This document shows positions 1 to 64,000 of a stretch of 64,000 bases of DNA, piece after piece; positions within the stretch are counted from its first letter, which is position 1, and the number at the start of each line of letters is the position of its first letter. The position numbers and the translations under genes are program-made. The notes under the pieces were generated by a model that ran no database searches, was not told where the DNA came from, and was given only the letters and a program-made list of their open reading frames with translations. The DNA lies in contig NC_135670.1 of the NCBI RefSeq assembly GCF_964188315.1, positions 992,001 to 1,056,000 of the forward strand, in the 5' to 3' direction. Source of the stretch: Podarcis muralis (Eukaryota).

Positions 1-843
1 TACCAATTTCTCTCCTCCTGCTGTTCTTCTCCACCTGGAGCTGGATTCGTATAAGGCATTCAAAGCATGTGCCACAGCATAGACAGCATTGTAAACACTG
101 TAGCTGTGGCCAGTCATGTGCATTTCAAACAGAATTCCAGGAAGGCTCTCCAGCTTCTCCTCCCCAGTGCAGGTTTTCTTTTTATCCCCTTCCTTCTCCC
201 TCCCTTCAGAAACAGTTAATGAACAGTCGAATGCCTGTTCCCAGAAGTCTTGGATAAAGCCATCTCCTTTGGCGCAGGAAGGTCTTAACATCTGAATGAA
301 CCTTTGGAATCCTAATGGCTGATGTGAGTGAACGGTGAAGGATATGGAACCATGGAAGGTTTGCATGTCCCAGTTCATCTGTATGGAGTGTGCTGCAAAA
401 TCCCAGTGGGATGTAGCAATCCACACTTTACCCACGGGTGAAATGCCAATTAAGGGTGCTATAAACAGCATCGTTATCAATACCTGAAAGCACGGGTGTT
501 CTCCATAAATAAAAAATACACTGGGTTTTCTCTCAAACAAAATAATATACCTTTCCAAGTGTTGGAAAGCATAGTCTATCATCTCGTCCACATAATTCCA
601 TTTTGGTAGTCTTACTATGAGGGCATGACAGATACCATTTTGGGAGAGGATTGGCACCATTGCCTGCAGGAACCTGTCTGCTTTGTCATCATCCACAGCA
701 GCAAGTCCAACCCATGTCCATCCAAAATGCCGAAGCAACCACACAGCTCCCATTTGCTGGTGGGATTCATTTGGGACCATCTGGTACAACAATGGTAATA
801 GCAGTTTGACACTTTGCTCTGGCCAAAATGATCCATAGGTGAG
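1..843 (-). CDS. V2R A exon 3 (runs off the window)
   Basis: Acceptor ttttatttcag|CTC; no stop codon across 281 codons; absent from the ORF track. Confidence 0.92.
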
Positions 844-3800
844 CTGAAATAAAACATACACATATTGGAAGGGTTTAACAATTACTGTATTTTTCGCTCC
901 ATAAGACACACTTTTTTCCTCCTAAAACGTAAGGGGAAATGTGTGTACGTCTTATGGAGTGAATGGCATTGCGCGGAGAGGAAGAGCTGCACAGTGCCTC
1001 TTCAGCGAAGCGGGAAGAGAAATGGAAGGGGCTCTGTTCCTCCTCCGCTTTGCTGGAAGGCCGCTGGGCAGAGAAGGAGAGATCCCCCCCCCCGTTTTCT
1101 TCCTCTAAAAACTAGGTGCGTCTTATGGTCGGGTGCGTCTTATACAACCAAAAATATGGCATTTCAAATCATAGAGTTGCAGGAGTGATTGTAGGCCATC
1201 TCTTCCAACAGCCCATAGAAATCCAGGGTTCAGCTATCTGCAGGTGAGGTGGGGGGCCTTCAATTTTTTGTTCAAGTTGGCATCTATGTCTCCAAGCAGA
1301 AAAACGTTTTCTCCAAGCAATACCTTCCTCTACAGAGATGGCAATTCCCAGTGAAGATTGTGTGGCAATCCTCCATTCAGCCACCTTTCCTCACGTCTGG
1401 CAACTTTAAGATAATCAGAAATCCTCAGACCCTGGCATTTGCTTGAATAGACTGCCAGCAGCAATCTGGGCTTTGGGCAGCAGGGCTATTTAAAATGTGT
1501 AGCCAGGAAGAAGTTGCGCTGTCCCAAGAGAACTATCATGCAGCTCAGAAATTATTATATATGCAAAAGATGTACCATATTAGCTGCTGTAAAAAGGGAC
1601 TAGTAACAATGTCTTAAAATGCATGCAATACCAGCAAAGAAACATAGACATTATTGAGAGTATACATACAAAAGAACAAAAAGAAAGCAAAAAAGAAAAA
1701 GGGGGTTGGACGAAAAGAAGAAAAGAAAAGAACAGAAAAGAAAAGAAAGAATAAAATAGAGTAAAAAACATAGTAATATCTCATATTTCAGTCAGCAAAG
1801 AAAAGAAACCTCCGACTATACCCTTTGTACTAATTTTCAAATAAACTACTATTTACACATTTACACAATGTGTAACAATGTGATTTTTAATTATTGTTTT
1901 AGAAAGATATAGTTGAAAAACAAGCAAGCACTATAACCCTTAATGAACCACAGTACACGCTTGATCTCAGCCAAAAGGCCGAGAAGCGATAATGAATCGT
2001 GGGATATAAAATGTAGTTGTGAGTTTGGTGATGAATCTGTCTGCCATTAGCTTCACTTAATTTGACCCCCTGCCATCCTTGGGTGTTGTTGTGGGTTTCT
2101 TTATCCTAAAAGAAGTATGTTTCATATGTCTCTATTTGATCTCCTTATATTAGTTGCAGCAAAGATTTGCACTGCATCAACATCATTCTGAATTTTATTC
2201 TAGTCATCCAAAGTTTTCCCTTTCCCTCTCAGGTTTTGTCACTGATGATCTCCTTTCTCTAGGTCATTGATAGAAATTTTGAAGGTGAGTCCCAAGACAG
2301 AGCCCTGAAGCATCCCAGTTTAAATCCCTCCCAACTTTAATGGGGAACCATCAATGAGCATTCTTTGCGTACAGTTTTTTGATGTGGTCAGAATCCATCT
2401 GCCTGTGTGGTTAAATTGCATGTTACCCATTGGATAAATCAAAATGCCATGGACACTTCAATCAAAGAGTTTTCTGAAATCCAGATAGTGTGCCACAGTT
2501 GTGAAATCTCATTCACCCAGCTTACCTGTGGAGTCTTGTGGATTGCTGAAAAGATGGCCACGTTGGCCGAGATTTCAGAGATACACCCTCCAATGAGTGC
2601 TATCAGATTGTTTTGGTTGTCACACTTGAAGTTGGGGACAAACCTATGTTGTGTGGAAAGCAGGTTCATTGTTGCCTTGTAAGTCATCCTGGCAGCATAA
2701 TAGCTATTGAGGATGTGGAACCCTAGAGAAATGTTGGATAAGATGTTGGGATTCTCGTTTACCTCCTTGACAGCAAATGCTAAGGCCAGGATGTGCTGAT
2801 AATTCTTTGGGACTGAACTGTAGGGAGAGTTAAAGCTGTTCAATAAAGTAACCATCACATTAAAAGCACATTTGCACTCTTCCTCATCACTCAGCTGCAT
2901 CTTCCAAGATTGATGTATAGTTTTTAATTGCACAGGATTATAGACGGTACTATCAATCCATTTTATACAAGAATAAGCTTTTCTAATACTTTCCCAGGGC
3001 ACTTAAACATTTGAAAGTAGGAAGAAGACATGAACATTTGAAAGTTAGGGACAATATTTTCTTTAGAGGTAAATATGTATCTCACACATACTCTTTCAGA
3101 GAGTCAGGTTTATTAAGGGTCCCTCTCTAGTGCATTTTCCAGTGTGCCTCTAGTTACAGCAATAAACCCAACTTTGTTTCTTTGCAGGTTGGGAGAGAAA
3201 GATATGCAAATTAGATGTCAGAAAACAAGAGGAGAAAGAAACATTGTGTTATCTCTTTAGTAAAGGTAAAGGTACCCCTGACAGTTAGGTCCAGTCACGG
3301 ATGATCCTAGGGTTGCGCGCTAATCCCGCTCTATAGGCCAAGGGAGCTGGCATTTGTCCGCAGACAGTTTTTCCAGGTCATGTGGCCAGCATGACTAAGC
3401 CGCCTCTGGCCAGAGTGGTACCTATTTCTCTACTTGCACTTTGACGTGCTTTCAAACTGCTAGGTTGGCAGGAGCAGGGGCCAAGCAACGGAAGCTCACC
3501 CTGTTATGGGGATTCGAACTGCCAACCTTCTGATCGGCAAGCCCAAGAGGCTCTGTGGTTTAGACCACAGCACCACCCACTCTTTACTATGTTATATCTT
3601 TACTCTTTACTATGGCACTAAGAAATTGAAAATTAAAAACACCAGGAGTTCTGTGGTAAAAGTGAGTAGGGGTATAAACCACCAAGTGTTTTTTCCCTAG
3701 AGGAGGAAAACAAAACAGAGGGACCATTCATTTTCAATTGGCTTCTGAAGGAATCTTACAAGTTGTATCAAATATGATGTATAACAATTGCAGTCCCACA

Positions 3801-3848
3801 TTTCTTACACTTAAAATTAAGCACAGCATTCCTTAATGACCTGCACCA

Positions 3849-3920
<72 letters not shown>

Positions 3921-4221
3921 AAAGAAGAAGAGGAATACAAAGAAGAATACGAGTGTCTTACAAAGGATCGTCAATCATCGTTTGTGAAGGCTGCTCCATG
4001 AATGATGGGGTATTAGAGTGGAAGAAGACTTGAGAAACAATCTCACCAATGAGAAGGTCTCCGGGCTGATAAAAACCATGACGAATAGGGAGGGGATCCT
4101 CAAACATGCTGAAATTAATAAAATGTGTGTTGCATGCAGTATGACACAGCAGTACAAGAAGGAAGGCTACCACCAGCATGATCCTGTTCATAAAACTGTC
4201 CCTCCAAAGATGCAGTGCCAT
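1..4221 (-). CDS. V2R gene A, partial (exons 1-3; remainder off the left edge)
   Basis: Exons 3962-4221, 2526-2817 and 1-843 with GT-AG junctions. Exon 3 hand-translates open to base 1 (LTYGSF...HFGWTWVG...CTGEEKLESLPG...[11 protein letters not shown]). Confidence 0.92.
885..1159. mobile_element. Non-autonomous Tc1/mariner (Tc2-like) MITE
   Basis: TA|CTGTATTTTTCGCTCCATAAGAC left end; degenerate right end GTCTTATACAACCAAAAATATGG. Confidence 0.75.
2526..2817 (-). CDS. V2R A exon 2
   Basis: 292 bp; [23 protein letters not shown]...PNFKC...KTPQ; ctacag acceptor, CAG|GTAAG donor. Confidence 0.93.
3262..3578 (-). mobile_element. Sauria SINE (Squam1)
   Basis: (ACCTTT)n tail read as AAAGGT repeats; body GGTCATGTGGCCAGCATGACT; tRNA-like head. 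Confidence 0.88.
3851..3916. repeat. Compound (TG)n(AG)n microsatellite
   Basis: Seen directly. Confidence 0.95.
3962..4221 (-). CDS. V2R A exon 1 (signal peptide, start of VFT)
   Basis: MALHLW...DPLPIRHGFYQPGDLLIG...IDDP; donor TT|GTAAG, phase 2. The start ATG could be a downstream one. Confidence 0.88.
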
Positions 4222-4996
4222 GTTTCTGAGTGTAACAATCTATGCAATTGCTATCAGTTTTGCTCCAGTCCCAATTGAATGGTGGGTGATATTGTTGCTA
4301 CATAAATATACAGCACAGTTGGTTAGGGAAGCTATGCACTGGTATCCTAATAATAGCTCCTTGTTCATCAGTGTTTCCAAATAGTCTGCTTTTATCCTTT
4401 GACAGAGAGTATGAATTGCAATGCTGTTGTTGCTTTCTTCCTTTAAAAATTAAATGAAATGATAAAACATTCTGTTGGTGTGCAAAGATGCCAAAATTAT
4501 AACCATGTGAATTCTCAATCTGTTTGCCCAGATGAACAGACAATACATTTCAGGGCATCTCTATTATTTCATATTGCTGAATAAGGTTAAGTTTTCCACA
4601 GGAATAATATGTGGTGTGGAAGTCAGCAAGGAAGAGAAAGTACGAGCAACAAATATGACCATGGTATCACGATTTCTGGTTAGAAATCATGGTGGAATAA
4701 CTTGGTAGAAGTCAAACCTAACATATAAAAATTTAGGGTAATAACAAAAGATGTCTGAGCCCTACCTGTTCCTAGATCCAATTCTGACAAATACAAGAGT
4801 TTTATACCTCTTTTCAAATGTTTATTCTTGCCCTTGCTCACTGGCTCTGGGTGCCGTTGCATCAGAGAGGGGAAAGCAGCAATTTTGACAATGATAGTGA
4901 TTATTATCATTTGTTTATGCCTTTGAAGTTGCAACCAGCACAACAAGATTGCTGAAAGTGATTTTCCTGGATTTTGCAGCTATTATTATCTCTTAT

Positions 4997-5090
4997 CCCA
5001 TTAGCCAAAGTGGTACCTCAGGTTAAGATCGGTTTCAGGTTAAGAACGGACCTCCGGAATGAATTAAGTTTGTAACCAGAGGTACCACTG
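4997..5090. mobile_element. Truncated Tigger/mariner-type MITE (right part only)
   Basis: Ends GAGGTACCACTG|TA; the complete copy is at 29294-29508. Confidence 0.85.
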
Positions 5091-5443
5091 TACATACAAT
5101 CCAGCTACTAATTCCCCATTTGTATCTGTCCTACATGGGGAAGATAAACTCAGAGAATCTGGGTCTCATGTTTCACACTGATGATGTCTCTCCATGAAGG
5201 GATATACCTTTAGCACCCAATGAATGGAAGATCAGTGTATTAGCAGGATAACAAATTGGCAGAACAACTTTATGGAGTTAAAAATTGTTGTCAGCTTTAT
5301 TGGTTACAGATGTAGGTTGTAGGCTATTTCTAAGAATGAAAAGGATGAGTGTTGAGAAATACAAGGAATTACTTTCTCTGGTTTTCATCCAATAAATGCC
5401 AGCAAACAATGCAAAAATTAAAAGCATCAACGCAAGCTGATTC

Positions 5444-6345
5444 CTATTTGCTCCTCAGAATTAAGTGGCCTTTGCTGTTCAAGTCGGGCCTCAGAAGAAT
5501 GATGTACAATTTGGGGGCAAAGATACAACCCAGCAAACCTGCGCTGGAGGCCAAGATGCAAAAGACCTCCACAGCCACCATCTGCTTTCCTTTGGTGCTC
5601 AGATAAGAGGGAACAAAGGACAGCCAAACGCTGCAGAACACCAACATGCTGAAGGTGATGAACTTGGCTTCGTTGAAACTGTCCGGCAACCTCTTGGCCA
5701 GGAAAGCCATAGTGAAGCTGACCATGGCCAGGAATCCCAGATAACCCAGGACAGAATAAAACATCGCGACAGAACCTTCGTTGCATTCCACGATGATTTC
5801 CCCCGCCAGAGAGTTCATGTCCACATCTGGGAATGGAGGAGCCGTACAGAGCCAAGCAGCACAAATGCTGGTTTGAACTGAGCAGCAGCCAAGAAGCACA
5901 GAGTTTGTGAGAGATTTCCCCACCCATTTCCTCATCCTGGATCCTGGTTTGGTGGCCATGAAAGCCAGAACCACCGTGATGGTTTTGGCCAAGACACAAG
6001 ACACAGCAATGGAGAAGATGATGCCAAAGGCCGCTTGTCGTAAAGAGCAGCTGACTGGGTGAGGCTGGCCAATGAAGAGCAAGGAGCAGAGGAAGCAGAG
6101 CAAGAGGGCAAGGAGCAGAGTGTAGGTGAGGTCCCGGTTGTTGGCTTTGACAATGGGAGTGTCCCCATTCCTAGAGAAGACGCCAAGTATCCAAGCTGTG
6201 ACCAGAGAAAAGGCCAGAGCTAAGGAAGCTAAAAGGAACCCTAAAGGTTCTGCGTAGGAAAGAAAATGTTGGCGTTTGGGGATGCATTGATCTCTGTCCT
6301 TGTTTGGAAATTGGTCATCTTGGCAGTGGAAACAATAATCCATAT
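5444..6345 (-). CDS. V2R B exon 6 (7TM)
   Basis: 902 bp; 299-aa ORF containing TPIVKANN and [11 protein letters not shown]. Confidence 0.95.
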
Positions 6346-9300
6346 CTAAAGAAAATAAAAATGAAATGAGTGATAAATGAGTTCCAACAAATAAGGCATT
6401 AATTAGTTGGAATATGTATCAGAGATAAGTGAATATTGAAAACTGTTTGTACAATCTCCTGCCATTATGCATAATCCACAATAGGCTCTATGTTTTGATG
6501 GGGCTAAGGTGCATGGATTGTTCATCTACTCTGTCCTTCATCTGGAGTTAGTGATCAGAAACATGGCCTTTGGTTGTGCCCTTAGCTAGAGTTGGTCACA
6601 ATTCTTTGTGGTACAATGTGCAAAATAGTAATACCAGATTCCCTAGGGAAAGTTGAAATAGGTATTAGGAAGCATTATACAAAATAGCAGATTACGTCTC
6701 CTACCCATTTGATTCGAAATCATCCCATGTGGACACGAAGCACAATCATAGCAACAAAATGGCAGCCCCTCCTTCTTTTTCCTGCTGTAGCCTGGCTGGC
6801 AGCGATCATTACACAAGGCAAGGGGCAGCACCTAGCCATAAAAAGAGGAGAAAATGTAGCTCTCTTGTGCCTTGTAAACAACACAGTTCTAACCAAAGAC
6901 TGGTTGACATTATTCCAGAAAGGTGTGTTGTATGAGTAAATATATTGTAATGAAAATATTGGGAGTGAATGAGAAGGGATATTGAATTTTTAATCTGCAT
7001 AAAGATGGAGGATAGTTTTGAACCGCCAACCTTCTGATCCGCAAGTCCTATGTTGTGATTCGAGGACCCGCCCCCTTCGCTTGGGAATAAGAAAGGCACA
7101 CGGACACAGTATTTTAGGCTAATGGCCTAGAAAAGGCCACAACTTTATTGATTACATCATGTGAGAGGTATTGGCTTAGGCAGTGGAGAGAACAGTGAAG
7201 TTTGACTCCACCCACTTGGAGAGGGGTGAGTCTAGCAAGGGTTAACCACCAGTAGGGGGAGCCTGTTGATGCAAATGCAACTATAAGCTCTCCCCTGATG
7301 TCACCGGGGGTCATGCCATGGCCCCCAGCCCCCAGCAGGGCATCAGACAAGTTCCACGACTGCCGGATTCCTTTAACGGAATACCCATAAGTGAAGGGGT
7401 AGGCGATGGCCACACCCTGCCCTTCCATACACCAACAGCACATTCCAATGCTTAACCCCCAATACCGAAAAAGTTGTGACGAATTGCTACGAGGTAGGCG
7501 AAAAAACCAAGAGGCCGGTACCAATTACCATTTGGGGAAAAACTCCTACCAGGCCCCTTGGGCATCCAAGGCGACCAACCAAAGGTCCATAGCAAGGTCA
7601 GGCATTCCGGACTAACTAGAGGGAAGGGTGGGTGGATGACTCGATGAAAACCGGCAGAGGAATTGGAGGGGAGAGCTGCCGCGGCCGCATTTGAGCGGCT
7701 AAACCCCGCCCCTGGGCTTCCCGCCGATTGGAAGACTGACCGGGGGCATGTTGTGTCAGCAGTGACATCGGGCAGGGGGCGACATGCCCCCTGCAAGCCC
7801 GGGAGCAGGTCCCGATCACAACACCTCCCCTCCGGAACGAGGAGAGGCTCTCTGTGGTTTAATCCATAGCGCCACCCACGTCCCAAAGAATGTCTACATT
7901 AACATTTTTTGTATTTTTAATAGAAATACCTCATCTTATTAAAAGCAATAGTCCCACCTGATTAAAAGATCTTTGCCATGTGATGGCTTCCTTATCCATG
8001 CTGAAGTCTACATATTGTGATTCTTGTGGATTATACCTATACAATTGCTTATTAATGATAAAGAATGTCTACATTAACCTTATACGATACGATAGCCTTT
8101 ATTGTCATTGTCCCATACAGAACATAATTTGTATTCATAATAACAAGACCTAATTTTTTTAAAAAACACTGGTCCCACCTGATTAAAAAAGCTGTGCCAT
8201 GTGATGGCTTCCTTATCCATGCTGAAGTCTACATATTGTGATTCTTGTGGAACTATCTTTCCTACTTTCACACGGGAGAAGGTTTGGTTTGGAAAAGTAA
8301 CCCAGTTAATAATATCAAATCCACCTGCTAACTCCCCATTCTCATCAAAGGACACTAAGTCACCAGCACTGTTGTTGAAGGAGATACTCCTCAAGAACGA
8401 GTGCAGCTAGGCAGAAGAAAACAAAGGCAAAGTTTTAAAAAGGAGAGCTTTTGTGGATTATAGAAAGGAGAAAGTATCCATCCATATATTTCACACAATG
8501 GAAAGTAGTCCAAAACTGTGCAGTCTACAACATTTGGAGGACCTAAGTATTTCTAGGAAGTACATCTGGCCTGCCCCTTGTGTGAGGGTTCAGCTCTGGG
8601 GTCCATGTGCAAAGGCAAAACGGTGCCATGTCAGGAAGCCCTGGAACTGCCCTTCCTGCAAGGTGGGAGTGCAGGGAGAGAGGGAAAACAAAGTGGAGAG
8701 CAGCTCATGGTGGGTTTTCCCTGATCTCCATTTGTTTGTTTGTTTGTTTACTTTTCCTCAGAAAGAGATGCATTCACATCTTGACAGCCCATGTTCCTAG
8801 AGAGGCAGGGAAAGGGTACAGAGTGCCATAACTCCTTCAACTACTCCTGCAAATGGAAGGGAAGTACAGGTCCTATTTTGATTCTGGCTCCTTCAGCTTG
8901 AAGGAAAGGGAAAACAGTTAAGGATTGAAAAGAATGCGGGGATTGTTGTAGAGGAAAGGTAAAAGCTTTAAGAGGTTGTGTGTGTATATCTATGTCTCTG
9001 TGTTTGTGTGTATTCATTCTATGGACTGTGTGTCACCACCCATTAGATTAGCCCCAAGCAAAGGTTTGTTCGGAATAGGAAATCTCACCTGCCAAGGTTG
9101 CAGTTCTTGAGGATCGAGCCCACCTCCGCCTGCCATCATTCTGCGTTTTGACCTGGATGAGTGCATCTGATGTAAAGTATGTGCAATGGCATAAACCGCA
9201 TTATAGATACTGTAACTTTGGCCAGTCATGGTCATTTCAAAAATATGCCCAGGAAGGCTCTCCAGACTCTCATGGCCAGTGCAGGTGTTTGTGCTTTCCT

Positions 9301-12300
9301 TGCTCTCATTGGAAGCAGAAAATAAACAGTTGAATGCCCGTTGCCAAAAAGCCTGGAGGAACCCATCTCCCTTTGGAGAGTTGGGGTTCAGGGTCTGAAG
9401 GAAGTCTTTAAATCCCTGGACTTTCTCTGTGTGAATTGCAAAAGACAAGGCACCATCAAAGACTTGTATATCGTAATACCTTTGCATTGTTTCTGAAGAG
9501 AAAGCCCACTGGGCTGTCAAAATCCACACGGTGCCTGTAGACTTCTCTGCAATATCTTCAGCTAATGAAAAGAAATATTGCATCCATTTCACAACTGTAA
9601 TGGTCTCAGGTTCTGCACACAGAACTAATATGTTAACTTCTGAGGCCATCAGGAATGAGGACTTGGCCCGAATGAGTTCCAAGAAACTGATATCAACTAT
9701 GCCCTGAGATACGGCTGGTAGTTTTTCATTGAAAGCTGAACAGACTCCATGCTGGGAAAGCATTGGCACTAAGCTTTGCATAAAGCTCTCTCCATTTTCA
9801 TCATCGGATGCCACAATTCCCACCCAGGTCCACTGGAAATGTAGAAGTAGCATGACAATCCCTGCATATTGATATTTCTCATTGGGCACCGTTCGGTAGA
9901 ATATCTGGGGCTGCAACTCTGGGCTTCTCACTGGAGTTAATACGCAGTAAGCAATCTGGAGGAAGAAATCAATCCCACAAGAATTGGAGAGTTAGAGCAA
10001 ATGGTTATGGTTCATCCCAAGTATCTGCTTGAAGAACAAACCCATGAGAATTTCTCGACTCCATTTATGGATGCATGTTGATTTCACAAGAACATTCCGC
10101 ATATCTCCAGCAGTTGTTGATGGGGAAGAGGAGCAGGTTTCTCTGACCTCTTGCAACTGGCCTTGTGCAGCTTCCTGGGAACAGGAGGAAGACTCCTGCT
10201 GCTGCATTTGTCCAGTTCCAACCTCCCTGCTGCTTCCCAGTGACACATGGGAGACAAAGTCAGGCAAGTACCAAAGCCCCTCTCCTCCAACCACTACTGC
10301 ATAGCTCCCCACGTGATTTTGTAATAGTTTTTCCCCCACCTCCTCGCTCAGAAAAATGAACCAAAACAAAAGGAAGTATTGAAAACCAGGAAGATAACTA
10401 TTGTACCCGACGCAGAAGAGATTGACAGCCCCCACACTTACTATACCTGTGGAATCTTGTAGATGCTTAAGACAGTAGCCATGTGGAGGGAGATGTCAGA
10501 GTCAAGTCCGCCAATAACAGCTAACTTTTCTTTTTTCTTGTCACATATGAAGTTGGGGACAATCCTTTCTGTGATGGACAGAAGTTTCAGGGTGTTCTGA
10601 TAAGTCATCCTTGCATTTATGTAGCTGTCATAGACGTGGAACCCAAAGGTCATATTCGGTACGATATTAGGGCTCTCGTTTATCTCTTTCACAGCAAACA
10701 CCAGGGAGAGGGTATTCTGGTAGTACTTCAGTACTTCACTAAAAAAGAGTTATACTATGTGTCAGAGGTATTCTCCTCCTCTCCCTCTTATGCACATTGG
10801 TAACTTCCTGGTTGTCTCTGGCAAATCCCAAAATATTAAACATATATGCATTGTGTCTCTTGGCAGTATCCAGTCAGCTTTAAGAACATTGTTTAATTTT
10901 TTAAAGAAAAGTGTTTAATTTTGTGCATAACATTCATATCCTGAAATACACATAAGTAAATTAAGCTCTGATCTGCAGGTGTACCACTGGTGCCTAAAAT
11001 TATGGGTCTTCACAGGTGGCTAAAACAAACCGCCATTCCTCCTATGTTAATTTTGCGAAGGGGGACCTGGTTGCCACATCCTTCTCTTAACTCCTTATTT
11101 CCTTTAGGCAACCAATGGACACTCACTGGAAGAGAAGTTCCCAAGTCAGAAATTCTGAGTGGTGCCCCTCAGATAGTTAGTGGTTGGTGTAGGTGGGGAG
11201 TAGAGACCAGAGCACATCAGATGCAATAGGATCTATTCTTTCACAGTAACGGAGTTTCCACATTTCCCTCCTTCAGATAAAATTATGGCTGTACAACAAA
11301 TACTTTAGCCAATGTTAATCATACTCAGAGAAGGCCCATTAGGATTAATAGATCAGACTAACTTAGATGTATTAATTTCAATGGGTCTACTCTACATATA
11401 ACTCACTTTCGATACAGTGGTACCTCGCAAGACGCAGCGGCGTAGCGTGGGTTGTCAGCACCCGGGGCAAGGCAAGTAATTTGCGCCCCCTAACCCGTGG
11501 ATTTGCGCCCCCTAACCTGTGGATTTGCGCCCCCTAACCCATGGATTTGCCCTAACCCCAGATGTTGCGCCCGGTGCGGCCGGCCCCCCTGCACCCCCCA
11601 CGCTACGCCACTGGCAAGACGAATGCCTCGCAAGACAAAAAACTCGCTAGACGAAAGGGTTTTTTGTTTTTTGAGCTGCTTCACAAGATGATTTTCCCTA
11701 TGGGTTTGCTTCGTAAGACGGAAATGTCTTGCAAGTTTCTTTCCTTTTTCTTAACACCGTTAATACAGTTGCGACTTGACTTCGAGGAGCAACTCATAGA
11801 ACGCGGTGTGGTAGCCTTTTTTGAGGTTTTTAAAGACTTTGGTGATTTTTGAAGCTTTTCCAAAACTTTCCCGACACCGTGCATCACAAGACGAAAAAAA
11901 TCGCAAGACGACAAAACTCGCGGAACGAATTAATTTCGTCTTGCGAGGCACCACTGTACTTTGTTTTGCAAAACCAAGTTTGCAACTGCTGTTTTTATTA
12001 TCCAATATGGCTTACATTGCAAAGCAGAGAATATAACCCAAAATCTATGATATTCAGGTGTCACAGCTTCTGTGATGGTCAGATTAAATGATTGTGAATG
12101 TGAGGATCAAGGTTTGCTGCAAAGGAAAACCAGACCTTAAGGGTGTGAAAGGAAACACAGAGGGAGGATGAGGATGAAGTTGGGAGAAAGCGGTGAGAGC
12201 CATTGGATCAGGTGATAAGAAAGCAGAACAGGCAGAAGATAGAAAGCCCAAGAAGTGGAATCAAGCAAAAAAGAAGATGACCAGATCACAATGTAAAGAG

Positions 12301-12674
12301 AAGAAAATAGATGTTTAACATTCCTACTCGAAGAAAGCCACATGGAAAATTGTTCTGAGGATGCCACTGTATGTTTGGTGTAATTGTAGCATACATGAGC
12401 TCACCAAGAGTACACTATAAAGGATATGGTTTTTTACTTACAAGAGTTCATCTATATGCTTTGTGTTTGGGTGCTCATGGAAATCTTTTTCTTCAAATAC
12501 AAAGCCAAAATAATTAGCAATTCCTCCAATGATTAGGTCCCCTCTCTGATAATTCTGGTATGGAAGCTGGAAAGGCTCCATCATGGTGCATCTAGCAGAG
12601 TGTTCCTTGCTCTCAGTTGGAGGCAACTGCAGCCACAAGAAGAGAAGGATCAGAAGCAGAAATGTTCTGACCAT
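5444..12674 (-). CDS. V2R gene B, complete and apparently intact (882 aa)
   Basis: Exons 233+292+867+228+127+902 = 2649 bp, in frame, all GT-AG; VFT, cysteine-rich and 7TM domains ([16 protein letters not shown]). Confidence 0.94.
6705..6831 (-). CDS. V2R B exon 5 (cysteine-rich domain)
   Basis: 127 bp; [14 protein letters not shown]...CCYDCASCP. Confidence 0.93.
7018..7884 (-). mobile_element. Sauria SINE 5' head, split by the 7051-7847 insertion
   Basis: GAACCGCCAACCTTCTGATCCGCAAGTCCTA | insertion | ...TGTGGTTTAATCCATAGCGCCACCCACGTCCC. Confidence 0.8.
7051..7847 (-). mobile_element. Unclassified LTR-like element with terminal hairpin, copy 1
   Basis: TGTTGTGAT(T)CG..GACC / GGTCCCGATCACAACA inverted ends; AATAAAGTTGTGGCC on minus; hairpin at 7824-7847. 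Confidence 0.75.
7885..8030 (-). repeat. Local duplication of the 3' end of B exon 4, its donor site and adjacent intron
   Basis: 73 bp of exon sequence (7958-8030) plus CAG|GTGGGAC; AAAGAATGTCTACATTAAC repeated at ~7885 and ~8060. Confidence 0.88.
8179..8406 (-). CDS. V2R B exon 4
   Basis: 228 bp; [15 protein letters not shown]...WHSFFNQ. Confidence 0.93.
9089..9955 (-). CDS. V2R B exon 3
   Basis: 867 bp; [12 protein letters not shown]...LQPWQ|GTGAG. Confidence 0.94.
10447..10738 (-). CDS. V2R B exon 2
   Basis: 292 bp; [20 protein letters not shown]...KIPQ. Confidence 0.93.
11415..11956. mobile_element. Tigger/mariner-type MITE (~355 bp plus nested insert)
   Basis: TA|CAGTGGTACCTCGCAAGACG ... 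CGTCTTGCGAGGCACCACTG|TA. Confidence 0.92.
11435..11613. mobile_element. hAT-type MITE nested in the Tigger MITE
   Basis: TIRs CAGCGGCGTAGCG / CGCTACGCCACTG; 8-bp TSD GCAAGACG at 11427-11434 and 11614-11621. Confidence 0.9.
12442..12674 (-). CDS. V2R B exon 1
   Basis: [14 protein letters not shown]...[10 protein letters not shown]; donor TT|GTAAGT. Confidence 0.93.
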
Positions 12675-13484
12675 CTTGGGGCCAAAGGGGATGCTGAAAG
12701 TCAGATTTCTATCTCATCTACCATAAACTTCTTTCCAAGAACATTCATTGAATGACTCTAGGTTGTTTTGATAAAGGGAAAATGCCAATGACCTTATCCA
12801 TGAAGACCTGCATGTTCAGAATTTTTCATTGGGTCTCTAAATGACACAGGATTTATTTTTTATACACTTTCACAATCTGACATTGATTGTGTTCATGGCC
12901 TGATAAAGTTTACATGGGGTTTGGCAAGATGGATGATAAAACCCAGCAATTTGAGATAATTACTGGTTATTGAGCTCTGTGACTTCTAGTAAGATCAAAA
13001 TAATAATGCATATTTGTTACTGAGTAGTACTCTTGTAATTTTGAGTGCCCCAGGCAAGCAAGCAGTCCAGCTGCAAACTGTTGATCTGAAGGGAGCTTCC
13101 TAGTTTCCCCAAAACTCTTCCTCAATCACATTTCCCCTAACTTTACGTGTCACCAATGAAGACATGATTTTCAGCATTTGAGACCCCAAGGATGCTACCT
13201 TGTACACCTATGGGGGGGGAGGAAATAGTTAAAATAATACAGATTCCAGTTGCAGGCGCAATACAGAGTGTTACATTTCCTTACAAAAGCCAGAAATGGT
13301 TAGTGTTGTGCTGTGGCCACAGTGTAGCTTGATTTCAGTAAAGCTTGTGAAGAAACTGAGAAAATGTGGGTTGAATGAGGGAACTGTTAGGTAGATTGGT
13401 AGCTGGTTGACTGACCGAACCCCTTTTGTTGCAGACAGGGTCATGTCCTGGCCAGTTGTGCTCAAAAGCATTGCCACAGAATCA

Positions 13485-13531
<47 letters not shown>

Positions 13532-16500
13532 TTATTTATGCCCCACCATCTGGCTGGGCTTCCCCAGCCACTCTGGGCGGCTTCCAAAAAATATATTAAA
13601 ATACTATAATACATCAAACATTAAAAACTTCCCTAAATAGGGCTGCCTTCAGATGTCTTCTAAAAGTCTGGTAGTTGTTCTTCTCTTTGACATCTGGTGC
13701 GAGGGCGTTCCACAGGGAAGGCGCCACTACCGAGAAGGCCCTCTGCCTGGTTCCCTGTAACTTGGCTTCTCACAGTGAGGGAACCCCCAGAAGGCCCTTG
13801 ACACTGGACCTCAGTGTCTGGCCTGAACAATGGGGGTGGAGACACTCCTTCAGGTCTACTGAGCCGAGGCTGTTTAGAGCTTTAAAGGTCAGCACCAACA
13901 CCTTGAATTGTGCTTGGAAACCTACTGGGAGCCAATGTAGGTCTTTCAGGACTGGTGCTATGTGGTCTCTGCGGCTGCTCCCAGTCACCAGTCTAGCTGC
14001 CACGTTTTGGATTAGTTGTAGTTTCCGGGTCACCTTCAAAGGTAGCCCCACATAGAGCGCATTGCAGTAGTCCAAGCGGGAGATAACCAGAGCATGCACC
14101 ACTCTGGCAAGGCAGTCCGCAGGCAGATAGGGTCTCAGCCTGCGTACCAGATGGAGCTGGTAAACAGCTGCCCTGGACACAGAATTGACCTGCGCGTCCA
14201 TGGACAGCTGAGTCCAGAATGATTCCCAGGCTGCACACCTGGTCCTTCAGGGGCACAGTTACCCCATTCAGAACCAGGGAATCCTCCACACCTGCCCGCC
14301 TCCTGTCCCCCAAAAAAGTACTTCTGTCTTGTCAGGATTCAACCTCAATCTGTTAGCCGCCATCCATCCTCCAACCGCCTCCAGACACTCACACAGGACC
14401 TTCACCGCTTTCACTGGTTTTGATTTGAAAGAGAGGTAGAGCTGGGTATCATCCGCATACTGATGAACACCCAGCCCAAACCTCCTGATGATCTCTCCCA
14501 GTGGCTTCATGTAGATGTTGAAAAGCATGGGGGAGAGGACAGAACCCTGCGGCACCCCACAAGTGAGAGCCCAGGGGTCTGAACACTCATTCCCCACCAC
14601 CATTTTCTGAACACAGCCCAGGATGAAGGAGCAGGACCACTGTATGACAGTGCCCCCAGCTCCCAGCCCCTCTAGACGGTCCAGAAGGATGTTATGGTCG
14701 ATGGTGTCAAAAGCCGCTGAGATATCCAGCAGAACTAGGAAACAGCTCTCACCTTTGTCCCTAGCCCACCAGAGATCACTGACCAGCACGACCATGGCAT
14801 TTTCGGTCCCATGGTGAGGCCTGAATCCCGACTGGAAGGCATCCAAATGGTCCGCATCCTCCAGGCGTGCCTGGAGTTGTTCAGCAACCACTCGCTCAAT
14901 CACCTTGCCCAAGAATGGAAGATTTGAGACTGGGCGATAGTTGGCCATCGTGGCCGCATCTAAAGATGGTTTTTTAAGAAGCGGTTTAATAACCGCCTCT
15001 TTCAGCGGGTCTGAGAAAGCTCCCTCACAGAGAGAAGCATTCACCACCCCACAAAGCCCATCGCCCAGCCCTTCCTGGCTAGCTTTTATAAGCCAGGATG
15101 GGCAAGGATCCAGGAGACAGGTGGTTGGTTTCACTCGTCCAAGCAGCCTGTCCACATCCTCGGGGGTAACAGATTGGAATTGATCCCACACAACTTGACT
15201 AGACAGGACTCTAACACTCTCCCGCCCTGGCCCTGCTCCCACGGTGGAGTCTACTTCTTCCCGAATCTGAGCGACTTTATCTGCAAAAAACTTTGCAAAA
15301 TCATTGCAGGAGATCATGTGGCCCGTACTGGGCCCTGATGGAGCAGGTGGTTCCGCTAAATTGCGAACCACCTGAAAGAGTCTCCTGCTGCTGTTTTCCG
15401 CAGATGCAATAGAGGCGGTGAAGAAAGTCTTCGCCGTCGCTATCGCCACTTGGTAGGCTCGACATTGAGCTCTAACCCGTGTCCGGTCAGATTCAGAATG
15501 GGTTATCTGCCACCGGCGCTCTAGCCGTCTCAACGATTGTTTCATTGCCCTCAGATCCATGGAAAACCACAGGGGTGTCCGGGCTCCATGCAATTGGAGA
15601 GGGCGCTTTGGAGCCAAACAGTCAACAGCCCTGGTTAACTCCACATTCCAGCGGGCCACCAGGGAATCAGCTGAAAGGCCATCAACTTGGGATAAAGCAT
15701 CCCCTACCACTCTCTGGAAACCATTTGGATCCATTAAGTGGCGGGGGCGGACCATCCGAATCGGTCCCACCTCCCTGCAGAGGGGAAGGGTCGCGGAGAA
15801 GTCCAGTTGCACCAGGAAGTGATCTGACCATGGCACTTCTTTTGTTTCACTATTACTTAGTGTCAGACCACCCACATCACTAGAGGTGAACACCAGGTCT
15901 AAGGCATGTCCATGACTATGAGTTGGGTCAGACTTATTCAGGGACAGCCCCATTGGGCCATGTTTTCCACGAAGTCCCGAGCGGACCCTTGTAAGGTCGT
16001 GTCGGCATGGATATTAAAATCCCCTAGGACAACCAAGCTAGGTGTCTCCAGGAGAAGAACCGCCACAACCTGAAGCAGCTCAGGCAGGGAATCCTTGGTG
16101 CAGCGGGGAGGTTGGTACACCAAAAGGAATCCTGTACTGCTCCTATTGCCCAACTTCCAGAACATGCACTCAGAGAACTGGGTCTTTCCAATAGGACTCC
16201 TGGTGCAAACTAATGACTTCCTAAAAATCACTGCAACCCCCCCTCCCCGCCCACAAGGCCTGGGTTGCTGTGCGTAAGAAAAACCTGGTGGAAAAGCAGC
16301 GGCAAAGACAGGCCCATCTGCTTCATTCAACCAAGTCTCTGTTACACATGCCAGGTCAAATCCTCCATCCACGATCAAGTCATGGATCACAATGGTTTTA
16401 TGGATCATTGACCTGGCATTGCACAGCAGCACCTTCAGGTCGTGTGGGTATCCCTTGCTGATTCCAGTATCCGTCCGGTCAGGACCAGACCTGGAGGCAG

Positions 16501-16950
16501 GGATAGTCCTCAGACAACGACTAAGCCTGCTTCCTCAGTAATGACATGGTCTGGTCTTAGCGTAACTCCTCCTCCTACCCATGATCACTGAGATCGGTTG
16601 TCCCAGTGCATCCCCCCCCCCCGTGGAACCTGCCCCAGCCATTTTGTTTGCTGGGACCCACTCCCAGGCAGCCCTGACCCCTCCCCTTAAAATCAAATTA
16701 AAACCTATACAAAAAACAAACTAACAGAACAACAAAAATATGAAAACAAAAAACAGAAAGTTACAAACACAACATAATTAAATTAAACAAATTCCCACAC
16801 CCAGCTAAACACCCATCCCACCCCACACACCTGGGGCCTCCTTGGAGCCTTATATGCTGTGGTGGAGTATGGGGCCCGCCCCCAGGCCCAAGGTGGAAAA
16901 TGGGCTTCCAGGGGGAGCGGTCCTCCCTAAAATTCATGGAAGAGCGGCAG
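13485..16950 (-). mobile_element. L2-clade LINE, long and frameshifted (APE endonuclease + RT)
   Basis: ORFs 15938-16432 (LLCNARS, VVLGDFNIH), 14268-15953 (GVPQGSVLSP, YADDTQLY) and 13770-14201 (LHWLP); (TAT)n tail at 13485-13531; 5' boundary approximate. Confidence 0.88.
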
Positions 16951-17193
16951 CAGCAGCAGCAATCAATTCACCACTGCCATAATTGTGTCCTCACAATTTC
17001 TCCCAAAGGAGCTCTTAGGGTCGCTCCAAATCTTTTTTATTGTTTACTTGTTAATTCCTGAATTATTTGTTAACTTGTTGATTGTTTAATTTCTAGGGAC
17101 ATGAGTAACCCAGATTTCTAATTACATACATGTAAATAAAACAGAAATAACAGACACCTAGAATTACAAGCATGATTCAGACTTCTGGATTAT

Positions 17194-18095
17194 TTAAAAC
17201 TGTCTTCTTATTAGCTGCTCCCTGCTGTTCAGCTCAGGCCTCAGTAAAATAACATAGCATTTGGGGGAAAAGATGCAGCCCAGTAACCCACAACTGGAGG
17301 CCAAGATGGAGAAGATCTCCACAGCCACCATGTATTTGCCCTTGGTGCTCAAGTAGGTTGGAACAAAGGAGAGCCACACACTGCAAAAGACCAACATGCT
17401 GAAGGTGATGAATTTGGCTTCATTGAAACTGTCAGGCAACTTTCTAGCTAGGAAAGCCACTGTGAAGCTCACCATGGCCAGCCAACCCATGAATCCCAGG
17501 ACACAATAAAACATAAGAGTGGAGCCTTCATTACATTCTAGTATTATTTCTTCAGTCATTGAGTCCATGTCAACGTCTGGGAAAGGAGGAGAAGTTGCCA
17601 GCCATGTGCTACAGATTGTGGCTTGAATAAAAGAGCAGGAAAGAACAATGGAGCTGGCCAGTTGTTTCCCCAGCCACTTCCTCATGCTGGACCCAGGCTT
17701 GGTAGCCATGAAAGCCAGAACCACAATGGCAGTTTTGGCCAAGATGCAAGAAATTGCCACTGAGAAGATCATGCCAAAAGCAGTTTGTCGAAGGAGGCAG
17801 GTGACTTCCTGAGGCTGGCCGATGAAGAGCAGAGCACAAAGGAAGGAGAGGAGGAGGAAAAGGAGGAGAATATAAGTGAGGTTGCGGTTGTTGGCTTTGA
17901 CTATGGGAGTATCTCTGTGCTTTGTGAATATCTGAAGCACCAAAGCTGTGATGCAGGAAAAGAAGAGGGCCAACGTGGCCAAACTGATCCCCAACGGTTC
18001 TCCATAAGACAAGAAAGTTTTGCCTTTGGGGAGGCAGCCGTCCTGTTCATTGTTTGCATATTGATCTCCAGGGCATTCTAAACAGTCGTCCATGT
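17194..18095 (-). CDS. V2R C exon 6 (7TM)
   Basis: 902 bp; DMDDCLECP...[11 protein letters not shown]...RRQF. Confidence 0.95.
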
Positions 18096-21000
18096 CTGAA
18101 AATGAAAAAGAAATAAAGAAATCGCAGTGAAACAAAAAGGTCTTTTGTCACGAAATTGGCACAGTGCATCTAAGAGATGCCAGAATGTATACTTGCTACT
18201 TCCATACTGTTTTCCCACTAGAGAAAGGAGCTTCTGATGCACAGGTAAAATTAAAACGTGTCATGCATTCCTTACCCTCCTTGTTTGAGATCTTCCCTTC
18301 TGGACACGGAAGGCAATCATAGCAGCAGAATGGCTTTCCTTCCTTCTTGTTCTTTCTATAACCTACATGACAATTCTCATTACACAGAGAAGTGGGTTGT
18401 GCCTGTTCATAAATGAAAGAAGGAAATTGTTTAGGAGTTTGCATCTCACTGACCTATCTTCTAATAGTAAACATGATAGTTAAGTAATAGATTGTTTTGG
18501 ATTTTTTGTTTTATCTAAAGATGATCTTAAATCCTGCTCTAACTGTAGCATTGGAACTTCTACCATTACTCCAGTACCTTTGCCTTTATGAAAACCATAT
18601 TGGTAAGTGAACTTCTTCAGAGATTAGCATGGCAATATCTTATCAAATTAGAAAATATTTGCTTGCAGAGTTACCTTCTTCATCACTTGCATGTGTCTTA
18701 CAATTTTCTTTTGCAGAGCCAGGCGCTAAAAATCATTGGTTTGTACCTGGGGTTTCTGTGAACATTCACTGTTAATCATTTAACTCTGAAGCCAATGTAA
18801 AGGAATGTGTTTTGTATCTTTACCATAATGCTGCAAACCAATGAGAAAGTTTAAATAATGGATTGACTGTGCCTGGAGTAATTGTGGGGTACAAATTAGG
18901 GCTGTGGAACAGATTTGGCCAAATCCCAAGATGAATTGGGCTGATTCTGAAGGAAAGGCAGGCAGTTTCTGCAAAAATCAGCACAGAGCTCTTTGCATCA
19001 GAACTTTCTAATAGCCCCACACTGCACTTTGGATATGTGTGCTTGTTCCAAGCTGGTGGACACATGAGTGCAGTCAAATGGAGCTGGATTGAAATCTCCA
19101 TTCACCAGCTTCTGAGTAGCGGTCCAGTCCTGCAGGCTGCAGGGGTCTTCTTCACAGTGGGTTCCTAGAAAGATTAAATCTTTCTGCTTTTGACCATTAT
19201 GTCTGAAAGAAGTTGATTTTGGCCCCAGGTGTTCCCTGGGCCAGACCCAGAATGGTTTGGGGGGCCTGTTCACAATCCTGAGAATGAAGGATGGAACAAT
19301 AATAATGTTTATATTAATTAAAAGACATGCTGGGCTTCCTCAAATTTCATTGACTAGTGACACTTTCTTTCTAGCTGAGACACTTCTGCAAATAGACATA
19401 GAAACAAGATAGCTTTCCTTTTATCAGTGCTACAGCCTGATATTTCCTTCACAGATTAAGTCCACTTCTGATAATTGATGAATCAATGTGTTGCAATGAG
19501 GCAGTTTTGGGACACTGAGCAAAAAACTAATGAAAACCTTGAATAAATTCTTACCTGGTTGAACCAGTTGGGCCACATGATACCCTCATCATGAATGGTT
19601 AACCTCTTCTCTGGGGGAGCTTGTGGGTCCATTGTTCCAACTTTGACTCTCAGAAAGGACTGATTTGGGAATGTGACCCAATTTACTATATCAAATCTAG
19701 CTACTAATTTTGCATTTTGGTCAAAAGAAACTTCTTCCCCAACACTATTATTAAATGAAACTCTTCCCAGAAAGTGGTGGAGCTAAGTTTGAAGAGGGAA
19801 AAAAGCAATAAATGAAGATGCCAAAAATGATTAAATATTAATAATATTGGTACAAATAGAGTGCTTATCTTTAGCATTTAAGAGGTATAGTTCATGGTCT
19901 CTTTAAAATATGTATGTTAGTGTCTTTCTCTCTGTGTTTTTAATGAGTCTCTTCTTCAGAAATGGATGGAGCTAAAAAGGAAAAAGGAATTAATGAGCTG
20001 TGCTATTTTCTAGACAAAGAGGTGCTGGAACTCACCACAAACACCTCCCTCGTTCCCTTGGAATGGAATGGCGCCCCCCTGAGAGGGAACAGAACTGAGT
20101 TCCAGCGAGTTCTGGTTGAAAAAAGCCCTGCTCATGAGGATATACAAAACAGGGACATTGTAGAACACAATATTCATTTAAATGTTTTGTGAAGGCTAAT
20201 TTCAATTGTAGCAATGTTCATTGTGGAGGTAAGATGTGGTTCTTTAAAGAATTACAGTAAGTCTTGGCCTAAATTTCAGGCCAAGACTTACTGTAGTGAC
20301 CAAAAACCCAAAAGAGAGTTTATCAAGGACATTAGAAATAATCCAAGACTTTGAAAAGGGAGTGGGATTTAAACTTAATAGCTCAAAAACAAAACTCCTG
20401 GTTAAAAACTTAACAATATAACAAAGAGAAGATTTGGAAAAAATCTTGAATCTGTCAAAAAGTAAAGTTCTTGGGAATATGGATAACCTCAAAAATTATC
20501 TATATATTTCAAGAGATTTATATAAAAACATGGACTGAAATCAAGAGAAACGTAGATATATGTAGTAGAGTGAAAATGTGTTTTTGGGGAATGATATCCA
20601 CCATAAAAATGAATGTGCTACGAACAATACTCCTTTTGTTTCAAAAAATTCCTGTAATGGCTGCCTTCAAAAATGGCAGAGACATTTCAAAATACATCTG
20701 GCAGGGAAAGAGACCAAGGATCAAACATAAACTCCTAATTGATATCAAGGAAAGGGGGGCTTCTCTCTGCTGGATCTTAAATTATACTACGAGGCAGCCT
20801 GCCTAACTTGGATTAGAGAGCAGTACACATTAGAAGATTCTGACCTATTAGATTTGAAGGACTAAGGCAATCGGTATGGTTGGCACGCTTATTTATCATA
20901 TGATAAAGTAAAGATTCACAAGAACTTCCTAAACCATATCATAAGAAAATCTCTGTATTCGGTTTGGACAAGATACAGAGATCTCTTGGAACCTAAAACA

Positions 21001-24000
21001 CCTGGTGGATATCCCCCCAGAGGCAAATACTGTGAAAAAGAAAAAATATGAAAGAGATTTGGCCCACATATAAGGTATTATTTAAAAAAGCCATTTCCCA
21101 TTCCCTGGGAAATGACGTTGTGGGCTGGGAGCCAGCCCTTCCCACGTGCACAGGGCGGGATAGCCCTTGCGCCATTGGATGGTCCTCGTCCACGTCATCC
21201 TTAGGTCATCCAATCCTGATGGTCTGGGGGTGTGGCACGGGCTATTTAAACTGCCTGTGGCCGAGGACTCGTCCTGTTTTCTCCCTCCCTCCCTCCCTTA
21301 GGTTAGGCTCTTTATCTCCTGACCTTGCTGCGGACCTCGGTTGATCGCCTTGGTTGTCCAAAGGGCCTGGTCAGAATTTTTTCCCACTTGACAAATTGGC
21401 ACTGGCCATTTGGTTTTTTGCCTACCTCGTAGCAAATTGTCACAACTTTGTAAGGTTTGGCAGTTAGGCATTGGAGTATTTGGTTGGAAGTGATGGGAGG
21501 TAGTAGCCTACCCCTCCTAATTTAAGGGTATTCCTTTAAAGGAATCTGGGGGTGTGGTCTCTGTCCAAAGCCCCAGACAGGGGGCTAGGGCCATGGCATG
21601 AACCCTAGCGATGACCCTGGGGGAGTTCCTCATTGATGTGCATCAGCAGGGCTCCCCCTACTGGTGGTTATCCCTTCCAAGACTCCTGCAGACGTGCAGG
21701 AGTTAGATATAGTTGTGTGGTTTCCCATGCCTAAGCCAATGCCACTCACATTCCGTAACCAATAAAGTTGTGGCCTTTTTCACCCATTAACCTAAAATAC
21801 TGTTTCATGTGTCTTTATTCCACTTCCCAGGTGGGTCTGGGACCTTGCCACGCAAAGAAGAGAACCAACTAAAACTCAAAAAAATTGAAGAAATAAGAGA
21901 CCACTTGACAGACTTGTTCCAATAGCATCAATTATTTGAAACATTTTAAGCCGATAAAAGAAAGGGATTTGCGACAGAACCTTCTAGATTAGAGGAAGAC
22001 CTGATTAATTCAAACGGGAAAACTTTGTCTAAAATGTACATGGGAAGTCAAGGAGGAGGAGGTTAAATCCATTATGATAAAATGGGCCCAGGACTTTGGG
22101 TACAACATCTTAATGAAGGACTGGAAAAATTAACATGAAATTCACTGCTTGCTACATATTGAGAGAAAACTTTTTGGAAATGCAGTATCGTTGTTACATG
22201 ACTCCATTAAAACTATCGAAAATGTACAAAAACATATCAAATCAATGTTGGAGGTGTGGAGAAGCAGTGGGTTTGATGTTGCACATGTGCTGGACATGTA
22301 AAAAAAAAAATAGAGTGTTTTGAGATGAGATCTATATGGAACTTAAGAAAATGTTCAGGGTTTCATTCAAGAGAGCCAGTGTGGTGTAGTGGTTAAGAGC
22401 GGTAGTCTTGTAATCTGGTGAACCGGGTTCGCGTCTCCGCTCCTCCACCTGCAGCTGCTGGGTGACCTTGGGCCAGTCACACTTCTCTGAAGTCTCTGAG
22501 CCTCACTCACCTCACAGAGTGTTTGTTGTGGGGGAGGAAGGGAAAGGAGAATGTGAGCCGCTTTGAGACTCCTTAAAGGGAGTGAAAGGTGNNNNNNNNN
22601 NNNNNNNNNNNNNNNNNNNNNNNNNNNNNNNNNNNNNNNNNNNNNNNNNNNNNNNNNNNNNNNNNNNNNNNNNNNNNNNNNNNNNNNNNNNNNNNNNNNN
22701 NNNNNNNNNNNNNNNNNNNNNNNNNNNNNTTTCCTCCTTCGAATAGTAGGTCCTGATATACCAAAGACCATAAGGGAATTATTTTTATAGGCAACTGTGG
22801 CCGCAAGAATCCTTATAGCTTCAAATTGGAAAGGCAAAAACATACCATTAAAATTGGAGTGGCAACAAAAGCTAGTGGAATATGCAGAGCTGACTAAGCT
22901 AACAGAAAAAATAAGAGACAACACAGACCTAATATTTATAAACAAATGGTGTTTATTTAAAAGATATATTAAAGAATGCTGTAACAATACAATGTCTGTG
23001 GCAGCCCTCGAATAACTTCTGTACTGAAATGATTTAGCGTAAAGAAGTATAATATCAATGCCAAGCTAATATCGAAAACTGAGATAGCTAGTGCACTAAG
23101 TAAATGAAGAAATAAAAGCATTTGGAGTAGACGGGAAGTCGATCAGTCTGGTGGAAGATTTTGAAGACTATGTTATCATAACAAGTATTAAAACTTTCTT
23201 GTTGTGGTTCATATATGGTGAATTTCGATTTGGTGTTGCGTTTTACTAAGTTGAATAAAGCGAAGAAGAAGAAGAAGAAGAAGAAGAAGAAGAAGAAGAA
23301 GAAGAAGAAGAAGAAGAAGAAGAGCCCTACATTTCATAGAACTTATACCACAAATATTAGACAGGATGTTCCTTTAGATAGGTGGAGAAGCTATGTAGAT
23401 AAGCTGCTCATCACTTTCCAGACATGATATCTTGTATCTAGCAATCTACAGCCATATTTTGCTATTCAAAGGACAAGTGAACCCACTTTAAAGTGATGGC
23501 AGCATTTCATCCACTATGTTTTCCTAACCATTAGTGGATAGTTACTTCCTCCCAGAGAGAAAAGTGGAATGGGTTTCCCCTACTGACAAAGGTACTCAGG
23601 AGAAGTCCCCATTTTAGCTCAGCTCCAGTGTTGATTACAGACATCTGTATTAACTGGAAGACAACTTTACCTGCCACGGCTGAAGATCTGTAAGTTTCCA
23701 CCTTGCTCCACCTGCCATTGCTCTACAATTTAATTTGGTGGACTGCATGGTGTGCAAAGCATGTGCCAAAATATAGATTGCATTGTAGATGCTGTAGCTG
23801 TGGGCTGTCATGCTCGTTTCAAAAACAGACCCAGGAAGGCTCTCAATATTCTCCTCCCCAGTGCAGAATTTGTCATCTTTCTTCTCTGAAGCAGGGTCAG
23901 GGAAGCCACAATTAAATGCCTCTTCCCAGAAAACCCTGAGAAAGCCATCTTCTTTTTCCAAGGTAGGGTTTCTCATCTGAATAAATTTCTGGAACCCTGG

Positions 24001-27000
24001 GAGATCCTTAGAGTGAACTGCAAAGGATAGAGCCCCATGGAGGAATGTGATGTTCCAACCTCTTTGAAAGGGAAATGAGGTGAAGTCCATCTGGGCTGTC
24101 ATAATCCAGACTTTTGCCTTGCCTTGCATTGACACATCATTCGTTTCTGCAAGTTTGGGTATCGTTCTCATTATCATAATTGTTTGAATTTCACCATGCA
24201 CAACTACAACATTGGCAGTGCTTCCCACAAGAATGTTCATTGTTTTCGAACCTTCTTCCACCATTTCATCAAATTCACCGGAAGAGGTAGCCGTGGGGAA
24301 TCGTTCTATATAATCAAAGCAGATACCCTTCTGGGCAAACATAGGGAGAACATTTTGTACAAATCTCTCTCCAGGGTCACCATGGACAAAAAGCACACCG
24401 ATCCACACCCAACGGAAATGCAGCAGTAACTGGAGGATCCCCTCGTATTGCTGAGTCCCATCTGGGAATATCCAGTGGGTGAAAAGGGCTTGCATGTCAT
24501 CATTCGTCACAGGAGAAGAGCCATAGATGAGCTGAAGAGGGTCATTGTTAAAATCAAGGGAGGAAAGGTGATAAAAAATGATGATATCAAAACACCAGTT
24601 AGACTCAAAAGCAAATTTCAACATATTAATTTAGCTTTTTGTTTATTTCTGATACTTTAGAATCTACTGTTTGGGGAACAGAAATGTCTTTCCATCAAAT
24701 AGAACAATTTTGCAGTTATGTTTATGGCAGAATTTGCTGTATCTAAAAGAGGATACAGGAAAGAACAGGTAAATAAATGCTTGTTCACAGAAAACCCTGA
24801 TAAAGCTTTCTCATCAGAAAAAATTCCTAATAATGATTCCTTGAGTTAACTGCGAAGGATAGAGAACCACGGAGGAAAGCTATTTCCCACCACCCTTGCG
24901 TAGGTTATGATATGAAATCCACCTGGACTGTTCTAATCCAAACTTTTGCCTTGGTTTGTATTGGCGCATCATCTGTTTCTGCAATATTGGGCATCCTTCT
25001 CATTATCATAATGTTGTGATTTCCAACATTCACACCACTCCTAGGGGCCGAGGCAGTTTCATTCACACCAATATTCAAGGGGCATCCAGATCCTCATGGC
25101 ATCACACGCATGACGTCAGGATGTTGTGTGACATCATGTGCATTAAGTCATGACGTCATGCCACATTGCACAGGGGCCCCCTCATTCCTCTTAAGAAGAT
25201 GGCACCTCTGCAGGATCCCGTCTGCATGGGTCTCCTTCCAGTTAGGAGGGGAGAGATCTCCTAGAAAGAGAAGACACCCAAACCCTTAAGAGGACTGGGG
25301 TGATCCCCTGGGGCTGTTGTGCTATTTGGAGAAGCTCAGGAGTGGGATTGATAGAAGGTGGGGAAACGGACAGAAATACTATCTTGTATAAGAACTGAAA
25401 CTGAAACTGTACCTCCTATGCAATGAGGTTTAAGAAACTGAATTAATGAAAAATGGAAATGAGCTGATTGTTTACCAATTGTAACATCAAGCTGAAAATA
25501 AGCAAACGCCATTTTAAATAAGCTCTAAGTTCACTACCTTGTTTTGAAGCCCGTAACATACACTAAATTGAATATTAATAAGTTAAATGTTTCCTGAAAG
25601 AACTTTTATCTCCTGATACATCTTTTGTCCTACCAACTTTATGCTGCAAAATAAATCTTTCTTATTTGTTCAACTTCTGCCTGAAGTTGACCTTTACCTC
25701 ACACATGCTAGATAACCCACGGTGGTTATAGAGTTTTACAGAGGGGGGGGGGTCTGCTTCAGAAGGATTCCAATATCACTTATTTCTGTTGATTTGGAAT
25801 GTTATAGTTATATTGGGAAATATTTAAGTAATATTTCAGCAGGCCTAGCAAACACCAGTTGTGCTACCACAGGCAGTAGACGTTTTGTTACAGTCCTACA
25901 CAGGAGTAAAGTGTCCAATGAGGAATTCTTCCACCTGAGTTTTTCAGGAGGTGTGGAACTGAAGCAGACATATTTTCCACAACCTGCATTTTTGGTTGAA
26001 AAATACCAACATAAACCCATTATTTGCCATTCAATTACCAGCATGCAACCCAATGAGACTATTCAGAGACAAATATAAATGGCTTTCATTGATGACGCAT
26101 GTCCCATGCAGACCTCTTACTCTTGGCATCTTGTACGTAGACAGGATGGTTGACATGTGGAGACATAAATCAGGTTTTGGCCCCCCAATGACTGCCTTTG
26201 GAGTCTCCTGAACATCACACTTGTAGTTGGGGAGGAGTCTTTCTTGGCTAGAGAGAAGTTCCATGGAGGCTTGGTAGGTCCAGCTTGCACTGAAATGGCT
26301 GTTATAGATGTGGAAACCCAGAGACATATTGGGCAATATTTGGGGATTTTCATTTATCTCTTTCACAGCAAATGCCAAAGCCAGGATATGCTGGTAGAGT
26401 TGTGTCATTGGTCTGTATGGAGAGCGACATAGTGCATAACAATTCACATTCACAAACATAGAAAGTGTAGGGATATATAGAAACACAACCCTGGATGTTT
26501 CGCTGTGCTGAACATCTAACTCCTGCCACGTCACAGGCGGCCTGGCCCTGATTGCTACTAGTTTTCCTCTACAGAAGAGGAGGACAAAGTCTGGTTACCA
26601 AAAACTTATAATAAATCCACCTCTAATCTGAATGAATTACCACTTGGCTTTGCTTCAAGTCAAATATTAAATAAGAAATCCTTCGCTCACCATGGTAAAT
26701 GAGCGAAAAGCCTTAACAAAGTGAATGGGGATGTTACATTCTATGCTGCCTTGCAAACTTCTTTAAAAAACTGAACACTGGTATAAGCCTACCATATAAG
26801 AAGAAGAAGGTTACCACACACTGCAGAAGTGAGTTTGAATTATGAGATTTGCCCCCAGGTCTCAGAATTACATGGGGGGGGGAGGGTGGTAGTATTCATC
26901 ATACACTAGTGGCCAATATTGTGAAAACATTTTGGAAAGTATGTGTCTTTGTAGAAGATTATGAAAAGCTTGGCCTATCCCTCAAGATCCCAAAAACCAA

Positions 27001-28294
27001 AGTGCTGCACCCAAAAGCACAAAACAACCCTTATGCAGTGCCACAAATCCAACTCAATGGTGTAACGTTGGAATGTGTTGATAACTTCTCCCACCTGGGC
27101 AGTTATCTTTCCTCAAGGGCCGACATTGATGCCAAAATCCAGCATCGCTTGTGACTTTGCAAGTGGGCTTTCTCCTGCATTGTGCTTGAGGACTGGAACA
27201 TTTGCAGGGAAACCCAAATGCTTGTTTACAAAGCTATCGTACTACCAACCTTACTGTCTGCTTGTGAAACATGGACCACTTATAAACGCCATCCCCAACT
27301 CCTCAAAAGATTCCCTCAAGGGCGTCTCTCGAAATTTTTACACATCACTTGGGAAGACACACAAACTAATGCCAATGTACAGGAAGAAGCAAAGATCACC
27401 AGTGTCGAAGCAATGATTCTTCAACATCAACATCAACAATTGGACTGGTCATGTTGTGCGGATGCCTGACTATTGTCTTCCGAAGCAACGACTCTATTCC
27501 AAACTCAAGAATGGAAAGCGTAATGCTGGTGCTCCAATTGGAGAGCAGCTTTTAAGAAAGGTGCCATGGACTTTGAAGACACTCGAACTCAGGACGAAAT
27601 TGAGAAACACGCTAAGAGGAAGGCATGTTTAGCAAACCCTCACCGTGATCAACGTCCAGAAATCTATGTCTTCAATGTGGAAGGCCATGAGAATACAGAA
27701 TTGAACTCCACAGTCACATATGGATTCACTGTTAAGACTGTCTTCATGGAAGACAATCTTACTCAGGTACGAGTGATCACCAAAGGAAGCAAATAGCCAA
27801 ATAAAAGAAGTTATGCACACAAAACCATGATAAAGGGCATTTCATAACTTTTCACCATTTATGTTAGTGTAGAAACTTTTTGCTGCAATTGCAGCTCTGC
27901 AATGACATCCCATGGAGTAAAGCAAAGATTTTAATTCACCAGGCGTTTTAATGTGAAACCAAGATTGTATGACTGTTATATGAAATATGTGCTTTATTCT
28001 TTGGTTGCTTCTGACTAAAAAGTTTATTCAATCAGCTCCACAGATATTCTGTTGGATTCAGGTCAGGGCTATTCAACACAGTTTGTGGCATTATATTCTG
28101 CATTAGATTACCTTTCTAATGATATACTGTAGAAGTTCATTCTAATTTTAAACTTTTCTTATGAGCTGTCAAAACTTAGAAATACAGCTTTCCCTAAAGT
28201 TTTCCACAATTTTGACCACTAGTGTAATGAGCATCACCTTCATCATATGTCAAATGCAGAAAAATATTCATTCCAGATATACAATACAGTTTTT

Positions 28295-28345
<51 letters not shown>

Positions 28346-28562
28346 ACATAATGTCATCGAAGAGTTCAGGTGTAGGAGGTTCATTGAAGGCTATGCTTGA
28401 AGTTATATGGATTTGAGACATAATGCCACCAATAACAAGATCTCCAGACTGGAAATATTTGTGAAGAATAGGAAGAGGGTCACTGATGGAACACGGAGCA
28501 ACAGCAGCCTTGCACTCATCTGGCGGAAGCAGCACTGACGCCAACATCATGGAAAGTACCAT
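17194..28562 (-). CDS. V2R gene C, complete and apparently intact (874 aa)
   Basis: Exons 215+292+861+228+127+902 = 2625 bp, in frame; the N gap lies in intron 3 only. Confidence 0.9.
18276..18402 (-). CDS. V2R C exon 5
   Basis: 127 bp; [14 protein letters not shown]...[11 protein letters not shown]. Confidence 0.93.
19555..19782 (-). CDS. V2R C exon 4
   Basis: 228 bp, hand-translated [15 protein letters not shown]...[15 protein letters not shown]...WFNQ; absent from the ORF track. Confidence 0.92.
21091..21854 (+). mobile_element. Unclassified LTR-like element with terminal hairpin, copy 2 (inserted in L1)
   Basis: Hairpin CATTTCCCA-TTCCC-TGGGAAATG followed by CGTTGTGGG; TATTTAAA; AATAAAGTTGTGGCC; the L1 frame resumes after the insert. 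Confidence 0.75.
22371..22591 (+). mobile_element. Squam3-type tRNA/CORE SINE (3' end lost in the gap)
   Basis: GAGAGCCAGTGTGGTGTAGTGGTTAAGAGC head with A/B boxes; GGGTGACCTTGGGC CORE-like segment. Confidence 0.82.
22592..22729. other. Assembly gap (138 N)
   Basis: Run of N. Confidence 0.99.
23671..24531 (-). CDS. V2R C exon 3
   Basis: 861 bp; LIYGSSP...LQPWQ|GTAAAG. Confidence 0.93.
25315..25705 (+). mobile_element. Possible solo LTR
   Basis: TG...CA ends and AATAAA ~50 nt before the end; no TSD verified. Confidence 0.3.
26121..26412 (-). CDS. V2R C exon 2
   Basis: 292 bp; [23 protein letters not shown]...KMPR; donor AGA|GTAAGA. Confidence 0.9.
26960..27720 (+). mobile_element. Degenerate RTE-clade LINE fragment (RT C-terminus)
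   Basis: KTKVL...[12 protein letters not shown] and [17 protein letters not shown] in shifted frames. Confidence 0.8.
28299..28340. repeat. (CA)n microsatellite next to the C exon 1 donor
   Basis: Seen directly. Confidence 0.95.
28348..28562 (-). CDS. V2R C exon 1
   Basis: MVLSMML...[23 protein letters not shown]; donor AT|GTAAG. Start codon inferred. Confidence 0.85.
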
Positions 28563-29293
28563 TCTGCACAGGGCATGGTAGGAGAAAGAGGAAACTTGCA
28601 CACAGTCTGAGGCAGCAGCAGAAATACCAAGACTGCAAATATTACCATGTTGCAGGGAATTTTTTAGGCAACAATTCATCTCTTTGCACATTGTCATCTG
28701 AGTGATACTGAGCAGCAAAGTCTCACTGCGATGGTTACGAAAGCCAGATTTTTGCAGGGAAAAGAATGAGTGATCAGTCTGACAGAGCCCTTGGTGTAAG
28801 GCCAAAGTCTGAACATCACAGGAGATATTAATAGTATCTGCAAGTCTTGATTCATCGTTTTCATGCAGCTACTGGAACTCCCCAGAGACTCAAAGAAATG
28901 ATTGTGATTACTTTGATAATTACAGGAGACTTCTTCTCAGCTTCTCAGTGATTTTTATTTGGGGGGGGGGGAGCATGTTTATCACATCACAGCCAAAGTC
29001 TCAGGTGGTCCTCCTCAGTAGGGAGAGCAATAAGAGTTTATGGAGAGTCAGCAAAAAAGAGAAAAAAGGTTACCCAGAAAACTACTTAAGGTGAAAATAT
29101 ATAATAAAAGAATAAATGCTTTACAGCCGATTTTTCAAAGAGGTAAAACAAACAAACAAAACCCTTTGCATAACCTTTAAATCAAGTACGTTACCCATTT
29201 TATCAACAAAAAATTGCATTACATTAACTAACACCATATGGAAAGACAATATTTTTCAGTGTTTGACTAGGACATGGGAGACCCAATTTATTA

Positions 29294-29508
29294 CAGTGGT
29301 ACCTCGGGTTTCAAACACTTTGGGTTACAAACTCCGCTAACCCAGAAGTAGTACCCCGGGTTAAGAATTTTGCCCCAGGATGAGAACAGAAATTGTGCGA
29401 CGGCAGCAGGAGGCCCCATTAGCCAAAGTGGTACCTCAGGTTAAGATCAGTTTCAGGTTAAGAACGGACCTCCGGAATGAATTAAGTTTGTAACCAGAGG
29501 TACCACTG
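29294..29508. mobile_element. Tigger/mariner-type MITE, 215 bp, complete
   Basis: TA|CAGTGGTACCTC ... GAGGTACCACTG|TA. Confidence 0.9.
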
Positions 29509-30021
29509 TACATACAATCCAGCTACTAATTCCCCATTTCTATCTGTCCTGCATGGAGAAGATAAACTCAGAGAATCTGGGTCTCATTTGTAGGCAAATG
29601 AGTACTAGTGGATAATAAATGCTATTCAAATGATTTGAAGCCCCACTTGGAAATGTGGCAACTTCACATTGTGAAGCCAGGTGGATGTGTACATACATGT
29701 GTATCTACAGGTGGATGATGACTGAAACTATAGCCTTGGCAGAAGTGACATGTTTCACACTGAAGATCTCTCCCCATGAAGGGATATACCTTTAGCACCC
29801 AATGAATGGAAGATCAGTGTATTGGCAGGATAACAAATTGGCAGAACAACCTTATGGAGTTAAAAATTGTTCTCAGCTTTATTGATTACAGATGTAGGTT
29901 GGGAATGAAAAAGGTTAAAAGGATGAGTGTTGATAAATACAAGGAATTACTTTCTCTGGTTTTCATCCAATAAATGCCAGCAAACAATGCAAAAATTAAA
30001 AGCATCAACGCAAGGTGATTC

Positions 30022-30923
30022 CTATTTGCTCCTCAGAATCAAGTGGCCTTTGCTGTTCAAGTCGGGCCTCAGAAGAATGATGTACAATTTGGGGGCAAAG
30101 ATACAACCCAGCAAACCTGCGCTGGAGGCCAAGATGCAAAAGACCTCCACAGCCACCATCTGCTTTCCTTTGGTGCTCAGATAAGAGGGAACAAAGGACA
30201 GCCAAACGCTGCAGAACACCAACATGCTGAAGGTGATGAACTTGGCTTCGTTGAAACTGTCCGGCAACCTCTTGGCCAGGAAAGCCATAGTGAAGCTGAC
30301 CATGGCCAGGAATCCCAGATAACCCAGGACAGAATAAAACATCGCGACAGAACCTTCGTTGCATTCCACAATGATTTCCCCCGCCAGAGAGTTCATGTCC
30401 ACATCTGGGAATGGAGGAGCCGTATAGAGCCAAGCAGCACAAATGCTGGTTTGAACTGAGCAGCAGCCAAGAAGCACAGAGTTTGTGAGAGATTTCCCCA
30501 CCCATTTCCTCATCCTGGATCCTGGTTTGGTGGCCATGAAAGCCAGAACCACCGTGATGGTTTTGGCCAAGACACAAGACACAGCAATGGAGAAGATGAT
30601 GCCAAAGGCCGCTTGTCGTAAAGAGCAGCTGACTGGGTGAGGCTGGCCAATGAAGAGCAAGGAGCAGAGGAAGCAGAGCAAGAGGGCAAGGAGCAGAGTG
30701 TAGGTGAGGTCCCGGTTGTTGGCTTTGACAATGGGAGTGTCCCCATTCCTGGAGAAGACGCCAAGTATCCAAGCTGTGACCAGAGAAAAGGCCAGAGCCA
30801 AGGAAGCTAAAAGGAACCCTAAAGGTTCTGCGTAGGAAAGAAAATGTTGGCGTTTGGGGAGGCATTGATCTCTGTCCTTGTTTGGAAATTGGTCATCTTG
30901 GCAGTGGAAACAATCATCCATAT
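30022..30923 (-). CDS. V2R D exon 6 (7TM)
   Basis: 902 bp; 299-aa ORF, near-identical to B exon 6. Confidence 0.95.
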
Positions 30924-33900
30924 CTGAAGAAAATCAAATGAGTGATGAGTTTCAACAAATAAGAGTAAGGAGACCATTTTTTGGCTCACACACCTAAAAC
31001 TAACCACTCCTAAGATGTAGCAAATGATGTCTTCTACCCGTTTGATTTGAAATCATCCCATTTGGACACGAAGCACAATCATAGCAACAAAATGGCAGCC
31101 CCTCCTTCTTTTTTCTGCTGTAGCCTGGCTGGCAGCGATCATTACACAAGGCAAGGGGCAGCACCTAGCCATAAAAAGAGGAGAAAATGTAGCTCTCTTG
31201 TGCCTTGTAAACAACTCAGCTTTAACCAAAGAGAAGAGATCAGTTGACTGATTAACATTATTCCAGAAAGGTGTGTTGTATGCATAAATATATTGTAATG
31301 TAAATATTGGGAGTTAATGAGAAGGGATACTAAATTTTTCATCTGCATAAAGATGGAGGATGGAGAGAGGACAGAGAAGACAACAGACTTTGAAATACAG
31401 GGAGTTGAGAGAAGGTAAAATAGGAAGCACATATATTAAACTCGGGACGCGGGTGGTGCTGTGGGTTAAACTACAGAGCCTAGGGCTTGCCGATCAGAAG
31501 GTCGGCAATGGGAGCTCACCCCGTTGCGGGGATTCGAACTGCCGACCTTCTGATTGGCAAGTCCTAGGCTCTGTGGTTTAACCCACAGCGCCACTCATGT
31601 CTCAGACTTGGGTTATACTTAAACAATATTTTCTAAATTTTCTACATTAACCTTATTATTTCAATTCTTAATAAAAATAACTCATTTTCAAAAACCTTTG
31701 GTCCCACCTGATTAAAAGATCTGTGCCATGTGATGGCTTCCTCATCCATGCTGAAGTCTACATTTTGTGAATCTTGTGGAACTATCTTTCCTACTTTCAC
31801 TCGGGAGAAGGTTTGGTTTGGAAAAATAACCCAGTTAATAATATCAAATCCACCTGCTAGCTCCCCATTCTCATCAAAGGACACTAAGTCACCAGCACTG
31901 TTGTTGAAGGAGATACTCCTCAAGAACGAGTGCAGCTAGGCAGAAGAAAACAAAGGCAAAGTTTAAAAAAGGAGAGCTTTTATGGATTTTAGAAACAAGA
32001 AGTATCCATCAATGTATTTCACACAATGCAAAGAAGTCCAAAACTGTGCAGTCTACAACATTTGGAGAACATAAGTATTTCTAGTAAGTACAGGTGGCCT
32101 GCCCCTTGCCTGAGGGTTCAGCTCTGGGGGCAATGTGCAAAGGCAAAATGGTGCCATGTCAAAAAGCCCTGGAACTGCCCCTCCTGCAAGGCGGGTGTGC
32201 AGGGAGAAGGGGGCAAAGAAATGGAGAGAAGCTCCTCTTGGGTTTTCCCTCCTCCTCATTTATTTATTTACTTTTCCCTACCAACATAAATGAACTTAAC
32301 TTGCAGGTTCACTATAATCAATGAACATCACTAGAAGCGAGTTAAAAAACAGACCAGGTAATTACATTTGAAAATAGCCCTATACAGTGGTGCCTTGCAA
32401 GACGAAATTAATTCGTTCCGTGAGTTTTGTCGTCTTGCGATTTTTTTCGTCTTGCGAAGCACGGTGTCGGGAAAGTTTTGGAAAAGCTTCAAAAATCACC
32501 AAAGTCTTTAAAAACCTCAAAAAAGGCTACCACACCGCGTTCTATGAGTTGCTCCTCGAAGTCAAGTCGCAACTGTATTAACGGTGTTAAGAAAAAGGAA
32601 ACAAACTTGCAAGACGTTTCCATCTTGCGAAGCAAGCCCATAGGGAAAATCGTCTTGCGAAGCAGCTCAAAAAACAAAAAACCCTTTCGTCTAGCGAGTT
32701 TTTTTGTCTTGCGAGGCATTCGTCTTGCGAGGTACCACTGTATGCTCCTCTTTAGTGCAAAAACAAATGCAGGTTTTAGAAAATAGTTGGTGTTGGTGGA
32801 CAGAACGGGTGGGCAGCCATGGGTAGAAACAAACCTTAATTTTTTTCAAACATATTCTTAATTCTTGGTAATCATCCTTTTCCCCCCCTAAACTTTGCAA
32901 AGGTTTACTCTGAATAGCAAATCTTACCTGCCAAGGCTGCAGTTCTTGAGGATCGAGCCCACCTCCGCCTGCCATCATTCTGCGTTTTGACCTGGATGAG
33001 TGCATCTGATGTAAAGTATGTGCAATGGCATAAACCACATTATAGATACTGTAACTTTGGCCAGTCATGGTCATTTCAAAAATATGCCCAGGAAGGCTCT
33101 CCAGACTCTCATGGCCAGTGCAGGTCTTTGTGCTTCCCTTGCTCTCATTGGAAGCAGAAAATAAACAGTTGAATACCTGTTGCCAAAAAGCCTGCAGGAA
33201 CCCATCTCCATTTGGAGAGTTGGGGTTCAGGGTCTGAAGGAATTCTTTAAATCCCTGGACTTTCTCTGTGTGAATTGCAAAAGACAAGGCACCATCAAAG
33301 ACTTGTATATCATAATACCTTTGCATTGTTTCTGAAGAGAAAGCCCACTGGGCTGTCAAAATCCACACGGTGCCTGTAGACATCTCTGCAACATCTTCAG
33401 CTAATGAAAAGAAATATTGCATCCATTTCACAACTGTAATGGTCTCAGGTTCTGCACACATAATTAATATGTGACCTTCTGAGGCCACCAGGAAAGAGGA
33501 CTTGGCCCGAATGCGTTCCAAGAAACTGCTATCAACTATGCCCCGAGATAAGGCTGGTAGTTTTTCATTGAAAGCTGTACAGATTCCATGCCAGGGAAGC
33601 ATTGGCACTAAGCTTTGCATAAAGGTCTCTCCATTTTCATCATCGGATGCCATAATTCCTACCCATGTCCATTGGAAATGTAGAAGTAGCCTGACAATCC
33701 CTGCATATTGATATTTCTCATTGGGCACCGTTCGGTAGAATGTCTGGGGCTGCAACTCTGGGCTTCTCACTGGAGCTAATACGCAGAAAGCAATCTGGAG
33801 GAAGAAATCAATCCCAGAAGAATTGGAGAGTTAGATCAAACGGTTATGGTTCATCCCAAGTATCTGCTTGAAGAACAAATCCATGAGAATTTCTTGACTC

Positions 33901-35737
33901 CATTTATGGATGCATGTTGATCTCACAAGAACATTATGCATATCTCCAGCAGTTGTTGGTGGGGAAGAGGAGCAAGGTTTCTCTGACCTCTTGCAACTGG
34001 CCTTGTGCAGCTTCCTGGGAACAGGAGGAAGACTCCTGCTGCTGCATTTGTCCAGTTCCAACCTCCCTGTTGCTCCTCAGTGACACATGGGAGACAAAGT
34101 CTGGCAAGCACCAAAGCCCCTCTCCTCCAACCACTACTGCATAGCCTCCCCACGTGATTTTGTAATAGCTTTGTATTATTATTTTTTTACCTCATTGCTC
34201 AGAAAAATGAACCAAACAAAAGGAAGTATTGAAAACCAGGAAGATAACTATTGTACCAGAGGCAGAAGAGCTTCACAGCCCCCACCCTTACTATACCTGT
34301 GGAATCTTGTAGATGCTTAAGATACTAGCCATGTGGAGGGAGATGTCAGAGTCAAGTCCCCCAACAAAAGCTATCTTACTTTTCTTCTTCTCACATTTGA
34401 AGTTGGGGACAATCCCTTCTGCCATGGACAAAATTTTCAGCGTGTTCTGATAAGTCATCCTTTCTTTTGAGTAGTTCTCATATATGTGAAACCCAAAGGT
34501 CATATTCGGTACAATATTAGGGTTCTTGTTTATTTCTTTCACAGCAAACACCAGGGAGAGGGTATTCTGGTAGTACTTTGGTATGTCACTAATAAAAGAG
34601 TTATACTATATGTCAGAGGTATTCTCCTCCACATAGGTAACTTCTTGGCTCACATGCACGTATATAATTTGCCACATCCTTCCCTTAACTCCTTATTTCC
34701 TTTCAGCAACCAATGGACACCCATTGGATGAGAAGTTGCCAAGTCAAAAATTCTGACTGGTGCCTCTCAGATAGTAAGTGTTTGGTGTAGGTGGGGAGTA
34801 GAGAACAGATAACATTAGATGGAACAGAACCTATTATTTCCACAGTAATGGAGTTTCCATCTCTCCCTCCTTTAAATAAAATTATGGCTGTACCAAAAAT
34901 ACTGTAGCCAATGTAAGTCATACTCTGAGAAGGCCTATTATGATTAATAGATCAGACTAAGTTAGTTGTATTAATTTCAGTGGGTCTACTCTACAAATAA
35001 GCCAGATAGATACTTTGTTTTGCAAAAACAAGTTTGCAACTGCTCTTTTTATTATCCAATATGGTTTACATTGCATAGCAGAGAATATAATCCAAAATCT
35101 ATGATATTCATGTTTCACAGCATCTGTGACTGTCAGATTAAATTATTCTGATTGTGAATGTGAGGATCAATCTTTGCTGCAAAGGAAAACCAGGCGTTAA
35201 TGGTGTGAAAGGAAACACAGAGGGAGGATGAGGATGAAGTTGGGAGAAGGCGGTGAGAGCCATGGGATCAGGTGTTAAGAAAGCAGAACAGGTAGAAGAT
35301 AGAAACCTCAAGAAGTGGAATCAAGCAATGAAGAGGCCAAGATCACAATGTAAAGAGAAGAATATATATATATATTTAACATTCCTACTGGGGAAAAAAT
35401 CATGTGGAAATGTGTTCTGAGGATGCCATTGTATGTTTGGTGTAATTGTAGCATACATGAGCTCACCAAGGGTACACAATGAAGGATAGAGTTTTTTTAC
35501 TTACAAGAGTTCATCTATATGCTTTGTGTTTGGGCGCTCATGGAAATCGATTTCTTCAAATACAAAGTCAAAATAAGAAACAATTCCTCCAATGACTAGG
35601 TCCCCTCTCTGATAATTCTGGTATGGAAGCTGGAAAGGCTCCATCATGGTGCATCTAGCAGAGTGTTCCTTGCTCTCAGTTGGAGGCAACTGCAGCCACA
35701 GGAAGAGAAGAATCAGCAGCAGAAATGTTCTGACCAT
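30022..35737 (-). CDS. V2R gene D, complete and apparently intact (882 aa); close paralog of B
   Basis: Same exon sizes as B (233/292/867/228/127/902), all GT-AG, frame open. Confidence 0.94.
31038..31164 (-). CDS. V2R D exon 5
   Basis: 127 bp, hand-translated [14 protein letters not shown]...[10 protein letters not shown]. Confidence 0.92.
31444..31603. mobile_element. Two Sauria SINE 5' heads in inverted arrangement
   Basis: GGGACGCGGGTGG...GATCAGAAGGTCGGC (+) followed by the reverse-complement head (-). Confidence 0.8.
31708..31935 (-). CDS. V2R D exon 4
   Basis: 228 bp; [15 protein letters not shown]...WHRSFNQ. Confidence 0.93.
32385..32740. mobile_element. Tigger/mariner-type MITE (same family as 11415 and 54109)
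   Basis: TA TSD; TIRs CAGTGG(T/C)(A/G)CCT. Confidence 0.92.
32928..33794 (-). CDS. V2R D exon 3
   Basis: 867 bp; [12 protein letters not shown]...LQPWQ|GTAAG. Confidence 0.94.
34297..34588 (-). CDS. V2R D exon 2
   Basis: 292 bp; [16 protein letters not shown]...KIPQ. Confidence 0.93.
35505..35737 (-). CDS. V2R D exon 1
   Basis: MVRTFLLL...IDEL; donor TT|GTAAGT. Confidence 0.93.
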
Positions 35738-36127
35738 CTTGGGGCCAGCGGGGATGCCGAAAGTCAGATTTCTATCTCATCTACCATAAACTTCTTTCCA
35801 AGAACATTCATTTCATGACTCTAGGTTGTTTTGATAAAGGGAAAAAGCCAAAGCTCTGATCTATGAAAATCTGCATGTTCAGAATTTCTCATCAGGGGTC
35901 TGAATAACACAGGATTTATTTTATATACACTTTCACACTCTGACATTGATTGTGTTCATGGCCTGAAAAAGTGTACATGGAATTTGGCAAGATTGATGAT
36001 AAAACCCAGCAGTTTGAGATAATTACTGGTTCCAAAGTTATCTCCTTAGAGGAATGAGCTCTGTGACTTACAGTAAGATGAAAATAATGATGCATATTTG
36101 TTCTTGAGTAGTGCCCTGGTAATTGCG

Positions 36128-36271
36128 CCTGCATCCCAGTACAGCATTCGCCACTCTGTTGTTGACTATGAGGGCCACTCCATTTCTTTTACGGGTTTCT
36201 TGCCCACAGTAGTAGATATGATGGTCATCTGAACTGAATTCGCCCGGACACGACTAAACGACTAAACAACA
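36128..36271 (+). mobile_element. 144-bp BovB insertion with 5' inversion
   Basis: TSD AATTGCG; 36128-36244 is antisense BovB endonuclease sequence (GEFSSDDHHIYYCGQETRKRNGVALIVN); 36245-36271 is the BovB 3' terminus. Confidence 0.85.
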
Positions 36272-38219
36272 AATTGCGAGTGCCCCAGGCAAGCAAGCAG
36301 TCCAGCTGCAAACTGGTGCCCTGAAGGGAGCTTCCTTGATTTCCCAACACTCTTCCTCAATCACACCTGCACCATTTCCCCCAACTGTACATGTGTCACC
36401 AATGGAGACATGATTTTCAGGATTTTCAGGGATGTTTCCTGTGTACCAGTTAAAGGGAGAGAGGGAAGGATTCAGAAATCCTGTATTACATGGGCTAACA
36501 GCAGAAACTGACTTGCTACTGTATATAAAAAATATAGATCAATGCATATGGAAGTGGAGAATTTCCTTTTGTTATCTTAGAGTTGGAGAGCAATGTGAGA
36601 GACTCATGAAGGTGACAATGGAGGCTTAAATGCAGTGGTACAACTTGAAACATACAATGCATGTGGTTGTGGCATGTGGGAAGAGAAAGGGCAGTAAGGT
36701 CATGAAATTGACAAAGTGACTGACAGAGACAAGCTGAAGGTTAAGTTCCAATATTTACCTTTTTATAGGGTGGGGTAGATAATATATAAGATCCTTCTTG
36801 AGTTTTCACTGTTACCCCTCAGTGGGAGAATGGTCTCCCTGGGAAGGGCCTGGGTTTTGCCCCTTTGGGGGCTGTCACAATGAACTCCTGAACTTCAGAA
36901 TTCACCACTGCACCACTGGTCAAGAGAATAAGAAAGAGTCTGTATGGTGTTTGGGTGAGATATAATAATTTTTTTAGAAAGAAAAACGTTGTTATGGCTA
37001 TCCCACACCAAAGCAAATGCCCTAAAGAAAATTAATATGGAAAGGAAATGGGGCACTTATAGAGATATATTGACTTTTGCTGGTGCTGGTTTTAAACTTA
37101 AAAAATTAGAAGACATCGAGGACCGAGTACAAGACTGTGAGTAGGCCCAGTGAGACCCAACAGGACCTGTTGCTGCCGCAGAAAGATCCAATGGGGCCTG
37201 CCGCTGGTAGTCCTGCCAAGGCCCGGCCCCTCAAGATGGCAGGGGTCTCAGTCCCATCCCAATATATTTGGGGTAGGGGCTGAGGTGTCCTAAGACTCAT
37301 AGAGTTGACCCCTATGCTTCTGTGATATTAAGGGTTGTGTGTGCTATATATAAATCAGCAGGTGAAGTTTTTCATGAACATTGTCACCTGCAATACTTGA
37401 AGGTCAAGATACAGCTAAAAGAAGAGAACATGGGGCACAGAAGAAGAAAAAGATGGTAATCCTACTAGGTGATGGTGTGTAAATCTGTGCCTCATCCCAA
37501 AGAGCTTTCTTGCAAGGAACACAGATGTTCAGCGATGGTGACCTAGATAAACTGCAGTTGTGTACTCAAGACCACATAGCACAGAGTGTTAACTTCTTAA
37601 AACCACCTTGCAATCATGGTGTCAAAAGGGTGTGATTGTGCAACTAGGTTGATCTAGGAGGAGGTCCTTCAAAAATCCCTGTCCTATGCTGCTTAGAACA
37701 TTATATATCATTGCCCAGGCAGGCCCATTATGTTGCCTGTGAAAGCAGCAAAATAACCAGACTGTACAATAGTGATGGGATAAAATCAGGACAAATCTTT
37801 GTTGGCAGCAGCAGGCAGGGCAAGGGTTGGCATGGCACTGGGTCCCAGGATCAGTTCATCATTCCACAAGCCCCGTGTTGATGGAATGGATCTGCTGGGT
37901 TTGGATCACTCCAAACGGGAGTCGGCCAGTGTTGAACCTTGCCGTGGTGCAGGCCAAGCAAGGAAGGTCTCACCTGGGCACCAGGGTGCAGGTTCCAGCC
38001 AGGCAGATACTGAAACCACGCTTGGCTTTGCCGTGGTTAATCCACCCCTCAGGACCCTTACAGGGGACCCCCTACACTATGTTGATGCTGACCAATGCCA
38101 TTTCCACCCTCGTACAAACAATGTTTTTCCGCCTAACGAAGGAAAGGCATAATTTCACTGAGGGAAAGCAAAAGGGGGGGGGGGGAGCCAATCACGTTTG
38201 GAGAAAAGAAAATCCCCAG

Positions 38220-38630
38220 TACATTTCCGAGCACAATTCAAAGTGTTGGTGCTGACCTTGAAAGCCCTAAATGGCCTTGGTCCAGCATATCTGAAGGAGC
38301 ATCTCCACCCCCATTGTTCAGCCCAGACACTGAGGTCCAGCTCCGAGGGTCTTCTGACGGTTCCCTCCCTGCGAGAAGTGAGGCTACAGGGAACCAGGCA
38401 GAGGGCCTTCTCAGTAGTGGCACCCGTCCTGTGGAACACCCTCCCACCAGATGTCAAAGAGAAAAATAACTACCAAACTTTTAGAAGACTTCTGAGGGCA
38501 GCCCTGTTTAGGGAAGCTTTTAATGTTTAATAGGTTATTGTATTTTAGTATTTTGTTGGAAGCCGCCCAGAGTGGCTGGGGAAACCCAGCCAGATGGGCG
38601 GGGTATAAATAATAAATTGTTGTTGTTGTT
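38220..38630 (+). mobile_element. 5'-truncated L2 3' end
   Basis: FRAQFKVLVLTLKALNGLGPAYLKE; same 3' UTR as the 13.5 kb L2. Confidence 0.85.
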
Positions 38631-40130
38631 ATTCTGGCCCTGTCAACCAACGACCCAAAATTGCCCAGTGAAGGCTCTAACCTGAGGGTGGGCAGGAGGG
38701 AAGCTCTGAAAGCTCCAGGGGAAACAGCCTTATATAGCTCTGCCCTCCCCTCTGCAGCAAGGGCTTATGGGGCAGCTTTTTCCCCATTAGCCCACCACAC
38801 AGAGAAGATACTGGGCAAAACTTTGCCCAGTATTTTGCTGCACTCTCTGGGCCACAGAGCTGCTGGGCACGGAGCGGGGCTTATGGATACTTTGAATTGT
38901 GCGTGCAAATGTCCTGGCAGCCACTAAAATAGTTTGAATGGCAGTTCCACATTCCTCAGATCACTGGCGCTGGGCAACAGTCTGGCCGCAGCATCCCAGC
39001 CTAGAAGAAGTTTCCCAACACTTTTCAGAGACAGATCCACGTTCATGGATGAGTCCAAACCTAGTGTTCAAATTATAAGACTTTCATTGTGATGGGATTC
39101 ACAGAGGATATTTGCCTTGCTGAGTGAGAGACAGTTTGTGTGTGTTGATCAGCTCTGCCTGAGTGTTTCTGGTCCCAGCTAGATATTTGCTTGTTGATAT
39201 GATTAAACTAAAGTGTGGCAGACAGCAGATGAGAGAAAAGAGCAGGTTTCTCTCTTTCTTCCTGATTGTCAGCTGCTTGCCGAAGTTTGCTTCATGATTA
39301 GAATCCTGGCTGACAAGTTTAATTGGGCTTTCTGCTGTGAAAATTACAGCTAATTGCAGAGCCTTGTCTTGGTTTGCTGCCCATTTGGGACTTGGCACAA
39401 GGTGGAAAAAGCACCGCGTCCAGGTAAACACAGGTCACAGTTAATACCACGTAAAAGTCAAAGCCCTGTTTACAATGCAGGACAGAAAACTGTATAGCAA
39501 ATGCTATTTTAAGGTTAGTTGTAATACTGAATAATCAAGAATAATGATGATCTGTGGAAATTGCACCTGTATGTAGCATATGCAATGGCTGTAAGAGCTC
39601 TCCATCAATTATCTCTAATTGCAGGGTCTTGACACAGCGCTTGCCGTTGGGAGATGCCCCTGGAGAGTTCGCTCCAAATGACAAGAACAGCATTCAGTTA
39701 TACAGGTTTACACTAGATCACATACCAAGGCAGAACTGAACTTTAGAGGGCTGATTTAACACAGATCAGAAAGTTTTATGAAAGATTGCCAACGTAGTTC
39801 AATGTCTCTTGCAATCCAGCTAGGCCACTCCTATTTATGTGCCCAAGTCCAAAGTCATGTGCCATGAAATGTTTAATTCTGTCCCTTTAATGCATCAGGC
39901 CAAGGGTGAACACAGCCCCAGGGTCCGAACAGGACTCTCTCTGGTCCCAGGCCACATACCCCATGGGCCCTCAGAGTTGCACTCAGAGTAAACCCAGTCA
40001 AATAAATGAGCATGATTATGTTGAGTGCATTAATTTCAGTGGGGCTAAGCAGACCTACTAGCATTAGATACCTGCATCAGATAGCATTAGATACCTGCAT
40101 CAGATAGCATTAGACAGCATTAGATATATA

Positions 40131-41002
40131 CTGTATTTTTCGCCCTATAGGACGCACCGGCCCATAGGATGCACCTATTTTTCAGGGGGGGGGGGAAATC
40201 AAGGGAAAAAAATATGATTTCCCCCCCGCAGCTCTGGGAGCAGTGGACAGGCTGCACGCAGCCTGTGCGCTACTCCAAGACCTTCTCCCTGCTTTTGCGG
40301 GAGGTGGCGGAATTCCCCCACCTCCCGCAAAAGCCCGCAGGAGCCCCGCGTGACTCCTGCAAGCTTTTCGACCAGGAGGGAGAAGGGACTGAAACGGCCA
40401 GTCAGTCCCTTCTCCCTCCTCGGGGAAAAGCCCCCAAGAGCCGCTCGCTCTTTAAAGGGTGCACGGCTCCTGCGGGTTTTTCTAGGAGGTGGGGGAATCC
40501 CCCCCCCTCGTAGAAAAGCCAGCAGAAGCCGCGGAGCCCCTTTAAAGAGCGCATGGCTTTTGCGGGAGGTGGGGGAATTCCCCCATCTCCCGCAAAAGCC
40601 CAAAGGAGGGTTGGAGAGTAGCGGGAAGGCGCCTTCCCGCTGCCCCCCATCCTCTGGGGCTGGCAATGGGGGAAGCTGCTTTCCCCCACCGCTGCTTTCC
40701 CCCACCGCCAGCCTTGAAGCCGGGTTGGAGAGTAGCGGGAAGGTGTCGTGCGCCTTCCCGCTGCCCCCCATCCTCTGGGGCTGGCGATGGGGGAAGCGTT
40801 GCTTTCTCCCACCGCCAGCCTCAAAGAGCAGACTCTCCTGGCTTCAGCGGAAGCAACGCGAAGCCTCCGGAGCGCAGGCTTCGGAGGCTTCGTATTGCTA
40901 TCGCTGAAGCCAAGGAGTCTGCATTTGCCCCATATGACGCACACACATTTCCCCTTCATTTTTGGAGGGGAAAATGTGCGTCTTATAGGGCGAAAAATAC
41001 GG
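40131..41002. mobile_element. Tc2-like mariner MITE, 872 bp, with internal GC-rich palindromic repeats
   Basis: TA|CTGTATTTTTCGCCCTATAGGACGC ... GCGTCTTATAGGGCGAAAAATACGG|TA. Confidence 0.9.
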
Positions 41003-41254
41003 TACTTGAGTTCTGATCATACCTCTTCCTTGTCTGGATGGACAACAGAGAGGAGTGCTTGTAGGAACTGGCCTACTTTACAAAGGTAAAAGTCACATCC
41101 ACTGTTCCACTCACTTATCCCTCTGGCTTGTCTACCATTGGAGGGTTGTGTGATGAGCCCTGCAGAACGGACACTCTGGGACACTCTGAACCACCACCAC
41201 GCCACTGACCCCCCCACTCCGAACCACCATCACCCCTCCACTGTCTTTACTTTT

Positions 41255-41795
41255 GCCCATGGCATGACAATTTTCCACCTTCCCATTTCAACTCTCTGGC
41301 ATTATCTAGCAATTCTAAAATATAGATGCGCTTTTACTCTCGCAAGTTTGAATGTCATGCCCTCGGCTGGACTTGAGGGACAATTCCAACAGATTCCACA
41401 TGAAAAACGCTTATGTCCCTGTGGAGATGGCAGTACCAAATCGGTGGCGCATGTCCTTCTGGCTTGCACTCTGTATAAAGACTTGAGGAATGAGGTTATC
41501 CCCCCTCTTTTATTGCCCATTCTGGGCCACCCAGCCATTACCACAGTGTCCTTTCTCTTGGCAGATCAAGATGAGCAGGTGACAGCAAAGGCTGCAAGGT
41601 TTTTAGCTGGGGCAATCAGAATAAGATCCACTATTTGACTATTGATTCAAAACCCTAAACTGTATTTTACATAATTGACTTTTTATTTCTATTCTTTGCA
41701 CATCATATTGTTGTTTTACTGCTATGGCCGATGGCTGATGCAAATAAAGATTGATTGATTGATTGATTGATTGATTCATTCATTGATTCATTCAT
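41255..41795 (+). mobile_element. Non-LTR retrotransposon 3' end (CCHC-type C-terminus, RTEX-like; clade uncertain)
   Basis: RLCPCG...SVAHVLLAC motif, stop codon, AATAAA, (ATTG)n tail. Confidence 0.65.
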
Positions 41796-42191
41796 TTATT
41801 CAACTTTGCTTGCTGGGCTTTCTCCCCACCTCCTCCTGGCATAAGAAGCCAGGGCGGTTTGTGTCAATCAGTGATGTCCTGTTCAAATCAGGACAATTGG
41901 TGTGTGTGACAGGATTCAGCTTGGATGGGCAGGCTTAGTTGGAACAGGAGGAGCGAACTGTAGGAAGTTAGGTTGGAGGTGGTGGGGGAGCTCTCCTTCC
42001 CACCCCAACATCAGCTGACTTGCAGGGAGTTTCATTGTACTTGGTTACGTCATGCCCCCTGTTTCTTCTGAGAACTGGCTGCCATGGCCAAACACTGCAG
42101 AAAATAAGATTAAACTCTGCATGCATTACCTGATGGGGGAGGTTGCAACCCTGCTTGGTTTTGGGGTGCCAGTGAGTCCCTCCTGGGAAAG

Positions 42192-43003
42192 CGTGTTCTC
42201 ATTAATAGAGAGCACGTGTTGCGGTTGGGGCCAGGCAAGACACCCCGCTGTTGCCAGGCAGTTTATTTAAATGGGCCTGGCAAGGACTGGTTGCCCGAGT
42301 TGCTGGGGTAAAATTGATGTTGCCAGTTTGGGGGTGGGAACTGAGATTATTTAAGCTGTGCACACAGTGATCTGCTTTCTCTTTCGCTGTGGGCACCAGA
42401 TCACCTGCCCGCCCTCCCTTGTTTGGGCTTGTGCTTTGACATTGCTATGCCTGTCATGGGGTCGTCTGCCATTGGGGCAGGGGCCTGGTAGGAATTTTGT
42501 CCATCTGGCTGATTGGCTGGTGCCATTTGGTTTTTGCCTACTGCGTAGCAAATCGTCACAACTTGTAAGGTTGGCGGTTAGGCATTGGTTAAAATTGGTT
42601 GGTGGAGGGGTAAGGATTGGCTGGGCCTGCCCCTCCAATGCTGCTGTTGCAAGGGAATTCCGTTAAAGGAATTCAGGGGCTTACCATCCCTTTGTCCAAA
42701 CCCTTTGTCGGGTTTGGGTCGTGTAAGCCCCTGGGAGCATGTGGGGAGAAGCTGAGGGCCTGTGTCGCAGCTCCAGTTCTCCCCAATATTGTTTCCCCTC
42801 ACTGACTTTCGCTGGAATCCAGGAGTCAGTTCTGTCCCCAAGGTGGGGGGACAGATAGTCATAACCAATGCCTAAGCAACTACTCACATCTATGTATGCT
42901 AATAAAGTTGTGGCCAAAATTATGCCAAAAACCTCAAACAAAAATTCTGTGTGATGTGTGAGTTATTGGGGTCAGGGTGTTTTGGTGGACCTCAGCACGC
43001 AAC
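42192..43003 (+). mobile_element. Unclassified LTR-like element with terminal hairpin, copy 3
   Basis: Hairpin CGTGTTCTC-ATTAATA-GAGAGCACG followed by TGTTGCGG ... CACGCAAC; AATAAAGTTGTGGCC at 42901. Confidence 0.72.
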
Positions 43004-43019
43004 TGGCTGCAGAAAGCAT

Positions 43020-43053
<34 letters not shown>

Positions 43054-44047
43054 CAGCTGATGTGCAAGGCATTGAATCTGTTTGGTTCAGATGTGCCAGT
43101 GAGTTCCCAGGGAGAATGAGATGATGCACCCAAACCGTACAGAAAAGAGGAATGAAGGGCACACCAGCGGATGGTGGGAGAGTGTTTTTGTTTGTTTGTT
43201 TGTTTGTTTGTTTGTTTGTTTGTTATTTTATTTACATACTGACTTTTATCCAAATATCCCACGGCAGTGTACAACATTAAGAACACATTTTATGGAGCAT
43301 CAGTAATAAAAACATAATAAAAAGAGTAACAACAGACAGTATAATAATACAATAATAACAGCCCCCCTCTGCACAGCTTTAACAATAAATAGATCATTTA
43401 ATGGGCAAAGGCCTGGACAAAGAGGAATATTTTTGCCAGGTGCCTAAAGACATGCAATGATGGTGCCAAATTAAGTTGACCCCATCTCATGTTGGCCTTG
43501 TACTCACATAAACAATGAGACATGGCTTAATTTTGGAGGATTTAATTGAACAAACAATTTTATTGTATAAAATTAAAACATCTGTTATGTGAACTAATTC
43601 CTAATAGTGCCTCATCCTATAGGAGCATCATACCTATGCCTCAAATTTTGAGCAAGCTGAGGGGCAAAAACAAAATTAACTAGATTGACTTTGCCAAGAG
43701 AATTATAATAATCTCTTCCCAGCACAGAGGTTTTGAGACACTGAGTGGTTGAATGGGTCAGATTATGGGAACTATTCAGAGGTGCTTTTGTTTTATTTTT
43801 ATTTTTAAAATGAGGGTATGGATTCTGTCCATCTTAAATGCCTTCCCCCCATCTTGTGTTACTGTAGGTAAATGTATTTATGTTCTCATCCTGGAAAATT
43901 AGGTCCTCTTCTTTTTCACTAAGCTGAATGCAAGTTGACGGAGATGTATGAAGACCCACATTATCACAAATTATCAACTGAATAAACCAACCTCTTTCCA
44001 AGTGTTTGCTTTTGACTGACAAAGCTGAGCAGACATGTCTGCCCACT

Positions 44048-46567
44048 AATTGTTTTGGGCCCCACTCATCAAGCAGGCCACACGCTGGATCTGATCTTTG
44101 GGGCTGGCATAGATGTGATCATGCTCCCCCCTCTGGAAGTGCCATGGTCTGATCACTACGCTCTGAAAGCCAAGATTGACTTCCCGCTCCTCCCCTGCTC
44201 GGGTGACGAACCTATTTGGGCTCGTCTGCGAAAACAGATGGATCCTGATAGATTCCGACAAGCCTTGCGGGACCCTGTTCCTCCTGGCGACTCATTAGAT
44301 GAACTTGTTGAGGACTGGAATAACCGGCTCTTGGCGGCCATTGATGAGATCGCGCCTAAGCGCCCTCTGTGACCCCGTCGAAACCAGGCCCCTTGGTTTA
44401 CTGAGGAGCTCCGGAAAATGAAGCGGGATCTCGGACGGCTAGTGTGAGTATGGCGACGGACTCATGACGGAGCCTCAAGAACATCTTATAGGACACTTAT
44501 GAAAGCCTATGAGATGGCTATGAAAGCTGCTAAGAAATCTTACTTTGCAGCTTCCATTGCATCCGCTAGCTCTCGCCCGGCACAACTTTTTAGAATAATT
44601 AGGTCAATAACGTCCTTAGGAGGACAACCAAATTTAAGCACAAATTTGACCCACAGCTGTGAGGCATTCGCAAGCTTTTTGGCGGAGAAAGTCCTGTTGC
44701 TCTGCCATGACCTCCCTGCCAATTTAGATACAGTGACTGAACTAGAGGCCCCTCGACTGACTTCAGGTCCAGTGTTGGTCCATTTCGATTGGATACTCCC
44801 TGCTGATGTGGATAGATTCCTCCAAGCTGGTAGGCCCACCACCTGCCTCCTTGATCCGTGCCCATCTTGGCTGATTAGGGAGTGTCCAGATGTTGCACGG
44901 AACCCCCTGGTTGAAATTATCAATTTGTCCCTTGACACGGGGACATTCCCAGGGGAACTGAAGGAAGCGGTAATGTGTCCACTCTCAAAGAAAACTTCAC
45001 TAGATCCCTTAGACCTATCCAATTACCGCCCAGTTTCAAATCTTCCATATCTGGGTAAGGTAATTGAGAGAGCGGTTGCTGAACAGCTTGGTAGGTTTTC
45101 TGGAGGAAACATCGGCTTTAGATCCATTTCAGTTCGGTTTCCGTCCTGGTTTTGGGACCGAGACGGCTCTGGTTGCCCTAACAGATGATCTCCGTAGACA
45201 ACTGGATCGAGGCGGGTCAGGACTGCTGATTCTCTAAGATTTGTCAGCAGCCTTTGACATGGTCGATCATGATCTTCTGGACCATCGCCTCGCAGACGTG
45301 GGGATACAGGGCATAACCCCTAACTGGCTGTGCTCTTTTATCTCTGGTCGGGGACAGAGGGTGGCACTAGGGAGGGAAATGTCGTTGCGCCATTCCTTGG
45401 TGTGTGGAGTGCCGCAGGGCACAATTCTCTCCCCGATGCTTTTTAACATCTTTATGCGCCCCCTTGCCCAGATTATCCAGAGCTTTGGGCTGGGCTGTCA
45501 CCAATATGCTGATGACACTCAGCTCTATCTGCTGATGGATGGCCACACCGGCTCGGCCCCGAACACACTGACCAGATGCTTGGAAGCTGTGGCTGGATGG
45601 TTTCGTGGGAGCCGATTGAAACTAAATCCTTCAAAGACAGAGGTCCTATGGCTGGGTCGGGATGGCATGGGGATGAGGGACCAACTCCCTTCTCTTGCGG
45701 GGGCTCAATTAGTGCCATTGCCTTCCGTTAAGAGTTTGGGTGTAATCCTTGACGCCGCCCTTTCCATGGAGGCGCAGGTTACAGCAACAGCCAAGGCGAC
45801 ATTTTTCCACCTTCGCCGCATCAAGCAGTTGGTCCCTTACCTTTCCCGCCCCGACCTGGCCACAGTGATCCATGCGACGGTCATCTCCAGGCTTGACTAC
45901 TGTAATTTGCTCTACGCGGGGCTGCCCTTGAAGCTGTCCCAGAAACTCCAGCGGGTGCAGAATGCTGCAGTGAGGCTCCTCACGGGGTCTTTGCCATGGG
46001 AGCATATTCACCGAGTGCTTTTCAAGCTGCACTGGCTCCCGGTGGAGTACAGGGTCAGATTGAAGGTGCTGCTTTTGACCTTTAAAGCCCTTCATGGCCT
46101 AGGACCCTCATACCTACGGGACTGCCTCTCCTGGTATGCCCCACGGAGAGCCTCAAGGTCCATAAATAACAACACCCTAGTGGTCCCGAGCCCTAAGGAA
46201 GTTAGATTGGCTTCAACCAGAGCCAGGGCCTTTTCAACTCTGGCTCCGGCTTGGTGGAATGCTCTGCCTCATGAGACCAGGGCCCTGCAGGATCTGATTT
46301 CTTTCCGCAGGGCCTGCAAGACAGAGTTGTTCCGCCTGGCCTTTGGCTTGGAGCCAATTTGATTCCCTCCCTCCCTCCCTCCCTCTCTTTCTTTTTTATT
46401 TTCCTTCTCCTACAATGAGGCTACATTTTAATATTTTAATGTTTCAATATTTTAATGTTGTATTTTAATTTTGTTTTTAAGTTGTAATCATTCAACTTGT
46501 TTTTATTATTGCTTGTAAGCCGCTCTGAGCCCGGCCTTGGCTGGGGAGGGCGGGGTATAAATAAAAC

Positions 46568-46608
<41 letters not shown>
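44048..46608 (+). mobile_element. 5'-truncated L2 LINE (second subfamily)
   Basis: RT ORFs 44499-45188 and 45241-46362 (YADDTQLY, LHWLP); (TTA)n tail; empty site at ~60480 in the paralog. Confidence 0.9.
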
Positions 46609-46610
<2 letters not shown>

Positions 46611-47007
46611 ATGAAATATCACTCAACTCCAGAGCTGGATCACGCTTAGAGGCTGAACTTGTCTCTCCAACTCTTACATCACAGAATGCATGCCAAATTT
46701 CTGCCTTCAGTAAACAGATGTCAAATGAAATAAAGACATGTAATGATGGTCCCAGGCGAGCCGCTCTGGGAAGAGTATTCCGCAGAAGAGGAGCCACCAC
46801 AGCAAAGGCCCATTCTTAAAAAGCTAAGAGAGCCATTGGCAACTGGACTGAATTACAGGGGCCCCAAATATGTATTTTCGGTGACCTCAGAAAATCAGCC
46901 TCTTCCTTGTTCCCAGACATGTACACAGATGACAAATTCTGACTGTAAGCTACTTGGGCTAGGCTCTGTTCCTAATTGCTAGGTTTGGACGCTGCAGAAT
47001 GATAGTA

Positions 47008-47264
47008 CAGTGGTACTTTGGTTTAAGAACAGCTTAGTTTATGAACAACTTGTATTAAGAACGCTGCAAACCCAAAAGTAGGTGTTTTGTTTGTTCACTT
47101 TGCCTTGGAAGCAGAACGTGTTCTGCTTCCTGTTGTGTGTGTTCCATTTGTAAATTGAGTCTCCCGCTGTATGGGAAAGCAAGCCTTGGTTTAAGAATGC
47201 TTTGGTTCAAGAACGGACTTCTATAATGGATTAAGTTTGTAAACAACTTTCGGGAGTACCACTG
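47008..47264. mobile_element. Tigger/mariner-type MITE
   Basis: TA|CAGTGGTAC ... GTACCACTG|TA; empty site at ~61755. Confidence 0.88.
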
Positions 47265-48303
47265 TACTGCATAAAAAAAAAAGCTCAACAACTTTCGGGA
47301 TGTCCTGGTCTTTACTTTTAGAAATATGGCACCCCTAATATCAATTTGTTATTGATAGCAACATGGGGGCAAACAATACTGGGAAGGGATGTGATGACAG
47401 AGATGAACCCATCTTCAGGGTGGGGGACAGGATGGGACGGGACTGAATCTCACACTCAGATTTGACTCTACGTTTAAACCCAGACCTTCATTTTCTCCCA
47501 ACAAAGAATGATCTCTGGGAAAATTCAGCTCTTGCTCAGGACTAAGCAATGCTGCCTACTTATTATCTCTCAAGGAAGACAATAATAGTCATACAATTCA
47601 GGGGGGAGAGGCTTTAGCAATTTGGTCAGGCATGATGAAACTGCGAATACGAAGAACACACTGAGGAATTATTTCCATCATTGTCAAAATTGCTGGCTTC
47701 CATCCTCTTACATAGTAGATATACACATTCTGTTTGGATTAAAATAACAACAGCATCTTTAAAAAGGCATAACAACTTGCTATTGTTCAGAGCTATATCT
47801 AGGCACAGCCAGGGTTCTGCCAGTCTTTTGTGTCATCATTCTTCTTTTACATGTTTGGATATGATTCCATCCGCTCATCAATTTCAAGGAATATTCTTTT
47901 TGTGAAATGTGAACTTCCTTGACTAGGCATGGTTTAGCACATGATTTAGCACATAGTTTAGCATATTGTTTAACTGAAACACTGCCTCACCACAATGTAC
48001 CTTATGTTCTCTTGGGTTACTGTCATGGGTATAATTATTTTCTTTGCAAACCGAGGAACAGTGAAATTATATAACTAAATAGCTGCAGTTGGTTGTTTTA
48101 AAAAGAAGTAATAATAGCTACAATGTTATTATTTGTATCCCAGCAACCTCCTGTCATTCCTGGGAATAATGTGTGAAGAAAAAGAAAATATGTTGGCTAA
48201 CTAAAAGACCAAAGCACTGGTGCATAGACTACCTAACAGCCCACTATTCAAAGGATACTTTAGCCAAACTGATAAAATCCACATATAAGGCTGTAGTGGA
48301 AAC

Positions 48304-48560
48304 ATGGGAATCTACATTGGGAGTGGAAGATTTCTCAGCAGGATCCTGCTGGTGTTGTTTCTGCTCTTACTTCTGCTTCACACCATATGTAAGGCACATT
48401 CTATTAACTGCAGCATTTATGATGATCCTCTTCCTATTGCTCATGAATTTTACCAGCCAGGAGACCTTGTAATTGGAGAGATGGTTTCGCAAGTCATATA
48501 CTTGTCTAATATCCAGTCTTTCAGGGAACAGCCTTCACAGATACTGATTGATGAACCTGT
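48304..48560 (+). CDS. V2R E exon 1
   Basis: MGIYIG...[23 protein letters not shown]; donor GT|GTAAG. Confidence 0.92.
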
Positions 48561-51500
48561 GTAAGGCATTATTTATTCCCCTTCTTACTGAGTCTAAAAT
48601 AGTCAGAACGCAATGATTGAAAATGCATCATTAAGCAGTACTGTGATTTATATTTTGATGTAATTCTTTATGGAAACCCAGTAACATTGTAATGGTGGGG
48701 TGAAGCATTCTTTAGTTTCATGGAAGAGGTATGAGGTACTTAAGCTCAGCATGGCTAGATGAGGGGCCAGGGTGGATATGGGTAGACAGAGAAGCAGAGA
48801 CAAGAAGCCCCCAATTTACACGAGGGTCACGTTCCGGGAATCACGCCGAAAGCCAACGTTGTGTATGGCCAAAACAAATTGGGTTCAATGGCAGATGGGA
48901 TTCCCAAAGTCTTTTCCCACAGACACCCAACCCCTTTGGATTCAATTCTTTTTCTTTTGTCAGGCATGTAAAGCTGAATACAGATTGTGGGCTTACTGTA
49001 TCTGTTTGTCTTATTACTGTAACTGTTTGTACTGCTACTAAGTTTTCCTTTGCAAGGCCCACTGAAATAAACAGTTCTGTGCTTCCTTTTATTATTTAGT
49101 AAACCTGCTACAGCATTTTCACATGGTGGATCATGCCTTGTCGCTGCCCCGCTATTTCTGTCCTGTCCACACCTCGTTACTTCCCAACCTTGAGGGATGT
49201 GAATGCATTTGCATGTGGACCTTCCGACTCTTTCTCAGTGGAACACAATTCCTGCTCTTTTCTCTCTCTCCTCACTCTTGCAGCGCATCACTTTCTCCCC
49301 TTGCTTTTCCCTCAGATTGCTCCACTTCTGCCCTCACAGTGCTCCATTTTCTGTTCAATTGCTCAGTTGAAGATCAGAGCCTGGAAAAGTATTCAGAGCA
49401 AAGAGCTTTGCTCTTCCCGTTCCATTATTTAGTTATATGTACTTATGGGAGGCAAACATCTCACAACATCTCACGTTGAAGTAAGCAGTCAGCAAGGGAA
49501 GGATCAGAGGTTCTGTGGCCTCAGGTGATGTTCTCTATGGCTTCCTTGCACCTATGGACACTATGTTGGCAAGGCCACACCTATTGACTTTCAACTACTA
49601 GTTTTTATTGGTACAAAGAGTAACTCTGTGAATTGCAGGGAGCATTTCTTCTTCCACTTCTTCCTCTTCTTCTTCTTCTTCCTCTTCTTCTTTTTCCTCA
49701 TTTCAGTCCATTGTGTTGTAATTGTATTACAGCTCTGTGCCAAAGAACTACCAGCACATCCTGGCCTTAGCATTTGCTGTCAAAGAAATCAATGAGAATC
49801 CCAAAGTCTTATCCAACATCTCTCTAGGGTTCCGCGTCCTCAATAGCTACTACACTGCAAGGATGACCTACAAGGCCATGCTCAACCTGCTCTCCACACA
49901 GCATAGATTTGTCCCCAACTTCAAGTGTCACAAGTGGAACAATCTGATAGCTCTCATTGGAGGATGCTTCTCTGAAATCTCTGCCAATATGGCCACCATT
50001 TCAGCAACCCACAAGATTCCACAGGTAAGTTGAGAGCATGGGTGCATGGGTCATACTATCTTGATTTTATGGGTCATACTATCTTGATTTTGATAACGTT
50101 GTGACAAGGTTTCTGCAAAGTTTTATTCAAAAGGGCAGTTTGGATTAGGATTAACCAAGCAGTGCTGAGAGCCAATTGTACAGAAAACTTGAGTATCTGT
50201 AAACTGAAGTGGAATGGTATGAATGTGTCTAGGACATAAACGATTTGAGTTTTTATGGTTTCTTTCCCCCCATTTTTTACTAGACCTAATACACAAATGA
50301 AAACACATAATGTAAGGAATGGCTGACAGAACTGTGTAACTTTAGTCCAGAGAGGAAGAGACTAATGAGGTTAATATAGTACTCTAAAATACCTTAATGG
50401 CTGTTACATAGAAGAAGGGAAATACTTGTTCTCTGCTGCTCTATAGGGCTGGACTACATATTTCTAAAACATTAGGAGAAACATTAAGAAATTATCAATA
50501 ATGAAGCAGATTCCTGGCTATTCTTCCACACTGTTTTCCCTTACTTGAAGTTTTCTTCTTTAAAACCTATGCAGACATTTACTGGGAAAGCTATGCCTCT
50601 GAAGTACCTGTGAAATCTAGAGTTCTGCATTCTCTCATAATCCATCAAAAACAAAACTAAACACCTCATGCATTTCATTTTAGCTCACATATGGATCTTT
50701 TTTGGCGATACAGGATGCAAACCTGCTATTCCCATTTTTATACCAGATGGTCCCAAATGAAGCCAAACAGCACATAGGAATCGTGCAATTACTTCAACAT
50801 TTCAAATGGACATGGATTGTAGTTTGTGCTGTGGATAATGACAAAGGAGACCAGTTTCTACAGACAATTTTACCACTACTCTTTGAGCATGGCATCTGCT
50901 ATGATTTCATAGTAAGATTAGAAAAATGGAACTATCTGGATGAGATGATACGCTTGGCTTACCAACACTGGGAAAGTTATGCAATTGCATTTGAGACAAA
51001 AGCTAATGTATTTGTGGTTTATGGGGAACCTCCATCCTTTCTGTTTTTGAGAGTCTTGTCATTTATAGTACCTGTAATGGGATGGCCACCTCTGGGTAAA
51101 GTGTGGCTTGCTACATCTCACTGGGATTTTGCATCACTGTCTATTCAGAAAGACTGGGAAATAAAAATGTTCCATGGTACTCTATCCTTCACAGTCCACA
51201 CAAGTCAGCCATTAGGGTTCCAGAAGTTCATTCAGACGATAAGACCCTTCTGGAACAAAGAGGATGTTTTCATCCAGGACGTCTGGGAACAGACTTTCAC
51301 CTGCTCCCTGAAAGCATCTAATGGACAGGAGGTGGAGGCTGAGCAGAAAGAACCCTGCCCTTTGGAGGAGAAACTGGAGAACCTTCCTGGGATTTTGTAT
51401 GAAAAACACATGACTGGTCACAGCTACAATGTCTACAAAGCTGTCTATGCTGTGGCACATGCTTTGAACTCCATATACAAATCCAGCTCCAAAAATAGCA

Positions 51501-54500
51501 GATTGGCAAGAGGAGAGAGATTTGCCTTTCTGAATGTGCAACCATGGCAGGTAATGACAACTCTGAACTTCTTTGCTTTGCCTTCAGCTGCCACTGACCT
51601 CCTGGCTTTTCACCTCACCAGTCCCAATGAGCTCCAGCCGTGTCTGGTGGCAAGAGCCACAGAACTTAGCCTGCCTGACCTGGTGCACATTTACTCAGAG
51701 TCAACATCACTGTCATGCTTTGTTGTTGTTTAGTCGTTTAGTCGTGTCCGACTCTTCGTGACCCCATGGACCAGAGCACGCCAGGCACCTCTGTCCTCCA
51801 CTACCTCCTGCAGTTTGGTCAAACTCATGCTGGTAACCTCGAAAACACTATCCAGCCATCTCGTCCTCTGTCGCCCCCTTCTCCTTGTGCCCTCCATCTT
51901 TCCCAGCATCAGTGTCTTCTCCAGGGAGTCTTCTCTTCTCATGAGGTGGCCAAAGTACTGGAGCCTCAGCTTCACGATCTGTCCTTCCAGTGAGCACTCA
52001 GGGCTGATTTCCTTAAGAATGGATGCGTTTGATCTTCTTGCAGTCCATGGGACTCTCAAGAGTCTTCTCCAGCACCATAATTCAAAAGCATCAATTCTTC
52101 GGCGATCAGCCTTCTTGATGGTCCAGCTCTCACTTCCATACATCACTACTGGGAAAACCATGGCTTTAACTATACGGACCTTTGTTGGCAAGGTGACGTC
52201 TCTACTTCTCAAGATGCTGTCTAGGCCTGTCATTGCCCTTCTCCCAAGAAGAAGGCGTCTTTTAATTTCGTGGCTGCTGTCACCATCTGCAGTGATCTGT
52301 CATGCTAGCTTGCCAAATATCTGCAATAGGATCCCAACTACTGATCTGGTTTGCTAGACATTTTCAATCAATGTAACCCCTCTATAGACCGTTCTTTGTG
52401 TAATTAATTTCATATTAATGATAATAAAAGACAAGTGGAAATACTTCATCACCATATATACTGCGTTAAGAACAGTTATTCATATCATTAATTCCATGTA
52501 AATATTTCAATATTCCAGGTCCATCCCTTTCTGAAGAGCCTTGTATTCAACATCAGCGCTGGAGATATGGTGCACTTTGATGAACATGGAGAACTGGTTG
52601 CAGGTTTTGATGTTACCAACTGGATCACTTTCCCCAATGGCTCACTGACTAGATTGAAAGTTGGACGACTAGAGCCTCAGGCTCCTCCAGGCAAAGAGTT
52701 AACCATCAATGATGAGCAAATTGTGTGGCATCCAAGTTTTAATCAGGTGAATTATAACTTCACACTCGACTTTATAAAAGGGGAACGTTCCCTTCTGAGG
52801 AGCTCACCATTCCGTCATTTCTTGAGGTGCCCTATTGTAGATCTTATGCTTTATTATCCTTGTCCTCATAAATCGATCTCAAACCTTAAATTAAAGCAAG
52901 GAGTCCTTTTGGCCATCTGCGCCATTTAATTTCTTTGTGGAAAAATGTTGTCACATAAGACAGTTACAAAGCGTTGGAAAATAAAATATTTTATTTTGCT
53001 GAAATGTCACAGAATATCATGTAGTGATTCTTGGAAGGGAAAAGGATGGATCTTGCTCTTATCTTCAAGATATCTTTATCTTATTTCTACAACTTCATAT
53101 TTTGGGGGGTCTGGAGATGGCATTGTCTTTCTGATGATCAGCTTTAAGGCTGAGTCTTAGACTGATCGAACCTAGAGATGGAGTTGGGAATCGTTAACAA
53201 ATGGGCAACAGAGGAGCTGAGCCAACTAGTTCATCCTCAGTCTCTCTGCCCCTCACATAAGTCTAATCACATGGAGGTGAAGGACTGAAAAGGGCTAATC
53301 TTTTTTTTAAACATTTTTTTTATTTTCAATGCAAAATCATAACAAAAATTAAAGACATTGAGTCCAAAATAATACTATACAAACAAAAAAGAACAAAGCA
53401 TACAAAACAGAGAAAGAAAAAAGCAAAAGAAACAAAACAAAACAAAAACGAAAAAGCACACATCTACAGAAAAAACCATATCTCATTACATACATATACA
53501 CATATTGACTTCCTTCCTTTGTTCTAAGACCTCAGAATTTACTCTTACTGTATTGTTGTGTCTAATGTAGATTACTTCCATCTTTGTACTTTTTTTTTTA
53601 CACCATTTTTCTTTTTCTTTAACCCTGTAAAGCATCATTCATTACATACCGATATGCTTACTCCAGAGCAATGTATTTTCATATACTCTTTAGCACATCC
53701 CCATTCTTTTAATAATTTCTGGTCCGATTGTCCCCTTATGAATGCTGTGAGTTTTGCCAGATTCATATATTCACAAAATTTAATTTGCCATTCTTTCATT
53801 GATGGAATTTTTCTCCCTTTCCATTTTTTTGCTATAAGCATCCTGGCAGCTGTTGTTGCATAAAGGAATACTTTCCTTTGATTGTCGGGAATATTGTTTG
53901 TAATTAAACCTAGAAGGAATGCCTCCGGTTTTTTATTGAAAGATATTTTAAACATCTTTTTGAGTTCTTCATAAATTTCATTCCAGAATTGTTTAATAGG
54001 TCGGCATTCCCACCACAAGTGAAACATTGTTCCTATTTCTTTTTTGCATCTCCAGCAGGTGTTTGATTTTAATTCGTAAATTTTAGCCAATTTTACCGGA
54101 GTTAGGTACAGTGGTACCTCGCAAGACGAATGCCTCGCAAGACAAAAAACTCGCTAGACGAAAGGGTTTTTTGTTTTTTGAGCTGCTTCGCAAGACGATT
54201 TTCCCTATGGGCTTGCTTCGCAAGACGGAAACGTCTTGCAAGTTTGTTTCCTTTTTCTTAACACCGTTAATACAGTTGCGACTTGACTTCGAGGAGCAAC
54301 TCATAGAACACGGTGTGGTAGGCTTTTTTGAGGTTTTTGAAGACTTTGGTGATTTTTGAAGCTTTTCCAAAACTTTCCCGACACCGTGCTACGCAAGACG
54401 AAAAAAATCGCAAGACGACAAAACTCGCGGAACGAATTAATTTCGTCTTGCGAGGCACCACTGTACCATTGATATACCATTTTCATGAAATTTTCTCTGA

Positions 54501-57143
54501 TTGTGTAACATGCCGTGAATTTAATATCATATTTCCATAATTTCTCCCATTGGTCCAGCCGAATTACATATCCTATATCACATGCCCATTTAGTCATAAC
54601 TTCTTTTACTTCTTTTACTTCATCCTTTAATTCCCATTCTAATAATAAATTATACATTTTGGATATATTCTTTTTTGAGTTTTGTAATAATACTTTTTTG
54701 TAATTTTGATTCTTCCTTTTCAAATCCTATTGCTTTATCCTGATTAAATATTTGGGCAATTTGGTGATATTGTAACCATGTGGTACAGTATTGGGTCACC
54801 TCTTCATATAGTCTTAAATTGGCCCTGTTCCTCCTTTAGGAGCTGCTGGTATGTTGCCATTCTTCCTATCATATTTTTCTTTTTAACCGATATTACTTCT
54901 AACGGTGAGACCCACCATGGGGTTTTCGGTTCTAACAACCTTCTATGTCTCACCCAGACCTTGTATAATGCATTTCTAATAACATGACATAAAAATTCTT
55001 TATGTACGGCCACTTTGTTGTAAATGAGATAGGCATGCCAGCCGTATCTGTTGTTCCATCCCTCCAAGTCTAGAATGTCACTATTATCTAACTTAATCCA
55101 ATCTCTGATCCAACTAAAGCATGCCGCATCGTAATATAGTCTCAGGTCTGGGAGTCCAAAGCCTCCCCGCTCTTTTATGTCGGTTAATAATTTGTGTTTG
55201 ATCCGCGGCTTTTTGCCTTGCCATATAAACTTTGTTAGGTCCATTTTCCATTTTTTAAAACAATCATCTTTACCTATTATGGGAATCATTTGAAAAAGGA
55301 ACAGGAGTTTTGGTAAGATATTCATTTTAATAGCCAAAATTCTACCCCAGAGTGTTAAATTCAATCTTGTCCAAATTTCCATTTCTCTTTTTGTTTCTTG
55401 CCAATTTTTTTTTATAATTATCTTCAAACAAATTTATATTTTTCATTGTTATTTGGATTCCTAAATATTACACGTTTTTTTTTACAATTTGTAATCCAAA
55501 TTTTTCTACCAGTTCCTTTTTCTCTCAATCTCCCATGTTTTTTTTACCATTAGTTTCATTTCTTCTTTATTCAAAGCGAAACCTGAAACCCTTCCAAAGT
55601 TTTCCATTTTTCTAGAGCCTTTGCTATGCTTTCCTTCGGATTTTCCACCATTAAGACTAAATCATCTGCAAATGCCCTTATTTTGTATATTTTCTCCCCT
55701 AGGGATATTCAATTTATTTCTTGATCCAATCTGATTTCTTGATTTAGTATTTCCAAAACCAAAATGAATAATAATGGTGAGAGTGGGCACCCTTGTCTGG
55801 TGCCCTTCTGTATTTTAAGATAATCATGATTATTTTAAAAGGGCTAATCTATTGTTCCTCATGTATATGATTTTGCACAGGCGCTGCCCCTTTCTGTGTG
55901 CAATGACAACTGCAACCCTGGCTTCAGTAGAAAAAAGAAGGAAGGAGAGAAGTTTTGCTGCTATGATTGTGCTCCGTGTCCAGAAGGAATGATCTCTAGT
56001 CAGAAAGGTGGGAGGCAGGAATTCCCATGACCTAATTTTTGGGATATATATATATATATATATATGCTTTCGTAGATTTTCACGGGTATAGGAATGCAGG
56101 TTTTGGTGTCCTCGGGTGTCTTCCCGTGTAAAAGTTGGGGTGTCTAGGCGACGTTTCGACGAGGTCTCACTCGTCATCTTCAGGCTGGTGCTTTCGGCTT
56201 CTTGTTACTGGAACAGAGCAGGATCTCAGTGTTTGAGTTCCTATAAATACTGTCGAGGAGGTGTGGTCAGAGAGGCAGTTCCCAGGCTAGTGTGCCTTTT
56301 CTTCTTTTGTTCCTTAATTGCTTGAGGGATATCTTGAGTGATTTCTTGAGTGATATCCTGAGTACCACTTAGGTGGGTCATTAGGTATGGATTAGTTGCT
56401 AAAGCCTTTGTGTCTTGACCTCTTGAACTTTGTGAAGAGTTTTTCTGAGAAGATGGCTGTACTGCATTTAGTTGTGCTCTGGCTTGGCTTCGTGTATAGG
56501 GGCGAGCTGTGGTTGCCAGACATCTGGAAATTAGCCCTCCCCACAAAAACTGACACCAGATCCAGAGGCACACAGAACGCCATCACCAATCAACCACACC
56601 AGACCCAAACCCAGACCCTCTCCACAGATAAATTACAGACACCATCCAGTAGCCAAACCATGGTGGCACCTCCGGATGCTGCACCCCCCTGCAATCCCTA
56701 CACAGATCTGGCTGGCACAGGCCACAAAACCACAGCTCGCCCCTATACACGAAGCCAAGCCAGAGCACAACTAAATGCAGTACAGCCATCTTCTCAGAAA
56801 AACTCTTCACAAAGTTCAAGAGGTCAAGACACAAAGGCTTTAGCAACTAATCCATACCTAATGACCCACCTAAGTGGTACTCAGGATATCACTCAAGAAA
56901 TCACTCAAGATATCCCTCAAGCAATTAAGGAACAAAAGAAGAAAAGGCACACTAGCCTGGGAACTGCCTCTCTGACCACACCTCCTCGACAGTATTTATA
57001 GGAACTCAAACACTGAGATCCTGCTCTGTTCCAGTAACAAGAAGCCGAAAGCACCAGCCTGAAGATGACGAGTGAGACCTCGTCGAAACGTCGCCTAGAT
57101 ACCCCAACTTTTACACGGGAAGACACCCGAGGACACCAAAACC

Positions 57144-57196
<53 letters not shown>

Positions 57197-59436
57197 GCTA
57201 TTTATTGCCTTTGTTTTGAGAATGCGGGTGAATGCAGAGGAGTCTAAAACTGAAGGGCTTTTAAGAAACAATTTTCTTGTTGTTGAGTTCTCATTATTTA
57301 AAAAAATATTCTTGGGTCAAAGTTATTGGGCTTTTATAGGATTTTTAAAACAACAACAACCCCCCTACTTGCCGTACGTTCAGGTTTCTCCAGGCATTTT
57401 GCCTATTCAGCAACAATCTGCCTGGACGCCATTTGGCAGCCCAATTCCCAGATGTGTCAGGGAAAACCCAGACGTATGGCAGCCCTACAATAGACTGAAC
57501 ACAATTTTGCCGCCTACATAACTCATGGGACATTGTGAGGATAAAGTGGAGGGAACAAAGTATGCCACTTGTAGTTCCTTGGATATAAATGTAATAACTC
57601 AATGTAGATGGATGGATGGATGGATGGATGGATGGATGAATAATTAGACACCTGTTTGAGATGGAAAAATGAGCAAGGTGCCCATCGGTTGCCAACAATT
57701 TCCCAAGCAACGAGGAGGTCCTCTCCTGGTTCCAGCCAACTCTAAAGCCAGGGTGAGAAACCTTTTGCACCTCAGGGCCTCATCCTGTTCTGTGCAACCT
57801 TCTAGGAATAGTTGGTGGGTCCTGAGGCAAAAGTGGAGGGAGCAACTAAGATGAGTTTTAACTTGTACCGTGGGCTACTTTCTATACTGTATTTGTGCTT
57901 GGTTCTCCAGTTGTACAGCTAGGGAGAGGAAGGTGCTCCAGAAGGTCATAACCACAGCCCAAAGGATTATTGGTCACCCTCTCCCATCTTTGGAAGAACT
58001 GTACGGTTCCCGTTGTCTTAGGAAAGCAAACAACATCCTGCAGGATTCATCTCACCCGGGACACAGTCTGTTTGCACTACTGCCTTCTGGCAGGAGATAT
58101 AGAAACATCAAGTCAAGGACAAATAGACTGAAAAACAGTTTCTATCCAAGAGCTGTGGCCTTTTTGAATGCTGTAACTCGATAGTGTGACCTGGGAGTTT
58201 GATGGGTGTTGGTGTGGGTGTGGCTGGAATGTGGTTTGTTTGGTTGTTGTTGTTGTTTTGCTTTTGTTGTTTTTAAGGGATGGCATCCAATTTCGTTGCA
58301 CTTGTGCAATGTTGCACTTGTGTAATGACAATAAAGAATCTATTCTATTCTATTCTATTCTATACAATCTTTCTATGAGATTCACTTCTCCTGGATTTTG
58401 ACATCCTCAAACCTTCTTGTGGCTGATTGCTTTTGATTGGCATTACCCAGTGTAAAGGAATGCTTAAATAGCTGTTTGTGTTTAGATAGATGCTCGTCAA
58501 CATTCTGAAATACTTAAGCACTTTCCTTTTTCAGACATAGATGCTTGCGTCATCTGTCCAGAAGACCAATATCCCAACATGGATCAAACTCATTGTGTTC
58601 CCAGGATTGTGAGCTTCCTCTCTTACAAAGAAAATCTGGGGATCATCTTAGTGGTGTTGGCTCTTTCTCTCTCTCTCATCACAACTTTAGTACTTGGCAT
58701 TTTCCTGAAGCACAAGGATACTCCCATAGTCAAAGCCAACAACCGCACCCTCACCTACATCCTTCTCATCTCCCTCCTCCTTTGCTTCCTGTGCTCCTTG
58801 CTTTTCATTGGACGGCCTAGAAGGGTGATCTGTCTTCTCCGACAAATGGCTTTTGGCCTTGTTTTCTCTCTGGCCATTTCTACTGTGTTGGCAAAGACGG
58901 TCACTGTGGTTGTGGCATTTATGGCCACCAAACCAGGATCCAGCATAAGGAAATGGGTGGGGAAAGGACTGACCAATTCGATTGTCTTCTTCTGCTGCTT
59001 CATCCAAGCTGCCATTTGTGCTCTTTGGTTAAGTACTTCTCCACCGTTTCCAGATAAGGACACACATTCAGTGATTGGGGAAATCATACTTGAATGTAAC
59101 GAGGGTTCAGCTTCCATGTTTTACTCTGTCTTGGGCTACATGGGCTCCTTGGCCACCGCCAGCTTCATAGTAGCTTTCTTTTCCAGGAAACTCCCTGACA
59201 GTTTCAATGAGGCCAAATTTATCACTTTCAGCATGTTGGTGTTTTGCAGTGTTTGGTTGTCCTTTGTGCCAACCTACTTGAGCACCAAAGGGAAATACAT
59301 GGTGGCTGTGGAGATCTTCTCCATCTTGGCCTCCAGTGCTGGATTACTGGGTTGCATCTTTACCCCCAAATGCTATGTTATTGTGCTGAGGCCCGAGCTG
59401 AACAGCAGGGAGCAAATGATAAGGAAGAAAGAATAA
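48304..59436 (+). CDS. V2R gene E, complete and apparently intact (890 aa); same subfamily as A and F
   Basis: Exons 257+292+867+228+127+902 = 2673 bp, in frame, all GT-AG. Confidence 0.94.
49733..50024 (+). CDS. V2R E exon 2
   Basis: 292 bp; [12 protein letters not shown]...KIPQ. Confidence 0.93.
50684..51550 (+). CDS. V2R E exon 3
   Basis: 867 bp; LTYGSFL...VQPWQ|GTAAT. Confidence 0.94.
51720..52296 (-). mobile_element. BovB (RTE) LINE, 5'-truncated
   Basis: Open 167-aa ORF ([22 protein letters not shown]...); (CAA)n tail; 10-bp TSD CTGTCATGCT. Confidence 0.93.
52519..52746 (+). CDS. V2R E exon 4
   Basis: 228 bp; [15 protein letters not shown]...WHPSFNQ. Confidence 0.93.
53300..55830 (-). 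mobile_element. 5'-truncated L1-clade LINE with internal deletions
   Basis: [47 protein letters not shown]; boundaries approximate. Confidence 0.85.
54109..54463. mobile_element. Tigger/mariner-type MITE inserted in L1
   Basis: TA TSD and TIRs; near-identical to the 11415 and 32385 copies. Confidence 0.92.
55881..56007 (+). CDS. V2R E exon 5
   Basis: 127 bp, hand-translated [14 protein letters not shown]...[11 protein letters not shown]. Confidence 0.93.
56144..56188 (-). ncRNA. Minimal type I hammerhead ribozyme motif (antisense copy)
   Basis: Reverse complement reads CTGAAGA-T-GACGAG-TGAGAC-CTCGTC-GAAA-CGTC. Confidence 0.7.
57054..57098 (+). ncRNA. Minimal type I hammerhead ribozyme motif (sense to gene E)
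   Basis: CUGAAGA core, 6-bp stem II, GAAA, palindromic ACGU helix III, C at the cleavage site; stem I weak. Confidence 0.7.
57860..58365 (+). mobile_element. Rex1/Babar-clade LINE 3' end
   Basis: [20 protein letters not shown]...[11 protein letters not shown] motif; AATAAA and (CTATT)n tail. Confidence 0.85.
58535..59436 (+). CDS. V2R E exon 6 (7TM)
   Basis: 902 bp; [15 protein letters not shown]...[11 protein letters not shown]...RKKE. Confidence 0.95.
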
Positions 59437-59713
59437 ATTTAAAAAACTGATTAATCTCTTTATTTGACTCTTACACATATTTCATCGGATATGACGGTAA
59501 TAGAAATGCCATTGGAATTGCCATATGAATGTTTGATGCATTCCCTCCCCAAATTCAGTTGACCCCATCTCATGTTGGCCTTGTACTCACATAAAGAATG
59601 AGGCATGACTTCTTTTTGAAGATTTATTTCCACAAACCATTTTATTATATAAGACCAAAACATTTGTTATGTGAACTAATTCTCAACAGTTCCTGATCCT
59701 ATAGGAGCATCAT

Positions 59714-60061
59714 AGAAAAAGGTAAAGGGACCCCTGATCATTAGGTCCAGTCGTGACCGACTCTGGGGTTGCGGTGCTCATCTCGCTTTACTGGCCAAGG
59801 GAGCCGGCGTACAGCTTCTGGGTCATGTGGCCAGCATGACTAAGCCACTCTTGGTGAACCAGAACAGCGCACGGAAACGCTGTTTACCTTTCTGTTGGAG
59901 TGGTTCCTTTTAATCTACTTGCACTTTGATGTACTTTTGAACTGCTAGGTTGGCAGGAGCTGGGACCGAGCAATTGGACCTCACCCCATCGCGGAGATTT
60001 GAACCACCGAGCTTCTGATCAGCAAGACCTAGGCTCTGTGGTTTGCACCACAGCACCACCC
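59714..60061 (-). mobile_element. Sauria SINE, full length
   Basis: AAAGGT tail, body and head; empty site at ~43630 in the paralog. Confidence 0.88.
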
Positions 60062-60619
60062 TATGCCTCAAATTTTGAGCAAGTTGAGGGGCAAAAACAA
60101 AATTAACTAGATTGACTGTGCCACACAAATTATGATCATCTCTTCCCAGCTCAGAGGCTTTGAAACACTGAGTGGTTGAATGGGTCAGATTATGGAAAAT
60201 ATTCAAAGAGGTGCTTTTGCTTTTTGCTTTTTTATTTAAAAAAATAGGGTATGGATTCTGTCTGTTTTAACTGCCCTCTCCCCATCTTCAGTTACTGTAG
60301 GTAAATGTATTTATGTTCTCATACTGGGAAATTAGGCCGTCTTCTTGTTCACTAAAATGAATGCAAGTTAACGGAGATGTAAGGCAGTCCAGATTATCAC
60401 AAGGTTTCAACTGAATAAACCAACCTCTTTCTAGGGATTTGTTTTTGACTGACAAAGCTGAGGCGACATGTCTGCCCACTACAATGAAATATCACTCAGC
60501 TCCGGAGCTGGATCACACTTAGAGGCTGAATTTGTCTCTCCAACTCTTACATCACAGAATGCACGCAAAATTTCTGCCTTCAGTAAACAGATGTCAAATG
60601 AAATAAAGACATGTAATGA

Positions 60620-61140
60620 TGGTGCCAGACGAGCTTCTCTGGGAAGAGTATTTCACAGAAGGGGAGCCACCACAGCAAAGGCCCATCCTTGTCTTCTTAT
60701 CCTCTGAACCTCTTGGGGACATGAGATGTAGAGAAGGGCCTCAGATCACAAGTGCCACCTTGAGGTATTGGGGTCCTAATGCATTTAAGGCTTTGTAGGT
60801 AAAATCCAGCACGTTGAATTGGGCCTGGAAACTAATTGGCAGGCAATGCAGTCAGGCCAGGAATGGTGTAATATGCTCAAACCGTCTTGTTCTGGTGAGC
60901 AACCTGGTCATTGAGTTTTGTATCAGCTGAAGTTTCTGAACTGCTTTTAGAGGCAGCCCCACGTATAACACATTGCAGTTATCCAACTTGGAGGTTACGA
61001 GAGCGCAGGTGACAGAAGTCAGAGAGGGGCATAGCTGAGCTACCAGCAGAAGATGACAGAGTGCATTCTGCACCACCAAGGACCCCTGGGCCTCAGGTAA
61101 TGGATCCGGGAGCACCCCTAAGTTACGTACCTCTTCCTTA
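60620..61140 (-). mobile_element. Old L2 fragment
   Basis: ALVTSKLDNCNVLYVGLPLKAVQKLQLIQN. Confidence 0.78.
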
Positions 61141-62807
61141 ACCCTGCTTTGTCAGAATCTCTCCCCCGCAATCATGGACCAGTTTAATACGGGGGGTAAA
61201 TAAAGAACGTTCGACAACCAGAACATTTATGAAGTGTTGGTGGGTTCCCACGAGTCAACATACAGTGATAAGAGCAAAAACCTTTATTGAACTACATAAC
61301 TGGGAAACAGGGGCAAAGCAACTCCTTATATACATTTCTGAAAGCCTGGGCCACTCCCACCTCCAACATGATTGACTGTCTTAACTTCCAAGCTGTGAAT
61401 CACGACTCAAGTTTAAGGGCCAATGGCAGAGGCCCAATTCCTGAAATGTTTTGTGATGGGACAAAATGTTAGGAATCAGAACGCAGGAGCTCAGAATCCC
61501 TAGTCCAGACTGAAGCTCAGGCAAACACAGACCACTGAATACATAAGAACTTACTTCTGTGTTTTCAGCATTTGGGAGTCAAAACGTACAAGTACCAAGG
61601 CGTTTGAGATCCAAGGTATGACTGTACTCTATAAGTTTAAAAAAACAACAACGCTTGGAGCGTCCTGGTTCTTACTTTCCCCACACATGTATACAGAACT
61701 CAAATTCTGACTGTTATCTACATGGGCTAGTGATGCATGCTGCAGAATGATAGTACTGTAAAAATAAATTTAAAAAGCTCAAAAACTTTTGGGGTGTCCT
61801 GGTTTTTACTTTTAGAAATATGGCATTCTTAATATCAATTTGTTTTTGAAAGCAATAAGGGGGCAAACAATACTGGGAAGGGATGTGATGAAGGAGATAA
61901 ACCCATCTTCAGGGTGGGGACAGGATGGGACGGGACTGAAAATCATGTACTGTGCACTCAGACTTGACTCTACTTTTAAACACAGGACTTCAATTTCTGC
62001 CAACTAAGAATGATCTCTGGGAAAATTCAGCTCTTGCTCAGGACTAAGCAATGCTGCCTACTTATTATCTCTCAAGGAAAACAATCATAGTTGTACAATT
62101 CAGGGGGGAGAGGCTTTAGCAATTTGGTCAGGCATGATGCATCTGTGAATACGAAGAACACTCTGAGGAATCATCTCCATCATTGTCAAAATTGCTGGCT
62201 TCCATCCTCTTACATAGTAGATATACACAGTCTGTTTGGATTAAAAAGCAACAATAGCATCTTTAAAAAGGCATAACAACTTGCTAATTTTCAAAGCGAT
62301 GTCTAGGCACAGCCAGGGTTCTGCCAGTCTTTTGTGTCATCATTCTTCTTTTACATGTTTGGATATGATTCCGTCCGCTCATCAATTTCAAGGAATATTC
62401 TTTTTGTGAAATGTGAACTTCCTTGACTAGGCATGGTTTAGCACATGATTTATCACATAATTTAGCATATTCTTTCACTGAAATGCTGCCTCACCACAAT
62501 GTACCTTATGTTCTCTTGGGTAACTGTCGTGGAAATATATATATATATATATTTGCAAACCAAGGAACAGTGAAATTCTATAACTAAACTGCTGCAGATG
62601 GTGATTTTTTAAAAAAAGTAATAATAATGTTATTATTTGTATCCCAGCAACCTCCAGTCATCCCTGGGAATAATGTGTGAAGAAAAAGAAAATATGTTGG
62701 CTTACTTAAAGAACAAAGCGCTGGTGCATAGACTACCTAACAGCCCACTATTCAAAGGATACTTTAGCCAAACTGATAACATCCGCATACAAGGCTGTAG
62801 TGGAAAC

Positions 62808-63064
62808 ATGGGAATCTACATTGGGAGGGGAAGATTTCTGAGTAGGATCCTGCTGGTGTTGTTTCTGCTCTTACTTCTGCTTCACACCATATGTAAGGCA
62901 CATTCTATTAACTGCAGCATTTATGATGATCCTCTTCCTATTGCTCACGAATTTTACCAGCCAGGAGACCTTGTAATTGGTGAGATGGTTTCGCAAGTCA
63001 TATACTTCTCTAATATCCAGTCCTTCAGGGAACAGCCTTCACAGATACTGATTGATGAACCTGT
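62808..63064 (+). CDS. V2R gene F exon 1 (rest beyond the right edge); tandem paralog of E
   Basis: 257 bp; 2 aa differences from E exon 1; donor GT|GTAAG. Confidence 0.9.
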
Positions 63065-64000
63065 GTAAGGCATTATTTATTCCCCTTCTTACTGAGTCTA
63101 AAATAGTCAGACCGCAATGATTGAAAATGCATCATTAAGCAGTACTGTGATTTATATTTTGATGTAATTCTTTATGGAAACCCAGTAACATTGTAATGGT
63201 GGGGTGAAGCATTCTTTAGTTTCATGGAAGAGGTATGAGGTACTTAAGCTCAGCATGGCTAGATGAGGGGCAAGGGTGGATATGGGTAGACAGAGAAGCA
63301 GAGACAAGAAGCCCCCAATTTACACAAGGGTCACGTTCCGGGAATCACGCCGAAAGCCAACGTTGTGTATGGTCAAAATAAATCAGGTTCAATGGCAGAT
63401 GGGATTCCCAAAGTCTTTTTTCCCAGACACTCATCCACTTTAGATTCAGGGGTTGTTGTTTTTTTTTTTTTTTGCCAGGCATCTAAAGCTGTATATGGAT
63501 TGCAGTTTTACTGTATTCATTTCACTTATTAACTGTTTGTACTGCTACTAAGTTTTCCTTTGCAAAGCCCACTAAAATAAACAGTTCTGTGCTTCCTTTT
63601 ATTATTTAGTAAACCTGCTACAGCATTTTCACATGGTGGATCATGCCTTGTCACTGCCCCGCTATTTCTGTCCTGTCCACACCTCGTTACTTCCCAACCT
63701 TGAGGAATGTGAATGCATTTACATCTGGATCTTCTGACTCTTTCTCTGTGGAACACAATTCCTGCTCTTTTCTGTCTCTCCTCACTCTTGCAGCGCATCA
63801 CTTTCTCCCCTTGCTTTTCCCTCAGATTGCTCCACTTCTGCCCTCACAGTGCTCCATTTTCTGTTCAATTGCTCAGTTGAAGATCAGAGCCTGGAAAAGT
63901 ATTCAGAGCAAAGAGCTTTGCTCTTCCCATTTCATTATTTAGTTATATGTCCTTCTGGGAGGCAAACATCTCACAACATCTCACGTTGAAGTAAGCAGTC

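What the first reader, a model, noticed from the sequence alone, without database searches (positions are those of the whole stretch)
7051..43003. Three diverged ~750-bp elements, each capped on one side by a hairpin conserved in structure but not sequence
Seen: copies at 7051-7847 (-), 21091-21854 (+) and 42192-43003 (+) share a central block and AATAAAGTTGTGGCC. Each body starts (T/C)GTTG(T/C)G and ends CAC(A/G)(A/C)..; terminal inverted repeats run ~16 bp in copy 1 and are shorter in the others. Directly 5' of the body each has a 24-25-nt hairpin with a 9-bp stem of unrelated sequence: CCTCTCCTC-GTTCCG-GAGGGGAGG, CATTTCCCA-TTCCC-TGGGAAATG and CGTGTTCTC-ATTAATA-GAGAGCACG. Two stems use a G-T wobble on the same strand, and all three are preceded by AG. 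No consistent TSD; copy 2 sits in an A-run of an L1 with 3-4 extra bases. Known: ordinary solo LTRs have 4-6-bp TSDs and no external hairpin. A subterminal inverted repeat followed by a terminal hairpin is described for Helitron2/Helentron elements, and tyrosine-recombinase retroelements (DIRS/Ngaro) lack TSDs. Inference: a non-autonomous family that combines LTR-like signals (CCAAT/TATA, poly(A)) with rolling-circle- or recombinase-type ends; possibly unclassified.
Basis: partly seen in the sequence, partly recalled or inferred. Interest (0 to 1): 0.75.

Follow-up and report, generated by a model that had tools for sequence, protein, structure and literature searches.

The report
LTR-like lizard repeat with hairpin cap
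Three old copies of one roughly 800-base jumping-gene remnant in a wall-lizard-type genome each carry a small hairpin just outside one end that arrived with the element, and their insertion sites lack the usual fixed footprint, so the family is real and oddly built but cannot be classified from three copies.

Summary
The window has exactly three homologous copies (about 73% identical), each with a 9-bp-stem hairpin next to the TG start of the body. By my estimate from hairpin density, chance would give this about once in 10^7-10^8.

In all three copies the hairpin is part of the inserted DNA:
- c1: a paralogous empty site at 31.5 kb.
- c2: a sister L1.
- c3: a flanking direct repeat.

Target duplications are irregular: at most 1 bp, 3-4 bp and about 118 bp. 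All three bodies end in CA.

The hairpin always has a pyrimidine-rich 5' arm and a purine-rich 3' arm next to TG, like a polypurine tract. It folds better on the sense strand. The stems are not unrelated: three positions are invariant and five changed on both sides while staying paired.

Best reading (0.42): solo LTRs of a retrovirus-like family whose U3 end keeps the plus-strand-primer hairpin, integrated irregularly. Main rival (0.25): a non-autonomous Helentron/Helitron2-type element, whose end architecture matches.

The assembly gap lies outside all three copies.

The parts
7824..7847 (-). c1 hairpin leader: 9-bp stem, 6-nt loop. Bases 7824-7844 came in with the element. The outer CCT (7845-7847) is also present at the empty site.
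7051..7823 (-). c1 body, 773 bp, TG...CA. Its terminal inverted repeat has 20 matched positions with three single-base gaps. It is the most CpG-rich copy (32 CpG), so probably the youngest.
21091..21115 (+). c2 leader, 25 nt: C, then the hairpin 21092-21114 (9-bp stem, 5-nt loop), then A.
21116..21854 (+). c2 body, 739 bp, CG...CA, inserted in an L1 ORF2 remnant.
21855..21857 (+). c2 duplicated target bases AAG, equal to 21088-21090 (AAAG if base 21854 is counted as target).
   Evidence: a sister L1 at 54700-54960(-) shows exactly 4 extra bases in the reading frame
42192..42216 (+). c3 hairpin leader: 9-bp stem, 7-nt loop, one T-G wobble.
42217..43001 (+). c3 body, 785 bp, TG...CA.
42073..42191 (.). 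Upstream copy of the direct repeat of about 118 bp that flanks c3. It ends where the hairpin begins.
43002..43115 (.). Downstream copy of the same direct repeat. It starts at the CA end of c3 and contains an expanded (CA)n run.
   Evidence: local alignment score 21 against a genomic null of 8.8 +/- 1.6; 0 of 398 null pairs reach it
31533..31688 (-). Paralogous empty site for c1: the same SINE and the same non-SINE flank in the duplicated V2R gene. The junction lies between 31566 and 31565 (CCT^AGG).
7135..7149 (-). Invariant poly(A)-signal block in c1 (also at 21761-21775 and 42901-42915). It pairs with an invariant upstream block (GTCACAACTTT) to close a structured domain of about 330 nt.

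Best explanation
The three elements are LTRs (U3-R-U5, TG...CA) of one retrovirus-like family of a lacertid lizard, now present as single LTRs.

Each keeps, just outside its U3 end, a 24-25-nt hairpin. The 3' arm of that hairpin is the polypurine tract that normally sits in front of a 3' LTR and primes plus-strand DNA.

Inferred mechanism:
1. In this family the plus-strand-primer region is not trimmed off. It is copied into the left end of the DNA.
2. That end is therefore a poor integrase substrate.
3. The U5 end is joined to the target at its CA. The hairpin-bearing end is joined by host repair.
4. This gives target duplications of irregular size.
5. Later recombination between the two LTRs leaves a solo LTR that still carries the leader.

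Shown: the family, the hairpin, its being part of the insert, the CA ends and the irregular duplications. Inferred: LTR identity, the primer role of the hairpin, one-sided integration and the former full-length provirus.
For: - Homology end to end, with TG (CG in c2)...CA ends, CCAAT- and TATTTAAA-type boxes at homologous columns, and an invariant AATAAA block about 85 nt from the 3' end followed by a GT-rich stretch.
- The hairpin is inside the insert in all three copies. c1: paralogous empty site CCT^AGG. c2: sister L1 reading frame. c3: limits of the flanking repeat.
- Purine counts are 0, 2 and 2 of 9 in the 5' arms and 9, 7 and 7 of 9 in the arms next to TG. This is the polarity of a polypurine tract.
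- As RNA the hairpins fold better on the sense strand in c1 and c3 (-16.2 and -12.2 against -11.0 and -8.5 kcal/mol). The T-G wobble is at the same stem position in both.
- Five of nine stem positions changed on both sides and stayed paired. None is broken.
- All three bodies end in CA, and duplications are at most 1, 3-4 and about 118 bp. Experiments show that when one retroviral DNA end is a poor integrase substrate, the good end is joined by integrase and the other by host enzymes, with host duplications far longer than normal, or deletions (PMC5041404).
- PPT and PBS sequences can stay on cDNA ends and guide integrase-independent insertion (PMC11042837).
- The c1 left junction shows a 3-nt overlap (CCT) between the target and the full 9-bp stem, as in repair-mediated joining.
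Against: - There are only three copies, two of them old.
- No full-length copy, PBS, gag-pol or second LTR was seen, so LTR identity rests on short signals.
- I know of no natural LTR family reported to keep its primer region on the 5' LTR as a rule.
- Three of three copies with the same 24-25-nt leader means a systematic process, whereas the cited experiments describe exceptional events.
- The architecture of an inverted repeat followed by an external stem-loop is the published signature of Helentron/Helitron2 ends.
- The purine-rich arms of c2 and c3 are imperfect (7 of 9).
- The central structured domain is equally significant on both strands, so it does not show an RNA stage.
Confidence: 0.42

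Rival explanations
1. A non-autonomous element of the Helentron/Helitron2 (HLE2) group, read on the opposite strand. It would have a terminal inverted repeat at the 5' end, its partner 24-25 nt inside the 3' end, and a stem-loop after it. A Rep-helicase acting on single-stranded DNA next to the hairpin would move it by rolling circle, normally without target duplication.
For: - Published HLE2 ends are short terminal inverted repeats (about 11-18 nt), a stem-loop after the right repeat about 20-30 nt from the end, no TSD and T-rich targets (PMC3627910; PMC11417382; PMC4067079).
- c1 has such a repeat plus a 24-nt external hairpin.
- c1 has at most 1 bp of duplication.
- On that strand c2 sits in a T run. 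In c2 and c3 the hairpin is followed by C and then Ts.
- Variable TSDs of 7-19 bp are reported for some Chlamydomonas Helitron2 elements.
- Hairpins conserved in structure rather than sequence are usual for these elements.
Against: - c1 lies at CCT^AGG, not between T and T.
- No significant 5' hairpin involves the other repeat (z about 0).
- c3 has a flanking duplication of about 118 bp.
- On the strand where the hairpin is 3'-terminal, c1 and c3 carry a central A-C mismatch.
- TG...CA ends, the polypurine polarity and the ordered promoter and poly(A) signals would all be coincidence.
- Only canonical Helitrons are described in the one lizard studied in detail (PMC3014272).
- No Rep-helicase ORF is among the ten large ORFs scanned in the window.
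Confidence: 0.25
2. A retroelement unit integrated as a circle, or by a tyrosine recombinase (DIRS/Ngaro-like or an undescribed type). A one-LTR circle made of the LTR plus the 24-nt hairpin would be opened at the U5/hairpin border. This gives hairpin-LTR with no target duplication.
For: - No fixed TSD.
- LTR-like signals.
- The same permutation in three of three copies.
- In circular form the hairpin would sit between the two inverted repeats as one long palindrome, resembling a recombination site (inference).
- A terminal RNA hairpin has been proposed to prime DIRS-1 reverse transcription (PMC7192593).
Against: - No inverted terminal repeats with an internal complementary region, and no split direct repeats, are seen.
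- Protein-binding sites should be conserved in sequence, not only in pairing.
- A crossover inside the palindrome would split it between the two ends, and it is not split.
- No recombinase gene is at hand.
- The c3 duplication is unexplained.
Confidence: 0.1
3. A long SINE-like RNA copied into the genome by a LINE or Penelope-type reverse transcriptase (target-primed reverse transcription). The hairpin would be the 3' recognition stem-loop on the opposite strand.
For: - Target duplications of very variable length (0 to over 100 bp) are typical of target-primed insertion (established knowledge).
- All three copies are full length.
- LINE reverse transcriptases are present in the window.
- Penelope-type hammerhead motifs are present in the window.
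Against: - No A tail or microsatellite tail.
- No hammerhead core in any copy on either strand.
- The hairpin folds worse on that strand.
- The long terminal inverted repeat and the TG...CA ends have no role in this model.
- The three 3' tails differ, which a sequence-specific LINE partner would not tolerate.
Confidence: 0.06
4. Ordinary solo LTRs. The hairpins and the missing TSDs would be chance or decay.
For: LTR-like anatomy. c2 has a duplication of 3-4 bp, the size class of some retroviruses.
Against: - Hairpins at the same place in three of three copies is about a 10^-7 to 10^-8 event by my estimate from the density.
- The c1 empty site shows 21 extra bases and no 4-6-bp duplication.
- c2's duplication flanks hairpin plus LTR, not TG...CA.
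Confidence: 0.03

Closest known systems
Solo LTRs of endogenous retroviruses and LTR retrotransposons
   Same: About 0.8 kb, TG...CA ends with a short inverted repeat, promoter-like boxes then a poly(A) signal and a GT-rich stretch, and a purine-rich tract immediately 5' of the TG.
   Different: A solo LTR made by LTR-LTR recombination should not keep the polypurine-tract region and should be flanked by a fixed 4-6-bp duplication touching TG and CA. Here a 24-25-nt hairpin leader is part of the insert, and duplications are at most 1, 3-4 and about 118 bp.
Helentron / Helitron2 (HLE2) and their non-autonomous derivatives (HINE, DINE-1)
   Same: One inverted repeat at the terminus, the other 20-30 nt inside the opposite end and followed by a short stem-loop. 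There is usually no TSD. Hairpin pairing is kept through compensatory changes. Non-autonomous copies are 0.5-1 kb.
   Different: c1 is not at a T^T site. There is no 5' hairpin. There is one 118-bp flanking duplication. The hairpin is better on the other strand. LTR-type signals are present. No Rep-helicase partner is known here.
Aberrant 'one bad end' retroviral integrations (ASLV and HIV-1 experiments, PMC5041404) and integrase-independent Tf1 insertion (PMC11042837)
   Same: One normal CA junction. The other end carries extra viral sequence or is joined with short homology. Host duplications are far longer than normal, or there is none.
   Different: Those are rare laboratory events in whole proviruses. 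Here the same leader is seen in three diverged copies, so it would have to be the family's rule.
DIRS/Ngaro tyrosine-recombinase retroelements
   Same: LTR-like repeats and insertion without target duplication. They are common in reptiles, fishes and amphibians.
   Different: Their defining repeat layouts (inverted terminal repeats plus an internal complementary region, or split direct repeats) are not present in these units.

Membership tests
Integrase-inserted LTR retroelement (solo LTR) | TG...CA termini with a short inverted repeat | tested here: met
   c1 and c3 are TG...CA and c2 is CG...CA. The c1 repeat has 20 matched positions with three single-base gaps.
Integrase-inserted LTR retroelement (solo LTR) | Fixed 4-6-bp target duplication directly abutting TG and CA | tested here: not met
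   The c1 paralogous empty site shows at most 1 bp duplicated and 21 extra bases outside TG. In c2 the 3-4 bp flank hairpin plus LTR. c3 has about 118 bp.
Integrase-inserted LTR retroelement (solo LTR) | U3-R-U5 order: promoter boxes, then poly(A) signal, then GT-rich U5 | tested here: inconclusive
   The motifs are present in the right order, and AATAAA is invariant. There are no RNA data, and the TATA-type box is absent from c1.
Integrase-inserted LTR retroelement (solo LTR) | Full-length relatives with two LTRs, PBS, PPT and gag-pol | not testable with these tools
Helentron/Helitron2 (HLE2) | Inverted repeats of 11-18 nt, one terminal and one subterminal followed by a stem-loop 20-30 nt from the end | tested here: met
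   Clear in c1. The repeats are weaker in c2 and c3, but the hairpin is present in all three copies.
Helentron/Helitron2 (HLE2) | Insertion between T and T without target duplication | tested here: not met
   c1 lies at CCT^AGG. c2 is compatible with a T run. c3 has a 118-bp flanking repeat.
Helentron/Helitron2 (HLE2) | 5' hairpin involving the 5' inverted repeat (Helitron2 as defined in PMC3627910) | tested here: not met
   Folding the first 80 nt on that strand gives z of 0.14, -0.20 and 0.66.
Helentron/Helitron2 (HLE2) | Autonomous partner encoding a Rep-helicase and sharing the ends | not testable with these tools
   There is no genome access. The ten large ORFs scanned are LINE reverse transcriptases and V2R exons.
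Penelope-like element | Hammerhead ribozyme in the terminal repeat | tested here: not met
   No Rfam hit and no CTGANGA core on either strand of any copy. The same regex finds a Penelope-type pair at 56183(-) and 57059(+).
DIRS/Ngaro | Inverted terminal repeats plus an internal complementary region, or split direct repeats, and a tyrosine recombinase | tested here: inconclusive
   Neither repeat layout is seen in the three units. Full-length elements cannot be looked for.

The most novel reading that the evidence does not exclude
A lizard retroelement lineage whose mobile unit habitually has one integrase-type end (U5 ending in CA) and one hairpin-capped end. The capped end would be joined by host repair or by a non-integrase enzyme, so LTR-type elements would spread without the canonical target duplication. 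Alternatively, a single LTR plus a 24-nt primer hairpin is itself the transposing unit. Either would be a mode of LTR-element insertion not described for natural families.
Probability: 0.15. Interest if true: 0.75.

Novelty: new variant of a known kind. Interest (0 to 1): 0.45.

Why it matters
If the leader and the irregular junctions prove to be the rule for this family, there are two possibilities:
- A natural retrovirus-like lineage normally integrates with one 'bad' end. So far this is known only from mutant or drug-treated viruses, and it has consequences for host rearrangements at insertion sites.
- Helentron-type rolling-circle elements exist in lacertid lizards disguised by LTR-like signals. 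That would matter for repeat annotation in squamates.

In both cases automatic annotators would mislabel these copies as ordinary solo LTRs. With three copies it remains a well-documented oddity rather than a demonstrated new mechanism.

Tried and rejected
MORE COPIES. None could be obtained.
- Exact-pattern scans for two conserved blocks found nothing in metagenome contigs or viral contigs.
- Earlier findings of this scan held no look-alike by sequence.

CODING. c1 has two open frames (131 and 136 codons).
- Neither has a Pfam match or a word-search relative.
- The frames are not kept in c2 or c3, where single-base indels occur.
- Coding is therefore rejected. I ran no further search on such a weak frame.

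KNOWN RNA FAMILIES. No Rfam family matches inside the copies, either at gathering thresholds or at E up to 5.

PENELOPE-LIKE ORIGIN. Rejected for lack of a hammerhead core.

CUT-AND-PASTE TRANSPOSONS. Those with fixed TSDs (TA, TWA, 8 bp and others) were rejected from the c1 and c2 empty sites.

HAIRPIN COPIED FROM THE TARGET (fold-back synthesis). Rejected, because 21 of 24 bases in c1 and all bases in c2 are absent from the empty sites.

STRAND OF THE CENTRAL DOMAIN. Column-shuffle tests give z -7.7 (sense) and -8.2 (antisense), so this is uninformative.

COVARIATION TOOL. MAFFT did not align the hairpins in structural register, so the stem pairs were tabulated by script instead.

LITERATURE. 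One literature search returned nothing useful.
Full report
WHAT IS THERE. The window is part of a vomeronasal type-2 receptor (V2R) gene cluster of a lacertid lizard. Ten large ORFs are V2R exons or LINE reverse transcriptases. A V2R exon is 97% identical to Podarcis muralis proteins.

BLASTN and an nhmmer profile built from the three copies find exactly three members of the family:
- c1: 7051-7847 on the minus strand.
- c2: 21091-21854 on the plus strand.
- c3: 42192-43001 on the plus strand.

They align end to end. c1 and c2 are 73.5% identical over 525 bp. The core of c2 and c3 is 82% identical. The first 250 nt are barely alignable. c1 has the most CpGs (32, against 17 and 17) and is probably the youngest.

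The assembly gap at 22592-22729 lies 738 bp beyond c2. It is outside every copy and every junction used below. Nothing here depends on continuity across it, and I did not try to fill it.

THE HAIRPINS ARE REAL AND NOT CHANCE. Each copy has a 9-bp stem with a loop of 5-7 nt that ends 0-1 nt before the TG (CG in c2) that starts the body. Hairpins of this grade begin at only 56-79 positions per strand in the 64 kb. I estimate the chance of three out of three at that exact place as about 10^-7 to 10^-8.

- Counting from the outside, positions 1, 3 and 7 are the same pair in all three copies.
- Positions 2, 4, 6, 8 and 9 differ on both sides and are still paired.
- Position 5 is T-G, T-A and T-G.
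- No pair is broken.

Because the arms are pyrimidine-rich and purine-rich, shared bases alone do not prove common descent. The picture still fits one ancestral hairpin kept by compensatory change.

THE HAIRPIN CAME IN WITH THE ELEMENT.

c1 sits in the tRNA-like head of a SINE.
- The region 31.0-31.8 kb is a paralogous copy of the whole c1 locus. It belongs to a duplicated V2R gene and aligns in the non-SINE flank as well.
- That copy is empty and reads CCT^AGG across the site. A third SINE at about 60.0 kb reads the same.
- The filled site therefore holds 21 extra bases plus the TG...CA body, with at most one duplicated base.
- The outer three stem bases (CCT) are also present at the empty site. 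Either they are target sequence, or the junction formed in a 3-nt overlap.

c2 sits in an L1 ORF2 remnant.
- A second, diverged L1 at 54.7-55.0 kb aligns at the protein level across the site.
- The host L1 is in register when exactly four bases are removed. The insert is therefore leader plus body, flanked by AAG or AAAG.

c3 is flanked by a diverged direct repeat of about 118 bp.
- The repeat starts at the CA end of the body and stops where the hairpin begins.
- Its collinear 59-nt block scores 21 against 8.8 +/- 1.6 for 398 control pairs from the window.

So the mobile unit is hairpin plus body in three of three copies. The target duplications are at most 1 bp, 3-4 bp and about 118 bp.

FEATURES THAT POINT TO A RETROVIRAL-TYPE LTR.
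- All three bodies end in CA. Two start with TG.
- c1 has a terminal inverted repeat with 20 matched positions and three single-base gaps.
- CCAAT-type and TATTTAAA-type boxes lie at homologous columns in the first 200 nt. They are not strictly conserved in all three copies.
- An invariant AATAAA block lies about 85 nt from the 3' end and is followed by a GT-rich stretch.
- The arm of the hairpin next to TG is purine-rich (9, 7 and 7 of 9) and the other arm pyrimidine-rich. This is the place and the composition of a polypurine tract.
- As RNA the hairpins of c1 and c3 are clearly more stable on this strand.

The central 440 nt form a conserved set of long-range stems, including one that pairs the poly(A)-signal block with an upstream invariant block. 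The signal is equally strong on both strands, so it does not show an RNA stage.

FEATURES THAT POINT TO A HELENTRON/HELITRON2-TYPE ELEMENT. Read on the other strand, the anatomy is the published one: a terminal inverted repeat, its partner 24-25 nt inside the other end, and a stem-loop after it, normally without target duplication and with T-rich targets (PMC3627910; PMC11417382; PMC4067079). c1 has essentially no duplication and c2 lies in a T run.

Against this reading:
- c1 is not at a T^T site.
- No 5' hairpin involves the other repeat.
- c3 has a long duplication.
- The hairpin has a central A-C mismatch on that strand in two copies.
- The only lizard Helitrons I found described are canonical ones without inverted repeats (PMC3014272).

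MOST LIKELY MECHANISM (INFERENCE). I favour an LTR family whose left DNA end keeps the plus-strand-primer region.
- Retroviral and Tf1 cDNA ends can retain PPT or PBS sequence (PMC11042837).
- When one end of ASLV or HIV-1 DNA is a poor integrase substrate, integrase joins the good end and host enzymes join the other. Host duplications are then 'hundreds or thousands of bp' long instead of 4-6 bp, or there are deletions (PMC5041404).
- This pattern matches a precise CA junction on one side, a leader-bearing junction on the other with a 3-nt overlap in c1, and duplications of at most 1, 3-4 and 118 bp.
- Later LTR-LTR recombination would leave a solo LTR that keeps the leader, because the leader lies outside the 5' LTR.

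The weak point is that the same leader in three diverged copies means this would be the family's normal behaviour. I know of no natural family for which that is described.

WHAT COULD NOT BE DONE. The decisive evidence is more copies and any full-length relative.
- Pattern scans of public metagenome and viral contigs were empty.
- The open frames in c1 have no relatives and are not conserved.
- No Rfam family and no hammerhead core occur in the copies.

VERDICT. The family has an asymmetric, hairpin-capped end and no fixed target duplication. But the polypurine polarity, the strand preference and the CA ends make an unusual LTR at least as likely as a rolling-circle or recombinase element.

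My probabilities:
- 0.42: LTR with a retained primer hairpin.
- 0.25: Helentron/Helitron2-type element.
- 0.10: circle or tyrosine-recombinase route.
- 0.06: target-primed retroposition.
- 0.03: ordinary solo LTRs plus chance.
- The remainder: something not considered.

Noticed in passing
window 5444-10435, 17194-24624, 30022-33770, 50702-59436: At least four V2R genes, each with 7tm_3 and ANF_receptor exons. The best protein matches are Podarcis muralis 'vomeronasal type-2 receptor 26-like' at 97%, so the genome is a lacertid (wall-lizard type). c1 and c2 lie in V2R introns and c3 lies between genes.
   Followed up: partly
window 6650-8250 versus 31018-31780: Intron sequence of two V2R paralogues is 85-90% identical, including a shared SINE. 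The copy at 31 kb lacks c1, so c1 inserted after this gene duplication.
   Followed up: yes
window 56183 (-) and 57059 (+): Two near-identical hammerhead-type motifs (a CTGAAGA core, a helix, then GAAAC GTC) lie in inverted orientation about 0.9 kb apart. This is the layout of a Penelope-like element with inverted terminal repeats. Rfam did not report them even at E up to 5.
   Followed up: partly
window 1841-1990 (-): A full-length U2 snRNA-like sequence scoring 43.1 bits, just under Rfam's gathering score of 46. It is probably a U2 pseudogene.
   Followed up: no
window 40370-40990 and 57130-57211: Many weak microRNA-precursor-like matches on both strands at the same places. This indicates long perfect or near-perfect palindromes or simple inverted repeats, not real miRNA genes.
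   Followed up: no
window 43019-43048: One copy of the c3 flanking duplication has acquired a (CA)n microsatellite about 30 bp long where the other copy has unique sequence of the same length.
   Followed up: partly
window 7135-7500, 21430-21775, 42555-42915: Inside each copy two invariant inverted-repeat pairs close a domain of about 330 nt centred on a short palindrome (TTCC.TTAAAGGAA). One pair includes the poly(A)-signal block. The consensus fold scores z about -8 on both strands.
   Followed up: partly
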